A stretch of DNA of 64,000 nt from the IMG/VR virus record IMGVR_UViG_3300045988_168409. The stretch is one strand, 5' to 3'. Position 1 is the stretch's first letter. Each line of letters begins with the position of its first letter. Origin of the DNA: a virus. This document shows positions 1 through 64,000 of the stretch, one piece after another. Both the position numbers and the translations under genes were made by a program. The notes below the pieces were generated by a model. The model did no database searches. It was not told where the DNA came from and was given only the letters and a program-made list of their open reading frames with translations.

Positions 1-67
1 CATGAAGACCATCGACGATCTCGACGCGGGAGCTAAAGGGCTTCTTGCTGACACTACAAAGGAGTGA
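1..67 (+). CDS. 3' end of an upstream ORF (partial, unknown structural-module protein)
   Basis: Frame open from window edge, ...DLDAGAKGLLADTTKE then TGA 65-67, immediately before the tube gene. Confidence 0.3.
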   Translation, partial: MKTIDDLDAGAKGLLADTTKE

Positions 68-76
68 CTTTCGATT

Positions 77-1210
77 ATGAACTACACGTTTAAGCCCGAC
101 TATATGTTCACCAAGGGCATTGTGTATGCGGAGTTCTTTGACCCCGCTACCGACAACCTCGTTGGCTTTTCCAAGTACGTCACCGATTTCGGCCTGAACG
201 GCAGCATGAATAGCGGCGACGTGGAAGGCGGCCCCGGAAACATGCTCGTCATGTGCATCCCCGACACGGCCCGCCTTGCTGTTACGGCGAAGACGGCGGA
301 CAGCGCGCTCAACAACATGGCGATCACCATCGGCAGCGACCTTGCTGCCAACGGCGTTGTGGAGACCAGCACCGTTGTTACCGCAACGGGCGCCAATCTG
401 ACCATCAACAACGCGGTGGCTCCGCTCGGCGGTTCCAACGGCGCGGTTGCCTACGTTCTGACGAGCTCCGGCTCGGACAAGGCGACGGTCGAGCAGAACA
501 GCGGCACGGCGTATCCCGTGTCCTCCGCCGGCGTTATCACCGGCTTCACGGCAGTCAGCGGCAACAGCTACTGTGTGAAGTACTTCGTGCAGAACTCCAG
601 CGCTCTGCAGCTCGGCATTCCGGCGCTCTTCCAGCCGAAGGTCGTGCGTGCGCACTTCGCCGTCAACTGCTACGCGAAGAAGACCGGCTCGGATGTTATG
701 GCGTCGAGTCTCTACAAGATCCGCCATTACTACATCCCGTACTACTTCTTCACCAACGGTATGCAGGACAGCGTTGGGCAGACCTCTACCGGCAGCGTTG
801 ACCTCTCCGGCAACTGCCTGACCTACGAGGAGGCCGTCGGAGCCGGTCTGTGCGACAACTCCGGTTCTCAGTCCTACGGTTTCATCGTGGACGAGTTCAT
901 CGGCAGCGACACGAGCACCTATGGCGTGGACGGCATCTACTTCATCGGTCTCGGCTCCGGCGCGTCTGTTGTCCACGGCGAGACGATCACCCTGCCGGTG
1001 AAGTATTCGGTCGGCGGCATCCTTGCCAATATCTCCGATATGAGCAAGGTCACGTTCGCGTCCGCGGCGGCGGCCACGGCCAAGTTCAACGACGCGCACA
1101 GCAATGTGCTGTCCGGCGTTGCGGCGGGCAATACCACCGTTACTGTGAGCGTTACCAATACGCTCACCAACGAGACCTATACGGACACGATCCCCGTGAC
1201 CGTTACCTGA
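77..1210 (+). CDS. Major tail (tube) protein candidate with C-terminal Ig-like (Big_2-type) domain
   Basis: 377 aa; AAGGAG at 59-64; position upstream of tape measure; C-terminus ...VTFASAAAATAKFNDAHSNVLSGVAAGNTTVTVSVTN...IPVTVT looks like a bacterial Ig-like domain, common on siphovirus tube proteins. Confidence 0.6.
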   Translation: MNYTFKPDYMFTKGIVYAEFFDPATDNLVGFSKYVTDFGLNGSMNSGDVEGGPGNMLVMCIPDTARLAVTAKTADSALNNMAITIGSDLAANGVVETSTVVTATGANLTINNAVAPLGGSNGAVAYVLTSSGSDKATVEQNSGTAYPVSSAGVITGFTAVSGNSYCVKYFVQNSSALQLGIPALFQPKVVRAHFAVNCYAKKTGSDVMASSLYKIRHYYIPYYFFTNGMQDSVGQTSTGSVDLSGNCLTYEEAVGAGLCDNSGSQSYGFIVDEFIGSDTSTYGVDGIYFIGLGSGASVVHGETITLPVKYSVGGILANISDMSKVTFASAAAATAKFNDAHSNVLSGVAAGNTTVTVSVTNTLTNETYTDTIPVTVT

Positions 1211-1217
1211 GCATGAT

Positions 1218-1250
1218 AAAGCCCCGATCCGGCATCGGGTCGGGGCTTTC
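1218..1250 (+). terminator. Hairpin after tube gene (weak terminator/attenuator)
   Basis: GCCCCGA (1221-1227) pairs with TCGGGGC (1240-1246), followed by TTT; short U-tract only. Confidence 0.35.
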
Positions 1251-1312
1251 CCCCTGCTTCGCTGAAAGCGCGTGAAATATCACGCTTTTTCCGGGAACCA
1301 GGAGTGATTTTC

Positions 1313-1732
1313 ATGAGCGTACTGGACCAGTATTACACTATCCGTTCAAGCATACAAAGCGCCGTAGCCTCCGCGCAGTCCGAACTGGCGGCGGGGCTGA
1401 AAGCGGCTATCCGGCGCTCGGCGGACGAGCGGGTATACAGCTATGAGGCGTCGCCGTGGGCGATGGAGCGCCGCCGGTATCAGCTCGGCGCAGACAATAA
1501 TCTCTCTGCCGTTATCAGCGACGACAGCGTGGAGATCACCAACGAGACGACGCTGCAGACCAACGGAAGCGAGCCGGAAACGCCGTGGGTAGAATCCGGC
1601 TACCGTCAGGGCGACGCCGGGCCGCGCCCGTTCATGGAAGAAGCGCTGCGGGATTTTGTGGATTCCAGCGAGGCGGAGGCCATCGTCGTATCGGCGCTGT
1701 TGGCGGCGGGGTTTGAGATAGAAGTGAGTTAA
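1313..1732 (+). CDS. Tail-module protein in the chaperone slot (function uncertain)
   Basis: 139 aa from ATG 1313 (AGGAG 8 nt upstream; track start GTG 1304); ...GPRPFMEEAL... is reminiscent of HK97 gp10-type tail-completion proteins; no -1 frame extension downstream. Confidence 0.55.
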   Translation: MSVLDQYYTIRSSIQSAVASAQSELAAGLKAAIRRSADERVYSYEASPWAMERRRYQLGADNNLSAVISDDSVEITNETTLQTNGSEPETPWVESGYRQGDAGPRPFMEEALRDFVDSSEAEAIVVSALLAAGFEIEVS

Positions 1733-2058
1733 CTGTTCTTCTTCCTGACTTCTTCACGAAACCGCAGAGCTTCCTGACGAGCTTTTTCCGCCCCTTCACG
1801 AACCAAAGGGCCGCCTTCGCATATCTTGCGTTGGCATTCAGCAAACGTGTTCATTGCTTCGTTATATCCCTTACGGCTTTCTTCTATACGCTTTTTTATT
1901 TCTTTATCACTGAGCCGACGACTTGGGCGAGACGTGGCACGGTCGTTGTCCATGAAAGCAAAAGAGAACGCTTCGTCCTGCGAGAACCCAAGATCCTGGT
2001 ATACGGAGGCGTCCAAGGAGATTTTAAGCGCTTTCAACCAAGAGAATTTGGAACTCAT
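1729..2058 (-). CDS. Reverse-strand moron, charged helical hypothetical protein
   Basis: 109 aa from ATG 2058 (AAAGGAAG RBS; longer track ORF reaches 2154); visibly lower GC than flanks; own promoter-like element 2081-2111. Confidence 0.6.
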   Translation of the reverse strand: MSSKFSWLKALKISLDASVYQDLGFSQDEAFSFAFMDNDRATSRPSRRLSDKEIKKRIEESRKGYNEAMNTFAECQRKICEGGPLVREGAEKARQEALRFREEVRKKNS

Positions 2059-2080
2059 ATCGTACACTTCCTTTCTACCA

Positions 2081-2111
2081 TATATGGCAAGCAGACGGCC
2101 AAAACGCAACC
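2081..2111 (-). promoter_or_regulatory. Conserved promoter-like element (copy 1 of 9)
   Basis: Gene orientation: GG TTGCGT tttggccgtctgcttgc CATATA GG; 23 nt upstream of ATG 2058. Confidence 0.6.
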
Positions 2112-2171
2112 ATTTCAATAAATAAATTTTATCACGCTTTCCGATAAAGCTCAAGTACAGGCGGTGAAAAA

Positions 2172-5100
2172 ATGGCAGATACCATTGTCCTGCGGACAGA
2201 ACTGCGAGACGGCGCCAACGTTCTGGCGCAGCTGACGCAAATCGACGCGAAGGCGAAAAGCCTGAGCGCCAAGCCGGTCACTATCGAGATCAAAGTTACC
2301 GGAGCGGCGGGGATCGAGAACCTGACACGTCAGCAGCTCGCGCTGGCTACGGCCCAGGAGCGCCGCCGCATAGCCGAAGCAAATCTTGCGGCAGCGCAGG
2401 AGCGGACGAAACAGACGGCAAAACAGTTGGCGGCGGCCAACACCCGTCTGCAGCAGGAGGTTCAGCGAAGCACCACTGAACAGGAGCGGCAGAAAACTAT
2501 CGGCGCAAAACTGGCGCTTCAGCAGGGGCAATCGGCGGCGGCCGCACAGCAGCATGCGAATGCGGAAGACCGTCTTACGAATAGCCTAAACAATGGTTCT
2601 CGCGCGGCAAAAAGCTTTGGGGATACCCTTCTCGGGTCAATAAAATCCCGCGCCATATCTGCCGCAATCAACCTTATTACTCGTTCCATCCGAGAAGCAG
2701 TTTCCACCATGAAAGAGGTGGACAGCGAACTCACCACGATCCAGAAGGTCACAGGGGCAAGCGACAGCTATATCGCCGGGCTTAACGACCGCGCTTACGA
2801 AACCGCGAGCAAATACGGCGTGGCGGCCAACGAGTTTCTGCAGAGCGTTGCCGAGTTCAGCCGCGCCGGTTACGGCGAGCTGGCGGAGGGGCTTGCCGAA
2901 GTTGCCACGAAAACGCAGCTCGTCGGCGATATCAATTCCGAGACGGCCAATAAAATGCTTATCGCCATGGACGCGGCGTACAAACTGGGCGGCTCCGTGG
3001 AGGCGCTGTCTCTCATTGTAGATCAGGCGAACGAGATCGACAACAACTATGCGACAAGCATCGAAAAACTGGCGAGCGGCATGCCTATCGTCGCCTCGGT
3101 AGCGGCGCAGGCACACATTACGCAGGAACAGCTTCTGGCCGCGCTCGGAACGATCACGGCGAAAACGCAGGTGTCCGGCAGCGAAGCGGCGCGCGCGTTC
3201 CGCGCCATCGTCCTCAACATCATGGGTGATACCACGACGGAGGTTGAGGAAGGCGTCACCGTAACAAAAGAAGAGATCCAGAGCCTCAGCGATGTTCTGG
3301 AAGTTTACGCGAGCGACGTTGTGGAAGCAGCGAGGGCGACCGGCGAGCTCGTCAATCCGATGGAAGCCATTGCCGCGCTTTCCAAGGCGATGAAAGAAGG
3401 CGCGCTGACGGAGCAGCAGCTCATGGAGATGCTGTCCGGGCTTGGCGGAAAGCTCCGAACCAACTCGCTCGTCGCGCTCGTTGAAGGGTTTGATACCTAC
3501 AAGAAGATGCTGGGGTCTCTGGGAGACGCTGCCGGAAGCGCGGACAACGAAGTGGGCACAATGCTCACAAGCTGGCAGTCCAAAGCCAATATCCTCAAAA
3601 ACACCTGGACAGATCTGGTTCAGACAGTTGCCGGGTCCGATAAGTTCAAAGCGTTTCTCGATGATGTCAACAGCGCTTTAAGTACATTAGTCGAGTTGTT
3701 TAGCGGAGACGATACAACGTCAGAAGACTTTCGCAGCGCCTGGCAGGAAGCAGCGAATGAACGCGACGCGCTTATAGCAAAGGGCGAGAAGTTGACGGAT
3801 CAGGAAGAACTCCGCCTTAACTATCTACGGGAACAAACAAAGGAACTGGCGCGGCAGGCGCTATATGCCGAAAGAGAAGAAATAAGAACACGGCTCGAGG
3901 ATCAAAGGGCGACTCCCGATTATGTCTGGATGAGCGCGGGTGCAGACGCGACAAACAAGAACACCCTGTTAAACCAGCTTGGGGCCTTAAATAGCGACTA
4001 CTACCAGACCGGCGCGAAAACTCTTTCACAGTATCGGGACGGGCTGAAAGCGCTTAGCGAGCAGTATCAAGGATACGCCACTGTCCTGGAAGAGGCACAG
4101 GACGCAGGGCTCAAGCTGAATCAGGCAGACGAACGAGCACTGTGGGCGTGGGAGCAGCTGCAAAGCGCCATTAGTACTCTCAACCATTTAACGGGAGAAT
4201 CAACAGAAGAAACCGAAACCAGCACGGACACTGCTTCCGACAATGCGGACGCAGTGGATAAACAGGCGGAGTCCTATGAATCGCTCTCTGACCGCGTAAA
4301 GGACGCGACCAGCGCGATAGACAGCTTTAAGAAGGCGGCGGCGTCCGATCAGGACGACGGATTTCAGGACATGGCGGACGCTTACGCGAAAACCATGGAG
4401 GAGATCGCCAACGGGCGCATCAGCAGCAACACGGCGCAGGCGGGCTATGGTCTGTTCTTATCTGATAAGGAGCGCGAAGCTCTCGAAAATGATCCGCAGA
4501 AAATGGCGGCATACATTCAGGGGCTTGAAGGGCTGAAAGCCATGCTCAGCGGCGGCGGAGAGGATGCCGGAGCCGGGTTTGCACAGTGGCTCTATAATGC
4601 GGCGGATGCGGAAGGAAAACTCCGCGACGAAAACGGAAAGCTGCTGGCGTCTTTTGAGAAAACGGACAGCGGGCTCAGCTTCACCGTGGAGAGTCTGCAG
4701 GATCTCGCCGACTACACCGGAGTTTCGGAGGACGTTATCCTATCCTGGGCGGAGGCCATGGGTGTCTACGGATCGGAAATCTACAACGCGGGCGATCAGG
4801 CACTCAAACTTGCCGAAGACGTAGGCGCGCTGACGAAGGCAGCAGACGGGACGCAAAATGTTGATCTTGACAAATTCCGCAAAGGCTTGAGCGAAGCCGG
4901 AAAAAGTCAGGAGGAAATCGAAGGGCTTGTTTCTACGCTTCAGAGCATCGATGGGATCACTTTCGAGGCGACAGAAAGCGCGCTCAATGAGGTATCCGAG
5001 TCCGTTGATTCATTGCCCGAAGATGTAAATATCAAGCTCATGGCCGATGCCGTACCAGCGCTGGGGGCTATTCAGGAAGTAGAATCCACATTGTCCGGCC

Positions 5101-6431
5101 TGACCGGGAAAAACTGGACGGTCCGCATTGGCGCGAACATCGCGGGATTTAATATAGGACACAAAGCCTCGGGCGGCAAGAGCTCCGGCGGCGGTCTTAC
5201 GCTTGTCAACGAGCAGGGACCGGAGATCATTCAGGAAGGCAGCACGGCGCGCATTGCCGGAGGCGGCGAGCCTACGGTAACGATGCTGGCACCCGGCGCA
5301 ATGGTGTACACGGCGCCGCAGACGCGCCGGATGCTGCACGGACAGCGGCCGGCCGGCCTGTTTCGGGCGGCGGCGAAAGGCTACTACGACCCGACGGGAG
5401 AGCTCGGAAACCCCGACAAGGGCAAGTTTTATGTCCCCGGTCTTTCCGGGAACGCCGGCGGAAACAGCGGCGGAGGCGGCGGTTCCGGCGGCTCCGGCGG
5501 CGGAGGCAACAGCGAATACTGGAAAGAGCTGCAGGAAGCGATGGACAAGAAGTTCGACGAAGCGGAAAAAGCCCGCAAAGCCGAACTTGCCGATCTGGAT
5601 GCGCAGCTGGAAGCGCTTAAAAAGGCGCGAGACACCGAGGAAGACCGGTTGGAGCTCGAGGAGAAGATCCTCGCTGTTACGGAGGCGCAGGCAAAGCTTG
5701 CCAACGCGCAGGCGGAGCGCAATGTGCGCATGTACAACGCCGCTACCGGCCAGTGGGAATGGATCGCCGACCAGAAGGCGGTGCAGAGCGCCAAAGACCA
5801 GCTCAAGAAGGCGCAGGATGCGCTCGACAAATTCCGAAAGGATCAGGAATACGACGCGGCGGTTGCCGCCATCAAGGCGCAGCAGGACGCGGTTAACGCC
5901 CGGTACGACGAGCTGGAAAACAAGTGGAAAGAGATCCTTGAGTCCGTGGAAGAGCCGCTGCGAGAGATCGCGGACATTCTGGCGGATGTCGCCAGATCCG
6001 GCACCGACCGGCAGAAGGGCGAGACGGCCAATGTCAAGTCTCTTGCGGAGCTGATCGCCAATTTTATCGCAACGAACCCGTCCGGCTGGAAGCTTCCCGG
6101 CTACGACTCCGGCGGCGTGCTGCGCGGCATGGGCGGCGTGAAGGCCACGGGCGAGGACGAGATCGTTCTCGGACCGGCGCTTTCCGCCAAAATCCTAACG
6201 CCGACGCCGAACGCGCAGTTTGACGCTTTCGCAAGGGCTCTGGGCGCTGTTTACGGCATGCCCAATGCCGCCGGGATACCCACGACGCCGACGAACTCCT
6301 ACGGAGCCTCTGCGGACAGCCACGACACGGTATATTCGTTCCCGGGCGGCATCAACCTTACCGAGCAGCAGGCGAACACCACAACGCTCGGAGAGCTTGC
6401 ACGGCAGCTGCGGATACTGAATCTCACCTGA
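2172..6431 (+). CDS. Tail tape measure protein
   Basis: 1419 aa, coiled-coil-rich; core ...SIEKLASGMPIVASVAAQAHITQEQLLAALGTITAKTQVSGSEAARAFRAIVLNIMG typical of TP901-type tape measures; Gly-rich tract GNAGGNSGGGGGSGGSGGGGN. Confidence 0.9.
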   Translation: MADTIVLRTELRDGANVLAQLTQIDAKAKSLSAKPVTIEIKVTGAAGIENLTRQQLALATAQERRRIAEANLAAAQERTKQTAKQLAAANTRLQQEVQRSTTEQERQKTIGAKLALQQGQSAAAAQQHANAEDRLTNSLNNGSRAAKSFGDTLLGSIKSRAISAAINLITRSIREAVSTMKEVDSELTTIQKVTGASDSYIAGLNDRAYETASKYGVAANEFLQSVAEFSRAGYGELAEGLAEVATKTQLVGDINSETANKMLIAMDAAYKLGGSVEALSLIVDQANEIDNNYATSIEKLASGMPIVASVAAQAHITQEQLLAALGTITAKTQVSGSEAARAFRAIVLNIMGDTTTEVEEGVTVTKEEIQSLSDVLEVYASDVVEAARATGELVNPMEAIAALSKAMKEGALTEQQLMEMLSGLGGKLRTNSLVALVEGFDTYKKMLGSLGDAAGSADNEVGTMLTSWQSKANILKNTWTDLVQTVAGSDKFKAFLDDVNSALSTLVELFSGDDTTSEDFRSAWQEAANERDALIAKGEKLTDQEELRLNYLREQTKELARQALYAEREEIRTRLEDQRATPDYVWMSAGADATNKNTLLNQLGALNSDYYQTGAKTLSQYRDGLKALSEQYQGYATVLEEAQDAGLKLNQADERALWAWEQLQSAISTLNHLTGESTEETETSTDTASDNADAVDKQAESYESLSDRVKDATSAIDSFKKAAASDQDDGFQDMADAYAKTMEEIANGRISSNTAQAGYGLFLSDKEREALENDPQKMAAYIQGLEGLKAMLSGGGEDAGAGFAQWLYNAADAEGKLRDENGKLLASFEKTDSGLSFTVESLQDLADYTGVSEDVILSWAEAMGVYGSEIYNAGDQALKLAEDVGALTKAADGTQNVDLDKFRKGLSEAGKSQEEIEGLVSTLQSIDGITFEATESALNEVSESVDSLPEDVNIKLMADAVPALGAIQEVESTLSGLTGKNWTVRIGANIAGFNIGHKASGGKSSGGGLTLVNEQGPEIIQEGSTARIAGGGEPTVTMLAPGAMVYTAPQTRRMLHGQRPAGLFRAAAKGYYDPTGELGNPDKGKFYVPGLSGNAGGNSGGGGGSGGSGGGGNSEYWKELQEAMDKKFDEAEKARKAELADLDAQLEALKKARDTEEDRLELEEKILAVTEAQAKLANAQAERNVRMYNAATGQWEWIADQKAVQSAKDQLKKAQDALDKFRKDQEYDAAVAAIKAQQDAVNARYDELENKWKEILESVEEPLREIADILADVARSGTDRQKGETANVKSLAELIANFIATNPSGWKLPGYDSGGVLRGMGGVKATGEDEIVLGPALSAKILTPTPNAQFDAFARALGAVYGMPNAAGIPTTPTNSYGASADSHDTVYSFPGGINLTEQQANTTTLGELARQLRILNLT

Positions 6432-6448
6432 AAGGAGACGGAAATCGT

Positions 6449-6730
6449 ATGATGCAGGATGCCAAAGCCTTTTGGGACGCGATGCGGAGCCATGTGGCGC
6501 GGCTGTGCCGGCAGGAGACGGCAAACGCTCTCCGCGCAGAGCGGTACGACGTTACGACCGCGCCGGACGGAAAGGTCATCGGCGTGAGACAGCCCTTCGG
6601 GGCACAGGAGATAAAGATACCCTACGCGGCGGAGGTAGCCTCCGCCGCCGTGGGGGACACGGTGCTGGTGGTCTGGTGGGGGTCGATGAGCAACGCGAAG
6701 GCGTGGTTCTTCGGCTCCGGACCGGCATAA
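6449..6730 (+). CDS. Small tail-module protein, hypothetical
   Basis: 93 aa, AAAGGAG RBS, 17 nt after tape measure stop. Confidence 0.55.
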   Translation: MMQDAKAFWDAMRSHVARLCRQETANALRAERYDVTTAPDGKVIGVRQPFGAQEIKIPYAAEVASAAVGDTVLVVWWGSMSNAKAWFFGSGPA

Positions 6731-6742
6731 AGGGGTGAAACA

Positions 6743-8623
6743 ATGCTCAATCAACCATCCAATATCTCCCCGGACGAAATCAACGGAAGCGGATGCGTAG
6801 ACATCTCGCAGGACATGGACGTGAGCTGGCAGGTGAGCGGCGATTCCCCGATGAGCGCCTATCAGATCACGCTTTATAAAAACGATACCGCCTCCACAAG
6901 GCTGTACAGCACGGGGAAAACCACGCTTTCCACGCCGTGGTGGGGCGTGAACTACGCCGGAGACGTTGCTTTTTTCGCCGCGCAGATCGAGGCGGCAAAT
7001 ATGAGCGCCGCAGGTATGGCAAACGGCAACGAATACAAAATGCTCATCGTACAGTGGTTCGCCTCCAATGACGCGGGCGTTTTGTACACGGCGAGCGGAG
7101 CGGTAGCCGCCGGACAGTATTATTTCCGGATCAGCGATGCGGAATATGCCGTTTTCACGCTCGATCGGGCGCTTGCCTCCGGCGACTCCATCCGCTACAG
7201 CACGAAAAACCATACTCTCGCTGTGACGGCGAGCGGATTTTTCTACACGCTGACCGTTACCAGGGCGGCAGAAGCCGCCGGAACGGAGCTGACAGGTACA
7301 GCCTACAGCGGCGGCGATGAATATGTTCTTCAGACGACACCGGCGCTTTTCCTTGCCAGAAGCACACCGACGCTCTCCATCAATGCGATCCCTTCTCCGG
7401 TGAGCGTAAAGGAATATTCTTTCACGGCGACGTACTCTCAGGCGCAGGGCGATTCCATCAACTGGGTCCGTTGGCGGATTGCCGATAAGGACGATACAGC
7501 GAACCCGTTTGTGGATACGGGGAAAATCTCCGGAACAGGCGAGCTGCGGGTCGATTATAACGGATTTCTCACCGGGAACGCCTACTCCATACAATGCACC
7601 GTGGAGACGGCCAACGGCGTGAGCGTTACGACGGGGTGGGTGGACTTTAATGTTTCCTATACCGTGAGCGAGACGACCGGCAACGTGACGGCGTGCCAGC
7701 TTGCAAACGAGCCGTGCGTTTACGTCAAGTGGACGCCGGATGTTCTGGCACAGGGCTATACGGTGCTGCGCCGGACGGTGGGCGATACGAAGCTCAAGAA
7801 GCTGGCCTATGTCGGCGCGAACGTCAGCGAGCTGCGCGACTACAGTGCCAAATCCGGGGAATCGTATGTGTATTACGTTTTCCCCGAAGGCGCGCTCGTC
7901 TATCTCACGACCCCGATGGTGTCGAACGAGGCGCCGGTACAGTTCTGGTTCTGGGCGATCCTTGAGACGGAATACGACGCGCAGACGCAGTACTACAACG
8001 TTGTTGCGGCGTACTTTTTCCGGTACGGCAAGGACGGAGTGAGCGCCGGGTCCGTTTCCAACAACAACACGCCGACGCTCGAACGCAACTTCACCCGGTA
8101 TCCAACGAGACAGCCGGACGCCTCCAATTACCTTGCCGGAACGCTTTCCGGGTTCATCGGCGGATTTATCAACGGCAAGGCGTACAAGGACACCGTGAAG
8201 CAGTTCGACGCGCTCATGGCGCTGAGCAATTCAGATAATACGCTGTTTCTTCTCAACCCGAAGGGACACTTCCTCCGCATCCACACGGCGAGCGCCACGG
8301 CGATCAGCATCGACTACAAGAGCCGGGTGATGCCGCAGACGGGGACGATCTCCTGGGCTGAGGTCGGGAGTACGGACGGCGTTTCCATCGTTTCCGCAGA
8401 CGGCAGCCAGTTCTACCCGACGGACAACATCGTGTTCACGACGATCACCATCGACCCGGCAACGGGACGGCTGCTCTGGACGACGGACACGCCTTACGAA
8501 AACGGCTCTGTGCTGTCGCTCAACGAGGACGGCGAGCTTCTTCAGACGGCGAACGGCTCCTTCACTCCGGCCAGCATGGCGCTCGATGCGAACACCGGGA
8601 CGCTGACGGCTACCGTCCGCTGA
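6743..8623 (+). CDS. Distal tail protein (Dit)-like with N-terminal FN3-like extension
   Basis: 626 aa; position after tape measure; central/C-terminal ...NYLAGTLSGFIGGFINGKAYKDTVKQFDALMAL...LLNPKGHFLRIH resembles siphovirus tail-component proteins; C-terminal 59-aa module shared with ORF 11073-11420. Confidence 0.55.
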   Translation: MLNQPSNISPDEINGSGCVDISQDMDVSWQVSGDSPMSAYQITLYKNDTASTRLYSTGKTTLSTPWWGVNYAGDVAFFAAQIEAANMSAAGMANGNEYKMLIVQWFASNDAGVLYTASGAVAAGQYYFRISDAEYAVFTLDRALASGDSIRYSTKNHTLAVTASGFFYTLTVTRAAEAAGTELTGTAYSGGDEYVLQTTPALFLARSTPTLSINAIPSPVSVKEYSFTATYSQAQGDSINWVRWRIADKDDTANPFVDTGKISGTGELRVDYNGFLTGNAYSIQCTVETANGVSVTTGWVDFNVSYTVSETTGNVTACQLANEPCVYVKWTPDVLAQGYTVLRRTVGDTKLKKLAYVGANVSELRDYSAKSGESYVYYVFPEGALVYLTTPMVSNEAPVQFWFWAILETEYDAQTQYYNVVAAYFFRYGKDGVSAGSVSNNNTPTLERNFTRYPTRQPDASNYLAGTLSGFIGGFINGKAYKDTVKQFDALMALSNSDNTLFLLNPKGHFLRIHTASATAISIDYKSRVMPQTGTISWAEVGSTDGVSIVSADGSQFYPTDNIVFTTITIDPATGRLLWTTDTPYENGSVLSLNEDGELLQTANGSFTPASMALDANTGTLTATVR

Positions 8624-8636
8624 GGAGGGAGGCGGC

Positions 8637-10145
8637 ATGAGCGACAAAACGATTATCGGCGCGGAGAACCGGTATGCGGCGTATCTGAACGCGCTGAAGA
8701 CCGACTTCACAAAGGTGACGCGCCTGGAATTTCTGACACCGAGCGGCAGTGTGGGATACGCGCTCGACAACGACTATAAAAACCGGCGGTCGGGCGCGTT
8801 TCTCCAGCAGGGAGCGATCTCCTGCAATCTTCAGAATGGCGCGCGCCGGCAGGCGGATATTACGCTTTCCAATCTGGACGAAGAATACAACTACGCCGTG
8901 GGGCAGATATGGTTCGGACAGCAGATCCGCATTCTGGAAGGGCTGCTTCTGCCGGACGGGACGGAATATCTCATCCCGCAGGGGATCTTCGAGATCGTCA
9001 CGCCGAAGGAAACCGTCACGCCGGACACGAAGACCGTTACCTACCATTTGACGGACAAATGGGCGAATCTGGACGGCACGCTCCGCGGGAATCTGGAAGG
9101 GGCGTACTCGGTGGCGGCGGGAAGCAACATTTTCGAGGCCATCGACTCCGTGCTCCGGCTCGACCGGTTCACGATGGACAACAACGGGACGAGCCCTCTT
9201 GACGCGGCCAAGCCGATCTTTACCGGCTATTACAACCACATGACGCAGACGCTCTCAGACGGCACGCTGTGGCCGCTTACGACGACGCCATATACATACC
9301 TTTCCGCAGACAATGAAACGCTTGCAGACGTGGTTCTGGGGCTGTGCGAGATGCTGGCGGCGTGGGTAGGATATAACCACATCGGAAGGCTCATCGTTGA
9401 CCCATCGCAGGACGATATCGCCGACGCTACGAAGCCGGTGCTGTGGAACTTCACCGACGCGGAAAAGCAGTTTCTCGGCGCGGAGTATACATTCCGGAAT
9501 ACAGAGGTCTACAACGACATCATTGTTGCGGGGGCAACATCTGACGAAGGACGGACGGCGCGGGCGCGGGTGCAGAACCGCGACCCTGCCTCCGACACCT
9601 GCATCAGCCGCATCGGGCTAAAGACGCAGCGGCTCGAAATGCCGAACTACTATTCGGACGAGATATGCCGCGATTATGCAGAGTGGAAACTGAAGCGAAC
9701 CACGGCGCTCACGAAAGAGGTGGCGATTACCTCAACACAGATGTTCCACATTGTGGAAAACGAGATCGTGACGGTGGTGCGCAACGACAAGCAGGGACAC
9801 CCCGCGGAGCGGTTCGTTGTACAGGGGTTCACCCGCCCGCTCGGACAGCAGGGGACGATGACGATCAACGCGGTGAGCGTGAACGACTATCCGCAGATAA
9901 CGACTGTTGCCGACGTCATTTCCGGCACGGCGCCGAGCCCCGATAATCCGGAGAACCCCGACGATCCCAAGCCGAACCCCGGCATCGATACGGATCTCAC
10001 GTTCAGCGACGATTTCTCCACAGAGAACGGCGTTGTGAGCCTCGTGAAGGCGCAGACACCGGAGGAAGGCAACGAACACCCCATCACATCGGCAGCGGTC
10101 AGCGAATCCATAGGGAACATCAACGCGCTGCTTGCGGAAATATAA
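8637..10145 (+). CDS. Tail hub / tail-associated protein (Tal-like)
   Basis: 502 aa; position after Dit; N-terminal region (...QIWFGQQIRILEGLLLPDGTEYLIPQGIFEI...TYHLTDKWANLDG) resembles prophage tail endopeptidase-type N-termini. Confidence 0.55.
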   Translation: MSDKTIIGAENRYAAYLNALKTDFTKVTRLEFLTPSGSVGYALDNDYKNRRSGAFLQQGAISCNLQNGARRQADITLSNLDEEYNYAVGQIWFGQQIRILEGLLLPDGTEYLIPQGIFEIVTPKETVTPDTKTVTYHLTDKWANLDGTLRGNLEGAYSVAAGSNIFEAIDSVLRLDRFTMDNNGTSPLDAAKPIFTGYYNHMTQTLSDGTLWPLTTTPYTYLSADNETLADVVLGLCEMLAAWVGYNHIGRLIVDPSQDDIADATKPVLWNFTDAEKQFLGAEYTFRNTEVYNDIIVAGATSDEGRTARARVQNRDPASDTCISRIGLKTQRLEMPNYYSDEICRDYAEWKLKRTTALTKEVAITSTQMFHIVENEIVTVVRNDKQGHPAERFVVQGFTRPLGQQGTMTINAVSVNDYPQITTVADVISGTAPSPDNPENPDDPKPNPGIDTDLTFSDDFSTENGVVSLVKAQTPEEGNEHPITSAAVSESIGNINALLAEI

Positions 10146-10157
10146 GGAGGGAACAAC

Positions 10158-11054
10158 GTGTCCACATCCACGGAAATCACCAGAATACAGACCGCACGCA
10201 ACACGATCCGCGACAAACTGATCGACCTTGGGCTTGCGCTGTCGGCCGATACGCTGGACAAGCTGGCCACGGCGATCGCGGGCATTGTGAACAACGGCGC
10301 CGTGTCCGCCGAAGTCAAGGAGGGCGACAGCTACACGATCCCTGCCGGATACCACAACGGTTCCGGAACGGTCCTCGGCGTGGCAGGTGGCGGCAACTAT
10401 GTGCTTCAGGCGAAGGAGATCACTCCGACAAAAAGCCAGCAGAGCGTTACGCCGGACGCCGGTAAATACGGCCTGTCGTCCGTGACGGTAAAGCCCATAC
10501 CGGATGCGTACCAGAACGTGAGCGGCGTTACCGCGACGGCGGCGGACGTTCTCGTCAACAAGATCATCGTTGACGCGACGGGCAAGACCATCGCCGGTAC
10601 TCTGCCGGAAAACGGAACGGTGACGGCCACGCTGGATGCTACTACGGGGAAGCAGTCTTACACTATCCCAAAAGGCAACCATTCCGGCTCCGGCAAGGTG
10701 AGCATTGTTCTGGAAGAAAAGACCGCCACACCGAAAACAACGGCGCAGACCATGACGCCGACGGCGGGCAAGGTAATCAGCAAGTTCACTGTGGAAGCTA
10801 TTCCCGCAAAATTCGGCGACGCCTCCAACGCAACGGCGGAGGCCGGAGACATCCTTGCAGGGGAAACGGCCATTTCCCTTGACGCCAACGGGAACGCCGT
10901 GGAGGTCGAAGGCACGATGCCGGATCAGGGAACGGTCACGGCGACCATCGACGGACTGACCGTTACGAGTTATACCATACCGGCCGGAAAGCATTCCGGC
11001 AGCGGAACGGTATCTCTGACGGACGACATCGAAAAGGCGCTGGCGGCCATTTAA
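10158..11054 (+). CDS. Repeat-containing tail fibre / receptor-binding candidate
   Basis: 298 aa from GTG (AAGGAGG RBS); three copies of SYTIP(A/K)G(Y/N/K)H(N/S)GSG(T/K)V and two of ...TP(T/K)...Q(S/T)(V/M)TP(D/T)AGK... Confidence 0.55.
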   Translation: MSTSTEITRIQTARNTIRDKLIDLGLALSADTLDKLATAIAGIVNNGAVSAEVKEGDSYTIPAGYHNGSGTVLGVAGGGNYVLQAKEITPTKSQQSVTPDAGKYGLSSVTVKPIPDAYQNVSGVTATAADVLVNKIIVDATGKTIAGTLPENGTVTATLDATTGKQSYTIPKGNHSGSGKVSIVLEEKTATPKTTAQTMTPTAGKVISKFTVEAIPAKFGDASNATAEAGDILAGETAISLDANGNAVEVEGTMPDQGTVTATIDGLTVTSYTIPAGKHSGSGTVSLTDDIEKALAAI

Positions 11055-11072
11055 GCGAAGGAGGGGAAGCCA

Positions 11073-11420
11073 ATGCCCGGTATTCCTTCACAAATCGACC
11101 GGATAAACAGCGCCAAGGCAGACATAGCGGCTGCCATAGAGGAACAGGGCGTCACGGTGCCGAGCGGGACGATGCTCGACGGCATGGCGACGCTCATCCG
11201 GAAAATCGCCCCGGTCATCGACGACCGCGTGATATATACGATGCTGGATATCGATATCGAAACGGGGGCGCTTCTCTGGAGCCACTTTGACCCATATACG
11301 GAAGGTTCCGTTCTGTCGCTCAGCGACGATGGCGGCCTTATCCAAACGGCGGCGGGCAATTTCAACATTGCCGTCATGTCACTTGATGCCGAGACAGGTA
11401 TCGTTTCGGCGAGTGTTTAA
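11073..11420 (+). CDS. Small fibre-associated protein sharing a C-terminal module with the Dit-like protein
   Basis: 115 aa; last 58 aa match 32/58 positions of the C-terminus of ORF 6743-8623 (manual alignment). Confidence 0.55.
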   Translation: MPGIPSQIDRINSAKADIAAAIEEQGVTVPSGTMLDGMATLIRKIAPVIDDRVIYTMLDIDIETGALLWSHFDPYTEGSVLSLSDDGGLIQTAAGNFNIAVMSLDAETGIVSASV

Positions 11421-11440
11421 ATGTACAAGGAGAAACGAAC

Positions 11441-12034
11441 ATGGCAACAGTTAATCTCGGACAGGCTGCGATAGTCAGCAAGGGCGCGTACAGCGCGGCG
11501 GCGTCTTACGCGCCGCTGAATCTTGTCACGCACAACGGCGGTTCCTATCTGTGTAAGCGGGGCTGCTCGAATATCGAACCTGGCGTTTCGCCCACCTGGC
11601 AGACATACTGGGTGGCGGCGACGGTCGGCATCCGGAGCTTTGCCAAAACCGGCGAGACTGCCGATGGTATGGAGTACACCGCCACGCTTTCGGACAACTC
11701 CACTTACGTTTTTGTTGTGAAAACGGCGGTGGATTACCCCATCAGCGTGGCAAACGGCGGCACGGGCGCAACGACGGCGGAGGCGGCGCGGGAAAATCTT
11801 GGAGTGCTGTCCAACGCCAACGGTGCGGTAGGCACAGCGAATCTCGGAGGCAAGGCTGTTACAGCGGAGAAGATCGCGGACAAGACGGTCGGCGCGGGTC
11901 AGCTTGCCGACGACATCCCCTACACCAAGTTCGGCCTTGCCGCCGATCAGGTGCGGCACATCTACACCGGGACGAGCGAAACACCGCCTGCCGAGTGGCA
12001 GCCGGGCGACATATACCTACAGTATTCTGTGTGA
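11441..12034 (+). CDS. Tail fibre-like protein
   Basis: 197 aa; ...YSAAASYAPLNLVTHNGGSYLC... and ...ISVANGGTGATTAEAARENLGV... motifs typical of phage fibre proteins. Confidence 0.6.
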   Translation: MATVNLGQAAIVSKGAYSAAASYAPLNLVTHNGGSYLCKRGCSNIEPGVSPTWQTYWVAATVGIRSFAKTGETADGMEYTATLSDNSTYVFVVKTAVDYPISVANGGTGATTAEAARENLGVLSNANGAVGTANLGGKAVTAEKIADKTVGAGQLADDIPYTKFGLAADQVRHIYTGTSETPPAEWQPGDIYLQYSV

Positions 12035-12044
12035 GGTGAACGGA

Positions 12045-12539
12045 ATGGCATGGAGCACCACAGCGCCGGAGCTGCCAAGCGGCAGCGCTTGGGAGCAGGA
12101 AAAGAGCGTTTATGGAAGAGCGAACCATTGGAGCCTCTCCGGAAAGCTTTACATCGCTCGCCTGAACGGAAGGCAGTTCGCCGTTAAAGCCGAGCTGACG
12201 AGCGACAACGGCAGCTACGGCACTTATTACCCGCCGGAGAAATGGACGCTCCGGTGCGATATTGGCGGCGTCACCGGCACAGAGGATACGTCCTTCGACG
12301 TATCAAAAGGAACGACAACATTCTATTTTGTCGGAGAAGCCGGAGAGGGTGTAAATATCACCGTCAAGGTAGGCGGCGTGGGCGCCGCGGTTGCCGTCCA
12401 AACCGCGACCTTTACCGCGCCTGCGTTGTTCGGCGATATTCTGTATTTGAACGTGAACGGCGCGGCAAAACAAGTGACGCGCGTTCTGCTGAATGTCAAC
12501 GGAACGGCACAAGAAGCCCTTGTCAAATCCAACCCATAA
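12045..12539 (+). CDS. Hypothetical tail-fibre-module protein
   Basis: 164 aa from ATG 12045 (GAGGTGA RBS); track ORF starts further upstream at 11904 inside previous gene. Confidence 0.5.
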   Translation: MAWSTTAPELPSGSAWEQEKSVYGRANHWSLSGKLYIARLNGRQFAVKAELTSDNGSYGTYYPPEKWTLRCDIGGVTGTEDTSFDVSKGTTTFYFVGEAGEGVNITVKVGGVGAAVAVQTATFTAPALFGDILYLNVNGAAKQVTRVLLNVNGTAQEALVKSNP

Positions 12540-12551
12540 GGAGGCGAAATC

Positions 12552-12857
12552 ATGCACATTCACCAGCGGATAGAATCGACCCTGCGGTTCGAGGTAGAGG
12601 GCGTGTCGCTCCTCGACGGCTCAAAATACGAGCTTTACCTCAAACAGCCGTTCGGCGTGTTCTATCAATTCACGCCAGAAATCATCAACGAAAACACATT
12701 CGACGTAACGATTCCTTACGAGGCGGCGATGGAGCTTACCACCGGTACGGTGAACTTCCAACTCGCTTTCCGCACCGCGGAGGATACGCCGGTCATGGGC
12801 GATACCTGTATCGTCGATGTGCAAGAATGTCAAAAGAGAGGTGGATACCATGGCTGA
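12552..12857 (+). CDS. Hypothetical protein
   Basis: 101 aa, AAGGAGG RBS, overlaps next gene by 8 nt. Confidence 0.5.
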   Translation: MHIHQRIESTLRFEVEGVSLLDGSKYELYLKQPFGVFYQFTPEIINENTFDVTIPYEAAMELTTGTVNFQLAFRTAEDTPVMGDTCIVDVQECQKRGGYHG

Positions 12858-13734
12858 TTTCAAAATGAAGTTTACCGGCATCGTAAACGGCGGCAAAGGC
12901 TTGCCGGGCCCGCAGGGACCGCAGGGCGACCCCGGCGCGGCGGCGACGGTGAGGGTCGGCACGGTAACGACGGGAGAACCGGGGACGGACGCTATCGTGA
13001 CAAACAGCGGAACGGAAAACGCCGCGGTTCTCGACTTCACCATCCCGAGAGGCGAAAATGGTGCGGGGGGCGGGGCAGAACCGGAGACCATAACGTGGGA
13101 CGGCGAAACTTCCGGTCTGGTTTCTGCGGATGTAAACGGATATTTGTATTACAAAGTGTCCGACTACGTTCCAAAAATCAAGGACTTAATCGGCGGAACA
13201 GTGAGTTGCAGCGATGGGGGTAAAAAGGTTATCGCCGCGGACGACGTTACATACGTGAATGTTGGGGATAACGGATTCTCAGTTGGCACCTCAAACATAG
13301 ACCTGAGGTTTTTCGTTGTCTACAAAGATAACGCTGTCATTAACGCCTTTGATTTTCCGCAAAAGGGCGTTTATTTTGAAAAGGGCACGGCGTTCGTATC
13401 CGCCCTGTCGTTCACCGTAACCAACGACAGCAACGTCACAGTGGAGATCAATGCTCCCGCAGACGAGGAAACCGGCGCAATAACGCCAACGGTTGTAACG
13501 CCAATGTGTCTCATTAAAGAAGCTGCTGGGCGGGGTTTTGTTATTAACGCCACGATGCGGCTGAACGCCATGACATTATCGTCCTTTTCTGCTGCCCCTG
13601 TTGCGGAATTTACCGCACTATTCGCTCTTTATCCCGACGCCGGTCTTAGCATATACGTTTACGCAGTAAAGTGCTCCTACGAAGGGGCGTGCAGCGCAAG
13701 CCCCTACACATTGACCATGGCAGCAATCGAATAA
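12850..13734 (+). CDS. Collagen-like repeat tail fibre protein
   Basis: 294 aa from ATG 12850; GGKGLPGPQGPQGDPGAAATVRVGTVTTGEPGTDAIVTNSGTENAAVLDFTIPRGENG is the classic G-X-Y plus fibre-shoulder motif. Confidence 0.65.
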   Translation: MADFKMKFTGIVNGGKGLPGPQGPQGDPGAAATVRVGTVTTGEPGTDAIVTNSGTENAAVLDFTIPRGENGAGGGAEPETITWDGETSGLVSADVNGYLYYKVSDYVPKIKDLIGGTVSCSDGGKKVIAADDVTYVNVGDNGFSVGTSNIDLRFFVVYKDNAVINAFDFPQKGVYFEKGTAFVSALSFTVTNDSNVTVEINAPADEETGAITPTVVTPMCLIKEAAGRGFVINATMRLNAMTLSSFSAAPVAEFTALFALYPDAGLSIYVYAVKCSYEGACSASPYTLTMAAIE

Positions 13735-13747
13735 AGGAGAAAAGCCA

Positions 13748-14479
13748 ATGACAGAAACCGAAATTCGACAGAAAGTCGTGTCCACCGCTCTCGCGTGGCT
13801 GGGGACGCGCGAGAACACTGCAAAGCATCTCGAGATGTTGGCAATTTACAATGCGCAGCGCCCGCTGCCCCGCGGCTGGAAAATGAAAGTCACCGATTTT
13901 TGGTGCGCAGCGTTCGTGTCCACCGTATCCTTGCAGTGCGGGCTGCGCGACATCATGCCGACCGAGTGCGGCTGCCCGGGTATGGTGCGGCTCTATCAGG
14001 AGATTGGCCGCTGGGTGGAGGACGATGCTTATATCCCGTCCCCGGCCGACGTGATTTTTTACGACTGGCAGGACAGCGCAACGAACTACGCCACTACCGA
14101 CAACGTCGGCCACCCCGACCATGTAGGCATTGTGCTCGACTGCGACGGCAATAACATGACTATCATTGAGGGCAACAACGCCAACGCCGTGAACAAGCGT
14201 GTTCTTGCCGTGAATGACCGCTTCATCCGAGGTTACGGCATTCCCGACTTTGCGAGTAAGGCGGACGGCGCAGAGCCGCAGCCCGAACCGGCGCCGGAAC
14301 CGACGCCGCAGCCTGAACCCGAGAAGCCCGCCGAGGAGACGGCGGTTGACCCGTTCATCACGGCGAAGGCCAGCGAGGTCATCAACGGGAAATGGGGCAA
14401 TGGGCAGGCCCGCAAGGACGCGCTCGCCGCATGGTTTGTCAAAGCTGTGCAGGACGAGGTGAACCGGCTGCTTGCCTGA
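13748..14479 (+). CDS. Endolysin: CHAP-type peptidase + Pro/Glu linker + CW_7-like wall-binding motif
   Basis: 243 aa; catalytic-type ...DFWCAAFVS... and ...HPDHVGIVL...IIEGNN...; linker EPQPEPAPEPTPQPEPEKP; C-terminal ...VINGKWGNGQARKDAL... Confidence 0.8.
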   Translation: MTETEIRQKVVSTALAWLGTRENTAKHLEMLAIYNAQRPLPRGWKMKVTDFWCAAFVSTVSLQCGLRDIMPTECGCPGMVRLYQEIGRWVEDDAYIPSPADVIFYDWQDSATNYATTDNVGHPDHVGIVLDCDGNNMTIIEGNNANAVNKRVLAVNDRFIRGYGIPDFASKADGAEPQPEPAPEPTPQPEPEKPAEETAVDPFITAKASEVINGKWGNGQARKDALAAWFVKAVQDEVNRLLA

Positions 14480-14514
14480 CACGCAGACGAAACGACATAA
14501 GGAGCGACGGATTT

Positions 14515-15300
14515 ATGCTTCCGGATTTTGATATGGTCGTACACCGGTTTGAAGACCGGCCGGATCTGACAATCATTCCCATCAGCGACGTACATTTGGG
14601 TGCTGCTGAACACATGGAGAAGGAATGGGCGTCCTTCTGCGAGAACGTTCTTTCCGATCCAGGTGTCCGTATTATCCTGGTTGGCAATCTTATCAACAAC
14701 GCCACGCGCAACAGCGTATCCAACGTTTTTGAAGAGACGATGCGCCCCCGCGAGCAGAAAAAGATGATGACGCAGATGCTTATGCCGCTGCGTGACCGTA
14801 TTCTTGCCAGCGTGAGCGGGAACCACGAGCGGCGCAGTCTGAAGGACGCGGATGACGATCCGAGCTACGATATCATGTGCAAGCTCGATCTGGAGCACCT
14901 GTACCGCGAGAATATCGCGTTCATCAAGATCCAGATGGGGAAGGCAAGAGCCGACGGGCTGACAAACCCGACGTATACCATCGTTGCCACGCACGGCGCC
15001 GGAGGCGGCATTTATACCGGCGCGGCGGTGAACCGCAACGAGCGCTTCGGCTACGTCATCGACGGAATGGACTGCCTCATTGTGGGGCACACGCACAAGC
15101 CGTTCGTTACGCAGCCGAGCAAGATCAAGATAAACCCGTATAACAATACGGTGTCTATGCGCCCGTTCAAGGTGGTGTCCACGACGAGCTGGTTAAATTT
15201 TGGCGGCTATGCGGCGCAGAAAATGCTCCTGCCGTCCAGCCATGCCGTGCAGACGATCACGCTGACGGGAAAACGCAAGGAAATCGTTGTAACTATGTGA
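14515..15300 (+). CDS. Calcineurin-like metallophosphoesterase
   Basis: 261 aa from ATG 14515 (AAGGAG RBS); motifs ISDVHLG, GNLINN, SGNHE, ATHGAGGG, VGHTHK in canonical order. Confidence 0.8.
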   Translation: MLPDFDMVVHRFEDRPDLTIIPISDVHLGAAEHMEKEWASFCENVLSDPGVRIILVGNLINNATRNSVSNVFEETMRPREQKKMMTQMLMPLRDRILASVSGNHERRSLKDADDDPSYDIMCKLDLEHLYRENIAFIKIQMGKARADGLTNPTYTIVATHGAGGGIYTGAAVNRNERFGYVIDGMDCLIVGHTHKPFVTQPSKIKINPYNNTVSMRPFKVVSTTSWLNFGGYAAQKMLLPSSHAVQTITLTGKRKEIVVTM

Positions 15301-15304
15301 AAAA

Positions 15305-15328
15305 GGGAGCCGAAAGGCTCCCTTTTTT
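15305..15328 (+). terminator. Rho-independent terminator of the late (+) operon
   Basis: GGGAGCC-GAAA-GGCTCCC followed by TTTTTT. Confidence 0.85.
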
Positions 15329-15351
15329 GTGTAACAACACCATGAAAAATG

Positions 15352-15388
15352 AAAAGCGCTGCACCGGTATTCCCGTACCGGTGCAGCG
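15352..15388 (-). terminator. Terminator of the leftward recombinase/desulfurase operon
   Basis: 13-bp perfect stem CGCTGCACCGGTA/TACCGGTGCAGCG, 6-nt loop, followed by C + TTTT on the minus strand. Confidence 0.65.
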
Positions 15389-15514
15389 GGCGGATGATCT
15401 GAACCTTCCCTGCGCAAAAAAAGCACAAGACACCAAGCCACAGTATATCTCACAGGAGCAAATCGCACAAGCAAAAGTTGCCAAGCTTCTTTGCTCTGCA
15501 ATTATTATAAACGA

Positions 15515-16576
15515 TTAACGTGCCCGAGGCAATAATTTTCTGAGTTTTTCCACAGCGTTTTTCAGCGCAAAGAGCAGTGCGTTCACGTCATTCCGCGTTG
15601 TCTCCGGGCAGATGGAGATACGCACGGTCTCCAGCGCCTCTTTTTCCGACAATCCGCTGACAAGAAGCACACGGGACGGCTCCCTGCTTCCGGCGGAACA
15701 CGCGCTGCCGGCGGAACAGCAGACGCCCTGCGCATCGAGCAGGGGGAGAAGCTGCGCGGAAGGGATACCGTCGAACCGGATGGAGATAATATGCGGGGAG
15801 GCCGTCCATCCGTAGTCTTTCGCATTGATATGCCCGCCGGATATAGATGGAACGAGGTCTTCGATCGTTTGCCGTATCGCACTCATATGGCGCAGAGCCG
15901 GGTACATGTTCTCGGTACGATACGAAAGCGCGGCTGCCATGGCGGCGGCGAGCGCTACGGATGGGGTGCCGGGACGAACGCCTCCCTCCTGACCACCTCC
16001 GGCGAAGAGCGAGGAAATTCGCAGAGTATGTCGTCTGGCATAAATAAAGCCGATGCCCTGCGGTGCGCCAAACTTATGCCCCGCGGCGGTGAGACAGTCG
16101 CAATCCAGCCTTTGTACATCTACATAAGTCTGCCCGACCGCGGCAACGCCGTCCAAGTGCAAAAGGTCATAATTCGCGCGAGCTGCCGCAAGATACTCCG
16201 GCGATAGAATCTCGCCCGTTTCGTTATTGACATAAGGGGCAGACAAGCAAGGAAACTGTTGATAGGGTTTTTCACAGCCGACTGTTTCCCACACGGATGC
16301 ATGAGAGGTACTGCCGCGCACAATAGCCCCGTACTTCCGAAGAGCATGAACTGCGAGATTGTTTGCCTCCGTACCGCCAGAGCAAAAGTAAATCTCTTTC
16401 GGATCCGCGCGGATGCATGAAGCGATGATTTCGCGGGATTCTTCCAAAGACTTCTTTGCCGCTCTTCCCGCGGCGTGCGTGCTGTCGGGGTTTCCTTGCG
16501 GTGCCCGCCGAAACGCCTCTATAGCGCACGAAAGCGTCGGCGTAGACGCGGCGTGGTCGAAATAGTACATGGACAT
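15515..16576 (-). CDS. Cysteine desulfurase-like class V aminotransferase (NifS/IscS/DndA-like)
   Basis: 353 aa; ...FDHAASTP..., ...FCSGGTEANNLAV..., PLP-Lys context ...TAAGHKFGAPQGIGFIY..., Cys loop ...CCSAGSACSAGS... Confidence 0.85.
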   Translation of the reverse strand: MSMYYFDHAASTPTLSCAIEAFRRAPQGNPDSTHAAGRAAKKSLEESREIIASCIRADPKEIYFCSGGTEANNLAVHALRKYGAIVRGSTSHASVWETVGCEKPYQQFPCLSAPYVNNETGEILSPEYLAAARANYDLLHLDGVAAVGQTYVDVQRLDCDCLTAAGHKFGAPQGIGFIYARRHTLRISSLFAGGGQEGGVRPGTPSVALAAAMAAALSYRTENMYPALRHMSAIRQTIEDLVPSISGGHINAKDYGWTASPHIISIRFDGIPSAQLLPLLDAQGVCCSAGSACSAGSREPSRVLLVSGLSEKEALETVRISICPETTRNDVNALLFALKNAVEKLRKLLPRAR

Positions 16577-16596
16577 TACCTCCGTTAAAAACTGCG

Positions 16597-17556
16597 TCAG
16601 ACGGCGTGCAGGGAGCTCTGCGCGACCGGCGCATCAAGGATATCGCTGAACGTTTCCGCAAGGGCTGTCTTGGTGAGACGCTGCGCGTAAATGCGCGTCG
16701 TAGACGGCTGGGCATGGCCGAGGATTTCGGAAATGCTCTCGATGGGCGCGCCCTTTTCGAGCAGGAACGACGCGGAGGCGTGGCGCATGGCGTGGGTGCG
16801 GCAGGAAGCCTCTTCGCCGAGAATGGACGCGGTATAGTTTTTGATAAGCGTGGAGAGCTGCTGACGCTCCAAGCTCTTCCACGCGCCTGTGAGACGGTCA
16901 CAGCAGCCGAACAGGGGCTCGGTGTCCCCTGCGTCCGCCGGGCGAATACCGGAGCTCAGATACGCTCTGACGGCCTCCTGCGAAGCGGAGGGGAACGGGA
17001 CTACACGGGGTTTATCTCCCTTCGTTACGCGGGCGTACAGGGCCTTCTTATCCCAGAAAAGATCGGCGGGCGTGAGCGCACGCAGCTCAGAGTTGCGGAG
17101 ACCGCTCTGGAAGAGCAGCGTCACTTCGGCCTTCTCACGGAGCCAGGTATGCGGCTTGCGGGTATACACCGGCTCTTCGGCGTTGAGAAGCGCCGTGATC
17201 TGCTGCTCGTCCAGGATGTGGGAATATTCCTTCTTATGCGCTGCGGCGAGCTTGCGCTTGGGAGGACGGAGCTCATCCGGCACGGCATTTTCGCTGAAGA
17301 TGCGGATGGACACACCGTACTTGGAGAGCGCACGAAGATGCGTCAGGTACAGATCCGTTGTCACGATGGACCAGCTGCCGTCCTCTACGAACGCGACGAC
17401 CGACTGCGGGCAGAACTCAGAGAAGCCGTTCTTCTCCATGCTCTCGCGGAAGCGGCGGAACGTGCCGGTGTAGGCTTCGATGGACGCCTCCGTCCACTCG
17501 TTGCGCCGCATCTGCGCGGTGAACATTCTGACAACCTCATCGTAATTTTCAAACAT
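16597..17556 (-). CDS. Tyrosine recombinase, XerC/D-like (second recombinase in window)
   Basis: 319 aa; R (SGLRNSELRAL), H-x-x-R (HAMRHASAS), ...LGHAQPSTTRIYAQ catalytic Tyr; N-terminal SAM-like domain. Confidence 0.85.
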   Translation of the reverse strand: MFENYDEVVRMFTAQMRRNEWTEASIEAYTGTFRRFRESMEKNGFSEFCPQSVVAFVEDGSWSIVTTDLYLTHLRALSKYGVSIRIFSENAVPDELRPPKRKLAAAHKKEYSHILDEQQITALLNAEEPVYTRKPHTWLREKAEVTLLFQSGLRNSELRALTPADLFWDKKALYARVTKGDKPRVVPFPSASQEAVRAYLSSGIRPADAGDTEPLFGCCDRLTGAWKSLERQQLSTLIKNYTASILGEEASCRTHAMRHASASFLLEKGAPIESISEILGHAQPSTTRIYAQRLTKTALAETFSDILDAPVAQSSLHAV

Positions 17557-17576
17557 CTTCGTGACCTCCTTTTGCT

Positions 17577-17882
17577 TTATGCTTTATATGCCGGGCAGAC
17601 AGGCGTTTTGCAACCGCCGCCGGAAGAAAAATTTTCCTCGGAGCCGCCGAACGAGAGCGCGACGATCTCCTTTTCCCGCGCGGCCATGTCTTCCGAAAGA
17701 TAACTGACGGTCGTTTCGCAGTATTCGCAGACGCGCTTTGCGTCTTCCGGGTCGAGAGGATGGTCGAGATCGTCGAGCGTGTAGAAGATCAGGTCGGAGA
17801 GCATCTGAAGAAGCCCTGCGGCGCGGCGGAAGGTGCGCTGATCGCGCTGGGTTTGGAGGAAAAGGGAAGCGGATTCGCTCAT
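17577..17882 (-). CDS. Hypothetical protein
   Basis: 101 aa from ATG 17882; its last 13 codons overlap the promoter-like element. Confidence 0.45.
   Translation of the reverse strand: MSESASLFLQTQRDQRTFRRAAGLLQMLSDLIFYTLDDLDHPLDPEDAKRVCEYCETTVSYLSEDMAAREKEIVALSFGGSEENFSSGGGCKTPVCPAYKA
17585..17615 (-). promoter_or_regulatory. Conserved promoter-like element (copy 2 of 9)
   Basis: GG TTGCAA aacgcctgtctgcccgg CATATA AAG; 28 nt before ATG 17556; leader identical to copy at 32443. Confidence 0.65.
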
Positions 17883-17887
17883 CGGTG

Positions 17888-18700
17888 TTATACCCCCACT
17901 TCGTCGCCGTGGCGGGCGTAGGACGCGACGCACATATTCTTGAGCGCAAGGTCGAAAGCGTTGCGGAGAGCGGCGTCATTAGCAATGACGGAGAGCTTCG
18001 TAACCTTATCCGCTTCGGCTCTCGTGCCGCCGTTCTGCAGGATGCGCTTGCGTCGGTTTTCCACACGACGCGTCAGATCCGAGCGCGTAGACGATTCCAC
18101 GGTCATGTAAAGCTGATTGAATGCGACGCGGTAATCCAGATCATAGTCAAGGCAATACTGCCGGACCTTCCGGTTCATCTGCTCCTGCCAGCCATCCGAT
18201 ACGGCGGTCGGAGCGAGCACGGCAACGATGCCGTCGTTGAACCTTTCGAGCTTGTCCACCGATTCCGACAGCTCGGCAAGCTGCTTTTCGTGGTCAACCA
18301 GAATCTGCGCCTGGGCCAGAGCCTGCTCGGCCAACGTCATGGGCTTTGCGGAATAGCTTCCGGTTCGGCGGATGGTGGGGATGACCTCATCCGCGATCTT
18401 TGCCTGAAATCTCTCCGCCGTTTCATTCTTAGCCTTCATAGCGAGACGGTAGAAGATGTTTTCGGGAATAAATTCCGGAAGCCCATCCTTCCCAACAAGC
18501 TGGGAATCGTCGTGCCAACTTGTTGGCACGCCCAACTCGTTCAGATATTTCCGCACAGTTTCCCACCGGACAACTTCGTTTCCACTTGCAGCAATTCGCG
18601 TGAATCCCAGCCCGCGTGCGACGGTTTCGAGCCGAAGATATACGATGCCGTCTTTTTCGTAGCAGTCTACGCCATGAATGTTGAGAATGCCGTTTTCCAT
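17888..18700 (-). CDS. Phage antirepressor (Bro-N / Ant-like)
   Basis: 270 aa; ...FIPENIFYRLAMKAKNETAERFQAKIADEVIPTIRRTGSY... is the Bro-N signature; GGAGGA RBS. Confidence 0.8.
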   Translation of the reverse strand: MENGILNIHGVDCYEKDGIVYLRLETVARGLGFTRIAASGNEVVRWETVRKYLNELGVPTSWHDDSQLVGKDGLPEFIPENIFYRLAMKAKNETAERFQAKIADEVIPTIRRTGSYSAKPMTLAEQALAQAQILVDHEKQLAELSESVDKLERFNDGIVAVLAPTAVSDGWQEQMNRKVRQYCLDYDLDYRVAFNQLYMTVESSTRSDLTRRVENRRKRILQNGGTRAEADKVTKLSVIANDAALRNAFDLALKNMCVASYARHGDEVGV

Positions 18701-18727
18701 TAAGAATCCTCCATAAATAATATAAAA

Positions 18728-18756
18728 TTGACAATTTCATGGAGGCACGCTATAAT
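18728..18756 (+). promoter_or_regulatory. Perfect sigma-70 consensus promoter facing rightward (antisense to the arc-like gene)
   Basis: TTGACA (18728-33) - 17 nt - TATAAT (18751-56); lies in the RHH/ant intergenic region; flanked by inverted repeat GAGGCACGC...GCGTGCCTC. Confidence 0.6.
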
Positions 18757-18839
18757 ACAGAAAAGATTTGCACGTTCGCGTGCCTCTCTACTGGCCTCCT
18801 GTGCTGTACGATCTTGCCGGATGAACAGCGCAGGAGATT

Positions 18840-19019
18840 TTATTTTTTGATCTCCGCCTCTAAAAGCTGTATGCCCTCCATGATTGCATCGGTTCGCGTG
18901 CCGTTGATTGCTTTTGCGCACTCTTCTATGCGCTCCAGCTCGTTTGGCGTCAGGCGAAGTCCTATACGCTCCGTGCGGGATACATCTTGTTTCGGCGGTC
19001 TGCCCTTGCAAGGGGGCAT
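18840..19019 (-). CDS. Ribbon-helix-helix (Arc/CopG-like) regulator
   Basis: 59 aa from ATG 19019 (AGGAGGTG RBS); ...RIGLRLTPNELERIEECAKAINGTRTDAIMEGI... Confidence 0.6.
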   Translation of the reverse strand: MPPCKGRPPKQDVSRTERIGLRLTPNELERIEECAKAINGTRTDAIMEGIQLLEAEIKK

Positions 19020-19045
19020 CGTTCTCACCTCCTTTTTGCACGACC

Positions 19046-19074
19046 ATAATACAATATGCACGACCAAAAGTCAA
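19046..19074 (-). promoter_or_regulatory. Leftward sigma-70-type promoter with two GGTCGTGCA operator repeats
   Basis: Minus strand TTGACT - 17 nt - TATTAT; direct repeats (plus strand TGCACGACC) at 19037-19045 and 19057-19065. Confidence 0.55.
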
Positions 19075-19113
19075 CAGGTAGCTAAACATTATTTCAAATT
19101 TTTCTTCAGCCGA

Positions 19114-19146
19114 GAAAGACCGCTTATTGGCGGTCTTTTCTCTTTT
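19114..19146 (+). terminator. Plus-strand terminator-like hairpin
   Basis: GAAAGACCGC-TTATTG-GCGGTCTTT(T) followed by T-rich run; could end the transcript from the 18728 promoter. Confidence 0.45.
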
Positions 19147-19152
19147 CCTGTG

Positions 19153-19362
19153 TCAGTCGTCGGGATCAGCATATGGACACGGGCCCGTGCAGCGGCGGGC
19201 AACCAGCTCCAGCGCTTTATGCAGCGCGTCCCGCTTGGAAGCGGCGGAGGCGACGATATAGGCGGGCGGCTCCGAATTGTCGTCCGACGTGATAGTGATG
19301 CGGTAGGTTTTCAACAGCGCCTGATTTTTCTGCTTAATCACCGGTGGGTTCCCCTTTCCCAA
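19153..19362 (-). CDS. Hypothetical protein
   Basis: 69 aa, TTG start with GGAG 7 nt upstream; overlaps end of ThyX-like gene by 29 nt. Confidence 0.4.
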   Translation of the reverse strand: MGKGNPPVIKQKNQALLKTYRITITSDDNSEPPAYIVASAASKRDALHKALELVARRCTGPCPYADPDD

Positions 19363-20566
19363 TAATCAGCTCCGAATATGGCAAGGTCTCGATCCATGCG
19401 CACAGCTCGCGCCACTCGTCGAGCTTGTGGTTCCGGCGGGCGTGGTAGATATTGCGCAGCACCGCGTAGTTCAAGTCCCACGTCCGGCGCTGGTTGTAGC
19501 TGGACGGCAGGAGCTGAAGAATCGTGTACCATATCTTCTTTCTGACCGTGGTGTCGTCACAGGTAAAGTAAGCATCTCGCAGCTCATTCAGCGTATCCAC
19601 AAGCGGTCTCGCCACGCTCTCGAACACATTGACATACGCCGCGTATCTGTACTTATCGTTGATAATGTCGCAGATGCAGGTGTGCGACACACCGTACTGC
19701 CTTGCTATCTGCCGCTTGCTCACCGTGCCAGAGTCCCACAGGCGTTTGATTTCTTCACGCTGTTCTGGTGTAAACCTGCCCTGATAGGTGTCTGTCACTC
19801 TCGGCTGTAATCCGTTGTCTACTGCGTGTTTCTGGTTCTCAGACCGAGTAGTCCATTCAAGGTTCTCTGCGGCGTTGTTCATTCGATTGCCGTCTATGTG
19901 ATTAACTTCCGGTTTCCCGGTCGGGTTCGGGACGAACGCCTTAGCGACAAGTCGGTGGACACGGAGCTGACTTCCTCCCAGCGTTACAAAGATGTATCCG
20001 TCGGCGTGCACGCTGCCGGAAAGCACCCTTTCTCCGTGTCTGACACGGCCCGCACTGCTCACCTCGTACTCGTCATTTATGGCCCTCCATTCTTCGCCCT
20101 CCTCGTCGAAATCTGGGCGGAACTGCTTCACTTCGTTTTTATACCCAGGGAGTTTGTCAAAGCTGAAATCCGACATCTCGAAAGGTTTGTGGAGGAGCTT
20201 ATGCATTTTGGAGCAGGAGTTAGCTACTGTCCCAACCTTGTATGTGTCCGCCTCAGACCACCAATACAACGGCGCGGTCACGTCGAGCTGCACATGGATC
20301 ATGCGCAGAAACTTCCCGTCGTCCGGGCCGGAGTTGGCAAGGGCCTGCATCAGATGGAAATCATTTTCGCCGACGCAGAAACGATATTTATCCGGATCGC
20401 AGCCCTTGGCCGGTTCGTTATCGTTCATAACCATAGGGCAATCGCCGTCCCAATCTGCGCACGGGCATTTGTGGCTGTCGCTCTTTGCCCAGCTATTCTT
20501 CGGATTTCGCATGCCACGGATCGCGGCTTCCCAGCCGCAGGTTTCAACGTTCTCGATCTTTATCAT
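19334..20566 (-). CDS. ThyX-like (Thy1 fold) protein interrupted in frame by an HNH endonuclease module
   Basis: 410 aa; N part ...FLRMIHVQLDVTAPLYWWSEADTYKVGTVANSCSKMH... and C part ...SYNQRRTWDLNYAVLRNIYHARRNHKLDEWRE... align by eye with ThyX; canonical RHR...S motif not evident. Confidence 0.65.
   Translation of the reverse strand: MIKIENVETCGWEAAIRGMRNPKNSWAKSDSHKCPCADWDGDCPMVMNDNEPAKGCDPDKYRFCVGENDFHLMQALANSGPDDGKFLRMIHVQLDVTAPLYWWSEADTYKVGTVANSCSKMHKLLHKPFEMSDFSFDKLPGYKNEVKQFRPDFDEEGEEWRAINDEYEVSSAGRVRHGERVLSGSVHADGYIFVTLGGSQLRVHRLVAKAFVPNPTGKPEVNHIDGNRMNNAAENLEWTTRSENQKHAVDNGLQPRVTDTYQGRFTPEQREEIKRLWDSGTVSKRQIARQYGVSHTCICDIINDKYRYAAYVNVFESVARPLVDTLNELRDAYFTCDDTTVRKKIWYTILQLLPSSYNQRRTWDLNYAVLRNIYHARRNHKLDEWRELCAWIETLPYSELIIGKGEPTGD
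19646..20104 (-). mobile_element. In-frame NUMOD4 + HNH_3 + HTH homing-endonuclease-like insertion
   Basis: aa ~155-307: WRAINDEYEVSSAGRV...VHRLVAKAFVPNPTGKPEVNHIDGNRMNNAAENLEWTTRSENQKHA... then ...SKRQIARQYGVSHTCICDII. Confidence 0.6.
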
Positions 20567-20690
20567 TTTCTTTTCTCCTGTTCTTTTTCTGCTTGATGAG
20601 GTAATGGAGAATGGCGATCGCTTCTAAAAAAAGCGCAATATCCACCGATACGATCGCCGTAGCGAGTGCTAAGTACAGCGCATCGGGCAT
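20544..20690 (-). CDS. Small membrane protein (48 aa)
   Basis: Not in track (<60 aa): MPDALYLALATAIVSVDIALFLEAIAILHYLIKQKKNRRKENDKDRER; GGGAGG 7 nt upstream. Confidence 0.4.
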   Translation of the reverse strand: MPDALYLALATAIVSVDIALFLEAIAILHYLIKQKKNRRKENDKDRER

Positions 20691-20691
20691 A

Positions 20692-20979
20692 TCAAAGCCT
20701 CCCGACGGCTCGCGCGGCCATATACTGCCCGTAGGTCAGACCGGCGGCGCGGGCCTTTTTGGATATGTCCGCGATGGATTCGGCCGGCTTTTTTGCCGCT
20801 CTCTCGGCAAAAGCCTCTTTTGCCTGTTTCTTTCGGTACAGCACGCCATGCTGATCGCAGCAGTACTGTTTATTGGGCGAGTTTTTCCAAAATTCCTGCC
20901 CGCAGTACGGGCAGTGGACGAGACCGAAACGGCGGTTTTCTCCGGAATTGGTGTTCAAGTGTCTGCCTCCTTTACGCAA
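20692..20979 (-). CDS. Zinc-ribbon protein, hypothetical
   Basis: 95 aa; CPYCGQEF...YCCDQH. Confidence 0.45.
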   Translation of the reverse strand: MRKGGRHLNTNSGENRRFGLVHCPYCGQEFWKNSPNKQYCCDQHGVLYRKKQAKEAFAERAAKKPAESIADISKKARAAGLTYGQYMAARAVGRL

Positions 20980-21328
20980 TCCAGAATGTGGCTACGGCGG
21001 CAAGCTCCGGATTCGCTGCAACCAGGAAATTCCACTCGTCAATAAGAGCTTGGAAAAAGCGCTTTGTGCCCGCCACCGAACCCCAGCCGTTAGGAGACTC
21101 GTATGGCTTGTATTTCTCTGGGTGAAGGCGCAGTTCTTCCAGCCCGGTCTGGATTTTTGGCATGATTTCCGAGCAAAGACCGTTGTTCGCCTCGTTTACC
21201 CACGGCAGACCCGTGGAGCGCACGATGATCTCACGGGCGTTCCATGTGACGTTCGCTATTCCGTATCCAACCGGAACATATCCGGGCGCACCTTCGACTT
21301 TTACCTTGAACTCGACGTTATAGCTCAT
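20972..21328 (-). CDS. Hypothetical protein
   Basis: 118 aa, overlaps neighbours by 8-11 nt (operon packing). Confidence 0.5.
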   Translation of the reverse strand: MSYNVEFKVKVEGAPGYVPVGYGIANVTWNAREIIVRSTGLPWVNEANNGLCSEIMPKIQTGLEELRLHPEKYKPYESPNGWGSVAGTKRFFQALIDEWNFLVAANPELAAVATFWIA

Positions 21329-21500
21329 AGGGCGTACCTCCTTTGATTAGCGCCGCACGCAGCTGCGGCGGGATCATTTTCCGCTCGGCTTCCTGCATAA
21401 GAAGCCGCTCTGCCTTGCGCTTGGACATGGGTTTCGGTTTTGGCTGGATTTCCCCGCGCTTGGCGGCCATAGCCGTGGGATTCGTTTTGTGCTGTCCCAT
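21318..21500 (-). CDS. Hypothetical basic protein
   Basis: 60 aa from ATG 21500. Confidence 0.4.
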   Translation of the reverse strand: MGQHKTNPTAMAAKRGEIQPKPKPMSKRKAERLLMQEAERKMIPPQLRAALIKGGTPYEL

Positions 21501-21502
21501 CG

Positions 21503-21706
21503 TTAACCTCCCCGCAAGGCACGGCGAATTTCTTCGTAGCTCTCCGTTACCTGTATACGTCCAAACATAGTGTCTGGGGTGAAAACCGCTATCCGGCATC
21601 CGTTTTTTTCGCGCTCAACCCATCTTATCTGGTTGCAATTCAGCAAATAGGTTTCCGCTTCACCACCGGTGGTGTACACTCGGTGTACTTCGATAAAATC
21701 ACTCAT
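21503..21706 (-). CDS. Hypothetical protein
   Basis: 67 aa. Confidence 0.45.
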   Translation of the reverse strand: MSDFIEVHRVYTTGGEAETYLLNCNQIRWVEREKNGCRIAVFTPDTMFGRIQVTESYEEIRRALRGG

Positions 21707-21885
21707 TCTTTTCCTTCCCTTCTTTTTCGGAGATGTTCACGAATAAAATAAGAATAAATGTTCAGCAACGCGCCTTCTTCGGTTTCGTTGAGGGAAATGC
21801 CCATCATCGCATATTCCGGTCTTAGCAAAATGTGGATCGTGGCCTCCTCCCACTGCGCAAGACTGGCTACGTCACTGACTACCAT
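21703..21885 (-). CDS. Hypothetical protein
   Basis: 60 aa, ATGA-type overlap with next gene. Confidence 0.45.
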   Translation of the reverse strand: MVVSDVASLAQWEEATIHILLRPEYAMMGISLNETEEGALLNIYSYFIREHLRKRREGKE

Positions 21886-22237
21886 TGTCTTCCTCCTTTA
21901 CTTCTTCCAGAAAATCAAAGCTGTCGAGAAAGTCGTTGTACTGCCGGATGCAGGATTCCAGAACCGGGAAGTACTTGATATCCTTCTTGTAATTCTCGGA
22001 ATAAAATGGCGTATAGGGCTGCCCAAATTCTTCGTCAAGTACCAGGATGTTGTTGAAGTCATCCCAGACATCCAGATCCGGTAAGAAGCAGATCGACACG
22101 GAAAGCTTGTGAGCAAAGCGCCGCTCGGCAAACATAAACGCCTCTGCATGTATCCATGCTCCGCCGGGCAGGAATCCCGCGTCCCGAAGCTGCTGCACGG
22201 TCGGGACGTATTTCAGCTTGTAGCTTTTTGCCTTCAT
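21872..22237 (-). CDS. Hypothetical protein
   Basis: 121 aa from ATG 22237 (GGAGGG RBS). Confidence 0.5.
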   Translation of the reverse strand: MKAKSYKLKYVPTVQQLRDAGFLPGGAWIHAEAFMFAERRFAHKLSVSICFLPDLDVWDDFNNILVLDEEFGQPYTPFYSENYKKDIKYFPVLESCIRQYNDFLDSFDFLEEVKEEDNGSQ

Positions 22238-22431
22238 CCGAGCCCTCCGACCGCAATAAGCGGGCAATCGCTGCGCCTGTACTGCATATCGCAGGGATTT
22301 CCCTCAATGCGCCAGATTTGTTTATCTGCAACGCCGTAGCAGACAGGGAAGTCGTCGTTTGTATACCCACACAGCGGACAGCTGCCGCAGGATTTTGGCA
22401 TGGCGTCTACCGTAATGCTGTAGATTTTCAT
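22234..22431 (-). CDS. Cys-rich hypothetical protein
   Basis: 65 aa from ATG 22431; CGSCPLCG... Confidence 0.45.
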   Translation of the reverse strand: MKIYSITVDAMPKSCGSCPLCGYTNDDFPVCYGVADKQIWRIEGNPCDMQYRRSDCPLIAVGGLG

Positions 22432-22616
22432 TCCGCGTCCTCCTTGTCTCGACGCGGCCATCTTTTCTGTAGCCAGGCTATAGAAGGGTCTGCGTAGCAT
22501 TTTGGCCGATCGTGCGGCTTTGCCCAGCGAGAGAAGCGGGTGCATCGGATCAACCCGCCATGGCAGCGTTTCCCGTCGCTATAGTCGCAGAATCGGCATT
22601 CACGAATATCACTCAT
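22428..22616 (-). CDS. Cys-rich hypothetical protein
   Basis: 62 aa from ATG 22616. Confidence 0.45.
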   Translation of the reverse strand: MSDIRECRFCDYSDGKRCHGGLIRCTRFSRWAKPHDRPKCYADPSIAWLQKRWPRRDKEDAE

Positions 22617-22846
22617 TTTCCTACTCCTTTCGGCATGGCTGGCGGTAGCATCCAGTAATCCGGCGCGTTTTCGCAGTCCGCATACCATCCGCCATCTGTA
22701 TAGGCGCACCAGGATGGAACGCCATCGACGATATTGCAGATGAAGCCTACGGCCATGTTGGTTTCGCTCCCGTTATCGAACAGCATCAGGACATCTTCGT
22801 GCATCATCGGCAATTCTTTTTTGCATTTAACCCAGTTCCGTCTCAT
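22613..22846 (-). CDS. DUF551-like protein
   Basis: 77 aa from ATG 22846 (AGGAGGG RBS); N-terminal W-x-K-x-KKELP motif. Confidence 0.5.
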   Translation of the reverse strand: MRRNWVKCKKELPMMHEDVLMLFDNGSETNMAVGFICNIVDGVPSWCAYTDGGWYADCENAPDYWMLPPAMPKGVGK

Positions 22847-22848
22847 TG

Positions 22849-23289
22849 CTAAAACCCTCCTTTCGGCGGTTTGGGAAGCTCTGCCCACGCGACAATGGGC
22901 TGGCCGGGATAAACTCTGTCCCATACGAGTTTCCAACGATATTTCATTTCACCACGGATCAGAGCTCGCTCATAGATCAGTGGCAAGACATTTGTGCCGT
23001 CTGTTGCGATGACGTAAACCCACTCGAAACCTCTCTGCGTTCGATTAACATCCGGGAGCTTGTCTTTTACTCTGTGCCATTGCGCAACGTCGGCAGAAGG
23101 AATTTGAGCAAAAGCCTCTTCGGCGGTTGTGTATGGCACAGCGCCCTGCGAAAAGTCGTTTGCCAGATCATTAAAGGCTTGGGCGATGATCCCGCTTTCA
23201 CCGCCCAGCTCATCGAAGGCGCTCTGCGCCTCTTTCGCTTCCTTGCGGATGTAGGCGATCACGTCGCTCTTTTTCATGTATTTATCCAT
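22849..23289 (-). CDS. DUF551-like protein
   Basis: 146 aa; ...WHRVKDKLPDV... ...WAELPKPP. Confidence 0.5.
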   Translation of the reverse strand: MDKYMKKSDVIAYIRKEAKEAQSAFDELGGESGIIAQAFNDLANDFSQGAVPYTTAEEAFAQIPSADVAQWHRVKDKLPDVNRTQRGFEWVYVIATDGTNVLPLIYERALIRGEMKYRWKLVWDRVYPGQPIVAWAELPKPPKGGF

Positions 23290-23377
23290 TGTTTCGGTCC
23301 CTTACTTCCGTGAGAATTTCCTGCAACAATTTCTCTACGCGGAGTATCGCGTCGTAAATCAATGCGTCCCAGCCCAT

Positions 23378-23728
23378 TTAAGCGTCGCTCCTTTTCGGCT
23401 TGTCGATAGGAAGACAAGCGGCGTTGCAGTAGGTGATGTACTTATCGAGCGGGACAAGCACGGTGTCGTACTGCCTGTACTTCTTGCAGAAGCCGATGCA
23501 CATCTGTACCGGCTCATCGACCTTGCACACGCCTCCGGCGCCATAGCCGCTTTCCTGCCACTCTTTCAGGGAATAGACCTCTGCGGCATTGGGGTATTCG
23601 GTATAGCCGCTGAAGGAGCGCTTTTCTTCGTCATTGGTGCGGCTGCCCCACAGCCAGCACGGCATACCGAACTTCCAGCCGTGTATCGTGTGCTTGATGC
23701 TGACGGCCACGAGATTTCTTTCATCCAT
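23378..23728 (-). CDS. Hypothetical protein (5' boundary uncertain; ORF open to 23953)
   Basis: 116 aa from ATG 23728 (AGGAGG upstream); alternative start ATG 23911 would add a CxxC segment and overlap the next ORF. Confidence 0.45.
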   Translation of the reverse strand: MDERNLVAVSIKHTIHGWKFGMPCWLWGSRTNDEEKRSFSGYTEYPNAAEVYSLKEWQESGYGAGGVCKVDEPVQMCIGFCKKYRQYDTVLVPLDKYITYCNAACLPIDKPKRSDA

Positions 23729-24098
23729 TTTGCACCGTTCCTCCTGTTGTGCTGGTGTGGTGGTTTTGCAGCTTCGGACAAACCGTGCATTGACCGCTGC
23801 AATATTCCCATCCTCCGCCGCAGGGGCGCATTCCCATTGGAAGCGTTGTTCCAGCGTTTTCGGTAATGGGCGGTACTCGCAGACGAAACAGCGTTTCGAT
23901 GCGCTGCCCATTTTTCGGCGGAGTGTTCCATGACGCAGTACGGGCAAGCTCAAAATGCTTCATGCATTCTGCGAACGTCAGCCCAAGCGCCCTCTCGACC
24001 AATTCGCTGTCCACCCATTCCCCAAATAGAAGCCGACGCATCGTGTCATTGTCCTCACGCATGATCTTTTCGACGTTGTTTGTTTCAGGTATCATCAC
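23721..24098 (-). CDS. Hypothetical protein (3' half may be non-genuine)
   Basis: 125 aa; first ~60 aa look protein-like, the rest overlaps the alternative frame of 23378-23953. Confidence 0.35.
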   Translation of the reverse strand: MMIPETNNVEKIMREDNDTMRRLLFGEWVDSELVERALGLTFAECMKHFELARTASWNTPPKNGQRIETLFRLRVPPITENAGTTLPMGMRPCGGGWEYCSGQCTVCPKLQNHHTSTTGGTVQNG

Positions 24099-24393
24099 GG
24101 GTTTCCTTTCTTTTGATTTTTTGTGCCGTGCTCCGGTATTTCTGCGGGAGAGGGAACACGGTGATGAGTACGTCGTTATTGAAAATGTATACGTTGTTGC
24201 AGTAGACGCGGATGTTGTTGGCAGTCTTATGCTTCCAATACAGGGCGGTTATGTAGCGGTTCAGGCTGCCTTTTGTTTCGCGGTGGCGGATGCCGTTTTC
24301 GAGCGCTTTCTGCGCGTTCTTTTCGGCGGAGCGCTTCGGGAGACCGACGCGCTCCTTTGTCCGCTGCACGGCGTGGTCCGTCAGGTGGCACAT
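24085..24393 (-). CDS. Hypothetical protein
   Basis: 102 aa from ATG 24393. Confidence 0.45.
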   Translation of the reverse strand: MCHLTDHAVQRTKERVGLPKRSAEKNAQKALENGIRHRETKGSLNRYITALYWKHKTANNIRVYCNNVYIFNNDVLITVFPLPQKYRSTAQKIKRKETRDDT

Positions 24394-24980
24394 TCCGCAG
24401 CCGCTTTCTCTTCCGCCTCGATCATCCAATCGAGATATACCGCCGCTTTGCGCAGATCCTCCGTGCCGTTCTTGAGCCGGTAACGCCACAGATACTTGAT
24501 GACGTTTCCTTTGCAGTAGTCGGCGAACTCCTTGTCGCCGAGGCTTGCGCGGATCGCGTCGATGCACTCAATGCCTCCCTGCGTGTAGTGCTCCGGGTGG
24601 CTGACAACATTGTTTTGCTGCTGGGGCTTTTCGCTGGGCGGAAGCTGCGGGGCGTCGCACATAAGTTTCACGGCTCTGTCGTCCCAATACTCTGTGGCGC
24701 CGACCTTGCGCGGGTCGTTGCCCCAGAGCTTTTTCATGGCCTCCGTGTTGTCGTTCACAGCGTCAAAGGTCAGGCCGACATTTTCACACGCTTCGAGGGC
24801 GGCGGTCAGGTGCCCGCCTTCGCGCGTCGTCCAGAGGATCAGTTCCGCTCCCTCTTCTTTGGCGGTTCTGGCGGCGTTGATCGTCGGCCAGATGGGCTTT
24901 TTGATATCCGGCCAGTCGGTTTCAAACAGGGTGTTGTCGAAATCTACCGCGATGGTGCGCGGCATTTTGGGCTCACTCAT
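24381..24980 (-). CDS. HAD-like phosphatase domain fused to DUF3310-like domain
   Basis: 199 aa; IAVDFDNTL (HAD motif I) ... C-terminal SHPEHYTQGGIECIDAI...GNVIKYLWRY..KNG.EDL.KA..YL. Confidence 0.6.
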   Translation of the reverse strand: MSEPKMPRTIAVDFDNTLFETDWPDIKKPIWPTINAARTAKEEGAELILWTTREGGHLTAALEACENVGLTFDAVNDNTEAMKKLWGNDPRKVGATEYWDDRAVKLMCDAPQLPPSEKPQQQNNVVSHPEHYTQGGIECIDAIRASLGDKEFADYCKGNVIKYLWRYRLKNGTEDLRKAAVYLDWMIEAEEKAAAECAT

Positions 24981-25419
24981 TTGTTGTATCCTCCAATACT
25001 TCGTTTTCCGGGAAAAATCCCGATTCGTCTATGCCGTCCACGGATTCCGGGACTTCTATGGCTTCTTCTGTGCTGCGCTCGGCGTCTGTTTCGGCGGTCG
25101 TCTTGGGGCGTGAGAAGAAAACATGCTCGACATGGAGATACTGCTCCGAGCGGAGACGCGACCCATCCGCGCGCTTCTGGCAGCGGCTGCGGAGACTTCC
25201 CTGCACAATGATCTCCTGCCCCGGCTGGACGGAGGACAGCACGAGCTCCGCTACGCGCCCCTTTGCCCGGCACTGGATGAAGTCTGTATACAGAACGCCC
25301 ATGTACCGGCGGTTGCGCGGGATCGCCAGGTCGAATGTCACATAGTCCCGACCGTCGATGTCGAGCTTTTCTTTCGGCAGGGAACAGAGCCGCCCCTGCA
25401 GAACATACTGGTTCAGCAT
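24973..25419 (-). CDS. ssb: Single-stranded DNA-binding protein (OB fold, acidic tail)
   Basis: 148 aa; OB-like N-terminus and acidic C-terminus ...FFPENEVLEDTTNE. Confidence 0.65.
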   Translation of the reverse strand: MLNQYVLQGRLCSLPKEKLDIDGRDYVTFDLAIPRNRRYMGVLYTDFIQCRAKGRVAELVLSSVQPGQEIIVQGSLRSRCQKRADGSRLRSEQYLHVEHVFFSRPKTTAETDAERSTEEAIEVPESVDGIDESGFFPENEVLEDTTNE

Positions 25420-25721
25420 GGGGAGCCCTCCCGAATGTGTACGGTCGTTTCGACCTCCCAGTCGTGCTCGTCCTTGAGCGCCTGCTTCACTTCGGCAAGG
25501 CGCAGGTTGCCGGAAACGACGCTCTCGTTGATGGAGGCGAAGCGCCGAGAGAGAATGTGGAGAAATTCATCCGAGACACCCATATCGTCCACCAGACACC
25601 ACGCCATCATGGTGAGTATGTAGTCGGTCGTATCGTCGAACGTTTTTTTGCAGGCGCGCCGGACATCCGCCTCCGTACAGAGCACTTTATTCGGATTTGT
25701 TTTCTGCGACTTCCGGCTCAT
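25413..25721 (-). CDS. Hypothetical protein
   Basis: 102 aa. Confidence 0.45.
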   Translation of the reverse strand: MSRKSQKTNPNKVLCTEADVRRACKKTFDDTTDYILTMMAWCLVDDMGVSDEFLHILSRRFASINESVVSGNLRLAEVKQALKDEHDWEVETTVHIREGSPC

Positions 25722-26001
25722 CCTTTTCCTCCTCCCAGATGATTACCTGATGTTCGCCGAGTACACGACGGAGCGGCAGCTTTGCACCGCTCAAAAGAAC
25801 CATCGCATTAAGCGATGTATCGTCTGCTATGAAGCTGTCCGCCACGCACACGCCGTCCGTTGCGATGCCTTTGCGTGTGTCAACGATAACCGGCTGTCCT
25901 TCCTTGAGCTTCCGCCCGTTCGGTACGGAAAAAAGATACGGACCATTGCCGCTGGCCAGGTGCTTTACAAGCACGACATTGTGCAAAACTTTTTCTTCCA
26001 T
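25687..26001 (-). CDS. Hypothetical protein
   Basis: 104 aa. Confidence 0.45.
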   Translation of the reverse strand: MEEKVLHNVVLVKHLASGNGPYLFSVPNGRKLKEGQPVIVDTRKGIATDGVCVADSFIADDTSLNAMVLLSGAKLPLRRVLGEHQVIIWEEEKDEPEVAENKSE

Positions 26002-26028
26002 GTTGTTTACCTTCCTTCAAAAAAGTAT

Positions 26029-26769
26029 TTATTCGGGGATTTCCCCGGTGATGCGCCTGGTGGCTACGGCGTAGTATTCTGCCGAGAGCTCTATTCCGAT
26101 GAATTTTCGGCCGGTTCGGATCGCGGCTACGCCGGTTGACCCGCTGCCCATGCAGAAATCCAGCACCGTATCATTTGGGCGTGTGTATGTTTTTATAAGA
26201 TATTCGAGCAGGGCCACGGGCTTCTGCGTCGGGTGAAACGCTGCCAGCTGCTTGTCGCTTTTGAAGCGGAGCACCTGTGTCGGGTAGCGCTCGGTGCTGT
26301 CGTAGGACGTAGCGCCGTAGGCTCCGTAGACCTCCCCTTTTCGACAGTTCCGCTTGCTGTACGCCGAGCTCACCTTTCGGGTATGACCGGATGTCTTCTG
26401 CGGGATATAGAGCGGGGGAGAGCGATAGAACACCGCAATGTTTTCCACATCCCGCAGCGGCTGCCGTTTGGCGTTCAGAAAGCCGGTAGGGGACGTTTTC
26501 TGCCACACCCAGTCGTACCGGTATTCCTTCGGGTTCGAGAGGCGCAGAGCGCTTCCAAACGGCTCACCGCCGAAGAGGAGAATGGCGCCGTCTTTCTTCA
26601 CGACTCGATGCAGTTCGTCCCAGAGCGGGGCGAATGGTATGGGGCTGTCCCATTTGCAGCGCGTCGTGCCGTAGGGCGGATCCGCAAGGACCATATCCAC
26701 GCTTCCGGCGGGAAGCTCCTTTAGCTTTGCTATGCAGTCACCGAAAAATAAAAGCTCTTTATTCTCCAT
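26029..26769 (-). CDS. DNA N6-adenine/N4-cytosine methyltransferase (DPPY class)
   Basis: 246 aa from ATG 26769; ...VDMVLADPPYG... then ...HPTQKPVALLEYLI...DFCMGSGSTGVAA... Confidence 0.85.
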   Translation of the reverse strand: MENKELLFFGDCIAKLKELPAGSVDMVLADPPYGTTRCKWDSPIPFAPLWDELHRVVKKDGAILLFGGEPFGSALRLSNPKEYRYDWVWQKTSPTGFLNAKRQPLRDVENIAVFYRSPPLYIPQKTSGHTRKVSSAYSKRNCRKGEVYGAYGATSYDSTERYPTQVLRFKSDKQLAAFHPTQKPVALLEYLIKTYTRPNDTVLDFCMGSGSTGVAAIRTGRKFIGIELSAEYYAVATRRITGEIPE

Positions 26770-27049
26770 GCCCGTACCATCCCATAAAGCCCGCCACCAG
26801 CTGAAGAAACTGGTGGATGTGTTTTTGCAATTCCTCATCCTCCGGGCCGCGGTCGTTCCGGTCATCGTTCAGAAACAAGAAGCACTGAACCGAAGTTACC
26901 CGGTCTTTCCCGCCGGGCATGATCGCAGTCATCCGAAGCGCGGCCATTACCGCGCGCTCCTCTCTCGGGGAAAGGTCAATGAGATCGCCCCATGTCAGCT
27001 GCCCGAATCGGATGGCAATGTCTCTCGCGCGTTCCAGGGTGTTGTCCAT
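26759..27049 (-). CDS. Hypothetical protein
   Basis: 96 aa, first gene after promoter-like element 27159. Confidence 0.45.
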   Translation of the reverse strand: MDNTLERARDIAIRFGQLTWGDLIDLSPREERAVMAALRMTAIMPGGKDRVTSVQCFLFLNDDRNDRGPEDEELQKHIHQFLQLVAGFMGWYGHGE

Positions 27050-27158
27050 CGTATCTATCTCCTTCGCCGCGGCTCGTCATCCCGCGGCTTTGGTTTCAGT
27101 GTAACGCGCGGGCAAAAGTGCTTTGTCCGTAATTATGTACGTTTTTCTCTTTACACCC

Positions 27159-27189
27159 TATATGGCAATCAGGCGGGCATTTCGCAACC
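27159..27189 (-). promoter_or_regulatory. Conserved promoter-like element (copy 3 of 9)
   Basis: GG TTGCGA aatgcccgcctgattgc CATATA GGG. Confidence 0.6.
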
Positions 27190-27199
27190 GACGGGGAAA

Positions 27200-27237
27200 T
27201 AAAAAATGCGCAAAGACTCAAATGAATCTTTGCGCAT
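27200..27237 (-). terminator. Rho-independent terminator
   Basis: ATGCGCAAAGA / TCTTTGCGCAT stem, followed by T-run on minus strand. Confidence 0.75.
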
Positions 27238-27266
27238 TGCTGCGTTTGGTTTCTGTTTAATTCCGG

Positions 27267-28160
27267 TTACTGCGTACCATCGTTATATACGACGATATCA
27301 TCGATCTTCAGCTTGGCCAAGTGGATGATCCCGTCTTTTATGGTACAGGTAATATTCCATTTTGACCGGACGGTCGCGCCATAAAGGTTTTCGGCATCGA
27401 AATAACCTTCACCTTTCCATATATTAAAGCCAACGTCTTTTATTGTGCAGTCGCGGAAGAGGCACATTTCCATTGTGGACGGGCAGTTTAGATACTTTGG
27501 TATTGTCTCTTCTGCCATCAGATAAACGGCCCACTTCGCGTCTTCTTCGCTGACACCGGAATTGGATTGACTGCTTGGTGTGGGGGCTGGCGTTGAACCC
27601 GATTGCGGCACCACTGTCGGGTCAGGCTCCCGGCGGCTCCAGTACCCGCTTGCATAGTCATTTCCGGAGTTGTCGATTATTTCCAGCGGCGAAACCTGCG
27701 TCGGCTTTTCGCTGCGAGAGGACTCCGCAGATGGAAGTGTGCGAAGGTATAAAAACCGATATATTTCATCATATTCCGACTCCGTAAGCGCGCAATCCAT
27801 AACAATCGTTACATCTGCTTGCTTCTCCCATGTCGAGGAGAAATCTCGCACATTGTTTATAATAACTTTTTTGATTGGGATACTGGGAAACGCCGCGCTA
27901 AAAATATCCGTTATGTTTGATCGTATCGCTGCCTTTTCAGACCTTGGAAGAATTACGAGTGTAATGAAAAAAAACAGAGCGATTATGGCTGCCAGAATAA
28001 TCAGCAGGAGTTTCAGCGGAGTTTTTGATACAACAGGAAGATTTCCTTTTGGCACCGTCGCTTCTGCTTTCTCCTCTGGTTCCGGCATTTTCTCCCCGCA
28101 GGCAGAACAGAAGCGCGCTTCGTCTTCCATTTCGTGGCCGCATAGTGGGCATTTCTTCAT
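27267..28160 (-). CDS. Zinc-ribbon, single-pass membrane protein (moron candidate)
   Basis: 297 aa; MKKCPLCGHEM...FCSACG, TM LLLIILAAIIALFFFITLVIL; lower GC than neighbours; own terminator. Confidence 0.6.
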   Translation of the reverse strand: MKKCPLCGHEMEDEARFCSACGEKMPEPEEKAEATVPKGNLPVVSKTPLKLLLIILAAIIALFFFITLVILPRSEKAAIRSNITDIFSAAFPSIPIKKVIINNVRDFSSTWEKQADVTIVMDCALTESEYDEIYRFLYLRTLPSAESSRSEKPTQVSPLEIIDNSGNDYASGYWSRREPDPTVVPQSGSTPAPTPSSQSNSGVSEEDAKWAVYLMAEETIPKYLNCPSTMEMCLFRDCTIKDVGFNIWKGEGYFDAENLYGATVRSKWNITCTIKDGIIHLAKLKIDDIVVYNDGTQ

Positions 28161-28210
28161 TTTGATTTCCTCCCGAATTTTTTAGAGGCATGCTGAAGCT
28201 GTTTTGCGCT

Positions 28211-28232
28211 CCCTGCGGGGTTAACCGCAGGG
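28211..28232. repeat. GGTTAA-loop hairpin (copy 1 of 2)
   Basis: CCCTGCGG-GGTTAA-CCGCAGGG then GCGTTTGTGC; homologous to 30201-30220. Confidence 0.5.
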
Positions 28233-28261
28233 GGCGTTTGTGCCTTGGTATGAAATTTGCG

Positions 28262-28546
28262 TCAATCCTCGTAGGGCTGCGTCATGTCTACGGTGAAGGT
28301 GAAGCCCTCGGCGGTGAGATCGGTCTTGTCGGCGGAGAATCCGGCGTCGTGGAGGTAATGGACGGCGATCTTGTTGATCTCGGACGGGATGGGGAGAGTC
28401 AGGCGGACGGTGTTGATGTCGGTTTCCTTGTCCTCCGCTACGCGCACGAGCGCGCCGGGGATCTGCTTGGAGGCGGACGTTGCGTACTTGATGACGCGCT
28501 GGAAGCGGGGCTCGTTGATTTCATAGTTGGGATTGAGTTCAGACAT
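28262..28546 (-). CDS. Hypothetical protein
   Basis: 94 aa. Confidence 0.5.
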   Translation of the reverse strand: MSELNPNYEINEPRFQRVIKYATSASKQIPGALVRVAEDKETDINTVRLTLPIPSEINKIAVHYLHDAGFSADKTDLTAEGFTFTVDMTQPYED

Positions 28547-28616
28547 GATGAATTTTCCTTTCTTTTCGCAAATTTGTTTGTAGATTTGTTTGCAGAGTTT
28601 TATGTTGTTTGTGAAT

Positions 28617-28645
28617 ATTATAGATTAGCTGCGCACGGCGCGCAA
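28617..28645 (-). promoter_or_regulatory. Sigma-70-type promoter
   Basis: Minus strand TTGCGC - 17 nt - TATAAT; CAAACAA-rich leader. Confidence 0.5.
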
Positions 28646-28651
28646 GGGGAG

Positions 28652-28903
28652 TCAGTCGAGATATTTTGAGTCGGCGTCCATAGGAGAGCTCCCGGAGGTC
28701 TTTGTGTGGCGCTTGGAACGGACGGCCTCGGGAGCGGCGATGCACCCGCCGAGCCACGCGGCGCAGAAGATCACAAGGCCGGAAACGACGGTCCACCAGA
28801 TGATCGAGTTCATATCCAGCGCAAAGCCGATGAGCATCACGGCCGTCTGAACGACCTGACCGAACAGGAACATGAGAAGAAGTCTTACTGCTTTTGTACT
28901 CAT
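28652..28903 (-). CDS. Small membrane protein (holin-like topology)
   Basis: 83 aa; two or three hydrophobic segments and a charged C-terminus. Confidence 0.5.
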   Translation of the reverse strand: MSTKAVRLLLMFLFGQVVQTAVMLIGFALDMNSIIWWTVVSGLVIFCAAWLGGCIAAPEAVRSKRHTKTSGSSPMDADSKYLD

Positions 28904-29130
28904 TTTCTTTTGTCCTCCTTGAGCGTGACGACGGTGAAGCTCTGTGACGGTCTTGCTCCGTTGCGCAGCTGTGTGCGGACGATGTACTCGGCGTCTCCGG
29001 TGTAGACATACACGCGGGCGCGGTTTTTGTCTCCGGTATACTTCGCTTTGGGGACCGACGTTTCCAGATACTCGACGGTCAATCCGTCGTGCCGATCTGT
29101 GGTTCTTTTGATGATGCAGGGTGCTCGCAT
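28900..29130 (-). CDS. Hypothetical protein
   Basis: 76 aa. Confidence 0.45.
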   Translation of the reverse strand: MRAPCIIKRTTDRHDGLTVEYLETSVPKAKYTGDKNRARVYVYTGDAEYIVRTQLRNGARPSQSFTVVTLKEDKRK

Positions 29131-29151
29131 TGGTGGGTTCCTCCTGTATAT

Positions 29152-30114
29152 TTATTTTAGGGTCGCATTGATGAAACGCTGCTCAAAGGTCAGCTCCGGC
29201 ATATACGCCGTGCCGTATGGGCGCGAGGGCAGCGCGAGGGAACGGGCAAGCCGGGCTTCCCATGCGGGGAGCGTGCGGAGACGCGGAAGCTCTACCGTCT
29301 GTGCGAGTTTGATAAAGTCCCGGCACATTTCTGCGTAGAGTTCATGGTCATTCGGAAACAATCTTTCTACTGCATCCAAGTAGTAATAACAGGCGGCGAG
29401 AGCGTCGGGGAGAAGGCGCAGGTCTTCCGGCTCGCGCTCTGCGTGGGCGCAGTTCACGGCATAGTCCAGGCATGCCTTGATATATGTCCGCGCCTGCTCT
29501 CTGGACGCCCCGGAACGCCGGGAGAGAGACTTTCCGTTCCAGCGCTGGATATGTACCGGCCAAGAGGTTTCCGGAACGTTCTTCGCCAATTCTGCGCATT
29601 TCATATTGAACGCCAGGTCTTCGCTCATGCGCAGATCGTTGGGGAAGGTGATGTCGTGCGCGGCCAGAAAGCTGTAGTTGTACATTCGCCCGTGCAGCCA
29701 GGTGAGCTGTTCGCGCCCGACGACCTCGTAGCAGCCGCGCTCACTCTCGCGCAGGGTTTTGCCGATAACGAAGTCCGGTCTTTCCGGTATAGCCTGCTGC
29801 ATGGTGGCAATAGCGTGTGGGAGGAGAAGATCGTCTGCATCGAGGAACATAAGCCACTCGGAAACGGACGCCATGATCCCGAGGTTCCGCGCTGCGCCGG
29901 CGCCTTTGTTTTCGCTGCTTTTGATGCAGCGGAGCCACGGGCGAGAGTCTGCGGCGGTCTCTACGACGGCTTCCAGCTTTTCGTCTGCGCCGTCGATCAC
30001 GACGGTCGCCTTGAAGTCCTTGCAGATCTGAAGATCAAGGCTCTTGATGGTGTCGCCGATGGTGTCGGCGCAGTTGTGCGCGGGGATAATGATGTCGATG
30101 GTCTCTGTCTTCAT
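29152..30114 (-). CDS. Family 2 glycosyltransferase
   Basis: 320 aa; IDIIIPAHN..., ...NKGAGAARNLG..., DxD ...FLDADDLL...; no obvious TM segments. Confidence 0.8.
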   Translation of the reverse strand: MKTETIDIIIPAHNCADTIGDTIKSLDLQICKDFKATVVIDGADEKLEAVVETAADSRPWLRCIKSSENKGAGAARNLGIMASVSEWLMFLDADDLLLPHAIATMQQAIPERPDFVIGKTLRESERGCYEVVGREQLTWLHGRMYNYSFLAAHDITFPNDLRMSEDLAFNMKCAELAKNVPETSWPVHIQRWNGKSLSRRSGASREQARTYIKACLDYAVNCAHAEREPEDLRLLPDALAACYYYLDAVERLFPNDHELYAEMCRDFIKLAQTVELPRLRTLPAWEARLARSLALPSRPYGTAYMPELTFEQRFINATLK

Positions 30115-30200
30115 TTTCCGCCTCCTTTGCGGTTCTTTAACTGGTTCCTGGCGCTTTATGTGTAGACTTTCAGGTGTATATACTTATATATTTCTGCGGA

Positions 30201-30220
30201 GCGCCGGGGTTAACCGGCGC
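30201..30220. repeat. GGTTAA-loop hairpin (copy 2 of 2)
   Basis: GCGCCGG-GGTTAA-CCGGCGC then TTTTGTGC; includes the stop codon of ORF 30210-30929. Confidence 0.5.
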
Positions 30221-30929
30221 TTTTGTGCAGCTCGTTCCAGCGGCTTTCAAATTTGGGGCATTTGGCTCTGCGAACAGGCAGGAGAATACCGTCGCCATTG
30301 TCGCCGCAGAAGTAAAGCGGGGAAAGCTCCGTCCGATACCGCGCTTCCTTGCAGTCGGGGAAGATCGTCACCATGTCCAGCAGGAACGAGGCGTTCACTG
30401 CCGGCGTATCACTGCCCCACCAATACCAAAGGGCATCCGGCTTGACGCCAGCGGCTTTCTCGGCGGCAATGTATGTTTTGAGTTCGGCGGCGGTAGGGAG
30501 CCGGAGCGACTTGCTGGCCGCTTTGGCGCAGCCGTCGATCTGCGCTTCGAGGTTCGGAAAGCTCTGTTCCAGCACGGGAACGCCGGAGACATTTTTCAGC
30601 CGGACTTCCCGCTGCCCATCGCAGCAGCACCAGGCGGAGCCGTCGGCACTTTTCCACACGCCGCGCATATCGTTGCGGGCACAGGTCCGGATGAGGCGCT
30701 TCACCGCCTGGATGGCGGAGCCGCAGGACTTCGCGGCCACGCGCTCCCGGAGCTCGGCATAGATGCGCAGCGCCGGATACAGCGGCGCGACGGTGTAATA
30801 CGCGGCGGGGTCATTCAGCATTTTCGCGATCATGCGCCGGTTCGCTTCGGCGTCGCGGTCTTGTGAAATCGCCGTCGCACCGTTGGCGACAGCCAGCGCG
30901 GCAAGCTCCAAAAGTTCGGTATCGGTCAT
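30210..30929 (-). CDS. Hypothetical protein with beta-clamp-like C-terminal motif
   Basis: 239 aa from ATG 30929 (GGAAGGAG RBS); ...PAVNASFLLDMVTIF...GDGILLPVRR resembles the end of DnaN domain III (weak, by eye). Confidence 0.5.
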   Translation of the reverse strand: MTDTELLELAALAVANGATAISQDRDAEANRRMIAKMLNDPAAYYTVAPLYPALRIYAELRERVAAKSCGSAIQAVKRLIRTCARNDMRGVWKSADGSAWCCCDGQREVRLKNVSGVPVLEQSFPNLEAQIDGCAKAASKSLRLPTAAELKTYIAAEKAAGVKPDALWYWWGSDTPAVNASFLLDMVTIFPDCKEARYRTELSPLYFCGDNGDGILLPVRRAKCPKFESRWNELHKSAG

Positions 30930-30955
30930 GTTGGTTTTCTCCTTCCCACTCGGTT

Positions 30956-31096
30956 TTAAATCCGTATCTCTTTGCCGTCTTTGACAACAATATATTTGTT
31001 GTCTCCCAGCCACACCACAGCGCCCACAGAAACGCCGTATTCCTGCGCAAGCTCCAGACGGTCTTTCTGCGCCTTCTCGATTGCTATATTTCTCAT
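30956..31096 (-). CDS. Small protein (46 aa)
   Basis: Not in track: MRNIAIEKAQKDRLELAQEYGVSVGAVVWLGDNKYIVVKDGKEIRI; AGAAAGGAA upstream. Confidence 0.35.
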   Translation of the reverse strand: MRNIAIEKAQKDRLELAQEYGVSVGAVVWLGDNKYIVVKDGKEIRI

Positions 31097-31138
31097 GTTT
31101 TTCCTTTCTGCCCCGCAGAGGCGCGGGGCGTTCCACTT

Positions 31139-31169
31139 TATATGTCAACGAAATGGGCAATTTGCAACT
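31139..31169 (-). promoter_or_regulatory. Conserved promoter-like element (copy 4 of 9)
   Basis: AG TTGCAA attgcccatttcgttga CATATA AAG; leader contains GCCCCGC/GCGGGGC hairpin. Confidence 0.55.
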
Positions 31170-31190
31170 GAATAATAAAAGAATTTTTAT

Positions 31191-32414
31191 TCACAAGCCA
31201 AGGCTTCGTGCCGCTTCGGCGGCTTTCTTTTTGTCGCGTGCTGCAAGCTGGAGGAGGACGTACCGCGCCGTCTCCGGCGATCCGTTTTTGGCAAGGTCGG
31301 AGGCCATGCCGATGATGCCCTCGTCCGGCAGGAGACGGATCAGCGCGGAAAGGTTGTCGGCTTCTTCCTCTCTCTTTTTCTGCAGAGTTTCCAATACATC
31401 ATTCATATAAGGCGCCGGCTCGACGCTCTCAATATAGCCGCCGGGCGTGTAGCTCTGGAGACGGTTCGCAAATTCGACGATCTTCGCGCCTTCCTGCTTG
31501 TCCTCCTCCGTTGCCCCCTGCCCGAACTGCCCGCGCTCCATCAGGTGACGGCCAAAGGCGCGGATGTGCTCGCACAGGCCGCCGTCCCCGTCTCCGAGGT
31601 CGTAGCGGCCGCCGCCATAGACGACCTCGCCGTCCTCCTCGATGGAGAATTTTGTCTTGTAATAGCCGCCGTTTTCGGCGTGCTTCTGCTCGTCAAACGT
31701 CTTGAGAATGATCTCAGCGGCAGCGACGGAAAGCACCAGCTCGTCATCCTTCCAGCCGTAGAACGCCGGGTACTCGCTCCAATGGATGCGCACGACCGGC
31801 TGCCCCTCCTCGATGGGATGCTCGGCGGCGGTCTGCTCGATGAAGCGGCGGCCGTTGTTCTGTTCGCTCAGCGCCTTTTCCCGGCGCTGAAGCTCTTCCT
31901 CGTGCTCTTTTTCGCGGCGGGCGTTCTCTTCGGCAAGGCGGAGAGCGTGGCACGCTTCCACGTCGGCGGCGGTCGGCTGGCCGGGATCCTCGGCGGCGTT
32001 GAAGTCGGCGATCTCCCGCTGCCAGCGGGCAATGTCGGCCTTGCGCGAGTCGATATAACCGGCCCACGGCTCGCGGCTCATGCCGGAGATATTTTTGCTC
32101 ACGCACTCGATGCTCTTTGTGTTGCTGCATGCGTTCGCCTTCATCGCCGCATAGCGGGCGAATTTGTAGAGGGGATGATCGGGGAAAAGCGTGGCTCTGT
32201 CGTGCTCGAAATAATCGGTATAGCTGTCGCTGTCGTTCTCTACGGGGAAAATGTCGCGCGGGAGGTCGTCGTAACCCGTCGCGTAGATCGTGACGCACTC
32301 GGCGCCGTCGTGGCGGTTGTCCAGGGTATAGCAGCAGCGGGTGAGCTTGCGCTCGCCGTTGACGCGCAGACCGTTGTAGTAGAAGCGGATGGACTCGGTT
32401 TTGTCCTGTGTCAT
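31191..32414 (-). CDS. Hypothetical 407-aa protein (acidic, coiled-coil centre)
   Basis: Own promoter-like element; flavour of conjugative-element polyvalent-protein domains, but no motif I can name. Confidence 0.55.
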   Translation of the reverse strand: MTQDKTESIRFYYNGLRVNGERKLTRCCYTLDNRHDGAECVTIYATGYDDLPRDIFPVENDSDSYTDYFEHDRATLFPDHPLYKFARYAAMKANACSNTKSIECVSKNISGMSREPWAGYIDSRKADIARWQREIADFNAAEDPGQPTAADVEACHALRLAEENARREKEHEEELQRREKALSEQNNGRRFIEQTAAEHPIEEGQPVVRIHWSEYPAFYGWKDDELVLSVAAAEIILKTFDEQKHAENGGYYKTKFSIEEDGEVVYGGGRYDLGDGDGGLCEHIRAFGRHLMERGQFGQGATEEDKQEGAKIVEFANRLQSYTPGGYIESVEPAPYMNDVLETLQKKREEEADNLSALIRLLPDEGIIGMASDLAKNGSPETARYVLLQLAARDKKKAAEAARSLGL

Positions 32415-32442
32415 GATAATGACCTCCTTTTGCTTTATGCTT

Positions 32443-32473
32443 TATATGCCGTCCAGACGGCCGTTTTGCAACC
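32443..32473 (-). promoter_or_regulatory. Conserved promoter-like element (copy 5 of 9)
   Basis: GG TTGCAA aacggccgtctggacgg CATATA AAG; leader CATATAAAGCATAAAGCAAAAGGAGGTCA identical to copy at 17585. Confidence 0.65.
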
Positions 32474-32622
32474 GAAAAAATAAATTTTTTGCGATATTCC
32501 CGCACTTTTTTCTATAGATTTTTGTGAATATATATTATAGATAAAATGAATATCCCGCCGGGGCTGGGCGGCTTCGCTATCTGCTTTTTATTGTACGGCG
32601 CGGGGGCAAGGGGGTTTTTCGT

Positions 32623-32656
32623 AAAAAAATACGCTCCCGGAGAGATCCGGGAGCGT
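32623..32656 (-). terminator. Rho-independent terminator
   Basis: ACGCTCCCGG-AGAGAT-CCGGGAGCGT, T7 run on minus strand. Confidence 0.8.
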
Positions 32657-32671
32657 TTCTTCTGTTGGCGT

Positions 32672-32917
32672 TTATTTGCCGGTCTCTACACGAACGACAG
32701 CCGCAAGCGTGCCGGGATGCGTGGAAACGACGGTCAGGCCGTTCTCCGCGCAGAACCGCAGCAGGCGGTTGTATTGCGCGCGGTGGTTGCCGTGGAAGGT
32801 CACTTCTTCGGTTTTTGCTCTGTCGAAAAACTCGACGGAGGCGAGGCCGGCGTTGTTGCGTTTGTTGTGGTCGTTGAGCTCCTGCTCGACAAAATTCTTG
32901 AGAATGTCGTTATTCAT
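32672..32917 (-). CDS. Hypothetical protein
   Basis: 81 aa. Confidence 0.5.
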   Translation of the reverse strand: MNNDILKNFVEQELNDHNKRNNAGLASVEFFDRAKTEEVTFHGNHRAQYNRLLRFCAENGLTVVSTHPGTLAAVVRVETGK

Positions 32918-32930
32918 GATCTGCGCCTCC

Positions 32931-33356
32931 TTACGCTGCGGCGGAGAGCTCCGCCATTTTTCCGGCCAGGGCGGCCGCGCCTGCTTCGCACAGGGCGCGG
33001 ATGTCGTCTGCGGTGATCTTGTGCGTGATCTTCTCCACCGCCGAAAACATGCATTTGCTCATGTCCGGGCGGTCAATGTCCACCCAGTGGCCGAGGCCGT
33101 GGGAGACATAAACGCCGGGGGTCTGCGCCGGGTAGTAGCGGGAGGCGTTGATGCTGATCCGCACGCCGTCATATGCCTGGTAGCCTCTCCATTTTTTGTC
33201 AATGTAGATTCTGCCCTGGATGTATCCGCCGTCCTCCATGGGGATCTGCAGCTCGGCGGCTTTCTCGCCGCACATGACCAGATGGTAACGGCTGAGCGTC
33301 CAGCCGTTGCCCATGCGGGCGCTGCTCTTTTCGATGCTCTCGCGGGTGATCTTCAT
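32931..33356 (-). CDS. Hypothetical protein
   Basis: 141 aa from ATG 33356 (track ORF extends through non-coding DNA to 33722). Confidence 0.5.
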   Translation of the reverse strand: MKITRESIEKSSARMGNGWTLSRYHLVMCGEKAAELQIPMEDGGYIQGRIYIDKKWRGYQAYDGVRISINASRYYPAQTPGVYVSHGLGHWVDIDRPDMSKCMFSAVEKITHKITADDIRALCEAGAAALAGKMAELSAAA

Positions 33357-33397
33357 TTTGTTATCTCCTTTCGCGTTTCCGTTTTGCTTTTCTGCCC

Positions 33398-33428
33398 TAT
33401 ATGCCAGGCAGAGGCGCGTTTTGCAACC
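33398..33428 (-). promoter_or_regulatory. Conserved promoter-like element (copy 6 of 9)
   Basis: GG TTGCAA aacgcgcctctgcctgg CATATA GGG. Confidence 0.6.
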
Positions 33429-33434
33429 AAACGC

Positions 33435-33481
33435 AAAAAATAATTTCCCCCCGGAGGCGGCGGCTTCCGGGGGGATTTTTT
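33435..33481. terminator. Bidirectional terminator hairpin
   Basis: 10-bp stem TCCCCCCGGA/TCCGGGGGGA flanked by A6 and T6. Confidence 0.7.
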
Positions 33482-33718
33482 GCAGCGTTCCGGCGGGCGT
33501 TTCTGTGGTTCTCTGGGGCCTTTGTGCAGCTCTCCGGGGGCGGCTTTGCAGAGCTTCAGGCGTGAGCCGGGGCGGGCGCGTTAAATCGTTTTGCCAAAAG
33601 CGGAGGCGCGTATCGCCGCCATTGCGCGGCATGTGCCCGCCGATCTCGCCCGGCTCGCCGTACCAGTTGGGCGGTATGCCGGAGGGGGGGCGCCTAAACT
33701 CGGCTTGTTCTGTCTGGA

Positions 33719-33982
33719 TCAAGCAAAAAGAAATGTCCCGTTTTTCTTATAACATTCATTCCAAAACGCGGCGGTTTCCTCCGCCTGTTTTTTACTGGGG
33801 AAAGCGTTTGCCGCCTTGAGCCCGCCAATGGCGGACAGAGCGGAAAAAATGTTGTCGTCCGAGCTGATCCGCAGAACGTCGGCATAATAGCCGGGGCAAT
33901 ACTCGTTGTTTTTCCTCTCCGAAAACGTCATACGGTTTTTGTCCTGCTCTGCCGTGTAGGCGATGTAAACGTAGCTCCGCAT
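33719..33982 (-). CDS. Hypothetical protein
   Basis: 87 aa from ATG 33982 (GAAAGGAA RBS). Confidence 0.5.
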   Translation of the reverse strand: MRSYVYIAYTAEQDKNRMTFSERKNNEYCPGYYADVLRISSDDNIFSALSAIGGLKAANAFPSKKQAEETAAFWNECYKKNGTFLFA

Positions 33983-34259
33983 GTCAATTCCTTTCTGCCC
34001 TCGTGACCTCCGGGGCGGGATATGTTTTACTGTCTCGCGGCCATGGCCGCCGGGTGCGCGTGTTGGTGTGCGATCGTGCCGGCGTCCCTGCGGCATGGCA
34101 CCGCCGGGCAAATTCGGCGGCTCCTGCGCGCGCCCGGCCCCCGTGAAATCGTTTTTCTTTTCGCGTGAGCGCGGGGGGGCGGCGCGGCTGGGCTGGGGCC
34201 GGCGGCTCTGGGCGCTGGGCCCGGCGGGCGGCCGGGGCGGCGGCGCTTGCTTTATATCT

Positions 34260-34290
34260 CATATGCCAACAACGGCGGCAAATTGCAACC
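34260..34290 (-). promoter_or_regulatory. Conserved promoter-like element (copy 7 of 9, variant CATATG)
   Basis: GG TTGCAA tttgccgccgttgttgg CATATG AGA; followed by a ~270-nt very GC-rich leader. Confidence 0.5.
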
Positions 34291-34298
34291 GGCGGCGC

Positions 34299-34331
34299 AA
34301 AAAATCCCCCGGCGGACGATCCCGCCGGGGG
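34299..34331 (-). terminator. Rho-independent terminator of the toxin operon
   Basis: CCCCCGGCGG / CCGCCGGGGG stem, T-run on minus strand. Confidence 0.75.
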
Positions 34332-34359
34332 CTGCACATTGTTTTACTTATTAAACGAA

Positions 34360-34629
34360 TCAGCTGAACAAGTCGGAATGCGATCCGGTGCGGGCCAATA
34401 ACAGCGCGTTACCGTCCACGCGGTAGATCAACAACCAATCCGGGGAAACATGGCATTCCCGGAACCCGGAATAATTCCCCGTTAAATCGTGATCCCGGTT
34501 TTGTGCCGGGAGCGTCGCGGGCGCGCGTAGCGTGTCAATGACGGTTTGCAGCTTTGTTAGATCTAATTGACGTTTGGCGCATTGCCGCAAGTCGCGCTTA
34601 AAGCGGGAGGAATAGACAACCTCAAGCAC
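34360..34629 (-). CDS. yafQ: YafQ/RelE-family mRNA interferase toxin
   Basis: 89 aa from GTG 34629; ...DHDLTGNYSGFRECHVSPDWLLIYRVDGNALLLARTGSHSDLFS matches E. coli YafQ ...DHPLQGSWKGYRDAHVEPDWILIY...RTGTHAALF. Confidence 0.8.
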   Translation of the reverse strand: MLEVVYSSRFKRDLRQCAKRQLDLTKLQTVIDTLRAPATLPAQNRDHDLTGNYSGFRECHVSPDWLLIYRVDGNALLLARTGSHSDLFS

Positions 34630-34633
34630 CCTG

Positions 34634-34846
34634 TCAGCCCTCCAGAATCGACGCGAAAAGCGCCGACGTGTCGCCGCTAAAGCGCGTCCCGCCGCCGTTC
34701 GCAAGCTCGGCAATTGCGGCGGCTGTTTCCGCGTTCGGCGTTTCCGCGTCCGGCAGCGCGGCCCCCTGTAAAAAGAGGATCACGTTAAAAAGCCGCGTTT
34801 CCGGGATCTGGTCAATTAAGGTTTTCGCAATGTCGCGGTTACTCAT
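34634..34846 (-). CDS. Antitoxin-like protein (DinJ C-terminal-like neutralising segment, no RHH)
   Basis: 70 aa from ATG 34846 (GGAGGTG RBS); ...TPNAETAAAIAELANGGGTRFSGDTSALFASI resembles DinJ ...EPNQLTIQSIKNSEAGIDVHKAKDADDLFDKL. Confidence 0.55.
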   Translation of the reverse strand: MSNRDIAKTLIDQIPETRLFNVILFLQGAALPDAETPNAETAAAIAELANGGGTRFSGDTSALFASILEG

Positions 34847-35060
34847 TTTCAGCACCTCCAGACGTTTTGTTATTGTTTGCGTTTTTTTCCATAAAATCCG
34901 CCGCCGCCGCGGTAAAAACGGCGTTAGGCGTCGTTCCTGCCGAATAACACGCGCCTTTGAATTTTTCGGCGTCGTCTCGGCGCATCCGGCAACCTAATGT
35001 TGTCATATTCGCCGCATCCCATTTATTATTCGCACGGCGGCGGCTTTCGCTGACGGGCAT
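34839..35060 (-). CDS. Ribbon-helix-helix regulator heading the toxin operon
   Basis: 73 aa from ATG 35060 (AAAGGGGGTGG RBS); ...TLGCRMRRDDAEKFKGACYSAGTTPNAVFTAAAADFM. Confidence 0.55.
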   Translation of the reverse strand: MPVSESRRRANNKWDAANMTTLGCRMRRDDAEKFKGACYSAGTTPNAVFTAAAADFMEKNANNNKTSGGAENE

Positions 35061-35113
35061 TTTTCCACCCCCTTTCATGGATGATTATATCAATAATAAC
35101 GTGTACTGTCAAG

Positions 35114-35193
35114 CCGTGTAATTATACACAATTTAACAGTGCATATTTTGTTAAGTTTGCCGGCTTGAAAAACACGATTAAACCGTGTATATT
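35114..35193. promoter_or_regulatory. Divergent promoter/operator region
   Basis: Plus: TTGAAA (35165-70) -17- TATATT (35188-93). Minus: TGTG-TATAAT (-10 = 35121-26). Palindrome GTGTA-atta-TACAC 35116-35129 and half-site CCGTGTA 35183-89. Confidence 0.5.
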
Positions 35194-35240
35194 AATAATC
35201 GCAAGGGGGCAAGATCCCCAATCATGAGGAGGACGAAAAA

Positions 35241-35594
35241 ATGATTAACAAGAGACTTGAAAAACTGCAGCCGCTGCGTCACCGCGTCGCGGTGTATGTC
35301 CCCGGTACAAACGGCGTTAACACTGCCGCCGATAATGCCCGCTATGTCCAAATGGCGGCCGCGACGCTGTCGGATCTTTTCGGCGGCGCGACGGCAACGC
35401 CGGCGATCGGTTATTGGATGAGCGACGCCGCCGGCCTTGTGGAGGAAAAAACCACTATTGTTTATGCCTATGCCGCCGGAGAGGATCTCGAGCGCAAGCT
35501 GGACACCGTAATAAATTTTTGCGCCGATATGCGCGCCGATCTGCAGCAGGAGGCCGTCAGCCTTGAGATCGACGGATCCCTTTATTTTATTTAA
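35241..35594 (+). CDS. Hypothetical protein
   Basis: 117 aa, GAGGAGG RBS. Confidence 0.5.
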   Translation: MINKRLEKLQPLRHRVAVYVPGTNGVNTAADNARYVQMAAATLSDLFGGATATPAIGYWMSDAAGLVEEKTTIVYAYAAGEDLERKLDTVINFCADMRADLQQEAVSLEIDGSLYFI

Positions 35595-35608
35595 GGAGGG
35601 GCGGAAAC

Positions 35609-35794
35609 ATGAAAAACTTTTCTTGTTTGATCGACAGCGCCGAAAAGGCGCGCTATTTGCGGATCATCCGCGCCGCCGGCGCGGTGTTGCTGGACGTTGC
35701 CGGCTGCGGCGACGGCTGTTATATCACCGTACAGGCGACGCCTGCACAGGCGGAAAAAATCAACGCGGATCTTCTGCAGGGGGCGCCCGTATGA
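35609..35794 (+). CDS. Hypothetical protein
   Basis: 61 aa, AAGGAGGGG RBS. Confidence 0.45.
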   Translation: MKNFSCLIDSAEKARYLRIIRAAGAVLLDVAGCGDGCYITVQATPAQAEKINADLLQGAPV

Positions 35795-35904
35795 TCGTTT
35801 TAATTTTAGCGGCTGTCGCCGCCGTCGCCCTGGATAAAATCGCCGGAGAGATCGAATACAACCGGGCCCGCCGCCGTGACGCGCAGCGGATCCGCAACAT
35901 TTGA
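35791..35904 (+). CDS. Small membrane peptide (37 aa)
   Basis: MIVLILAAVAAVALDKIAGEIEYNRARRRDAQRIRNI; ATGA overlap with previous ORF. Confidence 0.3.
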   Translation: MIVLILAAVAAVALDKIAGEIEYNRARRRDAQRIRNI

Positions 35905-35936
35905 CAGGCGCAACGCGCCGGAAAGGATAAAATATC

Positions 35937-36752
35937 ATGACTACCCTCGAGACCATTTACCGCAACATCAACAGCGGCGCGACATACGGGCAAAACGTCC
36001 GCGGCTGCGCCGGCAATGTATATTATACGGCCCTGTCTGTCAGCGACGACGGCCGTTATATCAACTATAGCCATTATGGCTCCAGTGCTGTTGCGAACAC
36101 GCCTGAAGAACTTTGTTGGATTTTAGAAACGATATTCCGCAAGACGCCGGAGGAGTTTACCGCCGCTTATGTCCTTGAGCCCTGCGGGCGCTGGATCGAA
36201 CTGGACGACGCGGCCAAATTCGACGCCCTCAAGGCCGCCTGCAGTGCCGCCTGTGCGCTCAAGCCGGCGAACGTCCGCGCCGCCGGCGGCTGCAAGCCGG
36301 TTGAATTGATAGGGGACGCCTGGATCAGACTGGAAAGCCGTCTCCAGTCAGGAGATCCGCGCCCGCTGCGCGATCAATTATTATTTGCCGCCTTGGACGC
36401 GCTGCGGCATGAGGCCCGCGAAAACACGCACAGTATCGGCGGGAGCGCGCCGGATCTTGCGGACGCCGCCGACATAGGGCCGGCCGAAAAGGCGCACAAT
36501 GTCCGTATGAGAGGAGCGACAGCGCGGCCGATCGAGGACGCCGGAGAGATCCGCGACGCGATCAACGCCGCCGCCGGGGACGATATAGACGCCGCAATCA
36601 TCCGCGGGGCCGCCGCAGGGTACACAAGCGACGATATAGGCGCGGTTATTGGCATGAGCGGGCAAGCCGTCCGCAAACGGCTTAGCGCCATACGGGCGCG
36701 TATAGCAGCGTACAGGGGCGACACAGGCGCGGCAATGCACGCATACCGGTGA
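35937..36752 (+). CDS. Protein with C-terminal sigma-70 region-4-like HTH
   Basis: 271 aa; ...AAGYTSDDIGAVIGMSGQAVRKRLSAIRARIAAY. Confidence 0.5.
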   Translation: MTTLETIYRNINSGATYGQNVRGCAGNVYYTALSVSDDGRYINYSHYGSSAVANTPEELCWILETIFRKTPEEFTAAYVLEPCGRWIELDDAAKFDALKAACSAACALKPANVRAAGGCKPVELIGDAWIRLESRLQSGDPRPLRDQLLFAALDALRHEARENTHSIGGSAPDLADAADIGPAEKAHNVRMRGATARPIEDAGEIRDAINAAAGDDIDAAIIRGAAAGYTSDDIGAVIGMSGQAVRKRLSAIRARIAAYRGDTGAAMHAYR

Positions 36753-36969
36753 GACGGCAAAACGGCGCTAAGCGCCAATACAAGCGAATACAGAGGGAAA
36801 CAGCAGCCCGGGGCACATGCCGCGGGTTGCTTTTATATTATTGGGCGCGCTGCTGCGCTTATGGGCCGCAGCTATGCCGGATCTATATGCCGCATATGCC
36901 GCCGCCTCCAGCGTCCAGTGCTTAGGGCACAGGGGCGACGGCGCGCCGCTTTTCGTCTGTGTCGTCGTC

Positions 36970-37108
36970 CTTTTTCTTCTTTGCTTGTTTCTTCTTTTTA
37001 TAAGTTATTTATATAGCTATAAGTATTTATCACTATATATATAATTATATATCTATATATATATATATATTTATGTATTTATATCTCTATCTATCTATCT
37101 ATATATAG
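36970..37108. repeat. AT-rich low-complexity block with (TA)n and (CTAT)4 microsatellites
   Basis: (TA) run 37054-37070; CTATCTATCTATCTAT 37087-37102; embedded in ~60% GC DNA. Confidence 0.9.
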
Positions 37109-37314
37109 CCCCCCTGTCGCCGCTTGCGGCGGCTGCTGCGCCTATACAGATAGGAACACAAGCGCCCGCCGATCCGATCAAACAACCGCAACGCCCGGCG
37201 CATAGCAACAGAATAAAGGCGACAGCCGGGGCAAAAAAGGGGTGTGAAAAATGAAAAACCGTTCACGCGTGCATGAAAATCAATCATCCGTCGCCCGCCT
37301 GGACGGGCAAAAGC

Positions 37315-37336
37315 AAGGCCGCTGGAGCGGCCTTTT
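37315..37336 (+). terminator. Terminator-like hairpin
   Basis: AAGGCCGC-TGGA-GCGGCCTT + TTTT. Confidence 0.55.
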
Positions 37337-37471
37337 AACTGCTCTTAATATCAATTAAGACATGTTTAAAGCCCCCCCTACTTTCAAAATTGAACGCTAA
37401 AAACCGGTTGCGTAACCCCGCGCGGCACTTCCTCCACCCCAACCATTCAGCCCACATCAATAATAAAAAGG

Positions 37472-37514
37472 AGTCCTGGCTAACGTTCTCATTGAGCGTT
37501 TCCGGGACTTTTTT
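37472..37514 (+). terminator. Terminator-like long hairpin with T6
   Basis: AGTCCTGG...CCGGGACT with inner AACG/CGTT pairs, then TTTTTT; no protein gene upstream on this strand. Confidence 0.4.
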
Positions 37515-37570
37515 CATACATAATTACGGGTAAAGCCGTTGCTGGGATACTTTAATATTTCAAGTAGACT

Positions 37571-37601
37571 GGTTGCAATTTAAGGCTGTGATTGCCATAT
37601 A
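37571..37601 (+). promoter_or_regulatory. Conserved promoter-like element (copy 8 of 9)
   Basis: GG TTGCAA tttaaggctgtgattgc CATATA GGG, directly before AGGAGG and ORF 37611. Confidence 0.6.
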
Positions 37602-37610
37602 GGGCAGGAG

Positions 37611-37883
37611 GTGATGACGGCTATGTTTATTTTAGCCGCCCAGGTTGAGGTAGAGAACTACACTGGGGCGTGCGATATCAGTGGTGAGCACGGTGCTGGT
37701 GGGTTGTTGGTCCCTTGCGGCATCGAGGTTCAGCGGAGCGGTGACAGATGCTTAATTCTGTTAAGGGACGCTTCAGGCGTTATTTTTGGAAAGATTACTG
37801 GCGTAAAGCGGAGCAACCTCCGGGAGGAACCCGAAGGGTGGCTGCATCGGGATCGAAGCATACCTGATGATAAGGCGCGGTAA
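37611..37883 (+). CDS. Hypothetical ORF in the same frame as the methyltransferase, ended by a single TAA
   Basis: 90 aa (GTG 37611/ATG 37614/ATG 37623); no recognisable motif; TAA 37881-83. Confidence 0.35.
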   Translation: MMTAMFILAAQVEVENYTGACDISGEHGAGGLLVPCGIEVQRSGDRCLILLRDASGVIFGKITGVKRSNLREEPEGWLHRDRSIPDDKAR

Positions 37884-39473
37884 TGCTGATGGCATTCTGA
37901 AAGAGAGGCGATTTTCATTAAACACTTAGGAGATATCACGAAGATCAACGGCGCGGAGATCGCGCCTGTCTGGTGCATCACCGGCGGGAGTCCGTGCCAA
38001 GACCTTAGCATCGCCGGGAAACGTGCGGGTCTTGCCGGCGCTCGTTCCGGCTTGTACATGGAACAGATACGAATCGTCAAGGAGTTGAGAGAGCATGACA
38101 GAAGCATTGGACGGACAGGTGAGCTTGTTCGACCTCGGTATATGGTCTGGGAAAATGTGCCCGGAGCGTTCAGCAGCAACTTCAAGGATGGATTCGGAGA
38201 CTTCGGAGCCGTGCTGGAAGAAGCTGTACGCATCGCAGAACCGGGATTTTCTCTTCCTCGACTGCCGGACAAGCAGAAGTGGACGAAAGCCGGAGGAATG
38301 CTCGGTGACGGATGGAGCGTCGCATGGAGAACGCATGACGCCCAATACTGGGGAGTTCCACAGCGCAGACGGCGTATCAGCATGGTGGTCGATTTTAACG
38401 GATCCACTGCAGGGGATATCCTCTTTGAACGTTTCGGAGGAGCCGAATCTTCTGGTGTACACGAAGTTGTCGCAGATTCTGGAAGAGCGTCCGGACCCGA
38501 AGTACAACCTGACGCCGAAAGCGTGCGCCGGGATCCTCCGGAGGGCGGAACGGCGCGGGAAGAAACTGCCGGAGGCGCTGAAAACTGTTCTGCTTATGCA
38601 GTCCGCATCCGGGGGGGATGTGACGGCGGAGGAAAAGGCGCGTTAGTTCAGACGGAGAAGAGCGGGACGCTTGGAACCGGAAACGACCAGACGATCTTCT
38701 GCCTACAGGGCAACGGAATAGACCGTGCCGATACCGCCGGATGCAATGGCAAGGGATGGAAAGAGGATATAAGCTACACCCTCAATACGATTGACCGACC
38801 GGCGGTTTGCGCAGCCACAGTGCTGGACATGTCACACGCATGTGACGTTATCCGGGATTGCGGCGGCATATCTCCATCATTGCAAGCGAGAATGGGAACC
38901 GGCGGGAATCAAATCCCTCTTACATATTCGCTTCAACGAACAGATGCCTATCGTCAAAGCAATGTAGGCTGCACATGTTCTGCCAGAGATTACAAGTCAG
39001 CAACGGATCTTGTAATCAGCATCGACGACGAGAAAAACGCTTACATAGACCAATTCGGCACGTTGAAAGCCCATGCGAGCGGCGGGACACAACAGCACGT
39101 TATGGAGCGCATGGTCGTTCGTCGGCTTACCCCATTGGAATGGACACGACTTCAAGGGTATCCGGACGGATGGGTCGGTATCGGCGACTGGACAGACGAG
39201 AAAGGCCGTGTACACAAGGAAGCGGACGCGCCGAAGTACAAGGCGCTCGGCAACTCCATCGCGCTCCCATTCTGGCGCTGGATGTTCGGTAGAATGGCGG
39301 CGTATCTTCCGGAGGGCGCGACGCTTGGTAGCCTGTTTGATGGGATCGGCGGCTTCCCGCTCTGCTGGGAAAGCATCCACGGAAAAGGAACGGCGGTATG
39401 GGCTTCGGAGATCGAGCCGTTTGCCATCGCCGTAACAAAGCATCATTTCGGAGGTAACTCAGATGTCGGATAA
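37884..39473 (+). CDS. C5 cytosine DNA methyltransferase, circularly permuted (motifs IV-X then I-II); start codon unresolved
   Basis: GGSPCQDLS (PCQ 37992-38000), ENVPG (38151-), QRRRR (38361-75), GNS (39249-57), then in frame TLGSLFDGIGGF...VWASEIEP...VTKHHF (39321-39449); frame open from 37884, first ATG/GTG/TTG is TTG 38052, downstream of the catalytic Cys. Confidence 0.7.
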
Positions 39474-39987
39474 AACAAAACTTCCTTACGGTCGGCTTAC
39501 TTTCGATGGCAACTTCTGCGACATTGCCAAATGCCGCGAAGAGCGCTGGGGCAAATACTGCCCGGACGGCGCGTGCAGCCAGCGCAAGGTGTGGGAGCGG
39601 CTGAAAGAGTACGAGGATACTACAATGTCCCCGACCGACGTGCAGGAATACAAAAAGTTCGAGGACGAGCTTATTGCCTCCGGGATGACTTTTAACGAAT
39701 TGCTCGCAAGGGCCAGTACAGAACTGCGCTTCACGAGCGTGAAAGATCGGCTTCCGAGCAAAGACTGCCGCTGCCTCTGCGCGCAGGAATCTATGCTTAA
39801 AAGCGGCTACGTTTATTACGAGCAGTTGTATTACCACGCGAGTTCGTTTGTGAACTCTTGGGAAGAAGAGGCGACGCCCGGCTTCTATGGGGATGGAGAA
39901 GACTTCGAGTACCTTGTGGAGGACGTTCTACTGTGGGCAGAGCTTCCCGACAATATCAACACACTCGTTTTGGAGGCCGAACCATGA
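39463..39987 (+). CDS. DUF551-like protein
   Basis: 174 aa; ...FTSVKDRLPSKD... ...WAELPD. Confidence 0.5.
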   Translation: MSDKTKLPYGRLTFDGNFCDIAKCREERWGKYCPDGACSQRKVWERLKEYEDTTMSPTDVQEYKKFEDELIASGMTFNELLARASTELRFTSVKDRLPSKDCRCLCAQESMLKSGYVYYEQLYYHASSFVNSWEEEATPGFYGDGEDFEYLVEDVLLWAELPDNINTLVLEAEP

Positions 39988-40142
39988 CAAGAAAGGATTT
40001 TTCCACGATCCAGCGCATGCTCGGCAAGATTCAGGGAATTTCGCTTGGAACAGGAGCCGACGTAGAGGGTGCGCTCCTCGACGCAGTGGAAACAATCGAC
40101 GCGGTTCTTGACCGAGAAATTTTGACGGAGGATGAAAAATGA
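39984..40142 (+). CDS. Small hypothetical protein
   Basis: 52 aa from ATG 39984, ATGA overlaps on both sides. Confidence 0.4.
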   Translation: MTRKDFSTIQRMLGKIQGISLGTGADVEGALLDAVETIDAVLDREILTEDEK

Positions 40143-40294
40143 ACGAAAAACAGGAAAAGAAGCGCCGGTACAATCTGCGCCTTGAGTACATCGCGCATTT
40201 CAACAAGTGGCTGGACAGCGAGCCGCCCCGGTGGCGCTTTATCCGCTGGCGCAAGTGGAAGAAAAGCCGCCCAGTATGGGAGGACGCGGCATGA
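40139..40294 (+). CDS. Small basic hypothetical protein
   Basis: 51 aa, not in track; MNEKQEKKRRYNLRLEYIAHFNKWLDSEPPRWRFIRWRKWKKSRPVWEDAA. Confidence 0.35.
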   Translation: MNEKQEKKRRYNLRLEYIAHFNKWLDSEPPRWRFIRWRKWKKSRPVWEDAA

Positions 40295-40611
40295 CCTACG
40301 AAGAAGCAAAACGAATCCTTCACCCGGACACTACGCGGGAAGCCCTTGCCGAGATCGGGTTCAAAGGCAAGGAGAAATTGCAGGAGGCGGTAGACGAGGC
40401 TTGCCTTATGGCGTGTGAGGCGCTGGACAAGCAGATACCGGAGCCACCGGTTGTGTTAAACCAAAAAGACTCTAAGCACTTTAAGCACTTTTGCTGCATG
40501 GCTTGTGGAACGAGATTTGTGTCCGAAATTAATGGGGAGCTCTGTGCTGGGAGAAAAACCCGCTTCTGCCCCGATTGCGGACAGGCGATTGATTGGGAGG
40601 AACGGAAATGA
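40291..40611 (+). CDS. Zinc-ribbon hypothetical protein
   Basis: 106 aa from ATG 40291; CCMACG...FCPDCG. Confidence 0.45.
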   Translation: MTYEEAKRILHPDTTREALAEIGFKGKEKLQEAVDEACLMACEALDKQIPEPPVVLNQKDSKHFKHFCCMACGTRFVSEINGELCAGRKTRFCPDCGQAIDWEERK

Positions 40612-40787
40612 TGAAACTTATCCCGTGCCCAACCTGTGGTGGGACAACGCTGGCACTGTATCGCGCCGATGGAAATAGAAAGTTTTACATTGAGTGCCTC
40701 CGATGTCATCGGCGCGGCAAGACAAAAATGTTCGAGTTTAGAGCCATAAGAGCGTGGAACAGGAGGGATGACAATGGAGGAGCTTAA
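40608..40787 (+). CDS. Lar-family restriction-alleviation-like protein
   Basis: 59 aa; MMKLIPCPTCGG...ECLRC...AIRAWNRR. Confidence 0.55.
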   Translation: MMKLIPCPTCGGTTLALYRADGNRKFYIECLRCHRRGKTKMFEFRAIRAWNRRDDNGGA

Positions 40788-41007
40788 ACCTTGCCCGTTC
40801 TGCGGGAAACCCGTGTCGATTGTCTACAACTCACTTGACAGGGTGTTCAAAGTTTATCACACATACGGCGATGACGAATACAACTGCTGCATCATCGACC
40901 CGATACCGATTGATGCAGTGTCACTCAAAGATGCGTCTGATGCATGGAACAGGAGGTATAACAATGAATGTTGTGGAAAAGGCGTCAAGAAAAATGCGGT
41001 TGATTGA
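40774..41007 (+). CDS. Lar-family restriction-alleviation-like protein (second copy)
   Basis: 77 aa; MEELKPCPFCGK...ASDAWNRR. Confidence 0.55.
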   Translation: MEELKPCPFCGKPVSIVYNSLDRVFKVYHTYGDDEYNCCIIDPIPIDAVSLKDASDAWNRRYNNECCGKGVKKNAVD

Positions 41008-41635
41008 CGCAAACGCACTCATAAAAGAGGCTAATGCCGAGGGCGCTTATGGCTATGTAGATGCAGAGCAAATTGCAAATGCTCCCACTATTGATTTCGA
41101 AAAAATCTCAGATGGATACCACACTTTCGCAGACTTGTATGAACAAAGGCTTATTTTGTCTGCCGCTCTTGCCAAAAACAATCCGCATGCATGGAAAAGC
41201 AAGCGGCATGAGGACGGCAGCGTTCCTTTCGGCGGGGGATGGTTCATTATGGGCTTTGATACCGACGAAGGATGTTATACATACCACTATGAGCTGAAAG
41301 ACTGGGATCTGTTTCAGTGCAAAGAATTAGACAAGGGAAAGCCGTGGGATGGTCACACGTCAAAGGATGTCCGTAGATTGCTTTCAATTCCTGCCGCCGT
41401 CTCTGTCCCGCAATGGATCAGCGTCAAGGACAGACTTCCGGAAAATGGCGAGCACGTCCTCATCTGGTACGAATACTACCGCTATGGCTCTTATAACCGG
41501 ATGTATACGACCTACGAGATCGCCTACCAGTATAATGGCCATTGGACAGGTGCGGGGGATTCACTGGGGCAGAAAGCGCGTGTGTTTGCGTGGATGCCGC
41601 TTCCCGAACCGCCGAAAGGAGAAAAGGATGGCTAA
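40964..41635 (+). CDS. DUF551-like protein
   Basis: 223 aa from ATG 40964 (AGGAGG RBS); ...WISVKDRLPENGEHVLIW... ...WMPLPEPP. Confidence 0.5.
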   Translation: MNVVEKASRKMRLIDANALIKEANAEGAYGYVDAEQIANAPTIDFEKISDGYHTFADLYEQRLILSAALAKNNPHAWKSKRHEDGSVPFGGGWFIMGFDTDEGCYTYHYELKDWDLFQCKELDKGKPWDGHTSKDVRRLLSIPAAVSVPQWISVKDRLPENGEHVLIWYEYYRYGSYNRMYTTYEIAYQYNGHWTGAGDSLGQKARVFAWMPLPEPPKGEKDG

Positions 41636-41864
41636 AAGGTTCTTCCATTGCTGCCTGGATGTGCGGGGCGGCATTAGAAACGCGAAAGACCTGAAAGGAT
41701 GCATAACGGTAGACGGTCACACGCTGTTCACGGTGAAAGAAGTCAAATCATTTTTGCAGGATCATCTTAATGCCGGACATGAAGTTTTGCCGATGGGAGA
41801 CTGCGACAATTTCGACTATAAAACTGGCTGCCGTGGCCATTATGTGGAGGACGGTGCGGAATGA
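41628..41864 (+). CDS. Hypothetical protein
   Basis: 78 aa from ATG 41628. Confidence 0.45.
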   Translation: MAKRFFHCCLDVRGGIRNAKDLKGCITVDGHTLFTVKEVKSFLQDHLNAGHEVLPMGDCDNFDYKTGCRGHYVEDGAE

Positions 41865-41983
41865 ACGACTGTGAATCCTGCATCCACTACCCACCGAGCG
41901 CTTCGGACGGAAAGCCCTGCTGCTTCTGCGATCCGATCGACCCGCTGCTGAATTGCCATCAGAGAAAGGATGACACAGAATGA
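41861..41983 (+). CDS. Small Cys-rich peptide
   Basis: 40 aa, not in track; MNDCESCIHYPP...CCFCDP. Confidence 0.3.
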   Translation: MNDCESCIHYPPSASDGKPCCFCDPIDPLLNCHQRKDDTE

Positions 41984-42171
41984 ACAAAGAGCGGAAACGT
42001 GTGTGCTGCAACTGCGGCAACTGCATCAGATATCCAACAAAGGACGGAATCCGGTGTCGGTGCGCAATAGACGGTCGTCACATTGGCTATTTGCAGTGCT
42101 TTGAACACTGGTGCAGACGGTGGAAAAGAGAAAGAAAGTGGGACGGTGAAGAAAATGGAAAGAACGCTTGA
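41980..42171 (+). CDS. Cys-rich hypothetical protein
   Basis: 63 aa; CCNCGNC... Confidence 0.4.
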   Translation: MNKERKRVCCNCGNCIRYPTKDGIRCRCAIDGRHIGYLQCFEHWCRRWKRERKWDGEENGKNA

Positions 42172-42325
42172 TTTGCCAAACAATGCCGTAGCAATGACGG
42201 TTTCTGTGTTGCGCGATGACGGCACTTGTTTTAATCTCGGCATAAAATGCTTCGGAACATCGGAGTTGCAGAGTGGCAAAATACTCCGATTTACCGACGA
42301 CAAAGGAGGCGGCAGCGATGCATAA
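42155..42325 (+). CDS. Small hypothetical protein
   Basis: 56 aa from ATG 42155. Confidence 0.35.
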   Translation: MERTLDLPNNAVAMTVSVLRDDGTCFNLGIKCFGTSELQSGKILRFTDDKGGGSDA

Positions 42326-42382
42326 ACCCTGCTACGGCAAATGCCATCGCTGCGTGTGGCGGTGGAATGGGGGGTGTTCGGA

Positions 42383-42634
42383 ATGGCAAGGCTGATTGAT
42401 GCAAAAGCCGAAGAATCGCAGGTCAAGACCGCATTCAAATACAATCCGGTCATTATGGGGCAGTTCTTACGTTGGATAAGGATGCAGGACACAGTTGCCG
42501 CCGTCCCCGTCTCCGAACTTCTTTCACTCCGCGCCAACCTGTACGAAGATAATCTTATCACAATGCGAGGACTGCGCGATCTCAACATGCTGATCGCCAA
42601 ATACGAAGGAGGGAAAGACCATGCGGTTGGTTGA
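42383..42634 (+). CDS. Hypothetical protein, paralog 1 of a tandem trio
   Basis: 83 aa; MARLIDA...TMRGLRDLNMLIAKYEGGKDHA. Confidence 0.5.
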   Translation: MARLIDAKAEESQVKTAFKYNPVIMGQFLRWIRMQDTVAAVPVSELLSLRANLYEDNLITMRGLRDLNMLIAKYEGGKDHAVG

Positions 42635-42863
42635 CGCTGACGATCTGCTTGCTGAATACGACCGGCAGCACGAAGGAGAGCCGGGGAAAGCCCGAAAACT
42701 GATAGAGGATGCGCCCACCGTTGCCGCTGTTCCCGTGTCCAAAATCCTCGCCTTGCGCGACGCTCTCTACGAAGCCGATGCTGTCACAATGCGAGGACTG
42801 CGCAATCTCAATATGCTGATCGGCAAATATGAAGGAGGGAAAGACCATGCGCTTGATTGACGC
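42494..42863 (+). repeat. Imperfect ~144-bp direct repeat (42494-42637 and 42720-42863)
   Basis: Both copies run from GTTGCCGC(C/T)GT to GGGAAAGACCATGCG(G/C)TTG(G/A)TTGACGC. Confidence 0.8.
42621..42860 (+). CDS. Hypothetical protein, paralog 2
   Basis: 79 aa; MRLVDA...TMRGLRNLNMLIGKYEGGKDHA. Confidence 0.5.
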   Translation: MRLVDADDLLAEYDRQHEGEPGKARKLIEDAPTVAAVPVSKILALRDALYEADAVTMRGLRNLNMLIGKYEGGKDHALD

Positions 42864-43152
42864 AGAAAGCCCGCAGAACGGAATATACGTTTCCGATCTC
42901 GTAATCGAGGAAATGAAAAAGATTCCGACGGTCGATATTGACCGCCCCACCCGCAGCCAGTTTAAGCGCATGGCGGTGCAGCTTGGGTATGAGGCGGTGA
43001 TTTATTGCCGCGAGTGCAAAGAACATAGACTTTTTAATGGGCGCGATATGTGCGCAAAAAACGCAACAATCCTTGACGGGCACGAAGTTGGGCTGAGAGC
43101 AACACGCGCGGATTTCTATTGCGCCGACGGAGAAAGGAGAACCGATGAGTAA
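42847..43152 (+). CDS. Hypothetical protein, paralog 3 (N-terminus only shared)
   Basis: 101 aa; MRLIDAESP... Confidence 0.5.
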   Translation: MRLIDAESPQNGIYVSDLVIEEMKKIPTVDIDRPTRSQFKRMAVQLGYEAVIYCRECKEHRLFNGRDMCAKNATILDGHEVGLRATRADFYCADGERRTDE

Positions 43153-43720
43153 AGCAGTAATGTTAAGCATCCAGCCGCGCTGGTGCGAGCTGATTGCCGC
43201 TGGGGAAAAGACGATGGAAGTGCGCAAGACACGCCCGAAGTTGGAAACGCCGTTTAAGGTGTATGTCTACTGCTCGAAGCCGCGATTTGAACACGAGGAT
43301 TTCTTTGCGCTGGTGGGAAAACAAGGCTTTCATGGCGGCGGGAAAGTTATTGGTGAGTTGGTGTGCGACCGAATTGACTGGCTGGCGCGTGTTGGCTTCA
43401 CCAGACGTGGCGGAGAACCGGAATATCGAATTGCAAATAACGGAGATTGGGAATCTCCAATCGATCGACTCCTCGAAGAGGCGTGCTTAACAGAGGAGGA
43501 GCTCTATGCGTATTTGGGCGGAAACCCAGGGTTCGGCTGGCATATCTCCGATCTGAAAATCTACGACAAGCCGAAAGAAATATCTGAGTTCAAGAAACAT
43601 AGCAGAGAATGTTACTTTGACAATCTCGGCATGGCAACGCCGAAGTGTTCAGAATGTACGCAGTGTAATCTCACGAGACCGCCGCAGAGCTATTGTTTTG
43701 TGGAGGCTCTTCAAACATGA
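43145..43720 (+). CDS. ASCH (PUA-like) domain protein
   Basis: 191 aa; MSKAVMLSIQPRWCELIAAGEKTMEVRKT... Confidence 0.65.
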   Translation: MSKAVMLSIQPRWCELIAAGEKTMEVRKTRPKLETPFKVYVYCSKPRFEHEDFFALVGKQGFHGGGKVIGELVCDRIDWLARVGFTRRGGEPEYRIANNGDWESPIDRLLEEACLTEEELYAYLGGNPGFGWHISDLKIYDKPKEISEFKKHSRECYFDNLGMATPKCSECTQCNLTRPPQSYCFVEALQT

Positions 43721-44205
43721 CGCCAGAGGAACTGTATGAAGAAAATCAGTCGCTTGTTTGGTTTACTTTGAAAAAGTATTTCCCGAGTCTTAAAGTTGAC
43801 GAAGATGTTCTACAAGTGTGCAGGATAGGGCTATGGCAGGCGTGTGCGGAATACTATCCGGAAAAAGGCGCTAAATTCTCAACATTTGCGGTCAAGGGCA
43901 TTTTCATGGCGGTGTGCCGATATATTCGAGATTGCTGCAAGCCGCAGATCGCGGCACTGCCGTTAGATGATTTCGTTTCGCCGAATAGCCGATTACTTGT
44001 CGAGGAAACTGTCGGGAAGGAGGACGAGCACCCGGCGCTCGAAGACATGATGAAGCGGCTTACGCCCACGCAACGGCTTATGGTTACTATGCGCAGCGCT
44101 GAGCTGTCTGTTTATGATATTGGCGACGCACTTGGATGTACGCCACAGTACGTTTCGCAGGAACTTGGGCGCGCCAGAAAGACAATCGAGAAATTTTTAA
44201 AATAG
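43717..44205 (+). CDS. Phage sigma-70-family factor (regions 2 and 4 only)
   Basis: 162 aa from ATG 43717; ...LQVCRIGLWQACAEYYPEKGAKFSTFAVKGIFMAVCRYIRD... and ...LSVYDIGDALGCTPQYVSQELGRARKTI. Confidence 0.65.
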   Translation: MTPEELYEENQSLVWFTLKKYFPSLKVDEDVLQVCRIGLWQACAEYYPEKGAKFSTFAVKGIFMAVCRYIRDCCKPQIAALPLDDFVSPNSRLLVEETVGKEDEHPALEDMMKRLTPTQRLMVTMRSAELSVYDIGDALGCTPQYVSQELGRARKTIEKFLK

Positions 44206-44234
44206 AGGGGGGCGATTTTCGCCCTCTTCTTTCT
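44205..44234 (+). terminator. Terminator of the rightward accessory operon
   Basis: 11-bp stem (two G.U) GAGGGGGGCGA/TCGCCCTCTTC followed by T-rich run. Confidence 0.55.
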
Positions 44235-44250
44235 ACGATCAACGCAAAAA

Positions 44251-44302
44251 TTTTTAATGCGATTTTTAATGTAAGATTTGAAATATTTGAAAGATTTGAA
44301 AT
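44251..44302. repeat. Short direct repeats in the att arm (candidate arm-type integrase sites)
   Basis: TTTTTAATG at 44251 and 44263; ATTTGAAA at 44276, 44285 and 44294 (9-bp phasing). Confidence 0.6.
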
Positions 44303-44335
44303 CGGCAGCTCTCGAAAAAGGGCGCGGCGAGATAA

Positions 44336-44381
44336 AGAAAAAAGCTCAAAACCCCTTGAAAATAAAGGATTTTGAGCTTTT
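44336..44381. terminator. Hairpin with flanking A/T runs immediately 3' of the tRNA fragment
   Basis: AAAGCTCAAAA ... TTTTGAGCTTT (11 bp), 18-nt loop. Confidence 0.6.
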
Positions 44382-44387
44382 ACTCGC

Positions 44388-44431
44388 TGGCAGCGGGAGA
44401 AGGATTCGAACCCTCACATACGGAGTCAGAG
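44388..44431 (-). tRNA. Partial tRNA-Gln(CUG)-like 3' half (att core), not a complete gene
   Basis: Minus strand: CTCTGAC-TCCGT-ATGT-GAGGG-TTCGAAT-CCTTC-TCCCGCT-G-CCA (anticodon loop, 3' anticodon stem, T arm, 3' acceptor, CCA); no matching 5' half upstream. Confidence 0.7.
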
Positions 44432-44496
44432 TACGATGACGAATCCGATAAAAACTGTTGAAAATCAGTGCTTTTGCTGGTTGTCAATTATTTTTT

Positions 44497-45711
44497 TCAT
44501 GTAGTTTTTATTGCTGAGTCCATTAAGTCGCGCGCGGACATGGCATCTTCGACAGTTGCGTCAGTATATACGTTTGCTGTCACAGAAATATCGCTGTGAC
44601 CCATGATCGCCTTTGCTATATTGATTGGCACCCCGGCGCGCTGCAGATCTGTACCGTAGGTATGCCGCAGACAATACAGAACAAGATCGGGAGCAATTTT
44701 GTGGCCATTCTTCGGGTTCCCGGCGTTGTCCGGATACAACGGTTTCCCATCCTTATCAAGGTCCTTCGGGTCGTAGATATGGCCGTGCGCTGTCATTTCG
44801 GCGCCCATGGCAATATCCATCTGCCGGGAGAAACTGCGCCAGTTGTTTGTCATCACCGTCTGCGTCATCATGGATTTACCGTCTTCCTGCGTAAAAACAA
44901 AGTCGTCCTGGTCTTTCCCGCTAATGTGGCGTTCCAGATCGGCATAAATGTCCGAAGGAATAGGAACATACCGGTCTCCGGCAGACGTTTTCGGCGTCGC
45001 AATTACAGTGGTTCCGGACTCGACGGCTTCGCAAACGTGAATAAGCCGCGTTTCCATATCCAGATGGCGCACACGAAGTGCGGCGCACTCGCCGGGGCGC
45101 AGACCCGTGCGCATGAGAAAACGAATCCATAGGCTACAGCGGTGCGTCTTCGCCACTTGCATAAGAACGGCGCGTTCCTCGGCGGTAAGCGAGCGGCGAT
45201 TTTCGACAGTGGCAGACGCGGGAATGGTGAGCTTAATGGTCGGGTCAAAGGGGATTATGCGAGAAAAGGCAGCCTGCGAGAACATGGCGCGCAGGATCAT
45301 CCGCACTTTTTTCGCGTGGGACTCAGACATTTCCGCCTGCTGATTCAGCACGCCTTGCAGCATCGTGTCGGTGACGCTGCGCAGCTTTTTACCTCGAAGC
45401 GCCGGGATAATATATCCGTTGATCTTGTCCTCATACATCTCATAGCTTTTTTGCGTCATGGTGCCTTTTTTCTTCGGCTGTCCAGGTTTGCGGACTTTGG
45501 GTTTAACGTAGGTGGTCAGCCATGTATCGGCCCAATCCTCGATCGTGCAGTTTGCACCTTTCGTTAATTCCGCGCGCCGGACGGCTTCTTTCTTTGCGGC
45601 GAGTTTTTCCATCGCCTCGGCTTCCGTCTTTCCGCATACTATGTATTGCTTCCCGTCGGCGACAAACGATTTTCGGATATACTTGTATTCTTTTGAACCG
45701 CTCTTAGGCAT
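44497..45711 (-). CDS. int: Tyrosine integrase
   Basis: 404 aa; ...MRTGLRPGECAAL..., ...YCLRHTYGTDL..., ...MGHSDISVTANVYTD. Confidence 0.9.
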   Translation of the reverse strand: MPKSGSKEYKYIRKSFVADGKQYIVCGKTEAEAMEKLAAKKEAVRRAELTKGANCTIEDWADTWLTTYVKPKVRKPGQPKKKGTMTQKSYEMYEDKINGYIIPALRGKKLRSVTDTMLQGVLNQQAEMSESHAKKVRMILRAMFSQAAFSRIIPFDPTIKLTIPASATVENRRSLTAEERAVLMQVAKTHRCSLWIRFLMRTGLRPGECAALRVRHLDMETRLIHVCEAVESGTTVIATPKTSAGDRYVPIPSDIYADLERHISGKDQDDFVFTQEDGKSMMTQTVMTNNWRSFSRQMDIAMGAEMTAHGHIYDPKDLDKDGKPLYPDNAGNPKNGHKIAPDLVLYCLRHTYGTDLQRAGVPINIAKAIMGHSDISVTANVYTDATVEDAMSARDLMDSAIKTT

Positions 45712-45723
45712 GGTTGGTTCCTT

Positions 45724-46320
45724 TCAGGGGTCTTGACCTTTGCTTTCTTCCTTTTTCCAGTGTGCGCGGCTACCGAGATTGGCTATGATGGCGACAATGC
45801 ATATTACGGCGGATATCACGATCAGCAGAACGCCTGCTGTGGACATCGGTGTCCACTCGCCGCGGAAGAAGCCAATATGATGGTTATTCATGTCCATTAC
45901 GGTATTTCGGATAAGCAGTATCAGAGAAAGGATGGATATAACGGCAATATAAAGGTTTTTCTTTTCAACCACTTTGCGGAGAAATACGTTGTTTCTTTCC
46001 AGATATTTGTTCTTTAGCTGCAACAACTCGATCTTGTGAGCAGCCTGGTCGGTTTCCGGACCGGTCGGAGACTCTTTGGAAATGTCGAAAAAACTGTCGG
46101 CAGACATACCGAACAACTTACATAGGACGATAAAATAAACTGTGCTGGAGTTGCTGCTTTTCAATCCGAGGAATCGCTCGGCGGTGGATTTCGGAATACC
46201 CGTCTGATCGACAATTTTCTGGTAAGATAAACTTCGCCTGTCTTTTTCGTCTGCCATAATCTTTTGGGCGACTTCCAACTGCTCCTGTGTCTGGCAAACG
46301 AGATTTTCTAATTCTTCCAT
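45724..46320 (-). CDS. Membrane-anchored XRE-type HTH protein
   Basis: 198 aa from ATG 46320; HTH ...SYQKIVDQTGIPKSTAERFL..., two C-terminal TM segments. Confidence 0.6.
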   Translation of the reverse strand: MEELENLVCQTQEQLEVAQKIMADEKDRRSLSYQKIVDQTGIPKSTAERFLGLKSSNSSTVYFIVLCKLFGMSADSFFDISKESPTGPETDQAAHKIELLQLKNKYLERNNVFLRKVVEKKNLYIAVISILSLILLIRNTVMDMNNHHIGFFRGEWTPMSTAGVLLIVISAVICIVAIIANLGSRAHWKKEESKGQDP

Positions 46321-46639
46321 GAATCCTCTACCTCGTAGCATTATTTCTGCGATTTGAACCCGTTTTTGGGAATTAACCGAACGGCTTCTTCACATTGGGG
46401 CGGAAAAGCTGTGTTTTGGGGTTGGACAAATCGCACGAGCATCTGCTACGCTTAATACGCAGCAGACAACAGGGCTTTTTACGTTGTCTCTGCTGGCGTC
46501 GCCGCCGGTGACGCGGCGGCGGAACCTTTTCAAAAAAACTATTGCCACGGCAAAATTCGCCTGATAAGATACTAAGTACGGAATATCGGACTCCGGATAC
46601 TGTATGATGATATTATCAAGACATAAAGGAGGCTTCCCC

Positions 46640-46846
46640 TTGGACTACGATCAGGTTATCCTGCGCCTTTTCCATCAGCTTGACGAAGAACAGAAAGAGA
46701 TCTTCATTTCCGCCATTAAAAAGGCCGCTGCGAAAGATCCGAAATATCAGGCGCTGATGCGCTTCAACGAGAACCGTTCTTTGCCTCCTCTTGGCGCTGC
46801 ATCTGCTGAAGCAGCGGGATCAGAGCCGCTTTCGTCTCATCCGTGA
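46640..46846 (+). CDS. Small hypothetical protein (convergent with, and overlapping, the repressor gene)
   Basis: 68 aa from TTG 46640 (AGGAGG 7 nt upstream); helical N part looks genuine, last ~25 codons overlap cI-like 3' end. Confidence 0.3.
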   Translation: MDYDQVILRLFHQLDEEQKEIFISAIKKAAAKDPKYQALMRFNENRSLPPLGAASAEAAGSEPLSSHP

Positions 46847-47123
46847 TATTTCCCAGTATCTCCATAATAATACGATCATACTTACTGCCCTCGCCGGCTT
46901 CGGCGGGGGCTTTTTCATCGGTTTCCCCCTTCAGGTATTCCGGTGAAGTGCCAAGAATTTTCGCTACAATTTGTATTTGTTTCTCGTTAGGAGAAGACTT
47001 CCCGGCCTTCCAATCATGGCAGATGGACGCGGTGCGGTCGAGCTTTTGGGCAATAAAGGATTTAGACACGCCTTTTTCTTCGCGCAATGCCTCGAATCTG
47101 TTGAAATCGAACAATTCATTCAT
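46764..47123 (-). CDS. cI-like XRE-family repressor (no peptidase domain)
   Basis: 119 aa; ...KGVSKSFIAQKLDRTASICHDWKAGKSSP... Confidence 0.75.
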   Translation of the reverse strand: MNELFDFNRFEALREEKGVSKSFIAQKLDRTASICHDWKAGKSSPNEKQIQIVAKILGTSPEYLKGETDEKAPAEAGEGSKYDRIIMEILGNITDETKAALIPLLQQMQRQEEAKNGSR

Positions 47124-47170
47124 CTCCTTTCGGTCAATACGCTAAAATCCAAAAAGTTGCGGATTTCATA

Positions 47171-47199
47171 TTGACTATCTAAAAGATTTTAGATATAAT
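47171..47199 (+). promoter_or_regulatory. PR-like promoter with palindromic operator in the spacer
   Basis: TTGACT -17- TATAAT; spacer contains ATCTAAAA-GA-TTTTAGAT; further AAGATTTT half-sites up to 47300. Confidence 0.65.
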
Positions 47200-47302
47200 C
47201 CACTTGTACTCGAAAGAGAGAAAACCCTTGAGAACAAAGAAGATTTTCTATTTGCATCGTATCTCACAGGGATTTTTTTGTCAAGGAAAATCTTAATTAT
47301 GT

Positions 47303-47620
47303 ATGGAGGATTCCATGATGGACCTGAGAGAACGCCGGGAAAAAATCGGCATCAGCATATCGAACGTCTCTCGCATTTGCGGTTTTCCGCCGTCTGCGTT
47401 GACAGCTTACGAAAAAGGGCTTTACGGCCCGCGCCCGGAGCGGGCTGCTGCTATGGCACTGCTGTACGGCTGCTCCGTGGAGGATCTGTATTACAGCGTT
47501 GAAGAGAGCCGACGAGCCGCCGTTAAGAAAGAAAACGATCTTCAATGCATTCTTCGGCTGCTTCCGAAAGCGAGCGACGATACGAAAAAGCAGGTCCGCT
47601 TGCTTCTGGAAAACGCCTGA
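47303..47620 (+). CDS. Cro-like XRE-family regulator
   Basis: 105 aa; ...IGISISNVSRICGFPPSALTAYEKG... Confidence 0.7.
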   Translation: MEDSMMDLRERREKIGISISNVSRICGFPPSALTAYEKGLYGPRPERAAAMALLYGCSVEDLYYSVEESRRAAVKKENDLQCILRLLPKASDDTKKQVRLLLENA

Positions 47621-47643
47621 GCCGCACGCTGGGAGGTGCTTTT

Positions 47644-47892
47644 ATGCCGCGACTGAAACGCACCGTTTATGCCAACTCACCGCAGGAGGTGGTTTTGGCG
47701 AACGATCTTGCGAAACGTTACAAAACGAGATACCTGTCGATCCCACAGATCCAGGCGGAGCTCGGCGTCAGCTATGGCACCGCCAAAAAGTGGCTTGCCG
47801 ACGTGACCTTTTATCAGATATGCGGCGGCCGGAAGTTCAGCGTCGAAGACGTGGCTAAGCATCTGGCGGAAGCCCAGCGGATAGGCGGATAA
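47644..47892 (+). CDS. HTH protein (excisionase/regulator-like)
   Basis: 82 aa from ATG 47644; ...LSIPQIQAELGVSYGTAKKWL... Confidence 0.5.
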   Translation: MPRLKRTVYANSPQEVVLANDLAKRYKTRYLSIPQIQAELGVSYGTAKKWLADVTFYQICGGRKFSVEDVAKHLAEAQRIGG

Positions 47893-47893
47893 G

Positions 47894-48154
47894 ATGAACA
47901 CTTACGAATTGGCGGAATTGACGGCAAAAGCGGCGGCTCTCGCTATTCTGAAAGCAACGTATGTTCATGTCCCAGTGCTTCGCAGACATGCCCCGAACGG
48001 TGGCTTCGCCATCCAATATGCAGACGAAGACAAGCCGGATTATATCGACTTCTGCCTTCACCACTGCCCCTATGCGAGCACCGAATGCTGCAACTGCCTC
48101 GCTACCGCCGGAAAAGCGAAGCCGGGACGGCCGAGAAAGACGGAATACATATGA
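47894..48154 (+). CDS. Hypothetical protein
   Basis: 86 aa. Confidence 0.45.
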   Translation: MNTYELAELTAKAAALAILKATYVHVPVLRRHAPNGGFAIQYADEDKPDYIDFCLHHCPYASTECCNCLATAGKAKPGRPRKTEYI

Positions 48155-48348
48155 CTCGAAAAGACTGCTCTTTTTGTCGCTGCCGGGCATGCAATAACCA
48201 CCGGCAGCAGAAATGCACGGCCTGTGCATCCGATCCATGCTCCGCCTGCTATCGCGGTTCGATGAAAGACAGCGATAAAGTACGAAACTGCCAATCATTC
48301 ATTCGGTCGTGGGTGGATAAGAAATACTTCAACCAAGATCGCCTCTGA
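48151..48348 (+). CDS. Cys-rich hypothetical protein
   Basis: 65 aa from ATG 48151; CSFCRCRAC...CTAC...CSAC. Confidence 0.45.
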   Translation: MTRKDCSFCRCRACNNHRQQKCTACASDPCSACYRGSMKDSDKVRNCQSFIRSWVDKKYFNQDRL

Positions 48349-48690
48349 GTTACGGCAGGGCTTTTTACCTTTCACCTGCCGGCTCTTTTGTATACCTCCT
48401 GAACTGCTGAGGTTAAAACCGCTATACAGCCAGCCGCATGGTTTCACGTCCTTTTGGTGCGGGTCCTTCTCCCTTTTTGCTATAAGCTGCAGCCCGTAAG
48501 AAGCAGCTCGCTTCGGCGCTCCGGTCTGGAATGGCGGCAGGGCACTTATATCCTCCGATAGTTTAACAGTAAAACGCCGTTCGAGCGGGCGGGATGTTCT
48601 TTGTCGCGTTACGCAAAAGGCGAGACGGAACGGAAGATGCGGGTGCAACTCCCGTAAGGAGGAGACTGCAACAGAATAATCGGAGGAAGC

Positions 48691-49326
48691 ATGCTTCAGT
48701 ATTTGCATTTTGAAGATCGTGAGACCTGGCTTGCCGGCCGCGTTGGTCTTGGCGCTTCGGACGCCGCCGCTGTGTGCGGCCTGAGCAAGTGGCAGACACC
48801 GCTCGGCCTTTGGGAGATAAAAACCGGCCGAAAAAAAGCTAAAGATTTATCCGGCAACGCAGCAGTTTCCTTTGGCGTCCGCGCAGAGCCCCATTTGCGC
48901 GGGCTTTTTTTAGCGGAACACCCGGAATACCGGCTTGAATATCACCCGTTCGACATTCTGTATCAGGAGGAGCGCCCGTGGCTTACGGCCACGCTGGACG
49001 GCGAGCTGATTACCGAAACCGGCGAACACGGCGCTTTGGAAATCAAAACTGCGCAATGCAGTTCCAAAGAGGATTGGGCGGAATGGCGCGACAGGATCCC
49101 GACGCACTATTACACGCAGATTTGCCACCAGTTCCTTGCCACAGGATATTCTTTCGCGTTCCTTTTTGCGCTTCTGACAGGGCTGGACGGCTCTTCCTCG
49201 CTGCGCACCTATTATTTCACGGCAGAAAGCTGCGCCGACGATATGGCGTGGCTTCTGGATAAAGAAGAAGCATTCTGGAAACGGGTACAGGCGGGGACGA
49301 TGCCTCCGGCTGTGCTGAAAATATGA
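48691..49326 (+). CDS. YqaJ-type (lambda Exo-like) recombination exonuclease
   Basis: 211 aa; ...GLGASDAAAVCGLSKWQTPLGLW..., ...ATLDGEL...GALEIKT... Confidence 0.8.
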   Translation: MLQYLHFEDRETWLAGRVGLGASDAAAVCGLSKWQTPLGLWEIKTGRKKAKDLSGNAAVSFGVRAEPHLRGLFLAEHPEYRLEYHPFDILYQEERPWLTATLDGELITETGEHGALEIKTAQCSSKEDWAEWRDRIPTHYYTQICHQFLATGYSFAFLFALLTGLDGSSSLRTYYFTAESCADDMAWLLDKEEAFWKRVQAGTMPPAVLKI

Positions 49327-49587
49327 TTGGGGGTATTTGCCATTAACATCGCAGGCCAGTTCAAAAAGAAGAACGGTTTCGGAGGCAAGGAGTATTACTA
49401 CCGCACGGACCTGCCCGTGCGCGTCGGCTCCGTGGTTGCAATTCCGACACCGCGCGGAAATTCGCCGTTTCTCGTAACGAGAACGGACGTTCCCGCAGTG
49501 GAGATCGATCCGGAATATCTCCATTGTCTCACAGAGGTCACGGAGCTTTATCCGATGATCGAAGCGGACATGGACACGCTGTTTTGA
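49327..49587 (+). CDS. Hypothetical protein
   Basis: 86 aa, TTG start abutting exo stop. Confidence 0.4.
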   Translation: MGVFAINIAGQFKKKNGFGGKEYYYRTDLPVRVGSVVAIPTPRGNSPFLVTRTDVPAVEIDPEYLHCLTEVTELYPMIEADMDTLF

Positions 49588-49599
49588 CGGAGGCGCACT

Positions 49600-50484
49600 A
49601 TGGCTAACATGATCGAATACGGCGTCACAAACGACGCGCTGACCGTTGCGAGCGAGCTGCATATCTGCACCAACTTCGCAGAGGTCAAAGAGTGGCTTAC
49701 GCAGGAGCTCGCGCCCTACGAGAGCATGATCGTCACTGAGGAAAGCATCGCCTCAGCCAAAACGCTCCGGGCAAACATCCGCAAAGTTGCGGACAGCATA
49801 AATCAGCAGAAGATCAGCGTGAAGAAGGCGTGGCTTGCGCCATTCACGACCTTTGAGGGCGAGAGCAAAGAGCTCTACGATCTTTGCCAGAAGAGCGTCA
49901 CAAATCTGGATGTTCAGATAAAGAACATGGAAAACGCCAAGCGCGAGGAAAAACTCGCCCGGCTGAAAACCGTGTTCGACGAGAACGCCGTCGGCATCAC
50001 GGATTATGTGACTTGGGATAGCATCGCATCCCCCAAATGGGGCAATGCGTCCGCAAGCGAAAAGGCGGCGGTCGAAGAGATCACCACCATTCTCCGGCAG
50101 GTGCGCGAGGATCTGGATACGATCCGGTCTCTGAACAGCGAATGGGAAGAGGCGCTTCTTGATGAATACGCCGCTACGCATAACGTCCGTGATGCCATCC
50201 AGAAGGAAAACGCGCTGAAAGCCCGCAAAGCCGCCGAAGAGGCACGCAAGGCGGCGGCAATACAGGAACACTTCGACGAGCCAAAAGTCGTTCAGGATGA
50301 GCCAGACGCACCTGTGGAGCCGCCTGCCGCTTTTGCGCCGCCTCCCGTCGTTCCCGTCGGATACGAGGAGCCGCCGAAGCCGAAGCTCTATCATTTGGAG
50401 TTCGCCGTCGATGTGACGATGGAACAGGCGCACGCGCTCAAGGCGTTTTTCACACAGAACCATATCGAATACCGAAAAATTTAA
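49600..50484 (+). CDS. DUF1351-like protein
   Basis: 294 aa; N-terminal region typical of DUF1351 proteins that accompany RecT in Firmicutes phages. Confidence 0.55.
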   Translation: MANMIEYGVTNDALTVASELHICTNFAEVKEWLTQELAPYESMIVTEESIASAKTLRANIRKVADSINQQKISVKKAWLAPFTTFEGESKELYDLCQKSVTNLDVQIKNMENAKREEKLARLKTVFDENAVGITDYVTWDSIASPKWGNASASEKAAVEEITTILRQVREDLDTIRSLNSEWEEALLDEYAATHNVRDAIQKENALKARKAAEEARKAAAIQEHFDEPKVVQDEPDAPVEPPAAFAPPPVVPVGYEEPPKPKLYHLEFAVDVTMEQAHALKAFFTQNHIEYRKI

Positions 50485-50496
50485 GGAGGCGTTTTT

Positions 50497-51198
50497 GTGC
50501 CAAATCACAGAATCGACATAACCGGTCAACGCTTTGGAAAACTCGTTGCAATAAAGCGTTCCGAAAGGGTCAATGCCAAAGGAGAATATTATTGGGTTTG
50601 CAAATGCGATTGCGGCAATTATACCGAGGCAAACCCCGGAAATCTCCGGCATGGAAGCGTTTCCAGTTGTGGATGCGTAGCGCGCCACATACAGTCGGAA
50701 CGAATGAAAAAATGGCACAAAGAGCATCCAGAAAACCGCCGAACGCATGGTCTATCCTCTTGCAGGCTGTGGGCCGTCTGGAGAGATATGCGCGTCCGTT
50801 GCCGTGATAAGAAAAGCGCAGGCTATAAGCATTATGGCGCTCGCGGAATCAAGGTTTGCGATGAATGGGATCATAGCTTTCCCGCTTTCTACAAATGGGC
50901 CTATGAAAACGGATACGATGACACGGCACCGTCAGGGGCATGTACGCTTGATCGTATTGATGTAAACGGGAACTATGAACCAAGCAACTGCCGCTTTGTG
51001 GATGCGAGGATCCAAGCAAACAATAAGAGGACTAACCGTTTTCTGGAAATCAACGGTGAAAAACGAACGGTAGCTGACTGGGCTTCGTATTTTGGAATGC
51101 CTTATGCAACGCTCTACCATCGCGTTTTCTACCGCGGATTTACACCAGAGGACGCAGTTAATATGTCAAATAATATTCAACAGGAGGCTACCAGATGA
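50497..51198 (+). CDS. Homing-endonuclease-like DNA-binding protein
   Basis: 233 aa from GTG; ...GQRFGKLVAI...CKCDCG...; ...TLDRIDVNGNYEPSNCRFVDARIQANNKR...; sits between DUF1351 and RecT. Confidence 0.5.
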   Translation: MPNHRIDITGQRFGKLVAIKRSERVNAKGEYYWVCKCDCGNYTEANPGNLRHGSVSSCGCVARHIQSERMKKWHKEHPENRRTHGLSSCRLWAVWRDMRVRCRDKKSAGYKHYGARGIKVCDEWDHSFPAFYKWAYENGYDDTAPSGACTLDRIDVNGNYEPSNCRFVDARIQANNKRTNRFLEINGEKRTVADWASYFGMPYATLYHRVFYRGFTPEDAVNMSNNIQQEATR

Positions 51199-51947
51199 AA
51201 ACTTCCACCACTTCTTCTCGCCCGGTTCCAACTCAGCAGGGGTTGGCACCGGCAAAAACCGTTGAGGACAAGATCGTCAAGTACAAAGGCTCAACCGGGG
51301 CTGACGTAGAACTTTCTATCGCCATGACGCAGAAATACTTCTGCCCGACGGCGACTCCCGCAGAGGCATTTATGTTTAACGCATGGTGCTCCCACGTCGG
51401 TCTCGACCCGTGGAAAAAGGAGTGCTATCTCGTTAAATACGGGTCTTCGCCTCCGCAGCACCTTACATCCAAAGACGCTTTTACAAAGCGCGCAGAAGCT
51501 AACCCCCGCTACCAGGGACAGAAAGCCGGCGTGGTTGTAATCAACAGCAAAGGCGAAATTGAGGAACGGCTGGGCGAAATCATTCTCGACGGCGAAGAGC
51601 TTGTCGGCGGCTGGGCGGATGTGTACGTTTTCGGGTACATCAACCCCATCGGTGTCCGTATCGGGTTTAAGGAGCGCTGCCAGTACGGAAGAGATGGACA
51701 GCCGCAGGCGAAATGGGCTACCAGCCCCGGTCTTATGATTCGCAAATGTGCGCTTGTGGCGGCGCTTCGAGAAGCCTTTCCCGGCGATGTGGGAGGAATG
51801 TACGTTCCCGATGAACTTGGATATGAAGAAGTCCCCACAACGCCGATCGACGCTTCCAAGGTTCTTGACGTTGACCCTGACACCGGGGAGATCACCGGCG
51901 GCGCTCAGGATGACGTAGAAGCGAGCTTTTTCGCGCAGGAGGGATAA
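51195..51947 (+). CDS. recT: RecT-family single-strand annealing protein
   Basis: 250 aa; ...CSHVGLDPWKKECYLVKYG... ...MIRKCALVAALREAFP... Confidence 0.8.
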   Translation: MKTSTTSSRPVPTQQGLAPAKTVEDKIVKYKGSTGADVELSIAMTQKYFCPTATPAEAFMFNAWCSHVGLDPWKKECYLVKYGSSPPQHLTSKDAFTKRAEANPRYQGQKAGVVVINSKGEIEERLGEIILDGEELVGGWADVYVFGYINPIGVRIGFKERCQYGRDGQPQAKWATSPGLMIRKCALVAALREAFPGDVGGMYVPDELGYEEVPTTPIDASKVLDVDPDTGEITGGAQDDVEASFFAQEG

Positions 51948-51950
51948 TCT

Positions 51951-52277
51951 ATGACACCCATCGTAAAAGGCACTACGGCGGTCTTCTGGGGCCGTGTGTC
52001 GGGCAAGGACGCAACTTACAGAGAGCTGGGCAACAATCGCCGTGTTGCCAACTTCTCTCTGCTGTACGACTCGCTGCCGGGAGAAGACGGCGGACGCCGA
52101 AAGGGCGTTTACATCAACTGCTCGGCATGGGGTGAAGTTGCCGATTTCGCGCAGAATCTGGAGCGCGGAGACACGGTTCTCTGCGCGGGCTATCTCGTCA
52201 AAGACGAGTACCGCAGCCACAAAGAGAATGCCGATATCTACCAGCTCACCTGCGATTTCATTTCCGTAATGCACTGA
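51951..52277 (+). CDS. Short OB-fold SSB-like protein
   Basis: 108 aa; position after RecT; ...NFSLLYDS...YINCSAWGEVADFA...GDTVLCAGYL. Confidence 0.55.
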   Translation: MTPIVKGTTAVFWGRVSGKDATYRELGNNRRVANFSLLYDSLPGEDGGRRKGVYINCSAWGEVADFAQNLERGDTVLCAGYLVKDEYRSHKENADIYQLTCDFISVMH

Positions 52278-52340
52278 CGCGCATGGGAGGAAGAGAGCGC
52301 CCTCTTTCAGGGCGCTTCTTCGCCAAAAAGTTTTAACAGC

Positions 52341-52371
52341 GGTTGCAAAACGCGCCGCTGCTTGCCATATA
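52341..52371 (+). promoter_or_regulatory. Conserved promoter-like element (copy 9 of 9)
   Basis: GG TTGCAA aacgcgccgctgcttgc CATATA GGG, 48 nt before TTG 52420. Confidence 0.6.
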
Positions 52372-52419
52372 GGGTATAAAGCAGCTGCTCCACCCCACAG
52401 ACAGAAAGGTGTGTTTTGA

Positions 52420-53745
52420 TTGCAAGATGTAATCAACGGGTTTAGCCACGAAAAAATTCTCGCGGTTCACGCAATGGTTCCCAAAGGCGATACTTTCGAG
52501 GAAATCTTTTTGGACGGCATCGATTTATATTTTGTCCAATGGATTATCAAGTATCGAAGACTACTGACGACAAAGGACATCGGCGGAAAGAACTATTTTT
52601 TGGTGGACTATGCGAGATTGGAGGACGATTTGAAGTTCCTCCGGCTAAAGCGGCGGGCATTGAATTACAGGTTCGCAAAACTTTGCGAGCTTGGTCTGCT
52701 TGACAGAGCCGAAAGAAGTGCCGGAATGGCCGCGGCGTTCATAGAGACTGACGAATTTTTTGCATTATATAGTTCGCCTTCTGCTGATCCTCCTGTAAAA
52801 ACGGATGATTACATCTTGGAATCACACATCCACCAGGCGTCCATGGGCGAAATCAGCGAACCGGAAGCTCGCAAGAAATTGCAAGGGTCTGCAAGAAATT
52901 GCGAGGGTCTGCAAGAAATTGCGAGGTTTAGCGATAAACCGCGCAAAAATATGCGAGGTCGTGCCGATGGCGGTGCTTCGCATAATATCTGCACTAACTC
53001 AGTTAGAACCCTTGAACCAAGCAATAACAACCAACCAGGTAAGTCTCAAGAGATAACTTCCGTCCTAAGACCTACCGATAACAACCAACTGAGTATTTCT
53101 CAAGAACTTAGTGATACATACCCCGTAGAAAAAGACCCAAAAGAAAATATCCCCTACGGGGATATAAAAGAAAAGGGGAAAAAGAGAGCCCCCAAAGGCA
53201 CGGAAATGTTCCCCATTTTGCTCCCCATCCTCGACGAATCCACCCTCGCAGCGCCTTTGAAAGAGGCTCTGCGCGGCTGGCTCGAATACAAGGCGGAACG
53301 GAAAGAGAAATACGTCCCCACCGGCTTCAAGTCTTTGCTGACACAGGCTAAGAAAAACGCCGAGAAGTACGGCGACGATGCGGTCATAGACCTTATCGAC
53401 GAATGCAAGGCAAACAACTACCAGGGCATCATCTGGGATAAGCTCGCCAAACTTCCCGCCAAGGCGCAGCAGCCGAAGCTGGAAGCCGAACACGCATCCG
53501 TTAAACGCCCTGACCCGGAGATCGAGTGGCGGAAGTCCAGGTTTGCTCCGCGGGACTACAGAGCAGGACTGCGCAGCATTTCTACCAGCGAACTCCGGGA
53601 GTACCCGAAGAACAGCGGGAAATATGTCCCGTACTGGATGATTCCCGGATATATGCAGGAATACCCTGCCGGGAGCGGCAAATACGTTCCCTACTACGAA
53701 TTGCCAGGGTACGATCCCGAGCACGATGAAAATCACTGGTGGTGA
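52420..53745 (+). CDS. Replication initiator/organiser (winged-helix N-terminus, DnaD-like C-terminus)
   Basis: 441 aa from TTG 52420; precedes DnaB; contains iterons. Confidence 0.6.
   Translation: MQDVINGFSHEKILAVHAMVPKGDTFEEIFLDGIDLYFVQWIIKYRRLLTTKDIGGKNYFLVDYARLEDDLKFLRLKRRALNYRFAKLCELGLLDRAERSAGMAAAFIETDEFFALYSSPSADPPVKTDDYILESHIHQASMGEISEPEARKKLQGSARNCEGLQEIARFSDKPRKNMRGRADGGASHNICTNSVRTLEPSNNNQPGKSQEITSVLRPTDNNQLSISQELSDTYPVEKDPKENIPYGDIKEKGKKRAPKGTEMFPILLPILDESTLAAPLKEALRGWLEYKAERKEKYVPTGFKSLLTQAKKNAEKYGDDAVIDLIDECKANNYQGIIWDKLAKLPAKAQQPKLEAEHASVKRPDPEIEWRKSRFAPRDYRAGLRSISTSELREYPKNSGKYVPYWMIPGYMQEYPAGSGKYVPYYELPGYDPEHDENHWW
52871..52927 (+). repeat. Iterons: 2.8 tandem copies of GCAAGAAATTGC(A/G)AGGGTCT
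   Basis: Copies start at 52871, 52891 and 52911 (partial); inside the replication gene. Confidence 0.85.
53024..53105 (+). repeat. Second pair of direct repeats in the putative origin
   Basis: ATAACAACCAACCAGGTAAGTCTCAAGA (53024-51) and ATAACAACCAACTGAGTATTTCTCAAGA (53078-105). Confidence 0.75.
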
Positions 53746-55082
53746 ACGACATGACAATGAACGATGCGGTTCTCGCTGAGGAATCTCTGTTCGGCTGTAT
53801 CCTGGTCAGCCCTGCCGAGACGATCGGCACAATCCGTGACATTCTGCAAGCCGGAGACATAGCGCAGGAGCACATCCGCGCAGCATATTCAGCAGCATGC
53901 TCCCTAATTGACGAGAAGTCTGCCGTAGACGCAGTGACGATCCAGGAACGAGCCAGAGCGGACGGCACGGAGATCTCGTCGGAGACGATGCGAGCGGCGA
54001 TGCGGCTGTACGTCACAACGGCGAACGTTGCCAAGCTTGCGGAGATCATCCGCTCAAGGGCGATGGAGCGCGCGTCCGAAGCGATCGGCGGCAAGATGAT
54101 GAGCGGAACACTTGCGCCGACGGATGCCATTGCCGAGCTACAGCAGCTGGTTGCCGGGCAGCGGCGGACGCTTCCGACACCGGCTGAGGACGCGACCGGC
54201 TTCCTGCAGTTGATCTCCGACGTAGCGGAAGGAAAGAAGTCTCTCTTTTCACCCACCGGTCTTGCCAGGCTCGATGCGATCCTCGGCGGCGGCTTGGTTG
54301 AATCCGGCGTTATCACGCTGGCGGCGCGTCCCGGTGTAGGCAAGACGGTCGTAGGGTTTGCCATTGCGGATACCGTTGCCGCTACCGGCAAAAAAGTCGT
54401 CTACGAAAGTCTTGAAATGAGCCGAAACCAGCTTTGGGCTCGCCGTGTTGCACGAATGACAGGGCTGAACTACGGAGACATCATGCGCGGGATCTCCACG
54501 ACGCAAAAGCAGTACTGGACGGATATCACGCGGGCCATGACTGTTCTGCAGCAAAGAAATCTCGTCATAAACGACCGCCCGGCGTCGATGGATGACATCG
54601 AAGCTCACGTCCGCTCCATGGGGGATGTGGGGCTTCTTGTCATAGACCACATGGGGCTTATCCGCCCAAGCATATCCGGGTCTCTGTACGAGCAAACGAC
54701 GGAAACGTCACACCGGCTGAAACGGCTGGCGCAATCCCTGCAGATCCCTATCCTGTCGCTTTGCCAGCTCAACCGGCAAAATGAGAATCGGCAGGACAAA
54801 AAACCGAACCTTTCCGATTTGCGCAACTCCGGCGCCATCGAAGAGGACAGCGATGCCGTGATATTTCTGCACCGGCCGGCGCTTTACTGGGAACCCGACA
54901 GAAGACCGCAGCCTTGGGAGAGTCAGGAAATGGAGTTTATCGTGGCCAAAAACCGCCACGGCATGGTGGGGTCTATTTCCATGGACTTTGTGGGGTGGAA
55001 CGCACGGATTCTGGACAGATCAGACGGCGGCGGATTTTCGGAGGCGCATGAACCTACGCCGTTTGAGCAGGTAGCAGAATGA
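53739..55082 (+). CDS. dnaB: DnaB-type replicative helicase
   Basis: 447 aa; N-terminal ...AEESLFGCILVSP...; Walker A ...AARPGVGKTVVG...; ...LVIDHMGLI...; ...LSDLRNSGAIEEDSD. Confidence 0.85.
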   Translation: MVNDMTMNDAVLAEESLFGCILVSPAETIGTIRDILQAGDIAQEHIRAAYSAACSLIDEKSAVDAVTIQERARADGTEISSETMRAAMRLYVTTANVAKLAEIIRSRAMERASEAIGGKMMSGTLAPTDAIAELQQLVAGQRRTLPTPAEDATGFLQLISDVAEGKKSLFSPTGLARLDAILGGGLVESGVITLAARPGVGKTVVGFAIADTVAATGKKVVYESLEMSRNQLWARRVARMTGLNYGDIMRGISTTQKQYWTDITRAMTVLQQRNLVINDRPASMDDIEAHVRSMGDVGLLVIDHMGLIRPSISGSLYEQTTETSHRLKRLAQSLQIPILSLCQLNRQNENRQDKKPNLSDLRNSGAIEEDSDAVIFLHRPALYWEPDRRPQPWESQEMEFIVAKNRHGMVGSISMDFVGWNARILDRSDGGGFSEAHEPTPFEQVAE

Positions 55083-55570
55083 GCAGCCTTTCCTTCGAGA
55101 CGCCGGAAGATATGCCGCGCGGCATGAAAGCGTTGTACGAAGCGAAAATGGCGAAGGAACGGGCAAAGCAGACGGCGGCTGCTTCTCCCGAAGCAAAGCC
55201 AAAAAGCAAAGGCGGGAAATACCACGCCGAGAAGTGCGCGATCGGCGAGATGAAGTTTGACAGCAAGAAAGAAGCACGCCGCTGGGCGGAACTCTACGCC
55301 ATGGAGCAGCGCGGCGAAATCTCCGATCTGCGGACGCAAGTGAAGTTTGTCCTTGTTCCAACCCAACGCGAGCCGGATGTGATCGGGCCAAAGGGCGGAA
55401 TTACGCCCGGTAAGGTGCTCGAAAAAGAAGCGGCTTACATAGCGGACTTCGTTTACACGGAAAACGGCGTGGAGATCGTCGAGGACTCTAAGGGCTTTCG
55501 CACCGATGTGTACCGGCTGAAACGCAAGCTCATGCGGTATTTTTACGGGATTGCCATCCGTGAGACATAA
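55079..55570 (+). CDS. DUF1064-like (putative Holliday-junction resolvase-type) protein
   Basis: 163 aa; ...KFDSKKEARRWAELYAMEQRGEISDLRTQVKFVL... Confidence 0.55.
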   Translation: MSSLSFETPEDMPRGMKALYEAKMAKERAKQTAAASPEAKPKSKGGKYHAEKCAIGEMKFDSKKEARRWAELYAMEQRGEISDLRTQVKFVLVPTQREPDVIGPKGGITPGKVLEKEAAYIADFVYTENGVEIVEDSKGFRTDVYRLKRKLMRYFYGIAIRET

Positions 55571-55592
55571 ACCGCCCGAAAAAAAGAAAAAA

Positions 55593-55638
55593 TTTATAAA
55601 TCGCGGCAGCTTTTTGTTTATAAAACAGGGGCTGCCGC
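55593..55638 (+). promoter_or_regulatory. Symmetric element upstream of the packaging operon (late regulatory site or pac-related?)
   Basis: TTTATAAA-tc-GCGGCAGC ... TTTATAAA-acaggg-GCTGCCGC, then CATATT. Confidence 0.35.
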
Positions 55639-55651
55639 ATATTACTTTTAT

Positions 55652-56710
55652 GTGCGAAAAACGAAAGGGGAGAAGCGTGTGCAAACGGCGAACACGGCGA
55701 GGTGCGCGATATGCGGAGAAGAGTTCGCTCCGACGCAGACAATGCCGGAAAGAATCCGGCCGGATACGCCGCTCCCGTTCTGTGAGCGATGCCAACAGAA
55801 AATCTACTCGTATCTGGTCGCCCTGCCGGGCGTCGGGTACAAGATGGCTGTTTTCCTCGCCTGTTTGTTTTTCAACGTTCCCTACTTGCCGGAGGTAGCG
55901 GCGGACGCAGGGAAATTTGCCAAGGGAAGATGCGGGACGTGGCGAGGGTATTTGCTGGCGCTTCGCGCATGGCAGCGCGCCGGGCACACGGAAGCCGCAG
56001 CTGCGGACGGCATAACGGACATTCGGAAAGCCTTTGACGGCGAAAAGATGACGCTTCAGGTTTCCGATGACATGCTTTCTGCCGAAGATTACCGCTCCTT
56101 GGAACGCCAGCGGAAAGACCGCTGGGGGGACGGACCGACCGAAGAGCCCTATACACAAGCCGATTACGAGGCTATGGACAAAAACTATGATGCGCTGACG
56201 GCAGACCGAGCCTATGTATCGGAGCAGGCGGAGGCGGCTATCGTCCGCATTTGCAAGTGGACGCTGGTGCAGGAACGCTGCTTTGACAAGCAGGACTACG
56301 ACAGCGCCAAAAAGATCGGCGATCTCATCAAGGCGGAAAAAGAGGGCGAACAGCTTCGGAAAAAAGACGAGCTTCCGCAGGACCGCGTGAGACTGGACGA
56401 CATTGTGCAGGCTGTTGAGAGAGCTGGGCTTCACATCATGGATTACGACGAGCTTTGCAAAGAGCTTGCCACAAAGACATTTCACGCGCCGTATCCCTAT
56501 TGGCGCGATGCCGCCGACCAGATGCTTCTTGCCATCCGAAACTGCACCGCATGGAATGAGGGGCAGGAAGAGGTTGACCGTCTGCCGGATGCCTATGCTA
56601 TCCAGGATCCGCTGGGCGAGTTCGCCGCGGAAAACGACGAAAAGGGGCAGCAAATATACCGAGAGCTCGGCATCGTTCCTCTGGATATGCCGCAAAAGGA
56701 TAACATCTGA
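55652..56710 (+). CDS. Terminase small subunit candidate (by position)
   Basis: 352 aa from GTG 55652 (GTG 55679 behind GGGGAG is an alternative start); N-terminal CxxC...CxxC; overlaps terL start. Confidence 0.4.
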   Translation: MRKTKGEKRVQTANTARCAICGEEFAPTQTMPERIRPDTPLPFCERCQQKIYSYLVALPGVGYKMAVFLACLFFNVPYLPEVAADAGKFAKGRCGTWRGYLLALRAWQRAGHTEAAAADGITDIRKAFDGEKMTLQVSDDMLSAEDYRSLERQRKDRWGDGPTEEPYTQADYEAMDKNYDALTADRAYVSEQAEAAIVRICKWTLVQERCFDKQDYDSAKKIGDLIKAEKEGEQLRKKDELPQDRVRLDDIVQAVERAGLHIMDYDELCKELATKTFHAPYPYWRDAADQMLLAIRNCTAWNEGQEEVDRLPDAYAIQDPLGEFAAENDEKGQQIYRELGIVPLDMPQKDNI

Positions 56711-58533
56711 TGTCCAGACAGGATTACACACAAAGCCGACGCGCCGGAGGATTTGTTCGGAAGCCTACGCGCGCTGGCGTTGATTACTCACAGTTCGCAA
56801 CCAAAGAGTGGGCGCTTCTGATTTCGTTTTTTCGCTGGTATCCCGACATCATGGAGGATATTTGCGTTTCCGACAGACCGGATTACACAAATTCGCTTAT
56901 GGGGCGAGTTACCAAGCGCTATATGGCGCGATATATTGAGACTTTCACTTATGCGAGCCGAGGCTACGGCAAAACCTCCTGCATTATCTCTGACAAATGC
57001 AACAAGGGCATTCTGTGGCCGGGAGAGATCACCGGATACTACGCTCCGGTAAGCGTACAGGCTGCGCCGCTGGCGTCTAAGGCGTTTGCCAGCTATGAAC
57101 GGAATTACCCGCTTCTGGCGGCGCACTGGATCCGGAGCAACGACGCGAAGACCACATTCCGCCTTACAACGCCCGCCGGCTCCAAGTTCATTATGGACAT
57201 CCCGCGAGGCATTGATACCTCCGGCGTTGTAGCCGAAGAGGCCGGACAGGAAGACAAGAACCCGTTCAACTTCACCGACTTCAACCAGATCGTACTTGGC
57301 ACGAACCGACTGCAGTACATGGTGAACGGAGCTCCGGACCCGACGCACATAGATAACCAGATCCACTACATAACCTCTGCAAGCCGCAAAGAGAACGAAG
57401 CATTTATGGCGTGCGAGGATATGCGCCGAAGCATGATGGACGGGAAAAGCGCTTACGCGCTGTTCATTCCGTGGCAAGTCCCCGTGCTCTGCCGAATGAA
57501 GTCGTTCAACTACTACAACATGCTGCGGAAGAAGCTCAGCTCCGAGCAGTTCATGCGAGAATGCGAAACGCACTGCACGGGCGCTTCGGAGAACCCCATT
57601 ATCAAAGACAGCGTTCTTGCGGCGTCCCGGAAGGTCAAGGTCATGGAGGACAAGCACTCGGGCGAACCGGATGCAATGTATATCATCGGCTACGACGTTT
57701 CTTCCCGCGACGCCTCCGGCAACGCTCTGACGGCTATGTCGGTCATCAAATGCACCAGGCATTTCGACACGGGCAAATGGGACCACTACCGAAAGCAGCT
57801 TGTTTACGTTATGGACATGGCGCCGCCGAAAACGGCGAAAGCCCACGCAGCCATCATCAAGCGCCGCTGGGCGGATTACAGCATGGACGGCGGACTTGCG
57901 ACCTACGTTGTTATCGACGCACGGCAGTATGGCCAGAGCGTCGTAGAAGCCCTCCACGAGGATCTGGGCGACGGCCTGCCGCCGCTTTGCACCACAACGC
58001 ACGAGGAACCGTACAACGCGCTGGAGCGCGAAGGAGCGGTTCCGTGTATCTACCCGATACAGGCTACCGGAAACTCCGGACGAGACCCGAACAGCGAAAT
58101 GCTGGATTACATAGAGCGCGAGTTTGAAAACGGGAACTTCCAACTGCTTACCGCCAATCTCGACGAGGGCATGACGGCCTACAAGCTGAAGCACGGGATA
58201 AAAGACGATCTGGAAAACGCCAAGATCCAGTTCCCATATCTCAAGACCCGCGAGCTTTGCCGGCAGGTGGCAAACCTTCGGAAAAAATATGTTTCCACAG
58301 GCTACATCGAAGCCCCCATTGTGGAACGAATCCCCAAAGATATGTGGTCCGCAACACTGTACGCGGCGCGGTTTGCGCAGCGCATGGAAAAAGAAGAGCT
58401 CTATTTTCTGAACCGCCGGAAAAACGACTATGCAGACGCTTACGACGCGATGCAGGCCGACCGGCTCTCCACCACGATACAGGTTAAGCCGCGAGCCATA
58501 CACCGGCTCGGAAGGATGTGCATGCGCCCATGA
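56710..58533 (+). CDS. terL: Terminase large subunit
   Basis: 607 aa; Walker A-like ...YASRGYGKTSCII...; C-terminal nuclease-type region; followed by portal. Confidence 0.8.
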   Translation: MSRQDYTQSRRAGGFVRKPTRAGVDYSQFATKEWALLISFFRWYPDIMEDICVSDRPDYTNSLMGRVTKRYMARYIETFTYASRGYGKTSCIISDKCNKGILWPGEITGYYAPVSVQAAPLASKAFASYERNYPLLAAHWIRSNDAKTTFRLTTPAGSKFIMDIPRGIDTSGVVAEEAGQEDKNPFNFTDFNQIVLGTNRLQYMVNGAPDPTHIDNQIHYITSASRKENEAFMACEDMRRSMMDGKSAYALFIPWQVPVLCRMKSFNYYNMLRKKLSSEQFMRECETHCTGASENPIIKDSVLAASRKVKVMEDKHSGEPDAMYIIGYDVSSRDASGNALTAMSVIKCTRHFDTGKWDHYRKQLVYVMDMAPPKTAKAHAAIIKRRWADYSMDGGLATYVVIDARQYGQSVVEALHEDLGDGLPPLCTTTHEEPYNALEREGAVPCIYPIQATGNSGRDPNSEMLDYIEREFENGNFQLLTANLDEGMTAYKLKHGIKDDLENAKIQFPYLKTRELCRQVANLRKKYVSTGYIEAPIVERIPKDMWSATLYAARFAQRMEKEELYFLNRRKNDYADAYDAMQADRLSTTIQVKPRAIHRLGRMCMRP

Positions 58534-58868
58534 CGATTGAGCATTACGCCCTCTACTGTATGCTCCCGACCAATGAGAATATTGACCGGCTCGCGCAGTA
58601 CGATATGGCGTTTGCCAATCGGGATCACTGCCTTGTGATCGCGGAGGAGGCGCCGGAGGGCGCTATGGAAGTGGGAGAAGACGACCTGCGCCTGCTCGGC
58701 ACGGATGATTGGGAGTGGATCTTTGAAATGTCCAACCGAATCCGGCAGGAGCAGGAAAAGAAATATCACGCGCAGCTCATTGAGCAGCAGAAGGCGTTCT
58801 TTTCACGCTTTGAGGAGCTGCTGAAAGAGCAGGCGAAGGAGATAGCCAATGCCGCAAGAGACGAATAA
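58518..58868 (+). CDS. Hypothetical protein
   Basis: 116 aa between terL and portal. Confidence 0.45.
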   Translation: MHAPMTIEHYALYCMLPTNENIDRLAQYDMAFANRDHCLVIAEEAPEGAMEVGEDDLRLLGTDDWEWIFEMSNRIRQEQEKKYHAQLIEQQKAFFSRFEELLKEQAKEIANAARDE

Positions 58869-60636
58869 CAAAACTGCACGGGAAATGCCGCAGGACTATT
58901 TCGCGCGATATATGGCGTCTCTCGGGCAGGAATACCAGGCTCTGCCGATGGACAGCGTGTATCAGGCATTTATGGGCGCGGGCGGCATGGGGTATATGCT
59001 CAACTGGCCATATATCCAGAACAAGCGCGTCAAAAGCGTCAATTCGCTGCCCGCCAATTTCAGCAAAGACGACATCGAGCAGATGGTGGCGGCTCCGGAG
59101 GGAAACGAACAGGCGCTCCGCCAGGTGTCCGCCGCGCTTGCGTCCAGCACCAAGACCTATGACCTGATTCTCCAGACATATCAGGACGTATTGACCTACG
59201 ACTGGTATGTATATCCGGGATATACACCGGAAAAGCCGGACAAGGCGACGCAGCTGCGCGAGTATGCCATGGCGATAAAGCTCGCGGAAACCATGAATAT
59301 CAAGGCGAAAGCCCATGAGATCGTTGGCCTGTGCGCGCAGTACGGCAAGGTGTTTTACACGCCGCGCATTTCCATGGACAAGAGCCACGGGAAGGTGAAT
59401 TACGCCTTTCTCCAGCAGCTCCCGGAAGATTACATCAAAATCGTCGGTTGGAACAACGGACCGGGAAAGTACACGATCGCATTCAACCTGATGTACTTCG
59501 TGCAGCCGGGAAACGACTGGCGGCAGTTCGGCGATCTGTTCCGGCCTTATATGCAGTCGTTCTACTCCGTGGTGCAGCCGGAAGGCAAATATGTGTACTC
59601 TTCGCAGGAACACCGGTCTCAGAATTACCGAATCGACACAGACAAATTTGAGACCGCGAAAATGAACGAACTGCCCGGCGCGCCGGAATGGCAGTATGCC
59701 GGGAATAAGTGGTTCTACTGGGTCATTCTCCCCGCCGATAAGGTCTTCTCGTTTGAGATCGTAGACCGAAACGCGCTCATGGCACCGCCGACGACCGGCA
59801 TGATGGTGTCCTTGACGCAGATACCGAACTACGAAGCGGCGCAGATGGAAGTCATCCTGAACCCGCTGACGAGCGTTCTGACCGGCAGTTTGGAGACTTA
59901 CGACCCGAAAGGATCTTCCAACGCCGACCCGGTTCGCGTATCGGAAAAGACGAGACGGCTCTTCGAGGCGTATTGGTACCAGATGCTTCAGGCGACCAAT
60001 ACGTCCGGCATCGGATTGTATCTCGCGCCGGCGGATGATTTGAAGCTGCAGACACTTTCGGACACGGTTTCCAACACGAATATCACGTCCACGGCGCTCA
60101 ACGACCAGATCCTGAAAGCCGGTCTTACGGCGCTTATTCCTACGACGAATGACCCGAAGGTCGGCGTGGCACAGCTCTCCGCGCAGATCCAGGCGCGGTA
60201 TCCGATGCTCATCTACTGGGCGATCGAGCGGATGATGAACTGGGTCTTTGAGCAGCAGCGGTTCAAATGCCCGTTCAAGTTCCGCATGTTCGGCGACATC
60301 TTCTCGCGGAAAGAAGAGATCGAGAGCGCCCGACAGGGGGCGACGCTCGGCATTCTTCCGGAAACGCTGAAATATGACGCGCTGATGGGGCATTCGCTGC
60401 TGGATGACATGGCGATCTCCGATTTCGTTTCGGGGAGCGGGATCCTTGATAAGCGCAAACCGCTTGTCACGTCCTACAGCGCCAAGCAGGACACGTCAGG
60501 GCTGCCGCCGCAGGCAAAAAAAGACCTGAACCCGGGCGGACGACCGGCGGAAGACGGATCCATCAACGGGGAAGTCACGGAGAAAGTGAAAATCGACGCA
60601 CGGCTCCTTGATGAGCTGAGGCGCGCTTTGGAGTGA
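58849..60636 (+). CDS. Portal protein
   Basis: 595 aa; size and position after terL. Confidence 0.7.
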   Translation: MPQETNNKTAREMPQDYFARYMASLGQEYQALPMDSVYQAFMGAGGMGYMLNWPYIQNKRVKSVNSLPANFSKDDIEQMVAAPEGNEQALRQVSAALASSTKTYDLILQTYQDVLTYDWYVYPGYTPEKPDKATQLREYAMAIKLAETMNIKAKAHEIVGLCAQYGKVFYTPRISMDKSHGKVNYAFLQQLPEDYIKIVGWNNGPGKYTIAFNLMYFVQPGNDWRQFGDLFRPYMQSFYSVVQPEGKYVYSSQEHRSQNYRIDTDKFETAKMNELPGAPEWQYAGNKWFYWVILPADKVFSFEIVDRNALMAPPTTGMMVSLTQIPNYEAAQMEVILNPLTSVLTGSLETYDPKGSSNADPVRVSEKTRRLFEAYWYQMLQATNTSGIGLYLAPADDLKLQTLSDTVSNTNITSTALNDQILKAGLTALIPTTNDPKVGVAQLSAQIQARYPMLIYWAIERMMNWVFEQQRFKCPFKFRMFGDIFSRKEEIESARQGATLGILPETLKYDALMGHSLLDDMAISDFVSGSGILDKRKPLVTSYSAKQDTSGLPPQAKKDLNPGGRPAEDGSINGEVTEKVKIDARLLDELRRALE

Positions 60637-60646
60637 GGTGAGCGAG

Positions 60647-61174
60647 ATGCGAGAGTTCAGAGGGGCATACCGGAACGAACGGTATGCGGGGCTCTATGAG
60701 CCAATGCGCCGCGCTATGGCGGCAATGGGCAAGGCGATGTGGTGGTTTGCCGCGCTCAAAGAGCAGACGTGGTATCAGGGCTACGCCGGCGTTACGGCGG
60801 CCATCCACGCGCTGGAGCACAAACAGCCAGAGTACATCGACGAGCTGAAGGACATTATGGCAAAGCTGGGACTGCCGCTGAGCTACCCGCCCATTCCGGA
60901 GCTCGATATGGAGTATCCGGGGCTCTCCGGTACGTTCGACATGTGCATCGGTCTTCTCGATGAAGTAAATGATGCGCTGTCCGGCATCGTGGAAGTCTGC
61001 GATACGGCCAATTATGAGCCGCTGGCACGCTATGCCGAAAACGTACAGATGGAAAACTTTCAGGACCGGCAGTGGCTCGTAGAAGCAAACACCATGGCAG
61101 AAAACGGCGACGGCAGCACGACCTCTTACGACAGCTGGTTCGTGAACATCCTGAAAGCGCCGCAGAAGCAGTAA
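60647..61174 (+). CDS. Helical protein with ferritin/Dps-like flavour (uncertain)
   Basis: 175 aa from ATG 60647; ...AAIHALEHKQPEYIDELKDIMAKLGLP... resembles Dps helix B-C region by eye. Confidence 0.4.
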   Translation: MREFRGAYRNERYAGLYEPMRRAMAAMGKAMWWFAALKEQTWYQGYAGVTAAIHALEHKQPEYIDELKDIMAKLGLPLSYPPIPELDMEYPGLSGTFDMCIGLLDEVNDALSGIVEVCDTANYEPLARYAENVQMENFQDRQWLVEANTMAENGDGSTTSYDSWFVNILKAPQKQ

Positions 61175-61191
61175 GCGGGAGGGAAAACCGC

Positions 61192-62580
61192 ATGGCAAAA
61201 AATCGATACAAACCGAACGGCGACGACGGGAAGAGCCTGAGCTTTTCCGGCAAGCTGAAAATCCTTGAGGCAGTAAACCGGAAACTGTTCCGCGTGGAAG
61301 TTTGGGCGCTGAACAACGAGGTCAACCGGAACGGTTGGAAATATATCAATCTGGATTCGCATCTGAGCGAATTTGAGGATATCCCGCTCCTGACTGCATA
61401 TCTGCAGGACGGGACGATCGGAGACGGGCATAATTACGACACAAAAGTAGACCCCGCCACCGGAAAAGAATACGTTTCGTTCACCGCGCCGGACGCGGAA
61501 CGGATCGTTGGATGGGTGCCGAAGAACGCGCCACGCCGCATTGAGCGGGACGGCGGCACCGACTGGGTAGTTGTTACGGGTTATCTGTGGGCATGGTACA
61601 GCAAGGAGCTTGTTGACAAGATCGCCGGACAGGGCGGCGGCCTTGACGTGTCTGTGGAGACCCTTGTGACGAAGGAACACCGCGAAAACGGTGTGGATGT
61701 CGAGGAAGAATATCTGATTCTCGGTATCACCATTCTCGGCAATGGAGTACGCCCCGCCGTGCCGGGCGCGAACATCCAAGCGCTTGCCGCAATGAGAGCG
61801 AGCAGCGAAAGACGGGAAATTCTGAAAGCTGCGTCGCTGGATGACGCCCCGCACGGAACCAATAAACCTGAGAAACAAGGAGTGAGAGTAAATATGCTTT
61901 CCAAAAAGCGTCTGGATGATCTGACGGCGAAGTTCAACGGCTTCACCTGCATCGGCGCTTCTGAGGATACCAAGGTGCTCGCACTGCTCAATGAGAGCGG
62001 CGACCCGCACCTTTATGTTTCCGAGGACAGCGACATGGGCAGTGTGATCCCCGAACGGATCCGTCAGGCGTCTGCCACCGTTACTTTCTCTGCCGGCGAC
62101 GACAATGTGCAGACGGATTTTGAGTCTGCTCTGACCGTTGCCATGAGTCGCTGCAATGCGGCGGAGAAAGAGCTGAAAGAAACGAAAGAGCGGCTGGAAG
62201 CCGTGGAGAAGTCTCTTTCCACCGCCGTTAACCGCGAGAAGTCCCGCCGTCTGGAAGCGGCTAAGAGCGCTTGCAGCGACGAGCTTGCCCGCATCAACCA
62301 GAACCGTCCCGAGGACCGCCGCTTCAGCGATGAACTCTGCAAGGATCTCATGGAGAAGATCAACAACAACGAGTTCACCGAGGCCGAAGATGCCGACGGC
62401 AACTGGACGGGTGACAAGGCGATCCGCGCCGCCGTCAAGGGCCTCTGCATGGACGAGCAGATGCGCATGGACGCGGAAGACCGCAAGGCTGACAAGACCT
62501 ACTTCCAGTGGGGCATGAAGCCGAACAGCAAGACCGAGGAACCGCACACTATCGGCGAGAAGATGCGGGCCGGTATCTGA
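61192..62580 (+). CDS. Prohead protease/scaffold-like protein (by position; C-terminal coiled coil)
   Basis: 462 aa from ATG 61192; between portal and capsid genes. Confidence 0.45.
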   Translation: MAKNRYKPNGDDGKSLSFSGKLKILEAVNRKLFRVEVWALNNEVNRNGWKYINLDSHLSEFEDIPLLTAYLQDGTIGDGHNYDTKVDPATGKEYVSFTAPDAERIVGWVPKNAPRRIERDGGTDWVVVTGYLWAWYSKELVDKIAGQGGGLDVSVETLVTKEHRENGVDVEEEYLILGITILGNGVRPAVPGANIQALAAMRASSERREILKAASLDDAPHGTNKPEKQGVRVNMLSKKRLDDLTAKFNGFTCIGASEDTKVLALLNESGDPHLYVSEDSDMGSVIPERIRQASATVTFSAGDDNVQTDFESALTVAMSRCNAAEKELKETKERLEAVEKSLSTAVNREKSRRLEAAKSACSDELARINQNRPEDRRFSDELCKDLMEKINNNEFTEAEDADGNWTGDKAIRAAVKGLCMDEQMRMDAEDRKADKTYFQWGMKPNSKTEEPHTIGEKMRAGI

Positions 62581-62597
62581 CACGAGAAAAGGAGTGA

Positions 62598-63161
62598 ATG
62601 AAAATGAGTTTCACGGCTAAAACCGCTTTTCAGCCCCGTATGTGGAACAACCGCCACAACGATCTTCAGAACGTTGCCGGTGAGTTCGGTGCCATGGTCA
62701 GCGAGACCTGGACGCCTGCCGACTGCAGCGCCGGTATGTTCTGCGTGAAGGGCGACCACCTGCCTCATGGCGGCTACAAAATGACCGTCGCCGCCAACGG
62801 CACTGGCGACATCTATATCTGCAATCCCGGCGACGTGCAGCGCGGCGTGATCGGCACGCAGCTTTATGCTGAGGGCATCAACACCCTCGGGCTTGGCGCT
62901 CCGGCCGGCCGCCTGGCGACCTACACCAAGGCTATCCCCGGCGAGACCTATGCCTTCGGCGACGGCAACTTCTCGACGGTGATGTCCGAGACCAACAAGT
63001 ACGCGACCATTACCAACGGCCTGCTGGTCGGCACCAACGCCGCCCCCGCGGCCGGCAGCGGCATCTATTTCGAGCTGGACGCGGCTCTCGGCATTGACAA
63101 GTTCACCGAGGGCAACACGGTTCCTTTCAACCGTTACAACGTCCTTTGCCGCAACATTTGA
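62598..63161 (+). CDS. Head protein (decoration or accessory capsid protein candidate)
   Basis: 187 aa (ATG 62598 or 62604), AAAGGAG RBS. Confidence 0.45.
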   Translation: MKMSFTAKTAFQPRMWNNRHNDLQNVAGEFGAMVSETWTPADCSAGMFCVKGDHLPHGGYKMTVAANGTGDIYICNPGDVQRGVIGTQLYAEGINTLGLGAPAGRLATYTKAIPGETYAFGDGNFSTVMSETNKYATITNGLLVGTNAAPAAGSGIYFELDAALGIDKFTEGNTVPFNRYNVLCRNI

Positions 63162-63180
63162 GAGAGGGGGATAACGAGAA

Positions 63181-64000
63181 ATGGAGTCTCTGAAACTTAA
63201 TTCCGGTCTCGCCCTGCTGAACAGCAGCAAGGTGAGTTCTGACGCAAGAGAACAGCTTGTCATGGAAGGACAGGCGCTGGTTCTTGAATCCGTTGGTATG
63301 GCGAAGAACAAGGCCCTGTCCAAGGCGCAGCGCCCGACCGTCGATTTCGGCAGCTCTTTCAAGAGCGCGTCGGATTACGAGAAGTACGCCCGCAAGTGGA
63401 CGGACGATGTTCTCCACTTCTGCGCCAAGAAGGTCAACGACTTCAATGGCACGCGCACCAGCCGTGACGAGAAGGCGACCTTTACCGATCCGCGCCTTGC
63501 GGCCAACCCCATGTATCTGCAGCTCATGAGCTCCGTCATGAACGACGTGCTGTACACCACCACGCCCTACGTTGTCAACGAGCTCGTCGGCGATATGGTG
63601 AGCACCGTCACCACGCCCAAGGGTCAGACCTACACGGCGGGGATCACCTCCAACGCGGTGTTCCAGTGGCATGACACCACCTGGACCTCCCTGCGCTCCG
63701 TGCCGGAAGACCAGCTCTACCACAAGACCATCGCGCTGAACCCGACGCCGCGCGCTTGCCGCGGCCGCATCAACTACTACCAGATGGTCGGCAACGGCCT
63801 GAATATGGTGGACACGCTGGCGGCTCTCGCCGGCGGCTACGGCGCCATGATTATGCGCATCTTCACCGATGCCTTTACCAAGGCCGCCGCCGACACCACC
63901 TATGTTCCCGCGGCTCTGACCGCGACCGGCTACACCGATCAGAACTGGGCAAAGATCGTGCAGAACGTGGCGAAGGCCAACCGTGTCCGCCGCACCGACA
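63181..64000 (+). CDS. Major capsid protein candidate (5' part; ORF open at window end)
   Basis: ATG 63181 behind GAGAGGGGG; 273 codons without a stop to position 64000; not in track because it has no stop; position after scaffold/decoration genes. Confidence 0.55.
   Translation, partial: MESLKLNSGLALLNSSKVSSDAREQLVMEGQALVLESVGMAKNKALSKAQRPTVDFGSSFKSASDYEKYARKWTDDVLHFCAKKVNDFNGTRTSRDEKATFTDPRLAANPMYLQLMSSVMNDVLYTTTPYVVNELVGDMVSTVTTPKGQTYTAGITSNAVFQWHDTTWTSLRSVPEDQLYHKTIALNPTPRACRGRINYYQMVGNGLNMVDTLAALAGGYGAMIMRIFTDAFTKAAADTTYVPAALTATGYTDQNWAKIVQNVAKANRVRRTD

Follow-up and report, generated by a model that had tools for sequence, protein, structure and literature searches.

The Bacillus phage SPO1 encodes the sigma factors gp28 and gp33/gp34, and its late promoter consensus is quoted as CGTTAGA(N17-19)GATATT (PMC3601020). 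Sporulation-like (SigF/SigG-like) sigma factors of Bacillota phages have been proposed to act on host sporulation genes (PMC9429907, PMC10294663). T4-type phages carry promoter-early stem-loop cassettes (PeSLs), about 50 per genome (PMC2839356, PMC4122927). Here we describe a nine-copy promoter-like element and a sigma factor gene in a 64,000-nt stretch of viral DNA (the window), which belongs to a temperate, integrase-carrying gut phage of roughly 70 kb with an uncultured Oscillospiraceae host. To our knowledge, next to nothing has been reported on how temperate phages programme their transcription in the gut Oscillospiraceae, an abundant and mostly uncultured family.

The locus shares with SPO1 a small phage-encoded protein of the sigma-70 family, consensus SigA promoters for the earliest genes and a two-part promoter set of normal spacing whose hexamers depart from the host SigA consensus. 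There is even a loose likeness between the motif and the SPO1 late boxes (xGTTxxA and xATATx). SPO1, however, is a large lytic Bacillus phage with a defined middle and late set, whereas the temperate gut phage has only one sigma factor, on which its promoters may depend, and elements that head accessory, DNA-modification and replication units. Like PeSLs, the elements are short composites of an A/T tract, a G/C-rich stem-loop terminator, a promoter and a Shine-Dalgarno sequence, repeated many times and mostly in a variable accessory region upstream of ORFans, with a few copies inside the replication and virion modules and one or more gene swaps whose junction falls past the -10 and ahead of the start codon. 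Yet there are nine copies rather than about 50, the phage type and host phylum differ, the PeSL promoter is of the strong host sigma-70 consensus type whereas the -10 of the element is not, and the enrichment of recombination junctions is not significant here (5/77 against 2.5 expected). The phage sigma factor is nearest in region 2 to SigB/F/G and its closest cultured homologues carry a sigma F/G-like annotation, but it has 162 aa, lacks region 3, carries an ECF-type region 4 and is accompanied by a putatively matching promoter set on the phage itself. If read with the phage's own sigma factor, the nine promoters would be a fresh example of a known phage strategy rather than a new kind of system.

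Sequence and copy number of the element

A sequence-only reading of this DNA had proposed nine promoter-like copies, all of which were recovered with the same coordinates, sequences and strands:

2081..2111 (-), site 1: GG TTGCGT N17 CATATA; heads a 109-aa gene, 1729-2058 (-)
17585..17615 (-), site 2: GG TTGCAA N17 CATATA; 28 nt before a tyrosine recombinase gene, 16597-17556, after which comes a class-V aminotransferase gene, 15515-16570
27159..27189 (-), site 3: GG TTGCGA N17 CATATA; 109 nt before a 96-aa ORF, 26759-27049, followed by an N6/N4 DNA methylase gene, 26029-26865
31139..31169 (-), site 4: AG TTGCAA N17 CATATA; 42 nt before a 46-codon ORF, 30956-31096, behind which lie a 239-aa ORF and the gene of a GT2 glycosyltransferase, 29152-30114
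32443..32473 (-), site 5: GG TTGCAA N17 CATATA; 28 nt before the gene of a 407-aa LPD25-domain protein, 31191-32414
33398..33428 (-), site 6: GG TTGCAA N17 CATATA; 41 nt before a 141-aa ORF, 32931-33356
34260..34290 (-), site 7: GG TTGCAA N17 CATATG; a 278-nt G+C-rich leader, then an 87-aa ORF, 33719-33982
37571..37601 (+), site 8: GG TTGCAA N17 CATATA; heads a 6.6-kb operon, 37623-44205 (+), with C5 methylase and anti-restriction-type genes and the sigma gene at its end
52341..52371 (+), site 9: GG TTGCAA N17 CATATA; 48 nt before a 441-aa ORF, 52420-53745, followed by a DnaB helicase gene, 53739-55082

The element consists of an A/T tract, GG-TTGCAA (-35), a G+C-rich spacer of 17 nt, G(C/G)-CATATA (-10), RRG and a TAAAG start region, and its consensus is GGTTGCAA-N17-CATATA. 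As the earlier reading had claimed, the boxes are exactly 17 nt apart in 9/9 copies, and the same spacing holds in all variants from related phages. The conservation it had seen outside the hexamers (GG before the -35, G(C/G) before the -10, RRG after it) is also real, and TAAAG is frequent at the expected start point, which is purine-rich. Position -12 is C and position -7 is A or G, never T, in every copy and orthologous variant. The variant boxes, TTGCGT at site 1, TTGCGA at site 3, AG for GG at site 4 and CATATG at site 7, were already part of the earlier list.

The pattern TTGC-N19-CATAT matched the window nine times, against a mean of 0.50 and a maximum of 3 in 100 dinucleotide shuffles. 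In the weight-matrix scan that had been proposed as a check, a 64-column matrix built from the nine sites, and therefore circular for them, scored these at 53-76 bits and everything else in the window below 12 bits; the shuffled maximum was 2.4. The nine elements are thus a discrete class, and the window holds no intermediates between them and the background. Relaxed searches and the weight matrix found no tenth or degenerate member in the window and none ahead of the structural genes, where a CATATT at 55638 lacks a matching -35. The nine sites resemble one another over about 33-45 nt, any two agreeing at 18-30 of 33 positions. The likeness ends at the edges of the element, and this confinement argues for a functional motif and not a long repeat; sites 2 and 5 have 21 further downstream nt in common. 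By-eye comparison with the sigma-54, ECF, SigB and FliA-type consensus sequences, and with a Neisseria DNA uptake sequence in the spacer, gave no fit to all copies. Literature searches on the two hexamers and on sporulation-sigma consensus strings returned nothing usable.

Placement within transcription units

All nine sites lie in intergenic gaps and are co-oriented with the next gene. Measured from CATATA, the start codon lies 22, 28, 109, 42, 28, 41, 278, 21 and 48 nt away at sites 1-9, a range of 21-278 nt that agrees with the earlier estimate of 10-110 nt and one of about 270, and a Shine-Dalgarno sequence precedes the start codon in each case. The first ORF past site 4 is the 46-codon ORF, and not the long ORF. 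No significant fold was found in the long leader of site 7. Stable hairpins stand directly upstream of sites 3, 6, 7, 8 and 9, while sites 1, 2 and 4 have no upstream hairpin:

27205-27238: terminator hairpin just upstream of site 3 (z -5.75)
32631-32656: terminator 160 nt upstream of site 5
33446-33475: terminator hairpin directly upstream of site 6 (z -4.1)
34306-34331: terminator hairpin directly upstream of site 7
37467-37514: terminator hairpin with six U, upstream of site 8 (z -6.6)
52290-52321: hairpin upstream of site 9 (z -2.3)

Because most elements sit just past an intrinsic terminator, each appears to start an insulated transcription unit. The units contain DNA methylases, a recombinase, a polyvalent-protein domain, a glycosyltransferase, replication proteins, small ORFans and the sigma operon. 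They are distributed over four transcription blocks instead of the three arms described before, with site 1 antisense within the tail operon. The moron-like or lysogenic-conversion-type genes (glycosyltransferase, methylases) and the replication genes fit no obvious single time class, an observation that runs counter to a sigma regulon. A search of the window for Rfam families found none.

Contrast with SigA promoters and host-family DNA

Perfect TTGACA-17-TATAAT promoters occur in the same phage, at its three switch regions:

35084..35193: divergent consensus SigA promoters; (-) TTGACA-17-TATAAT with TG, (+) TTGAAA-17-TATATT
47171..47284: cI-like/cro-like switch region; (+) TTGACT-17-TATAAT, (-) TTGACA-17-TACGAT
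18728..19074: third SigA promoter pair; 18728 (+) matches 12/12 positions, 19074 (-) 10/12

Of the ordinary promoters named in the sequence-only reading, the one at 28617 is no more than a minus-strand TTGCGC-17-TATAAT. The switch region at 47171..47284 contains a palindromic operator that is absent from the nine sites. Their -10 is CATATA or CATATG, with no TAnnnT at any spacing register of 16-18 nt, and a promoter scan requiring the TAnnnT features (A at -11, T at -7) reported none of the nine. The density comparison, carried out with 1.29 Mb of composition-matched Oscillospiraceae DNA, gave 0 copies of TTGCAA-N17-CATATA and 8 of TTGACA-N17-TATAAT; this sample, one neighborhood from 80 species, controls for chance frequency and is weak with respect to a host alternative-sigma regulon. 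The proposal of a dedicated class distinct from ordinary sigma-70 promoters is therefore well founded in the fixed two-part geometry, the intergenic and co-oriented sites (several of them past terminators), the conserved hexamers, the consensus SigA promoters elsewhere in the phage and the absence from host-family DNA. Judged by its boxes, the element is not a host housekeeping promoter type.

Conservation in related phages

Twelve orthologous groups of sites could be compared among related phages. Variable positions numbered 0/24 in the GG, 3/72 in the -35 and 2/72 in the -10 (5/168 for boxes and GG together), against 30/204 in the spacer and about 20% in the flanks. Conserved boxes amid a variable spacer and flanks are the pattern of a two-part promoter. 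The orthologues of site 4, for example, keep both hexamers while the spacer has changed at many positions, and at site 9 the downstream gene has been swapped in relatives, with the junction a few nucleotides past the -10 and before the start codon. Both the motif and the sigma factor are present in every full-length relative, all of one lineage; neither a sigma-less relative nor co-variation of sigma and motif was found among them. In a scan of IMG/VR, the motif was multi-copy only in this phage lineage among the first 120 stretches listed, and the other matches listed in the strict and loose scans were single and chance-like, L174 being one look-alike. No close cultured relative was found among GenBank phages by megablast or by tblastn with the portal protein.

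The phage sigma factor and the attachment site

The gene proposed to encode the reader of the elements is the last of the site-8 operon and lies next to the attachment site:

43717..44205 (+): 162-aa sigma factor of the phage, with just regions 2 and 4; candidate reader
44388..44438: attP core, located between the genes for sigma and integrase; same sequence as the 3' part of the tRNA-Gln gene of the host

The protein, the one sigma factor that the phage encodes, matches the Pfam profiles Sigma70_r2 (5.5e-10) and Sigma70_r4_2 (1.5e-6) and TIGR02937 (4e-18). Region 2 is closest to SigB/F/G as the best specific NCBIfam subfamily, though far below the curated cut-offs of SigF and SigG; region 3 is missing and region 4 is of ECF type. 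The roles of the SigA residues W433, W434, Q437 and T440 in reading TATAAT are established by E. coli genetics. In the phage protein these residues are K, G, M and C (kfstFavKGifMavCryird, against kfstYatWWirQaiTraiad in SigA). Its DNA-reading helices are near-identical among all motif-carrying relatives, which form one lineage. Identity to Bacillus phage sigma factors is 25-42% over part of the length, and among cultured phages its nearest homologues bear the annotation sigma F/G-like. A scan of GTDB species representatives for the sigma factor found nothing.

Distant homologues of the sigma factor occur in unrelated phages with a different repeated two-part element of their own. The motif is absent from the phages with such homologues (L011, L128-L130, L249-L252), and the repeated element of L128 and L130 is in turn absent from the window. 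In the closest outgroup phages the homologue has replication genes on one side and structural genes on the other, where a late-gene activator usually sits. The structural genes of the window are preceded by an A-rich, hairpin-bearing region at 55571-55678, and this region may be what the sigma factor really acts on.

Prophage-free chromosomes retain a 2.3-kb island beside the tRNA-Gln attachment site. It carries an intact sigma copy, about 91% identical to the phage sigma and under purifying selection (dN/dS 0.05-0.17), and a small, putatively motif-driven gene with a full copy of the motif upstream. That sigma and promoter are a private transcription pair also taken over by the host is a conjecture to which we give little credence. 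If the island sigma fires the promoters of an incoming phage, or the phage sigma fires the island gene, the two would form a cross-talk circuit between resident and infecting elements, and such a circuit could serve as a phage sensor, an exclusion system or a priming of the incoming phage.

Candidate readers of the element

The nine elements may constitute a second, phage-specific class of sigma-70-family promoters, read by the host core RNA polymerase with the phage sigma factor; we hold this reading tentatively and regard it as a serious possibility. Of the two readers named in the sequence-only reading, a phage regulator and the sigma factor at 43717-44205, indirect sequence evidence leans toward the sigma factor as the best candidate, because it lacks the SigA residues that read TATAAT and because the island keeps both the sigma and a motif-bearing gene. 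Its distant homologues in phages with repeated two-part elements of their own point the same way. By this mechanism the host SigA holoenzyme would use the elements inefficiently, host core RNA polymerase carrying the 162-aa protein would recognize them, and the regulon so formed would stand apart from the SigA-dependent switch promoters. Strict dependence would need a bootstrap, as the sigma gene is the last of the site-8 operon and a strong terminator lies upstream; site 8 could then provide positive feedback on sigma once read-through or weak use by SigA has made some of it.

It is also conceivable, if rather doubtful, that the host SigA holoenzyme uses the elements, that a phage activator or repressor contacts the GG, G(C/G), RRG or TAAAG, and that the sigma factor has another target, such as a late promoter near 55.6 kb. 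TTGCAA matches TTGACA at 4/6 positions, the 17-nt spacing is the SigA optimum, the A/T tract is UP-like and TTGCAA-N17-TAnnnT occurs 34 times in host-family DNA, making TTGCAA an acceptable -35 there. Use by SigA would also spare the sigma operon its bootstrap problem, and both the outgroup homologues, placed where late activators usually sit, and the candidate late control region at 55571-55678 are consistent with another target for sigma. The -10 argues the other way, for CATATA matches TATAAT at 3/6 positions and all copies and variants lack the near-invariant T at -7. Consensus SigA promoters are accessible to the phage and used elsewhere in it. Furthermore, Pfam, NCBIfam and PHROGs searches of the early operons gave no activator candidate, and none of the nine sites contains the cI/cro operator sequence. 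A host alternative sigma factor, for instance a sporulation-type one with a -10 starting in CATA, would tie the phage genes to the physiological state of the host. In Bacillus, the -10 sequences of promoters read by sigma E, K and G do start with CATA, and the host family includes spore-formers, but sigma K needs TA three bases further on, the -35 regions of the sporulation classes differ from that of the element, and the rest of the element misfits these consensus sequences. With 0 copies in the 1.29 Mb of host-family DNA (one neighborhood) and the phage's own sigma left unexplained, we consider such a reader very improbable, even if the SPO1 genome has been suggested to contain sigK-like promoters (PMC9429907).

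Two further explanations set promoter activity aside, in whole or in part. The uniformity of the elements could come mainly from a role as homologous linkers in cassette shuffling, as for PeSLs, with promoter activity secondary. The PeSL-like anatomy (A/T tract, polyG/polyC stem-loop, promoter, Shine-Dalgarno) would suit such a role (PMC2839356), as would the gene swap at site 9, joined past the -10 but before the start codon, and the occurrence of the site-1 cassette (1728-2170) in two genomic contexts. It is nonetheless improbable, given that the mosaic breakpoint clusters no more than 100 nt from a site number 5/77, with 2.5 expected (P about 0.11), that no copy falls in the region of strongest mosaicism, 38-43 kb, and that the common sequence is short, about 33-45 nt, with pairwise identity at 18-30 of 33 positions. 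A recombination role thus lacks statistical support. Chance, or sites for a partition, packaging or recombination protein, can hardly account for the elements: TTGCAA is palindromic and the unrelated phage L011 has TTGCAAC repeats beside its integrase gene, but all copies are co-oriented with the downstream gene, most of them between terminator and ribosome-binding site, the 17-nt spacing is fixed, the boxes are conserved while the spacer varies, and chance is excluded by the counts (9 against 0.5 expected) and the weight-matrix scores.

Whichever factor reads it, the element is a concrete and easily testable handle, a nine-member, host-distinct class with a clear consensus near a candidate dedicated sigma factor. 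Pairing of the element with the phage sigma factor, if true, would predict the timing and regulation of methylase, anti-restriction and glycosyltransferase genes in a widespread lineage, give genetic tools for Clostridia an orthogonal pair of sigma factor and promoter, and represent a case of a host keeping a phage sigma and its cognate promoter at the attachment site. Dependence on SigA would instead reveal an unusual -10 usage in this bacterial family.

The site-1 cassette

The unit of site 1 (1728-2170) fills the gap between the YomN-like tail chaperone and tape-measure genes, on the opposite strand. Its 109-aa gene is a real gene, as it has a protein homologue on a chromosome (42% identity, E 3e-14), and its codon composition is atypical (GC3 of 0.50 against 0.7-0.8). 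The cassette is 91% identical to L043 2678-3122; a copy adjoins attL in the host flank, and the cassette occurs in two genomic contexts. We rejected the placement of site 1 within a frameshifted extension of the tail chaperone: the plus-strand frames have the look of antisense to a coding sequence, and it is the minus-strand ORF for which a protein homologue exists. Morons, a concept known from lambdoid and HK97-like phages and discussed in PMC2839356, are usually described as bearing unrelated promoters of host type. The site-1 unit resembles a moron in being a self-contained promoter and gene of atypical composition, inserted between conserved genes on the opposite strand, but it differs in having the same phage-wide promoter type as eight other units, replication genes included.

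A discrete class of nine two-part elements

A search of the window for TTGC-N19-CATAT returned nine matches, compared with a mean of 0.50 and a maximum of 3 in dinucleotide-preserving shuffles, and recovered exactly, in coordinates and strands, the nine copies of a GG-TTGCAA-N17-CATATA element listed by a sequence-only reading of this DNA.

Copies of the element and their distance to the nearest downstream start codon preceded by a Shine-Dalgarno sequence
Site 1: 2081..2111, minus strand, 22 nt
Site 2: 17585..17615, minus strand, 28 nt
Site 3: 27159..27189, minus strand, 109 nt
Site 4: 31139..31169, minus strand, 42 nt
Site 5: 32443..32473, minus strand, 28 nt
Site 6: 33398..33428, minus strand, 41 nt
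Site 7: 34260..34290, minus strand, 278 nt
Site 8: 37571..37601, plus strand, 21 nt
Site 9: 52341..52371, plus strand, 48 nt

With a weight matrix built from the nine sites and their flanks, as had been proposed, the sites scored 53-76 bits (their own scores are circular), whereas nothing elsewhere in the window exceeded 12 bits and shuffled sequence reached at most 2.4. A relaxed search, with one mismatch in the first box and a spacing of 16-18 nt, found no tenth member in the window. Given this gap to all other positions and no additional member, the nine sites are a discrete class. The extra conservation described outside the hexamers was also evident: GG precedes TTGCAA, G(C/G) precedes CATATA, and RRG follows it. 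In addition, an A/T tract lies ~10-30 nt 5' of the element, and TAAAG is frequent at the expected transcription start position. Likeness between copies stops at the edges of the 33-45-nt element, except that sites 2 and 5 have 21 further nt in common. Thus, the copies represent a motif rather than parts of a longer repeat.

Constraint and gene context of the elements

Orthologous copies from related phages, which are mosaic and 85-99% identical overall, were sorted into 12 groups, every one with two or more variants. A chance match within a host gene of chromosomal stretch L009 makes up one group and shifted the counts only slightly.

Variable positions among orthologous copies
GG: 0/24
First box (-35): 3/72
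Spacer: 30/204
Second box (-10): 2/72
40 nt upstream: 97/480
Positions +11 to +40: 84/360

In the site 4 orthologues about half of the spacer is altered and both boxes are kept. Constrained boxes 17 bp apart, with an A/T tract and terminator before them and a ribosome-binding site after them, are the signature of a sigma-70-family promoter, and the prediction that the nine elements are such promoters is well supported.

All nine sites are intergenic and directed into the next gene, at distances (21-109 nt, and 278 nt for site 7) in line with the expected 10-110 nt and single leader of ~270 nt. Stable hairpins with U-rich tails lie directly 5' of sites 3, 6, 7 and 8 (z-scores -2.5 to -6.6), site 9 has an upstream hairpin without a good U tract, and a terminator lies 160 nt upstream of site 5; none was found upstream of sites 1, 2 and 4. 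With terminators so placed, most sites would open a fresh, insulated transcription unit. The 278-nt site 7 leader (33983-34259, minus strand) has an extreme content of G+C and of C, and its sequence varies among relatives; no Rfam family matches it, and its predicted folding is no more stable than that of shuffled sequence (z about 0).

Contrast with SigA promoters and occurrence elsewhere

At three switch-like regions the phage also carries SigA promoters that match the consensus perfectly or almost so.

SigA promoters of the phage
35112, minus strand, TTGACA-17-TATAAT with TG
35165, plus strand, TTGAAA-17-TATATT
47171, plus strand, TTGACT-17-TATAAT, before the cro-like gene
47284, minus strand, TTGACA-17-TACGAT, before the cI-like gene
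18728, plus strand, 12/12 positions
19074, minus strand, 10/12 positions

By contrast, the second box of every copy and variant of the element begins with C and ends with A or G, and no alternative register gives TAnnnT in the nine sites. Judged by these bases, the nine elements are not of the host housekeeping type, which upholds their earlier separation from ordinary sigma-70 promoters. Neither the palindromic operator of the cI/cro region nor the repeats of the 35.1-kb switch region occur in the nine sites. The latter region (35084-35193 and 34360-35060) combines divergent consensus SigA promoters with repeated CGTGTA(A/T) motifs, and its minus-strand side drives two small ORFs and a YafQ/ParE-type toxin gene.

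The sequence-only reading had also made the case depend on motif density in other genomes. TTGCAA-N17-CATATA is absent from 1.29 Mb of chromosomal DNA of 80 Oscillospiraceae genomes (58% G+C), compared with 8 occurrences of TTGACA-N17-TATAAT, and none of the 18 matches to a loose pattern has the extra features; the sample, one neighbourhood across many species, controls well for chance frequency but only weakly for a regulon of a host alternative sigma. The strict motif, searched in IMG/VR, matched only relatives of the window phage and one chance sequence. Among the first 120 stretches listed for it, the loose motif occurred singly on scattered unrelated contigs and in several copies per contig only in the lineage of the window phage. 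An unrelated viral contig (L174; 10.7 kb, 57.5% G+C) has a single good look-alike at 8974-9004, a T-run followed by GGTTGCAA-N17-GCCATATAGGG, which may be due to chance or indicate that this promoter type also occurs outside the lineage.

Phage genome and host

The window comprises most of the ~66-73-kb genome of a temperate phage, one that occurs commonly in metagenomes of the human gut.

Layout of the phage genome
55.6-64 kb and 1-15.3 kb, plus strand, structural and tail operon: portal, SPbeta-like tube and chaperone, tape measure
15.5-35.1 kb, minus strand, accessory block: tyrosine recombinase, aminotransferase, BRO, HNH, N6 methylase, GT2 glycosyltransferase, LPD25 protein, YafQ/ParE toxin
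35.2-44.2 kb, plus strand, accessory block; the last gene encodes the 162-aa sigma factor
About 44388-44438, attP core, equal to the 3' part of the host tRNA-Gln gene
44.5-55.6 kb: integrase, cI-like and cro-like genes, then YqaJ, RecT, SSB, a 441-aa protein, DnaB and resolvase

The attP core matches a host tRNA-Gln (CTG) gene (L009 10702-10775), and the adjoining GlyRS gene shares 99% identity with the one in metagenome-assembled genome CAVEQS01 and 88% with that of 'Firmicutes bacterium CAG:124'; by sequence, the host is an uncultured Oscillospiraceae species. Nucleotide and portal protein searches of GenBank phages found no close cultured relative. A second integrase-bearing element lies in tandem at the tRNA-Gln attachment site in L039.

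Mosaicism peaks at 38000-43700, in the plus-strand accessory block, with dozens of breakpoint clusters among relatives; gene content there is variable (Dam, Mom-like, Lar-like, DUF551 and WDGH, for example), and no motif copies occur within it. An A/T tract of ~65 nt (37040-37105; TATATATCTATATATATATATATATTTATG...CTATCTATCTATCTATATATAG), nearly all A and T and conserved in relatives, separates the early plus-strand genes from the terminators 5' of site 8. Among relatives, L038 (6397-7404), L039, L046 and L047 carry an IS605 OrfB/TnpB (Cas12f-like) gene between the small early genes and yqaJ; the equivalent place in the window (about 48155-48369) is without it. The unit behind site 2 (15515-17556, minus strand) encodes a second tyrosine recombinase (319 aa) and a class-V, cysteine-desulfurase-like aminotransferase, an unusual combination for the end of an accessory arm in a phage.

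The phage sigma factor as candidate reader

The sigma factor gene (43717-44205, plus strand) is the only transcription-machinery gene found in the window. Only regions 2 and 4 are present in the protein. Among specific NCBIfam models the SigB/F/G subfamily fits it best, with a score far below the model cut-off, and its nearest cultured-phage relatives are 'sigma F/G-like' proteins of large Bacillus phages (25-42% identity, partial length). When aligned to group-1 sigmas, its -10-reading segment is kfstFavKGifMavCryird versus kfstYatWWirQaiTraiad in SigA; the tryptophan pair and the equivalents of Q437 and T440 (E. coli numbering) are all replaced. Q437 and T440 specify the T at -12. With its reading residues replaced, the phage sigma would not be expected to prefer TATAAT. 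Apart from the nine-copy element, no non-consensus promoter-like motif is over-represented in the genome. A 191-aa gene (43145-43720) is a possible cofactor or anti-sigma gene.

We tentatively propose, at a little short of an even chance, that the phage sigma reads the nine elements. Unrelated one-strand phages with a sigma homologue of ~32% identity (L128 and L130) have a repeated intergenic two-part element of their own, CGCGAAAAAA-N10-TTAYGR (4 copies in 20 kb versus 0 expected); 3' of it there is often a hairpin ending in a T run, ahead of the ribosome-binding site.

Copies of CGCGAAAAAA-N10-TTAYGR
L130: 902, 8539, 10521 and 17535, plus strand
L128: about 3203 and 11465

Such a repeated element beside a distant homologue leans towards the phage sigma as reader. 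Against it, the nine promoters head a mixed bag of genes, all motif-bearing relatives have the same reading helices and thus offer no co-variation of sigma and motif, and no similar motif was found in the limited DNA of outgroup sigma phages. The closest of these encode the homologue between replication and structural genes, the usual place of a late activator. SigA might instead read the elements, with or without a phage factor, while the sigma acts elsewhere, which we consider rather unlikely beside second boxes so different from those of the phage's SigA promoters; a host alternative sigma, on which the Oscillospiraceae sample bears weakly, is improbable. The place of the sigma gene also counts against the phage sigma as reader: the gene closes the site 8 operon, and a strong terminator lies 5' of site 8, so under strict dependence the sigma loop at site 8 could begin only with read-through or weak use by SigA.

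The intergenic region 5' of the structural genes (55571-55678) has an A-rich tract (CCGAAAAAAAGAAAAAATTTATAAAT), then an 8-bp G/C stem with a 20-nt loop; this single-copy feature could be a terminator and late-promoter region and, as a possible single late control site and alternative sigma target, it too counts against the sigma as reader of the nine elements. In phages of the L130/L128 type, two tRNA-like sequences, recognized by eye, lie directly 5' of the sigma gene. L011, a phage whose sigma is 36-39% identical, has clustered TTTGCAACA repeats adjoining its integrase gene (2835-3130), probably arm-type integrase sites unrelated to the nine-copy motif.

A chromosomal island and the site 1 cassette

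In host chromosomes free of the prophage, plsY and the tRNA-Gln gene flank a 2.3-kb island (L009 8170-10500; also L138 8281-10489, L010 and L039 19377-21116). It contains a full motif copy (GGTTGCGA-N17-CATATA) 5' of a 106-aa gene, an AT-rich DUF3267 gene, a small ORF of 114/119 aa with partial homology to window 42847-43152, and an intact sigma gene that shares about 91% identity with that of the phage; the sigma copies differ at synonymous sites (dN/dS 0.05-0.17). The most unusual aspect of the system is that this island beside the attachment site retains both the sigma and a gene behind the motif, and it too leans towards the phage sigma as reader. A second CATATATGGTAGA fragment, without a -35 box, lies 5' of the DUF3267 gene.

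Site 1 heads a 109-aa gene placed antisense between the tail chaperone and tape-measure genes. Its product is 42% identical to a chromosomal protein (E 3e-14) whose underlying DNA is no longer alignable, and the plus-strand frames across it resemble the reverse of a coding sequence; by these comparisons, it is a real gene. Its GC3 is 0.50, versus 0.7-0.8 in phage genes. The 443-bp unit of promoter and gene (1728-2170) is kept at the tail position in all relatives examined and has a 91% identical copy in the host flank just outside attL (L043 2678-3122). Thus, it is a self-contained unit that has moved between phage and chromosome, and site 1, taken by itself, fits the description of a moron. 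The attL in L043 reads plsY, 109-aa cassette, core, then int.

Comparison with known systems

The closest functional model for the nine-element class is the SPO1-type cascade, in which the earliest genes rely on consensus SigA promoters and other, phage-specific two-part promoters are left to phage sigmas. For late genes of SPO1, PMC3601020 quotes the consensus CGTTAGA(N17-19)GATATT, loosely similar to the motif described here. The window sigma is related to the sporulation-like phage sigmas (PMC9429907) but is not a member of that group. The system is of a familiar kind, a phage-specific promoter class that is probably paired with a phage sigma. The finding itself is real, and its promoter consensus, which comes from an uncultivated phage lineage, had no match in the literature searched.

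In anatomy, the nine elements resemble the promoter-early stem-loop cassettes (PeSLs) of T4-type phages, which combine an A/T tract with a polyG/polyC stem-loop, a promoter and a Shine-Dalgarno sequence and lie mostly 5' of ORFans in variable regions, with a small number in core modules (PMC2839356, PMC4122927). The nine elements depart from PeSLs in that their promoters do not follow the host consensus. Mosaic breakpoints are not significantly enriched at the elements, with 5 of 77 clusters within 100 nt of a site versus 2.5 expected (P about 0.11). Clear single cases are a gene swap just 3' of site 9 and the occurrence of the site 1 cassette in two contexts.

Follow-up and report, generated by a model that had tools for sequence, protein, structure and literature searches.

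A naturally permuted C5 cytosine methyltransferase gene of phages and prophages with a nested gene in the +1 frame

We analyzed a 64,000-nt stretch of the IMG/VR virus record IMGVR_UViG_3300045988_168409 (the window) and found two overlapping plus-strand genes that together likely specify a C5 cytosine methyltransferase of phages and prophages. The larger gene, X (37917-39473, 518 aa, with a probable AUU start), encodes a circularly permuted enzyme of Type B, as identified by its PF00145 match and its alignment to M.HhaI. The smaller, Y (38095-38646, 183 aa), is nested in the +1 frame of X and would encode a subunit of the same enzyme. X is a single chain with every catalytic motif; it begins between motifs II and III and carries the AdoMet-binding motifs I-II fused behind motif X, where the canonical termini lie near each other. 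Y lies wholly inside X and would be translated from its own Shine-Dalgarno (SD) sequence and ATG.

Gene X reads in one frame as motifs III, IV, VI, VIII, a linker, target recognition domains (TRDs), IX, X, I and II, which is not the canonical linear order of I through X. From its start, the frame contains HLGDIT (37923-40), motif IV PCQ with the catalytic Cys (37992-38000), motif VI ENV (38151-38159), motif VIII QRRRR (38361-75; consensus QxRxR) running into ISMVVDFNGSTAGDILFER (together 38361-38432), and an X-frame linker of about 52 codons (38433-38588). The linker is followed by a variable region of TRD modules (38589-39116; YAVRIRGGCDGGGKGALVQTEK..., CLQGNGIDRADTAGCNGKGW..., VLDMSHACDVIR... 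and others) and by the segment from motif IX, RRLTPLEWTRLQGYPDGW (39117-73; consensus RxxTxxE..QGxP), to motif X, KALGNS (GNS 39249-57; whole segment 39117-39257). After motif X come motif I, FDGIGGF (FDGIGG 39336-53; consensus FxGxGG), and motif II, ASEIE...VTKHHF (SEIE 39405-16, with the motif II E), spanning 39336-39449, and the gene stops at TAA 39471-73. The junction between motifs X and I reads GNSIALPFWRWMFGRMAAYLPEGATLGSLFDGIGG, with the short linker YLPEGATLGS.

Profile and pairwise alignments agreed on this arrangement. The PF00145 profile matched gene X with 107.7 bits (Pfam cut-off 22). TIGR00675, for the dcm superfamily, scored 91.5 bits and thus fell under its NCBIfam cut-off of 100.65, probably because the permutation fragments the match. 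In a phmmer comparison with M.HhaI, query residues 471-513 aligned to HhaI 15-55 (motifs I-II) and residues 4-58 to HhaI 58-112, so the tail of X is precisely the part that its N-terminus lacks. The break point falls at M.HhaI residues 55/58, between motifs II and III; the new N-terminus is in the II-III loop and the former ends are linked behind motif X, as in Type B. An earlier note on this DNA, made from the sequence, had proposed such a permutation (IV-X, then I-II). The permutation (III/IV-X, then I-II) is clean and is kept across a large clade, and all the peptides and motif coordinates that the note quoted are present. Profile alignment and the analogy with engineered enzymes suggest a permuted fold; an AF2 model of X built on 44 aligned sequences was too poor to use, with a mean pLDDT of 33. 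The 5mC activity of X and its target sites are likewise predicted. Relatives differ by entire modules in the TRD region, with protein lengths of 440-631 aa, and the enzyme may be multispecific.

The III-to-II order occurred in one frame in 75 of 80 related IMG/VR viral contigs, at 43-91% identity. It recurs in hundreds of independent contigs, which argues that the arrangement is not due to chance. Isolate phage genomes show it too, as do MAGs and prophages from many Clostridia, and a genome scan recovered 29 loci with the complete permuted order in one open frame. The C-terminus of one relative, P0316, matched PF00145 profile positions 1-43. Canonical-order relatives fall in a clade separate from the permuted loci, which essentially form one clade. 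The canonical proteins read ...RFPNMKHVGDIT, and across the break point ...VTTQRFPNMKHVGDIT; by the first of these, the permuted start was an internal Met of the ancestor.

Within gene X, the ATG of Y (at +106, conserved among relatives) is preceded at a distance of 10 nt by the SD sequence AAGGAG (38079-38084), which is formed by K-E codons of the X frame. This SD, or AGGGAG, was present in 49/50 non-redundant relatives, whereas elsewhere K and E are written with AAA and GAA in about 45% of cases. The Y frame was open in 49/50 loci, compared with an expectation of about 15% and with 1/50 for the +2 frame, although the loci are phylogenetically related and such counts overstate independence. 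Over the X linker, amino-acid identity was 0.72 in Y, 0.49 in X and 0.50 in the third (control) frame, and codon-position diversity at X positions 1, 2 and 3 was 0.45, 0.23 and 0.16. Together these values reveal selection on the Y frame across the linker. X synonymous sites are depressed there, with omega in X of 0.5-1.2. The X-frame sequence of the linker is unconserved and yet stop-free in 50/50 relatives (about 24% expected). Both frames are under selection, and the start signals of Y are conserved. The earlier note had overlooked this nested gene.

Y consists of a leader and a helical module. The leader (the first ~120 residues) would be read over X motifs VI-VIII; it was disordered in the AF2 model and is conserved no more than the control frame, and we argue for its translation from the open frame and the start signals. 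The module, Y residues 120-172 (TKLSQILEERPDPKYNLTPKACAGILRRAERRGKKLPEALKTVLLMQS; 38452-38610), is the selected part, has invariant columns and was modeled as three helices with pLDDT 77-90. These last ~50 residues would lie over the stretch that serves as a flexible linker in X. Y matched no family in Pfam, PHROGs or NCBIfam, and profiles detected no methyltransferase motif in it. Sequence and profile searches against the PDB returned chance hits only, and in a Foldseek search of the PDB with the Y model no hit fell below E = 3.6. Y may resemble the part that follows motif VIII in Dcm- or HpaII-type enzymes.

Homologues of Y were numerous (>1200 in one search, 4302 clusters in another). Y was also found within canonical-order relatives from cultured Clostridia, and it accompanied the methyltransferase in every member of this clade that we looked at, canonical, permuted, fused and split alike. 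Apart from the methyltransferase, it was not found among the best 150 of the 4302 clusters. An apparent group of family members lacking Y was rejected, as its members do have Y in the +1 frame, with variant motifs.

Some relatives are split into two ORFs in a way that bears on the function of Y. In L084, L085 and L086 the alpha ORF stops and a beta ORF opens at the SD and ATG of Y. In L089, L138, L149 and P0242, Y is fused to the TRDs through SGG(G)CDGGGKGAL, and X ends with RGGL and a stop. The beta ORF of split relatives overlaps alpha by 527-695 nt and includes motifs I-II in the permuted ones. The beta chain encoded from the start of Y comprises the leader, the helical module, TRDs, IX, X, I and II in succession. 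This suggests that in the window Y would bind X without a covalent link, as a part of the DNA-recognition domain that has come away from the chain, in the way that the nested beta chain docks in M.EcoHK31I. An X-Y complex is proposed on these grounds, and both polypeptides would be needed, judging from the selection on Y and the place of its module in the beta chains. We considered L002 as a model of the split state and rejected it, as its motif IV is destroyed.

Among well-supported overlaps on one strand outside small viruses, that of X and Y is, to our knowledge, one of the larger, and we know of only one described parallel to the overlap in this enzyme class, M.EcoHK31I. That enzyme consists of two chains, and the gene for its second polypeptide sits entirely within the methyltransferase gene in a different frame, as Y does within X (PMC2836561; PMC3404938). 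The beta chain lies within alpha, and its N-terminal 42 aa are dispensable (PMC2836561); the N-terminal part of Y is correspondingly predicted to be disordered. For X and Y, a need for the nested chain is predicted, and the systems differ in what that chain contributes: M.EcoHK31I beta holds motif IX, which alpha lacks, whereas X retains its own motif IX and Y carries a helical module whose place is after motif VIII and before the TRDs. By analogy with M.EcoHK31I, it is probable that Y contributes a helical part of the enzyme in trans. A true split is seen in M.AquI, where alpha carries motifs I-VIII and beta IX-X, the division lying between motif VIII and the recognition domain (PMC3404938). 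L084-L087, L089, L138 and L149 are split alike; in the window X, unlike in M.AquI, the halves are fused in one frame that is continuous from III to II.

Alternatively, Y might be a real small protein that was overprinted on X but works on its own, perhaps to regulate expression of the methyltransferase or in some other phage function. We regard this as unlikely but worth weighing, because no catalytic motif of the ten is missing from X, which also has TRDs of its own, searches linked Y to no known domain, and the confidently modeled part of Y, a small unit of three helices, could bind DNA or protein. The functions of overprinted viral genes are also often unrelated (PMC8227390). Against an independent role stand the split relatives, in which the Y module is N-terminal to the TRDs, IX, X, I and II and so adjoins the recognition domain, and the constant company that Y keeps with the methyltransferase clade.

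The window's gene X lacks a canonical start, as the earlier note had stated: no in-frame ATG, GTG or TTG occurs 5' of TTG 38052. The note had offered ATT 37911 or 37917 as starts, and the second is the one that aligns with the start codon of homologues. At this position 75 relatives carry ATG, GTG or TTG, one (L033) carries ATA, and the window shares ATT with L004 and L005. A sequence resembling an SD, AGAGAGG (37902-37908), lies 8 nt 5' of ATT 37917; relatives have a GGAGG-type SD at the equivalent place 5' of their ATG. AUU is a known, though rare, bacterial initiation codon (e.g. in infC). Judged from this alignment, AUU 37917 is most likely used as the start of X, which would keep expression low.

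The loss of ATG could instead mark a decaying pseudogene whose product is no longer made in this phage. In keeping with decay, no usual start codon precedes the catalytic Cys, and gene-caller proteins P0124 and P0144 begin at an internal Met, without motif IV. Other lineages are plainly broken: the relatives in two cultured phages, FP_Toutatis and Lelie, carry a frameshift with respect to the usual family arrangement, and the L002 lineage has lost the catalytic Cys. The gene is therefore dispensable in some phages. For the window we nevertheless find decay quite improbable, since ATT is shared by three diverged sequences in which the 518-codon frame is intact and purifying selection persists (X of the window compared with L004 and L005: dS 0.13-0.31, omega 0.05-0.15). 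The SD is also good, weak starts recur in the family, and several database clusters at 92-100% identity are called solely from the internal Met.

Upstream of X, in the same frame, is a small ORF of about 89 aa (37614-37883, + strand). The earlier note had separated it from X by a single TAA and had raised readthrough of that codon. Two stops intervene, TAA 37881-83 and TGA 37887-89, so the frame of X is open from 37890 rather than from 37884, and among relatives the ORF was confined to the closest two, L004 and L005 (92-93% identity). Readthrough thus finds no support here. The small ORF had no Pfam or PHROG match and is no part of the enzyme. Its translation could be coupled to initiation at the ATT.

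A run of 7 G (38611-38617) marks the point where the Y and X frames meet. A single segment of relatives aligns to both the 38361-38432 stretch and 38458-38514 of the window. In the window lineage the dual-coded 50 nt is thus represented twice, one copy (38361-38432) keeping the X sense and the other the Y sense. Direct nucleotide comparison of the window's two putative duplicate segments was not significant alone; we base the duplication on their alignment to the relatives' single segment and on the frame-specific protein senses.

This layout could also suggest recoding, in which ribosomes would leave X for Y by a +1 shift once past motif VIII and return by a -1 shift at the G run, and Y would not be a separate protein. 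In the window lineage the resulting chain, which would include the helical module (...DILFERFGGAE / PNLLVYTKLSQILEE...LLMQSASGG / CDGGGKGAL), would resemble an ordinary enzyme, seven G lie at the second junction, and there are natural variants with Y fused to the TRDs at the G run. We consider recoding very improbable, because VVADFGG..EILFE (X) and LSQILE..KY (Y) share nucleotides in most relatives and cannot belong to one chain. It also leaves unexplained the conserved SD and ATG of Y, the ~90 stop-free codons before the module and the stop-free X linker, and split relatives begin beta at the ATG of Y. The G run was rejected as an obligatory slippery site: it is interrupted in many relatives with the frames unchanged, so slippage is not required.

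A one-base change at the G run leads to the split architecture of some relatives. We suggest tentatively, as a reading that may well prove wrong, that this clade of Clostridia and phage cytosine methyltransferases, with thousands of members, is an obligate two-polypeptide enzyme encoded in two frames of one DNA stretch. A universally conserved nested +1 gene would supply a helical element of the DNA-recognition domain. As both frames would be open and initiated, single-base indels would merely shift the partition between a fused chain plus small subunit and an alpha/beta split, and the enzyme would survive. Such plasticity might have allowed the first natural Type B enzyme, by moving motifs I-II from the N-terminus of alpha to the C-terminus of beta.

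An assembly artefact, which the earlier note had raised, has a negligible chance of being correct: although the collapse of two head-to-tail methyltransferase copies or a mis-joined contig would mimic the III-X-I-II order, an identical order and junction (GNS...YLP.GATLGSLFDGIGG) occur in the independent viral contigs, isolate phages, MAGs and prophages described above, where the new N-terminus coincides with a start codon and its SD site and downstream genes come directly after the I-II tail.

Natural C5 methyltransferases with rearranged motifs are known, and X differs from them in its break point. In plant DRM2, a eukaryotic enzyme, motifs VI-X precede I-V. It is like X in being natural and rearranged but has a different break point and no nested gene; in a PDB search with X it appeared through weak motif IV matches. 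Type H enzymes (M.BssHII, M.Alw26I, M2.Eco31I, M.Esp3I and M2.BsaI) are also natural permutants with motif X before motif I. Their break is in the variable region, so that IX-X precede I-VIII and both structural domains remain intact. In contrast, X is broken within the large domain, at the II-III boundary; its TRDs, IX and X follow VIII, and only I-II are displaced.

The closest match is to laboratory constructs. A REBASE survey by Slaska-Kiss et al. 2018 (PMC5944983) found no natural Type B C5 methyltransferase. The engineered Type (Class) B permutants, namely cp62M.MpeI, cp58M.SssI and the first group of cpM.HaeIII variants (Peisajovich et al. 2006, as cited in PMC5944983), were active, and were the most active of all the permutants made (PMC5944983). 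Like X, engineered Type B proteins have the new N-terminus between II and III and carry I-II after X; unlike them, X comes from nature, as a member of a large clade found in gut phages and in prophages of Clostridia. The claim that this motif order was undescribed thus stands within the searchable literature, and the topology is one that had been built artificially (PMC5944983). The same authors asked why Type B is absent in nature and speculated about weaker AdoMet binding (PMC5944983). Our locus shows a natural Type B enzyme in a large, old clade under purifying selection, so the explanation given for its absence needs revisiting. Natural Type B sequences are now at hand for measuring kinetics and for engineering split enzymes or targeted methylation.

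The locus also matters for annotation. The methyltransferase gene conceals an overlapping gene of about 550 nt that standard annotation skips or reports as an unrelated hypothetical protein, gene callers cut the ATT-start enzyme to an internal Met and drop the catalytic cysteine, and TIGR00675 falls under threshold.

Finally, a promoter-like element lies on the + strand 5' of the small ORF and gene X (37571-37603; GGTTGCAA, a spacer of ~17 nt and CATATAGG). A simple sigma-70 scan did not flag it, and sigma-70 and terminator scans of the + strand near gene X gave nothing useful. The element is unique as a 24-mer. Its design, GGTTGCAA...CATATA(A/G)(A/G)G, is common to four minus-strand copies at 31130-34293 (family D2). 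The element that the earlier note had pointed out at ~37571 is thus one of a five-copy family in the window, and it may act as a promoter.

The permuted cytosine-5 methyltransferase gene (37917-39473, + strand, 518 aa) carries, in a single frame, motifs III-IV (IKHLGDITKINGAE...GGSPCQ, PCQ at 37992-38000), VI (ENV, 38151-59), VIII (QRRRR, 38361-75), IX (RRLTPLEWTRLQGYPDGW, 39117-73) and X (KALGNS, 39249-57). With no intervening stop, it continues through motif I (TLGSLFDGIGGF, FDGIGG at 39336-53) and motif II (ASEIEPFAIAVTKHHF, SEIE at 39405-16) to TAA 39471-73. The peptides and coordinates quoted in the earlier note are present in the sequence as claimed, and the proposed order, with motifs I-II at the C-terminus, is borne out by a profile match to Pfam PF00145 (107.7 bits) and by alignment to M.HhaI. 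In a phmmer search of solved structures, residues 4-58 align with M.HhaI 58-112 and residues 471-513 with M.HhaI 15-55, and motifs VIII and IX lie between these blocks in their usual order. Because of this alignment, the C-terminal 50 residues correspond exactly to motifs I-II, and the N-terminus falls exactly at their normal end point. Structure prediction for the protein was unsuccessful. Judged by its sequence, the locus encodes a cytosine methyltransferase with a natural Type B circular permutation (N-terminus between motifs II and III, motifs I-II appended after motif X) and belongs to a large clade; the earlier finding is real and its interpretation right.

According to PMC5944983, natural permuted C5-methyltransferases comprise M.BssHII, M.Alw26I, M2.Eco31I, M.Esp3I, M2.BsaI and 22 others in REBASE, all permuted in the variable region, whereas the window enzyme is broken between motifs II and III. 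That study engineered the same break into M.MpeI and M.SssI, giving Class B permutants whose N-terminus lies between II and III (PMC5944983), and directed evolution of M.HaeIII gave active variants beginning between these motifs (Peisajovich 2006, cited in PMC5944983). Weaker AdoMet binding was suggested there as the reason for the absence of Type B enzymes in nature (PMC5944983). In the searchable literature, which is incomplete and lies outside REBASE itself, we found no subsequent description of a Type B enzyme from nature or of the nested gene presented below; the motif order appears undescribed in nature, as the earlier note had supposed, and is known from the engineered Class B permutants.

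In 75 relatives, a start codon is located 72 nt upstream of SPCQ, after a GGAGG-type site. It is mostly ATG, at times GTG or TTG, and ATA in one locus (L033). At this position ATT is found in the window and in L004 and L005, its two closest relatives, with AGAGAGG 8 nt upstream. No in-frame ATG, GTG or TTG lies upstream of TTG 38052, confirming that a canonical start is missing ahead of the catalytic Cys, and among the ATT codons proposed as starts the one at 37917 aligns with the start codon of the relatives. AUU is therefore the probable start as read from these alignments. Several database clusters of 92-100% identity are called solely from an internal MEQIRIV; we read this as a sign that the clade with ATT is common and is cut short by gene callers. 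Between the window and L004/L005, omega is 0.05-0.15 at a dS of 0.13-0.31 (catalytic and TRD-to-II parts), so selection persisted after ATT arose; these values counter the idea of a decaying pseudogene. An upstream ORF of 89-90 aa is confined to the ATT clade and may pass ribosomes to the weak ATT start via termination-reinitiation. The methyltransferase frame opens at 37890 rather than 37884, and ORF 37611-37883 is separated from it by two stops (TGA 37887-89 in addition to the TAA), not a lone TAA; stop-codon readthrough is neither required nor supported.

By BLASTN, the window layout occurs in records of uncultured phages from the human gut and in two Faecalibacterium phages, FP_Toutatis and Lelie. 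Thousands of relatives came from a protein search, and those with 98% coverage start M(K/N)H(L/V)GDIT and end ...VTKHHFGG. The IMG/VR scan revealed 345 related places; 80 were analysed (43-91% identity), and homologues with the same motif order were found, as one open frame holds III, IV, VI, VIII, X, I and II in 75 of the 80. With the same order in phage and Clostridia genomes as well, an assembly artefact or singleton is ruled out, and the layout shared across IMG/VR relatives, gut phages and Clostridia genomes also counters a collapsed tandem duplication. Scanning one genome per GTDB species located members of the family in numerous Clostridia genomes, both MAGs and isolates, chiefly Oscillospiraceae and Lachnospiraceae, with permuted as well as canonical-order relatives; the canonical order is found in the cultured-isolate loci examined (Roseburia, Desulfosporosinus, Lutispora and others). 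Neighbour-joining on the shared III-VIII core grouped permuted members into one 104-leaf clade and a small one of 3, apart from a 21-leaf canonical clade, so the permutation originated on one or two occasions before radiating. Across the break, relatives of canonical order read ...VWASEIEPFPIRVTTQRFPNMKHVGDIT...; therefore, the permuted N-terminus is an internal Met of the ancestor.

The second gene (38095-38646, + strand, 183 aa) is nested in the +1 frame of the methyltransferase and reads MTEALDGQVSLFDLGIWSGK...TKLSQILEERPDPKYNLTPKACAGILRRAERRGKKLPEALKTVLLMQS... Its database homologues number >1200, the most distant at 45% identity, and a profile built from them matched 4302 clusters (representatives at 50% identity), with the segment always N-terminal among the matches listed. 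In nearly all loci its ATG lies at position +106 counted from SPCQ. Of 50 non-redundant loci, 49 have AAGGAG or AGGGAG as the K/R-E codons 10 nt before this ATG, although elsewhere in these genes AAA and GAA account for ~45% of K/R and E codons. From the ATG to the LSQILE motif, the nested frame has no stops in 49/50 loci and the +2 frame is open in 1/50; in synonymous shuffles of the methyltransferase, the nested frame stays open in ~15%. Nucleotide diversity over methyltransferase codons 200-230 is 0.45, 0.23 and 0.16 at codon positions 1, 2 and 3, against 0.1-0.4, 0.1-0.4 and 0.5-0.6 in the flanks, a pattern that is, at the sequence level, the signature of +1-frame selection. Over the 34 codons after LSQILE, mean pairwise amino acid identity is 0.72 for the nested frame, 0.49 for the methyltransferase and 0.50 for the third frame. 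The methyltransferase frame has an omega of 0.5-1.2 over the selected stretch, with depressed dS, and stays open there in 50/50 loci (75/81 unfiltered; ~24% expected if the nested gene alone were constrained), which argues that both frames are read.

LSQILE is the +1 reading of VVADFGG, and in most relatives VADFGG..EILFE of the methyltransferase and LSQILE..P..KY.L of the nested protein are encoded by identical nucleotides. The window lineage has this ~50-nt dual-coded segment twice, as a methyltransferase-sense copy (DFNGSTAGDILFER, 38376-38432, + strand) and a nested-sense copy (LSQILEERPDPKYNLT, 38458-38514, + strand), which would be sensible only if both senses matter. AlphaFold2 (46 homologues) left residues 1-120 unstructured and placed three helices at 124-171 (pLDDT 77-90). 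Overlapping genes usually place the ordered part of one protein over a disordered part of the other, and the disordered leader and helical end fit this layout. Every family member inspected carries the nested gene, including canonical single-chain enzymes of cultured Clostridia and loci with variant nested-gene motifs in the same +1 frame. The permutation is less surprising than this gene and the way the whole family is built from two frames.

In three more distant permuted loci (L084, L085 and L086), the methyltransferase-type frame stops after motif VIII and a tail (alpha, 234-290 aa). Their beta chain (543-571 aa, overlapping alpha by 527-695 nt) starts at the same AAGGAG-N10-ATG as the nested gene and continues in frame via the helical module, target-recognition domains (TRDs), IX, X, I and II. 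In L087, of canonical order, alpha spans I-VIII and beta the leader, module, TRDs, IX and X. Because split relatives begin beta there, the nested start is equivalent to the one that opens the beta subunit in an M.AquI-like split enzyme, whose alpha and beta theirs resemble. The helical module covalently adjoins the recognition domain in the split relatives; in the window, as in most relatives, the stretch from the TRDs to motif II has shifted to the alpha frame, leaving a short nested protein. A one-base change in the G run at 38611-17 (+ strand) toggles fused and split states in close relatives. The window is fused, and in L089, L138, L149 and P0242 the nested frame reads ...LLMQS.SGG(G)CDGGGKGAL and the methyltransferase stops after ...RGGL. 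Many fused-type loci have an interrupted run, so the mechanism need not involve slippage.

A known parallel for a second chain nested in another frame is M.EcoHK31I, whose beta is wholly encoded inside alpha and has 42 dispensable N-terminal residues (PMC2836561, PMC3404938). Motif IX is on beta in that enzyme but on the methyltransferase here, so the analogy concerns the design and not the part supplied. A regulatory or unrelated role for the nested protein seems less likely; our best reading is that it would still assemble with the methyltransferase as a detached small-domain piece. Its module may resemble the 'L..IL....KYyLS' segment after motif VIII of Dcm-/HpaII-type enzymes, a likeness that sequence, profile and fold searches did not confirm.

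Between motifs VI and VIII, the two cultured Faecalibacterium phages, FP_Toutatis (L001, 2293-3704) and Lelie (L003, 2293-3709), have a G-rich stretch in which they differ by 5 nt, and both are frameshifted there relative to the family norm. III-VI runs into the nested module in Toutatis, and the nested leader runs into VIII-II in Lelie, which accounts for their annotations as 'two methyltransferases' and 'hypothetical protein'. In L002 (MT835520, 2519-2620) and the database proteins P0110 and P0116, ...VVHLVSQDLS replaces ...GGSPCQDLS. The catalytic Cys of this lineage was lost via paired indels, with the remainder of both frames intact, and it is probably a recently inactivated copy.

Comparison of the variable region (38589-39116) with P0121, P0133, P0216, P0222 and loci L006-L083 revealed cassettes that, from one close relative to the next, are either complete or missing altogether, for example YAVRIRGGCDGGGKGALVQTEK..., CLQGNGIDRADTAGCNGKGW..., CMTPWDCQSKRVF..., AGFKGGQGEKAGSIGY... 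and VLDMSHACDVIR..., with protein lengths of 440-631 aa. We take these to resemble the tandem TRDs of multispecific Bacillus phage methyltransferases. The next gene (39463-39987, + strand, 174 aa) had no family match. Its ATG at 39463 lies 11 nt before the methyltransferase stop, which suggests translational coupling, and in L004, L005, L114 and a small number of further loci a homologue of it lies 3' of the methyltransferase gene.

The promoter-like element noted earlier at 37571 is one of five copies in the window of GGTTGCAA followed ~17 nt on by CATATA(A/G)(A/G)G. Four point leftward (minus-strand sense; 31130-31172, 32434-32476, 33389-33431 and 34251-34293) and the fifth rightward (37571-37603, + strand), before the small ORF and the methyltransferase. 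The set suggests a shared, possibly phage-specific promoter type, together with a divergent transcription switch at around 35-37.5 kb. Upstream of the methyltransferase module, the non-coding gap contains an AT-rich stretch with overlapping TATATA-type short repeats (37005-37101) that could be an origin or regulatory region. Genes for a tape measure protein (2172-6431), tyrosine integrase (44497-45711, - strand), DnaB-like helicase (53739-55082) and portal protein (58849-60636) mark the window, from gene content, as a temperate siphovirus-like phage or prophage. Among database phages, those nearest to it are uncultured ones from the human gut, with Faecalibacterium phages further away. A 151-nt direct repeat (42490-42640 and 42716-42866; 80% identical, 226 nt apart), part of which is also similar to 40979-41011, may represent duplicated small genes or their 5' ends.
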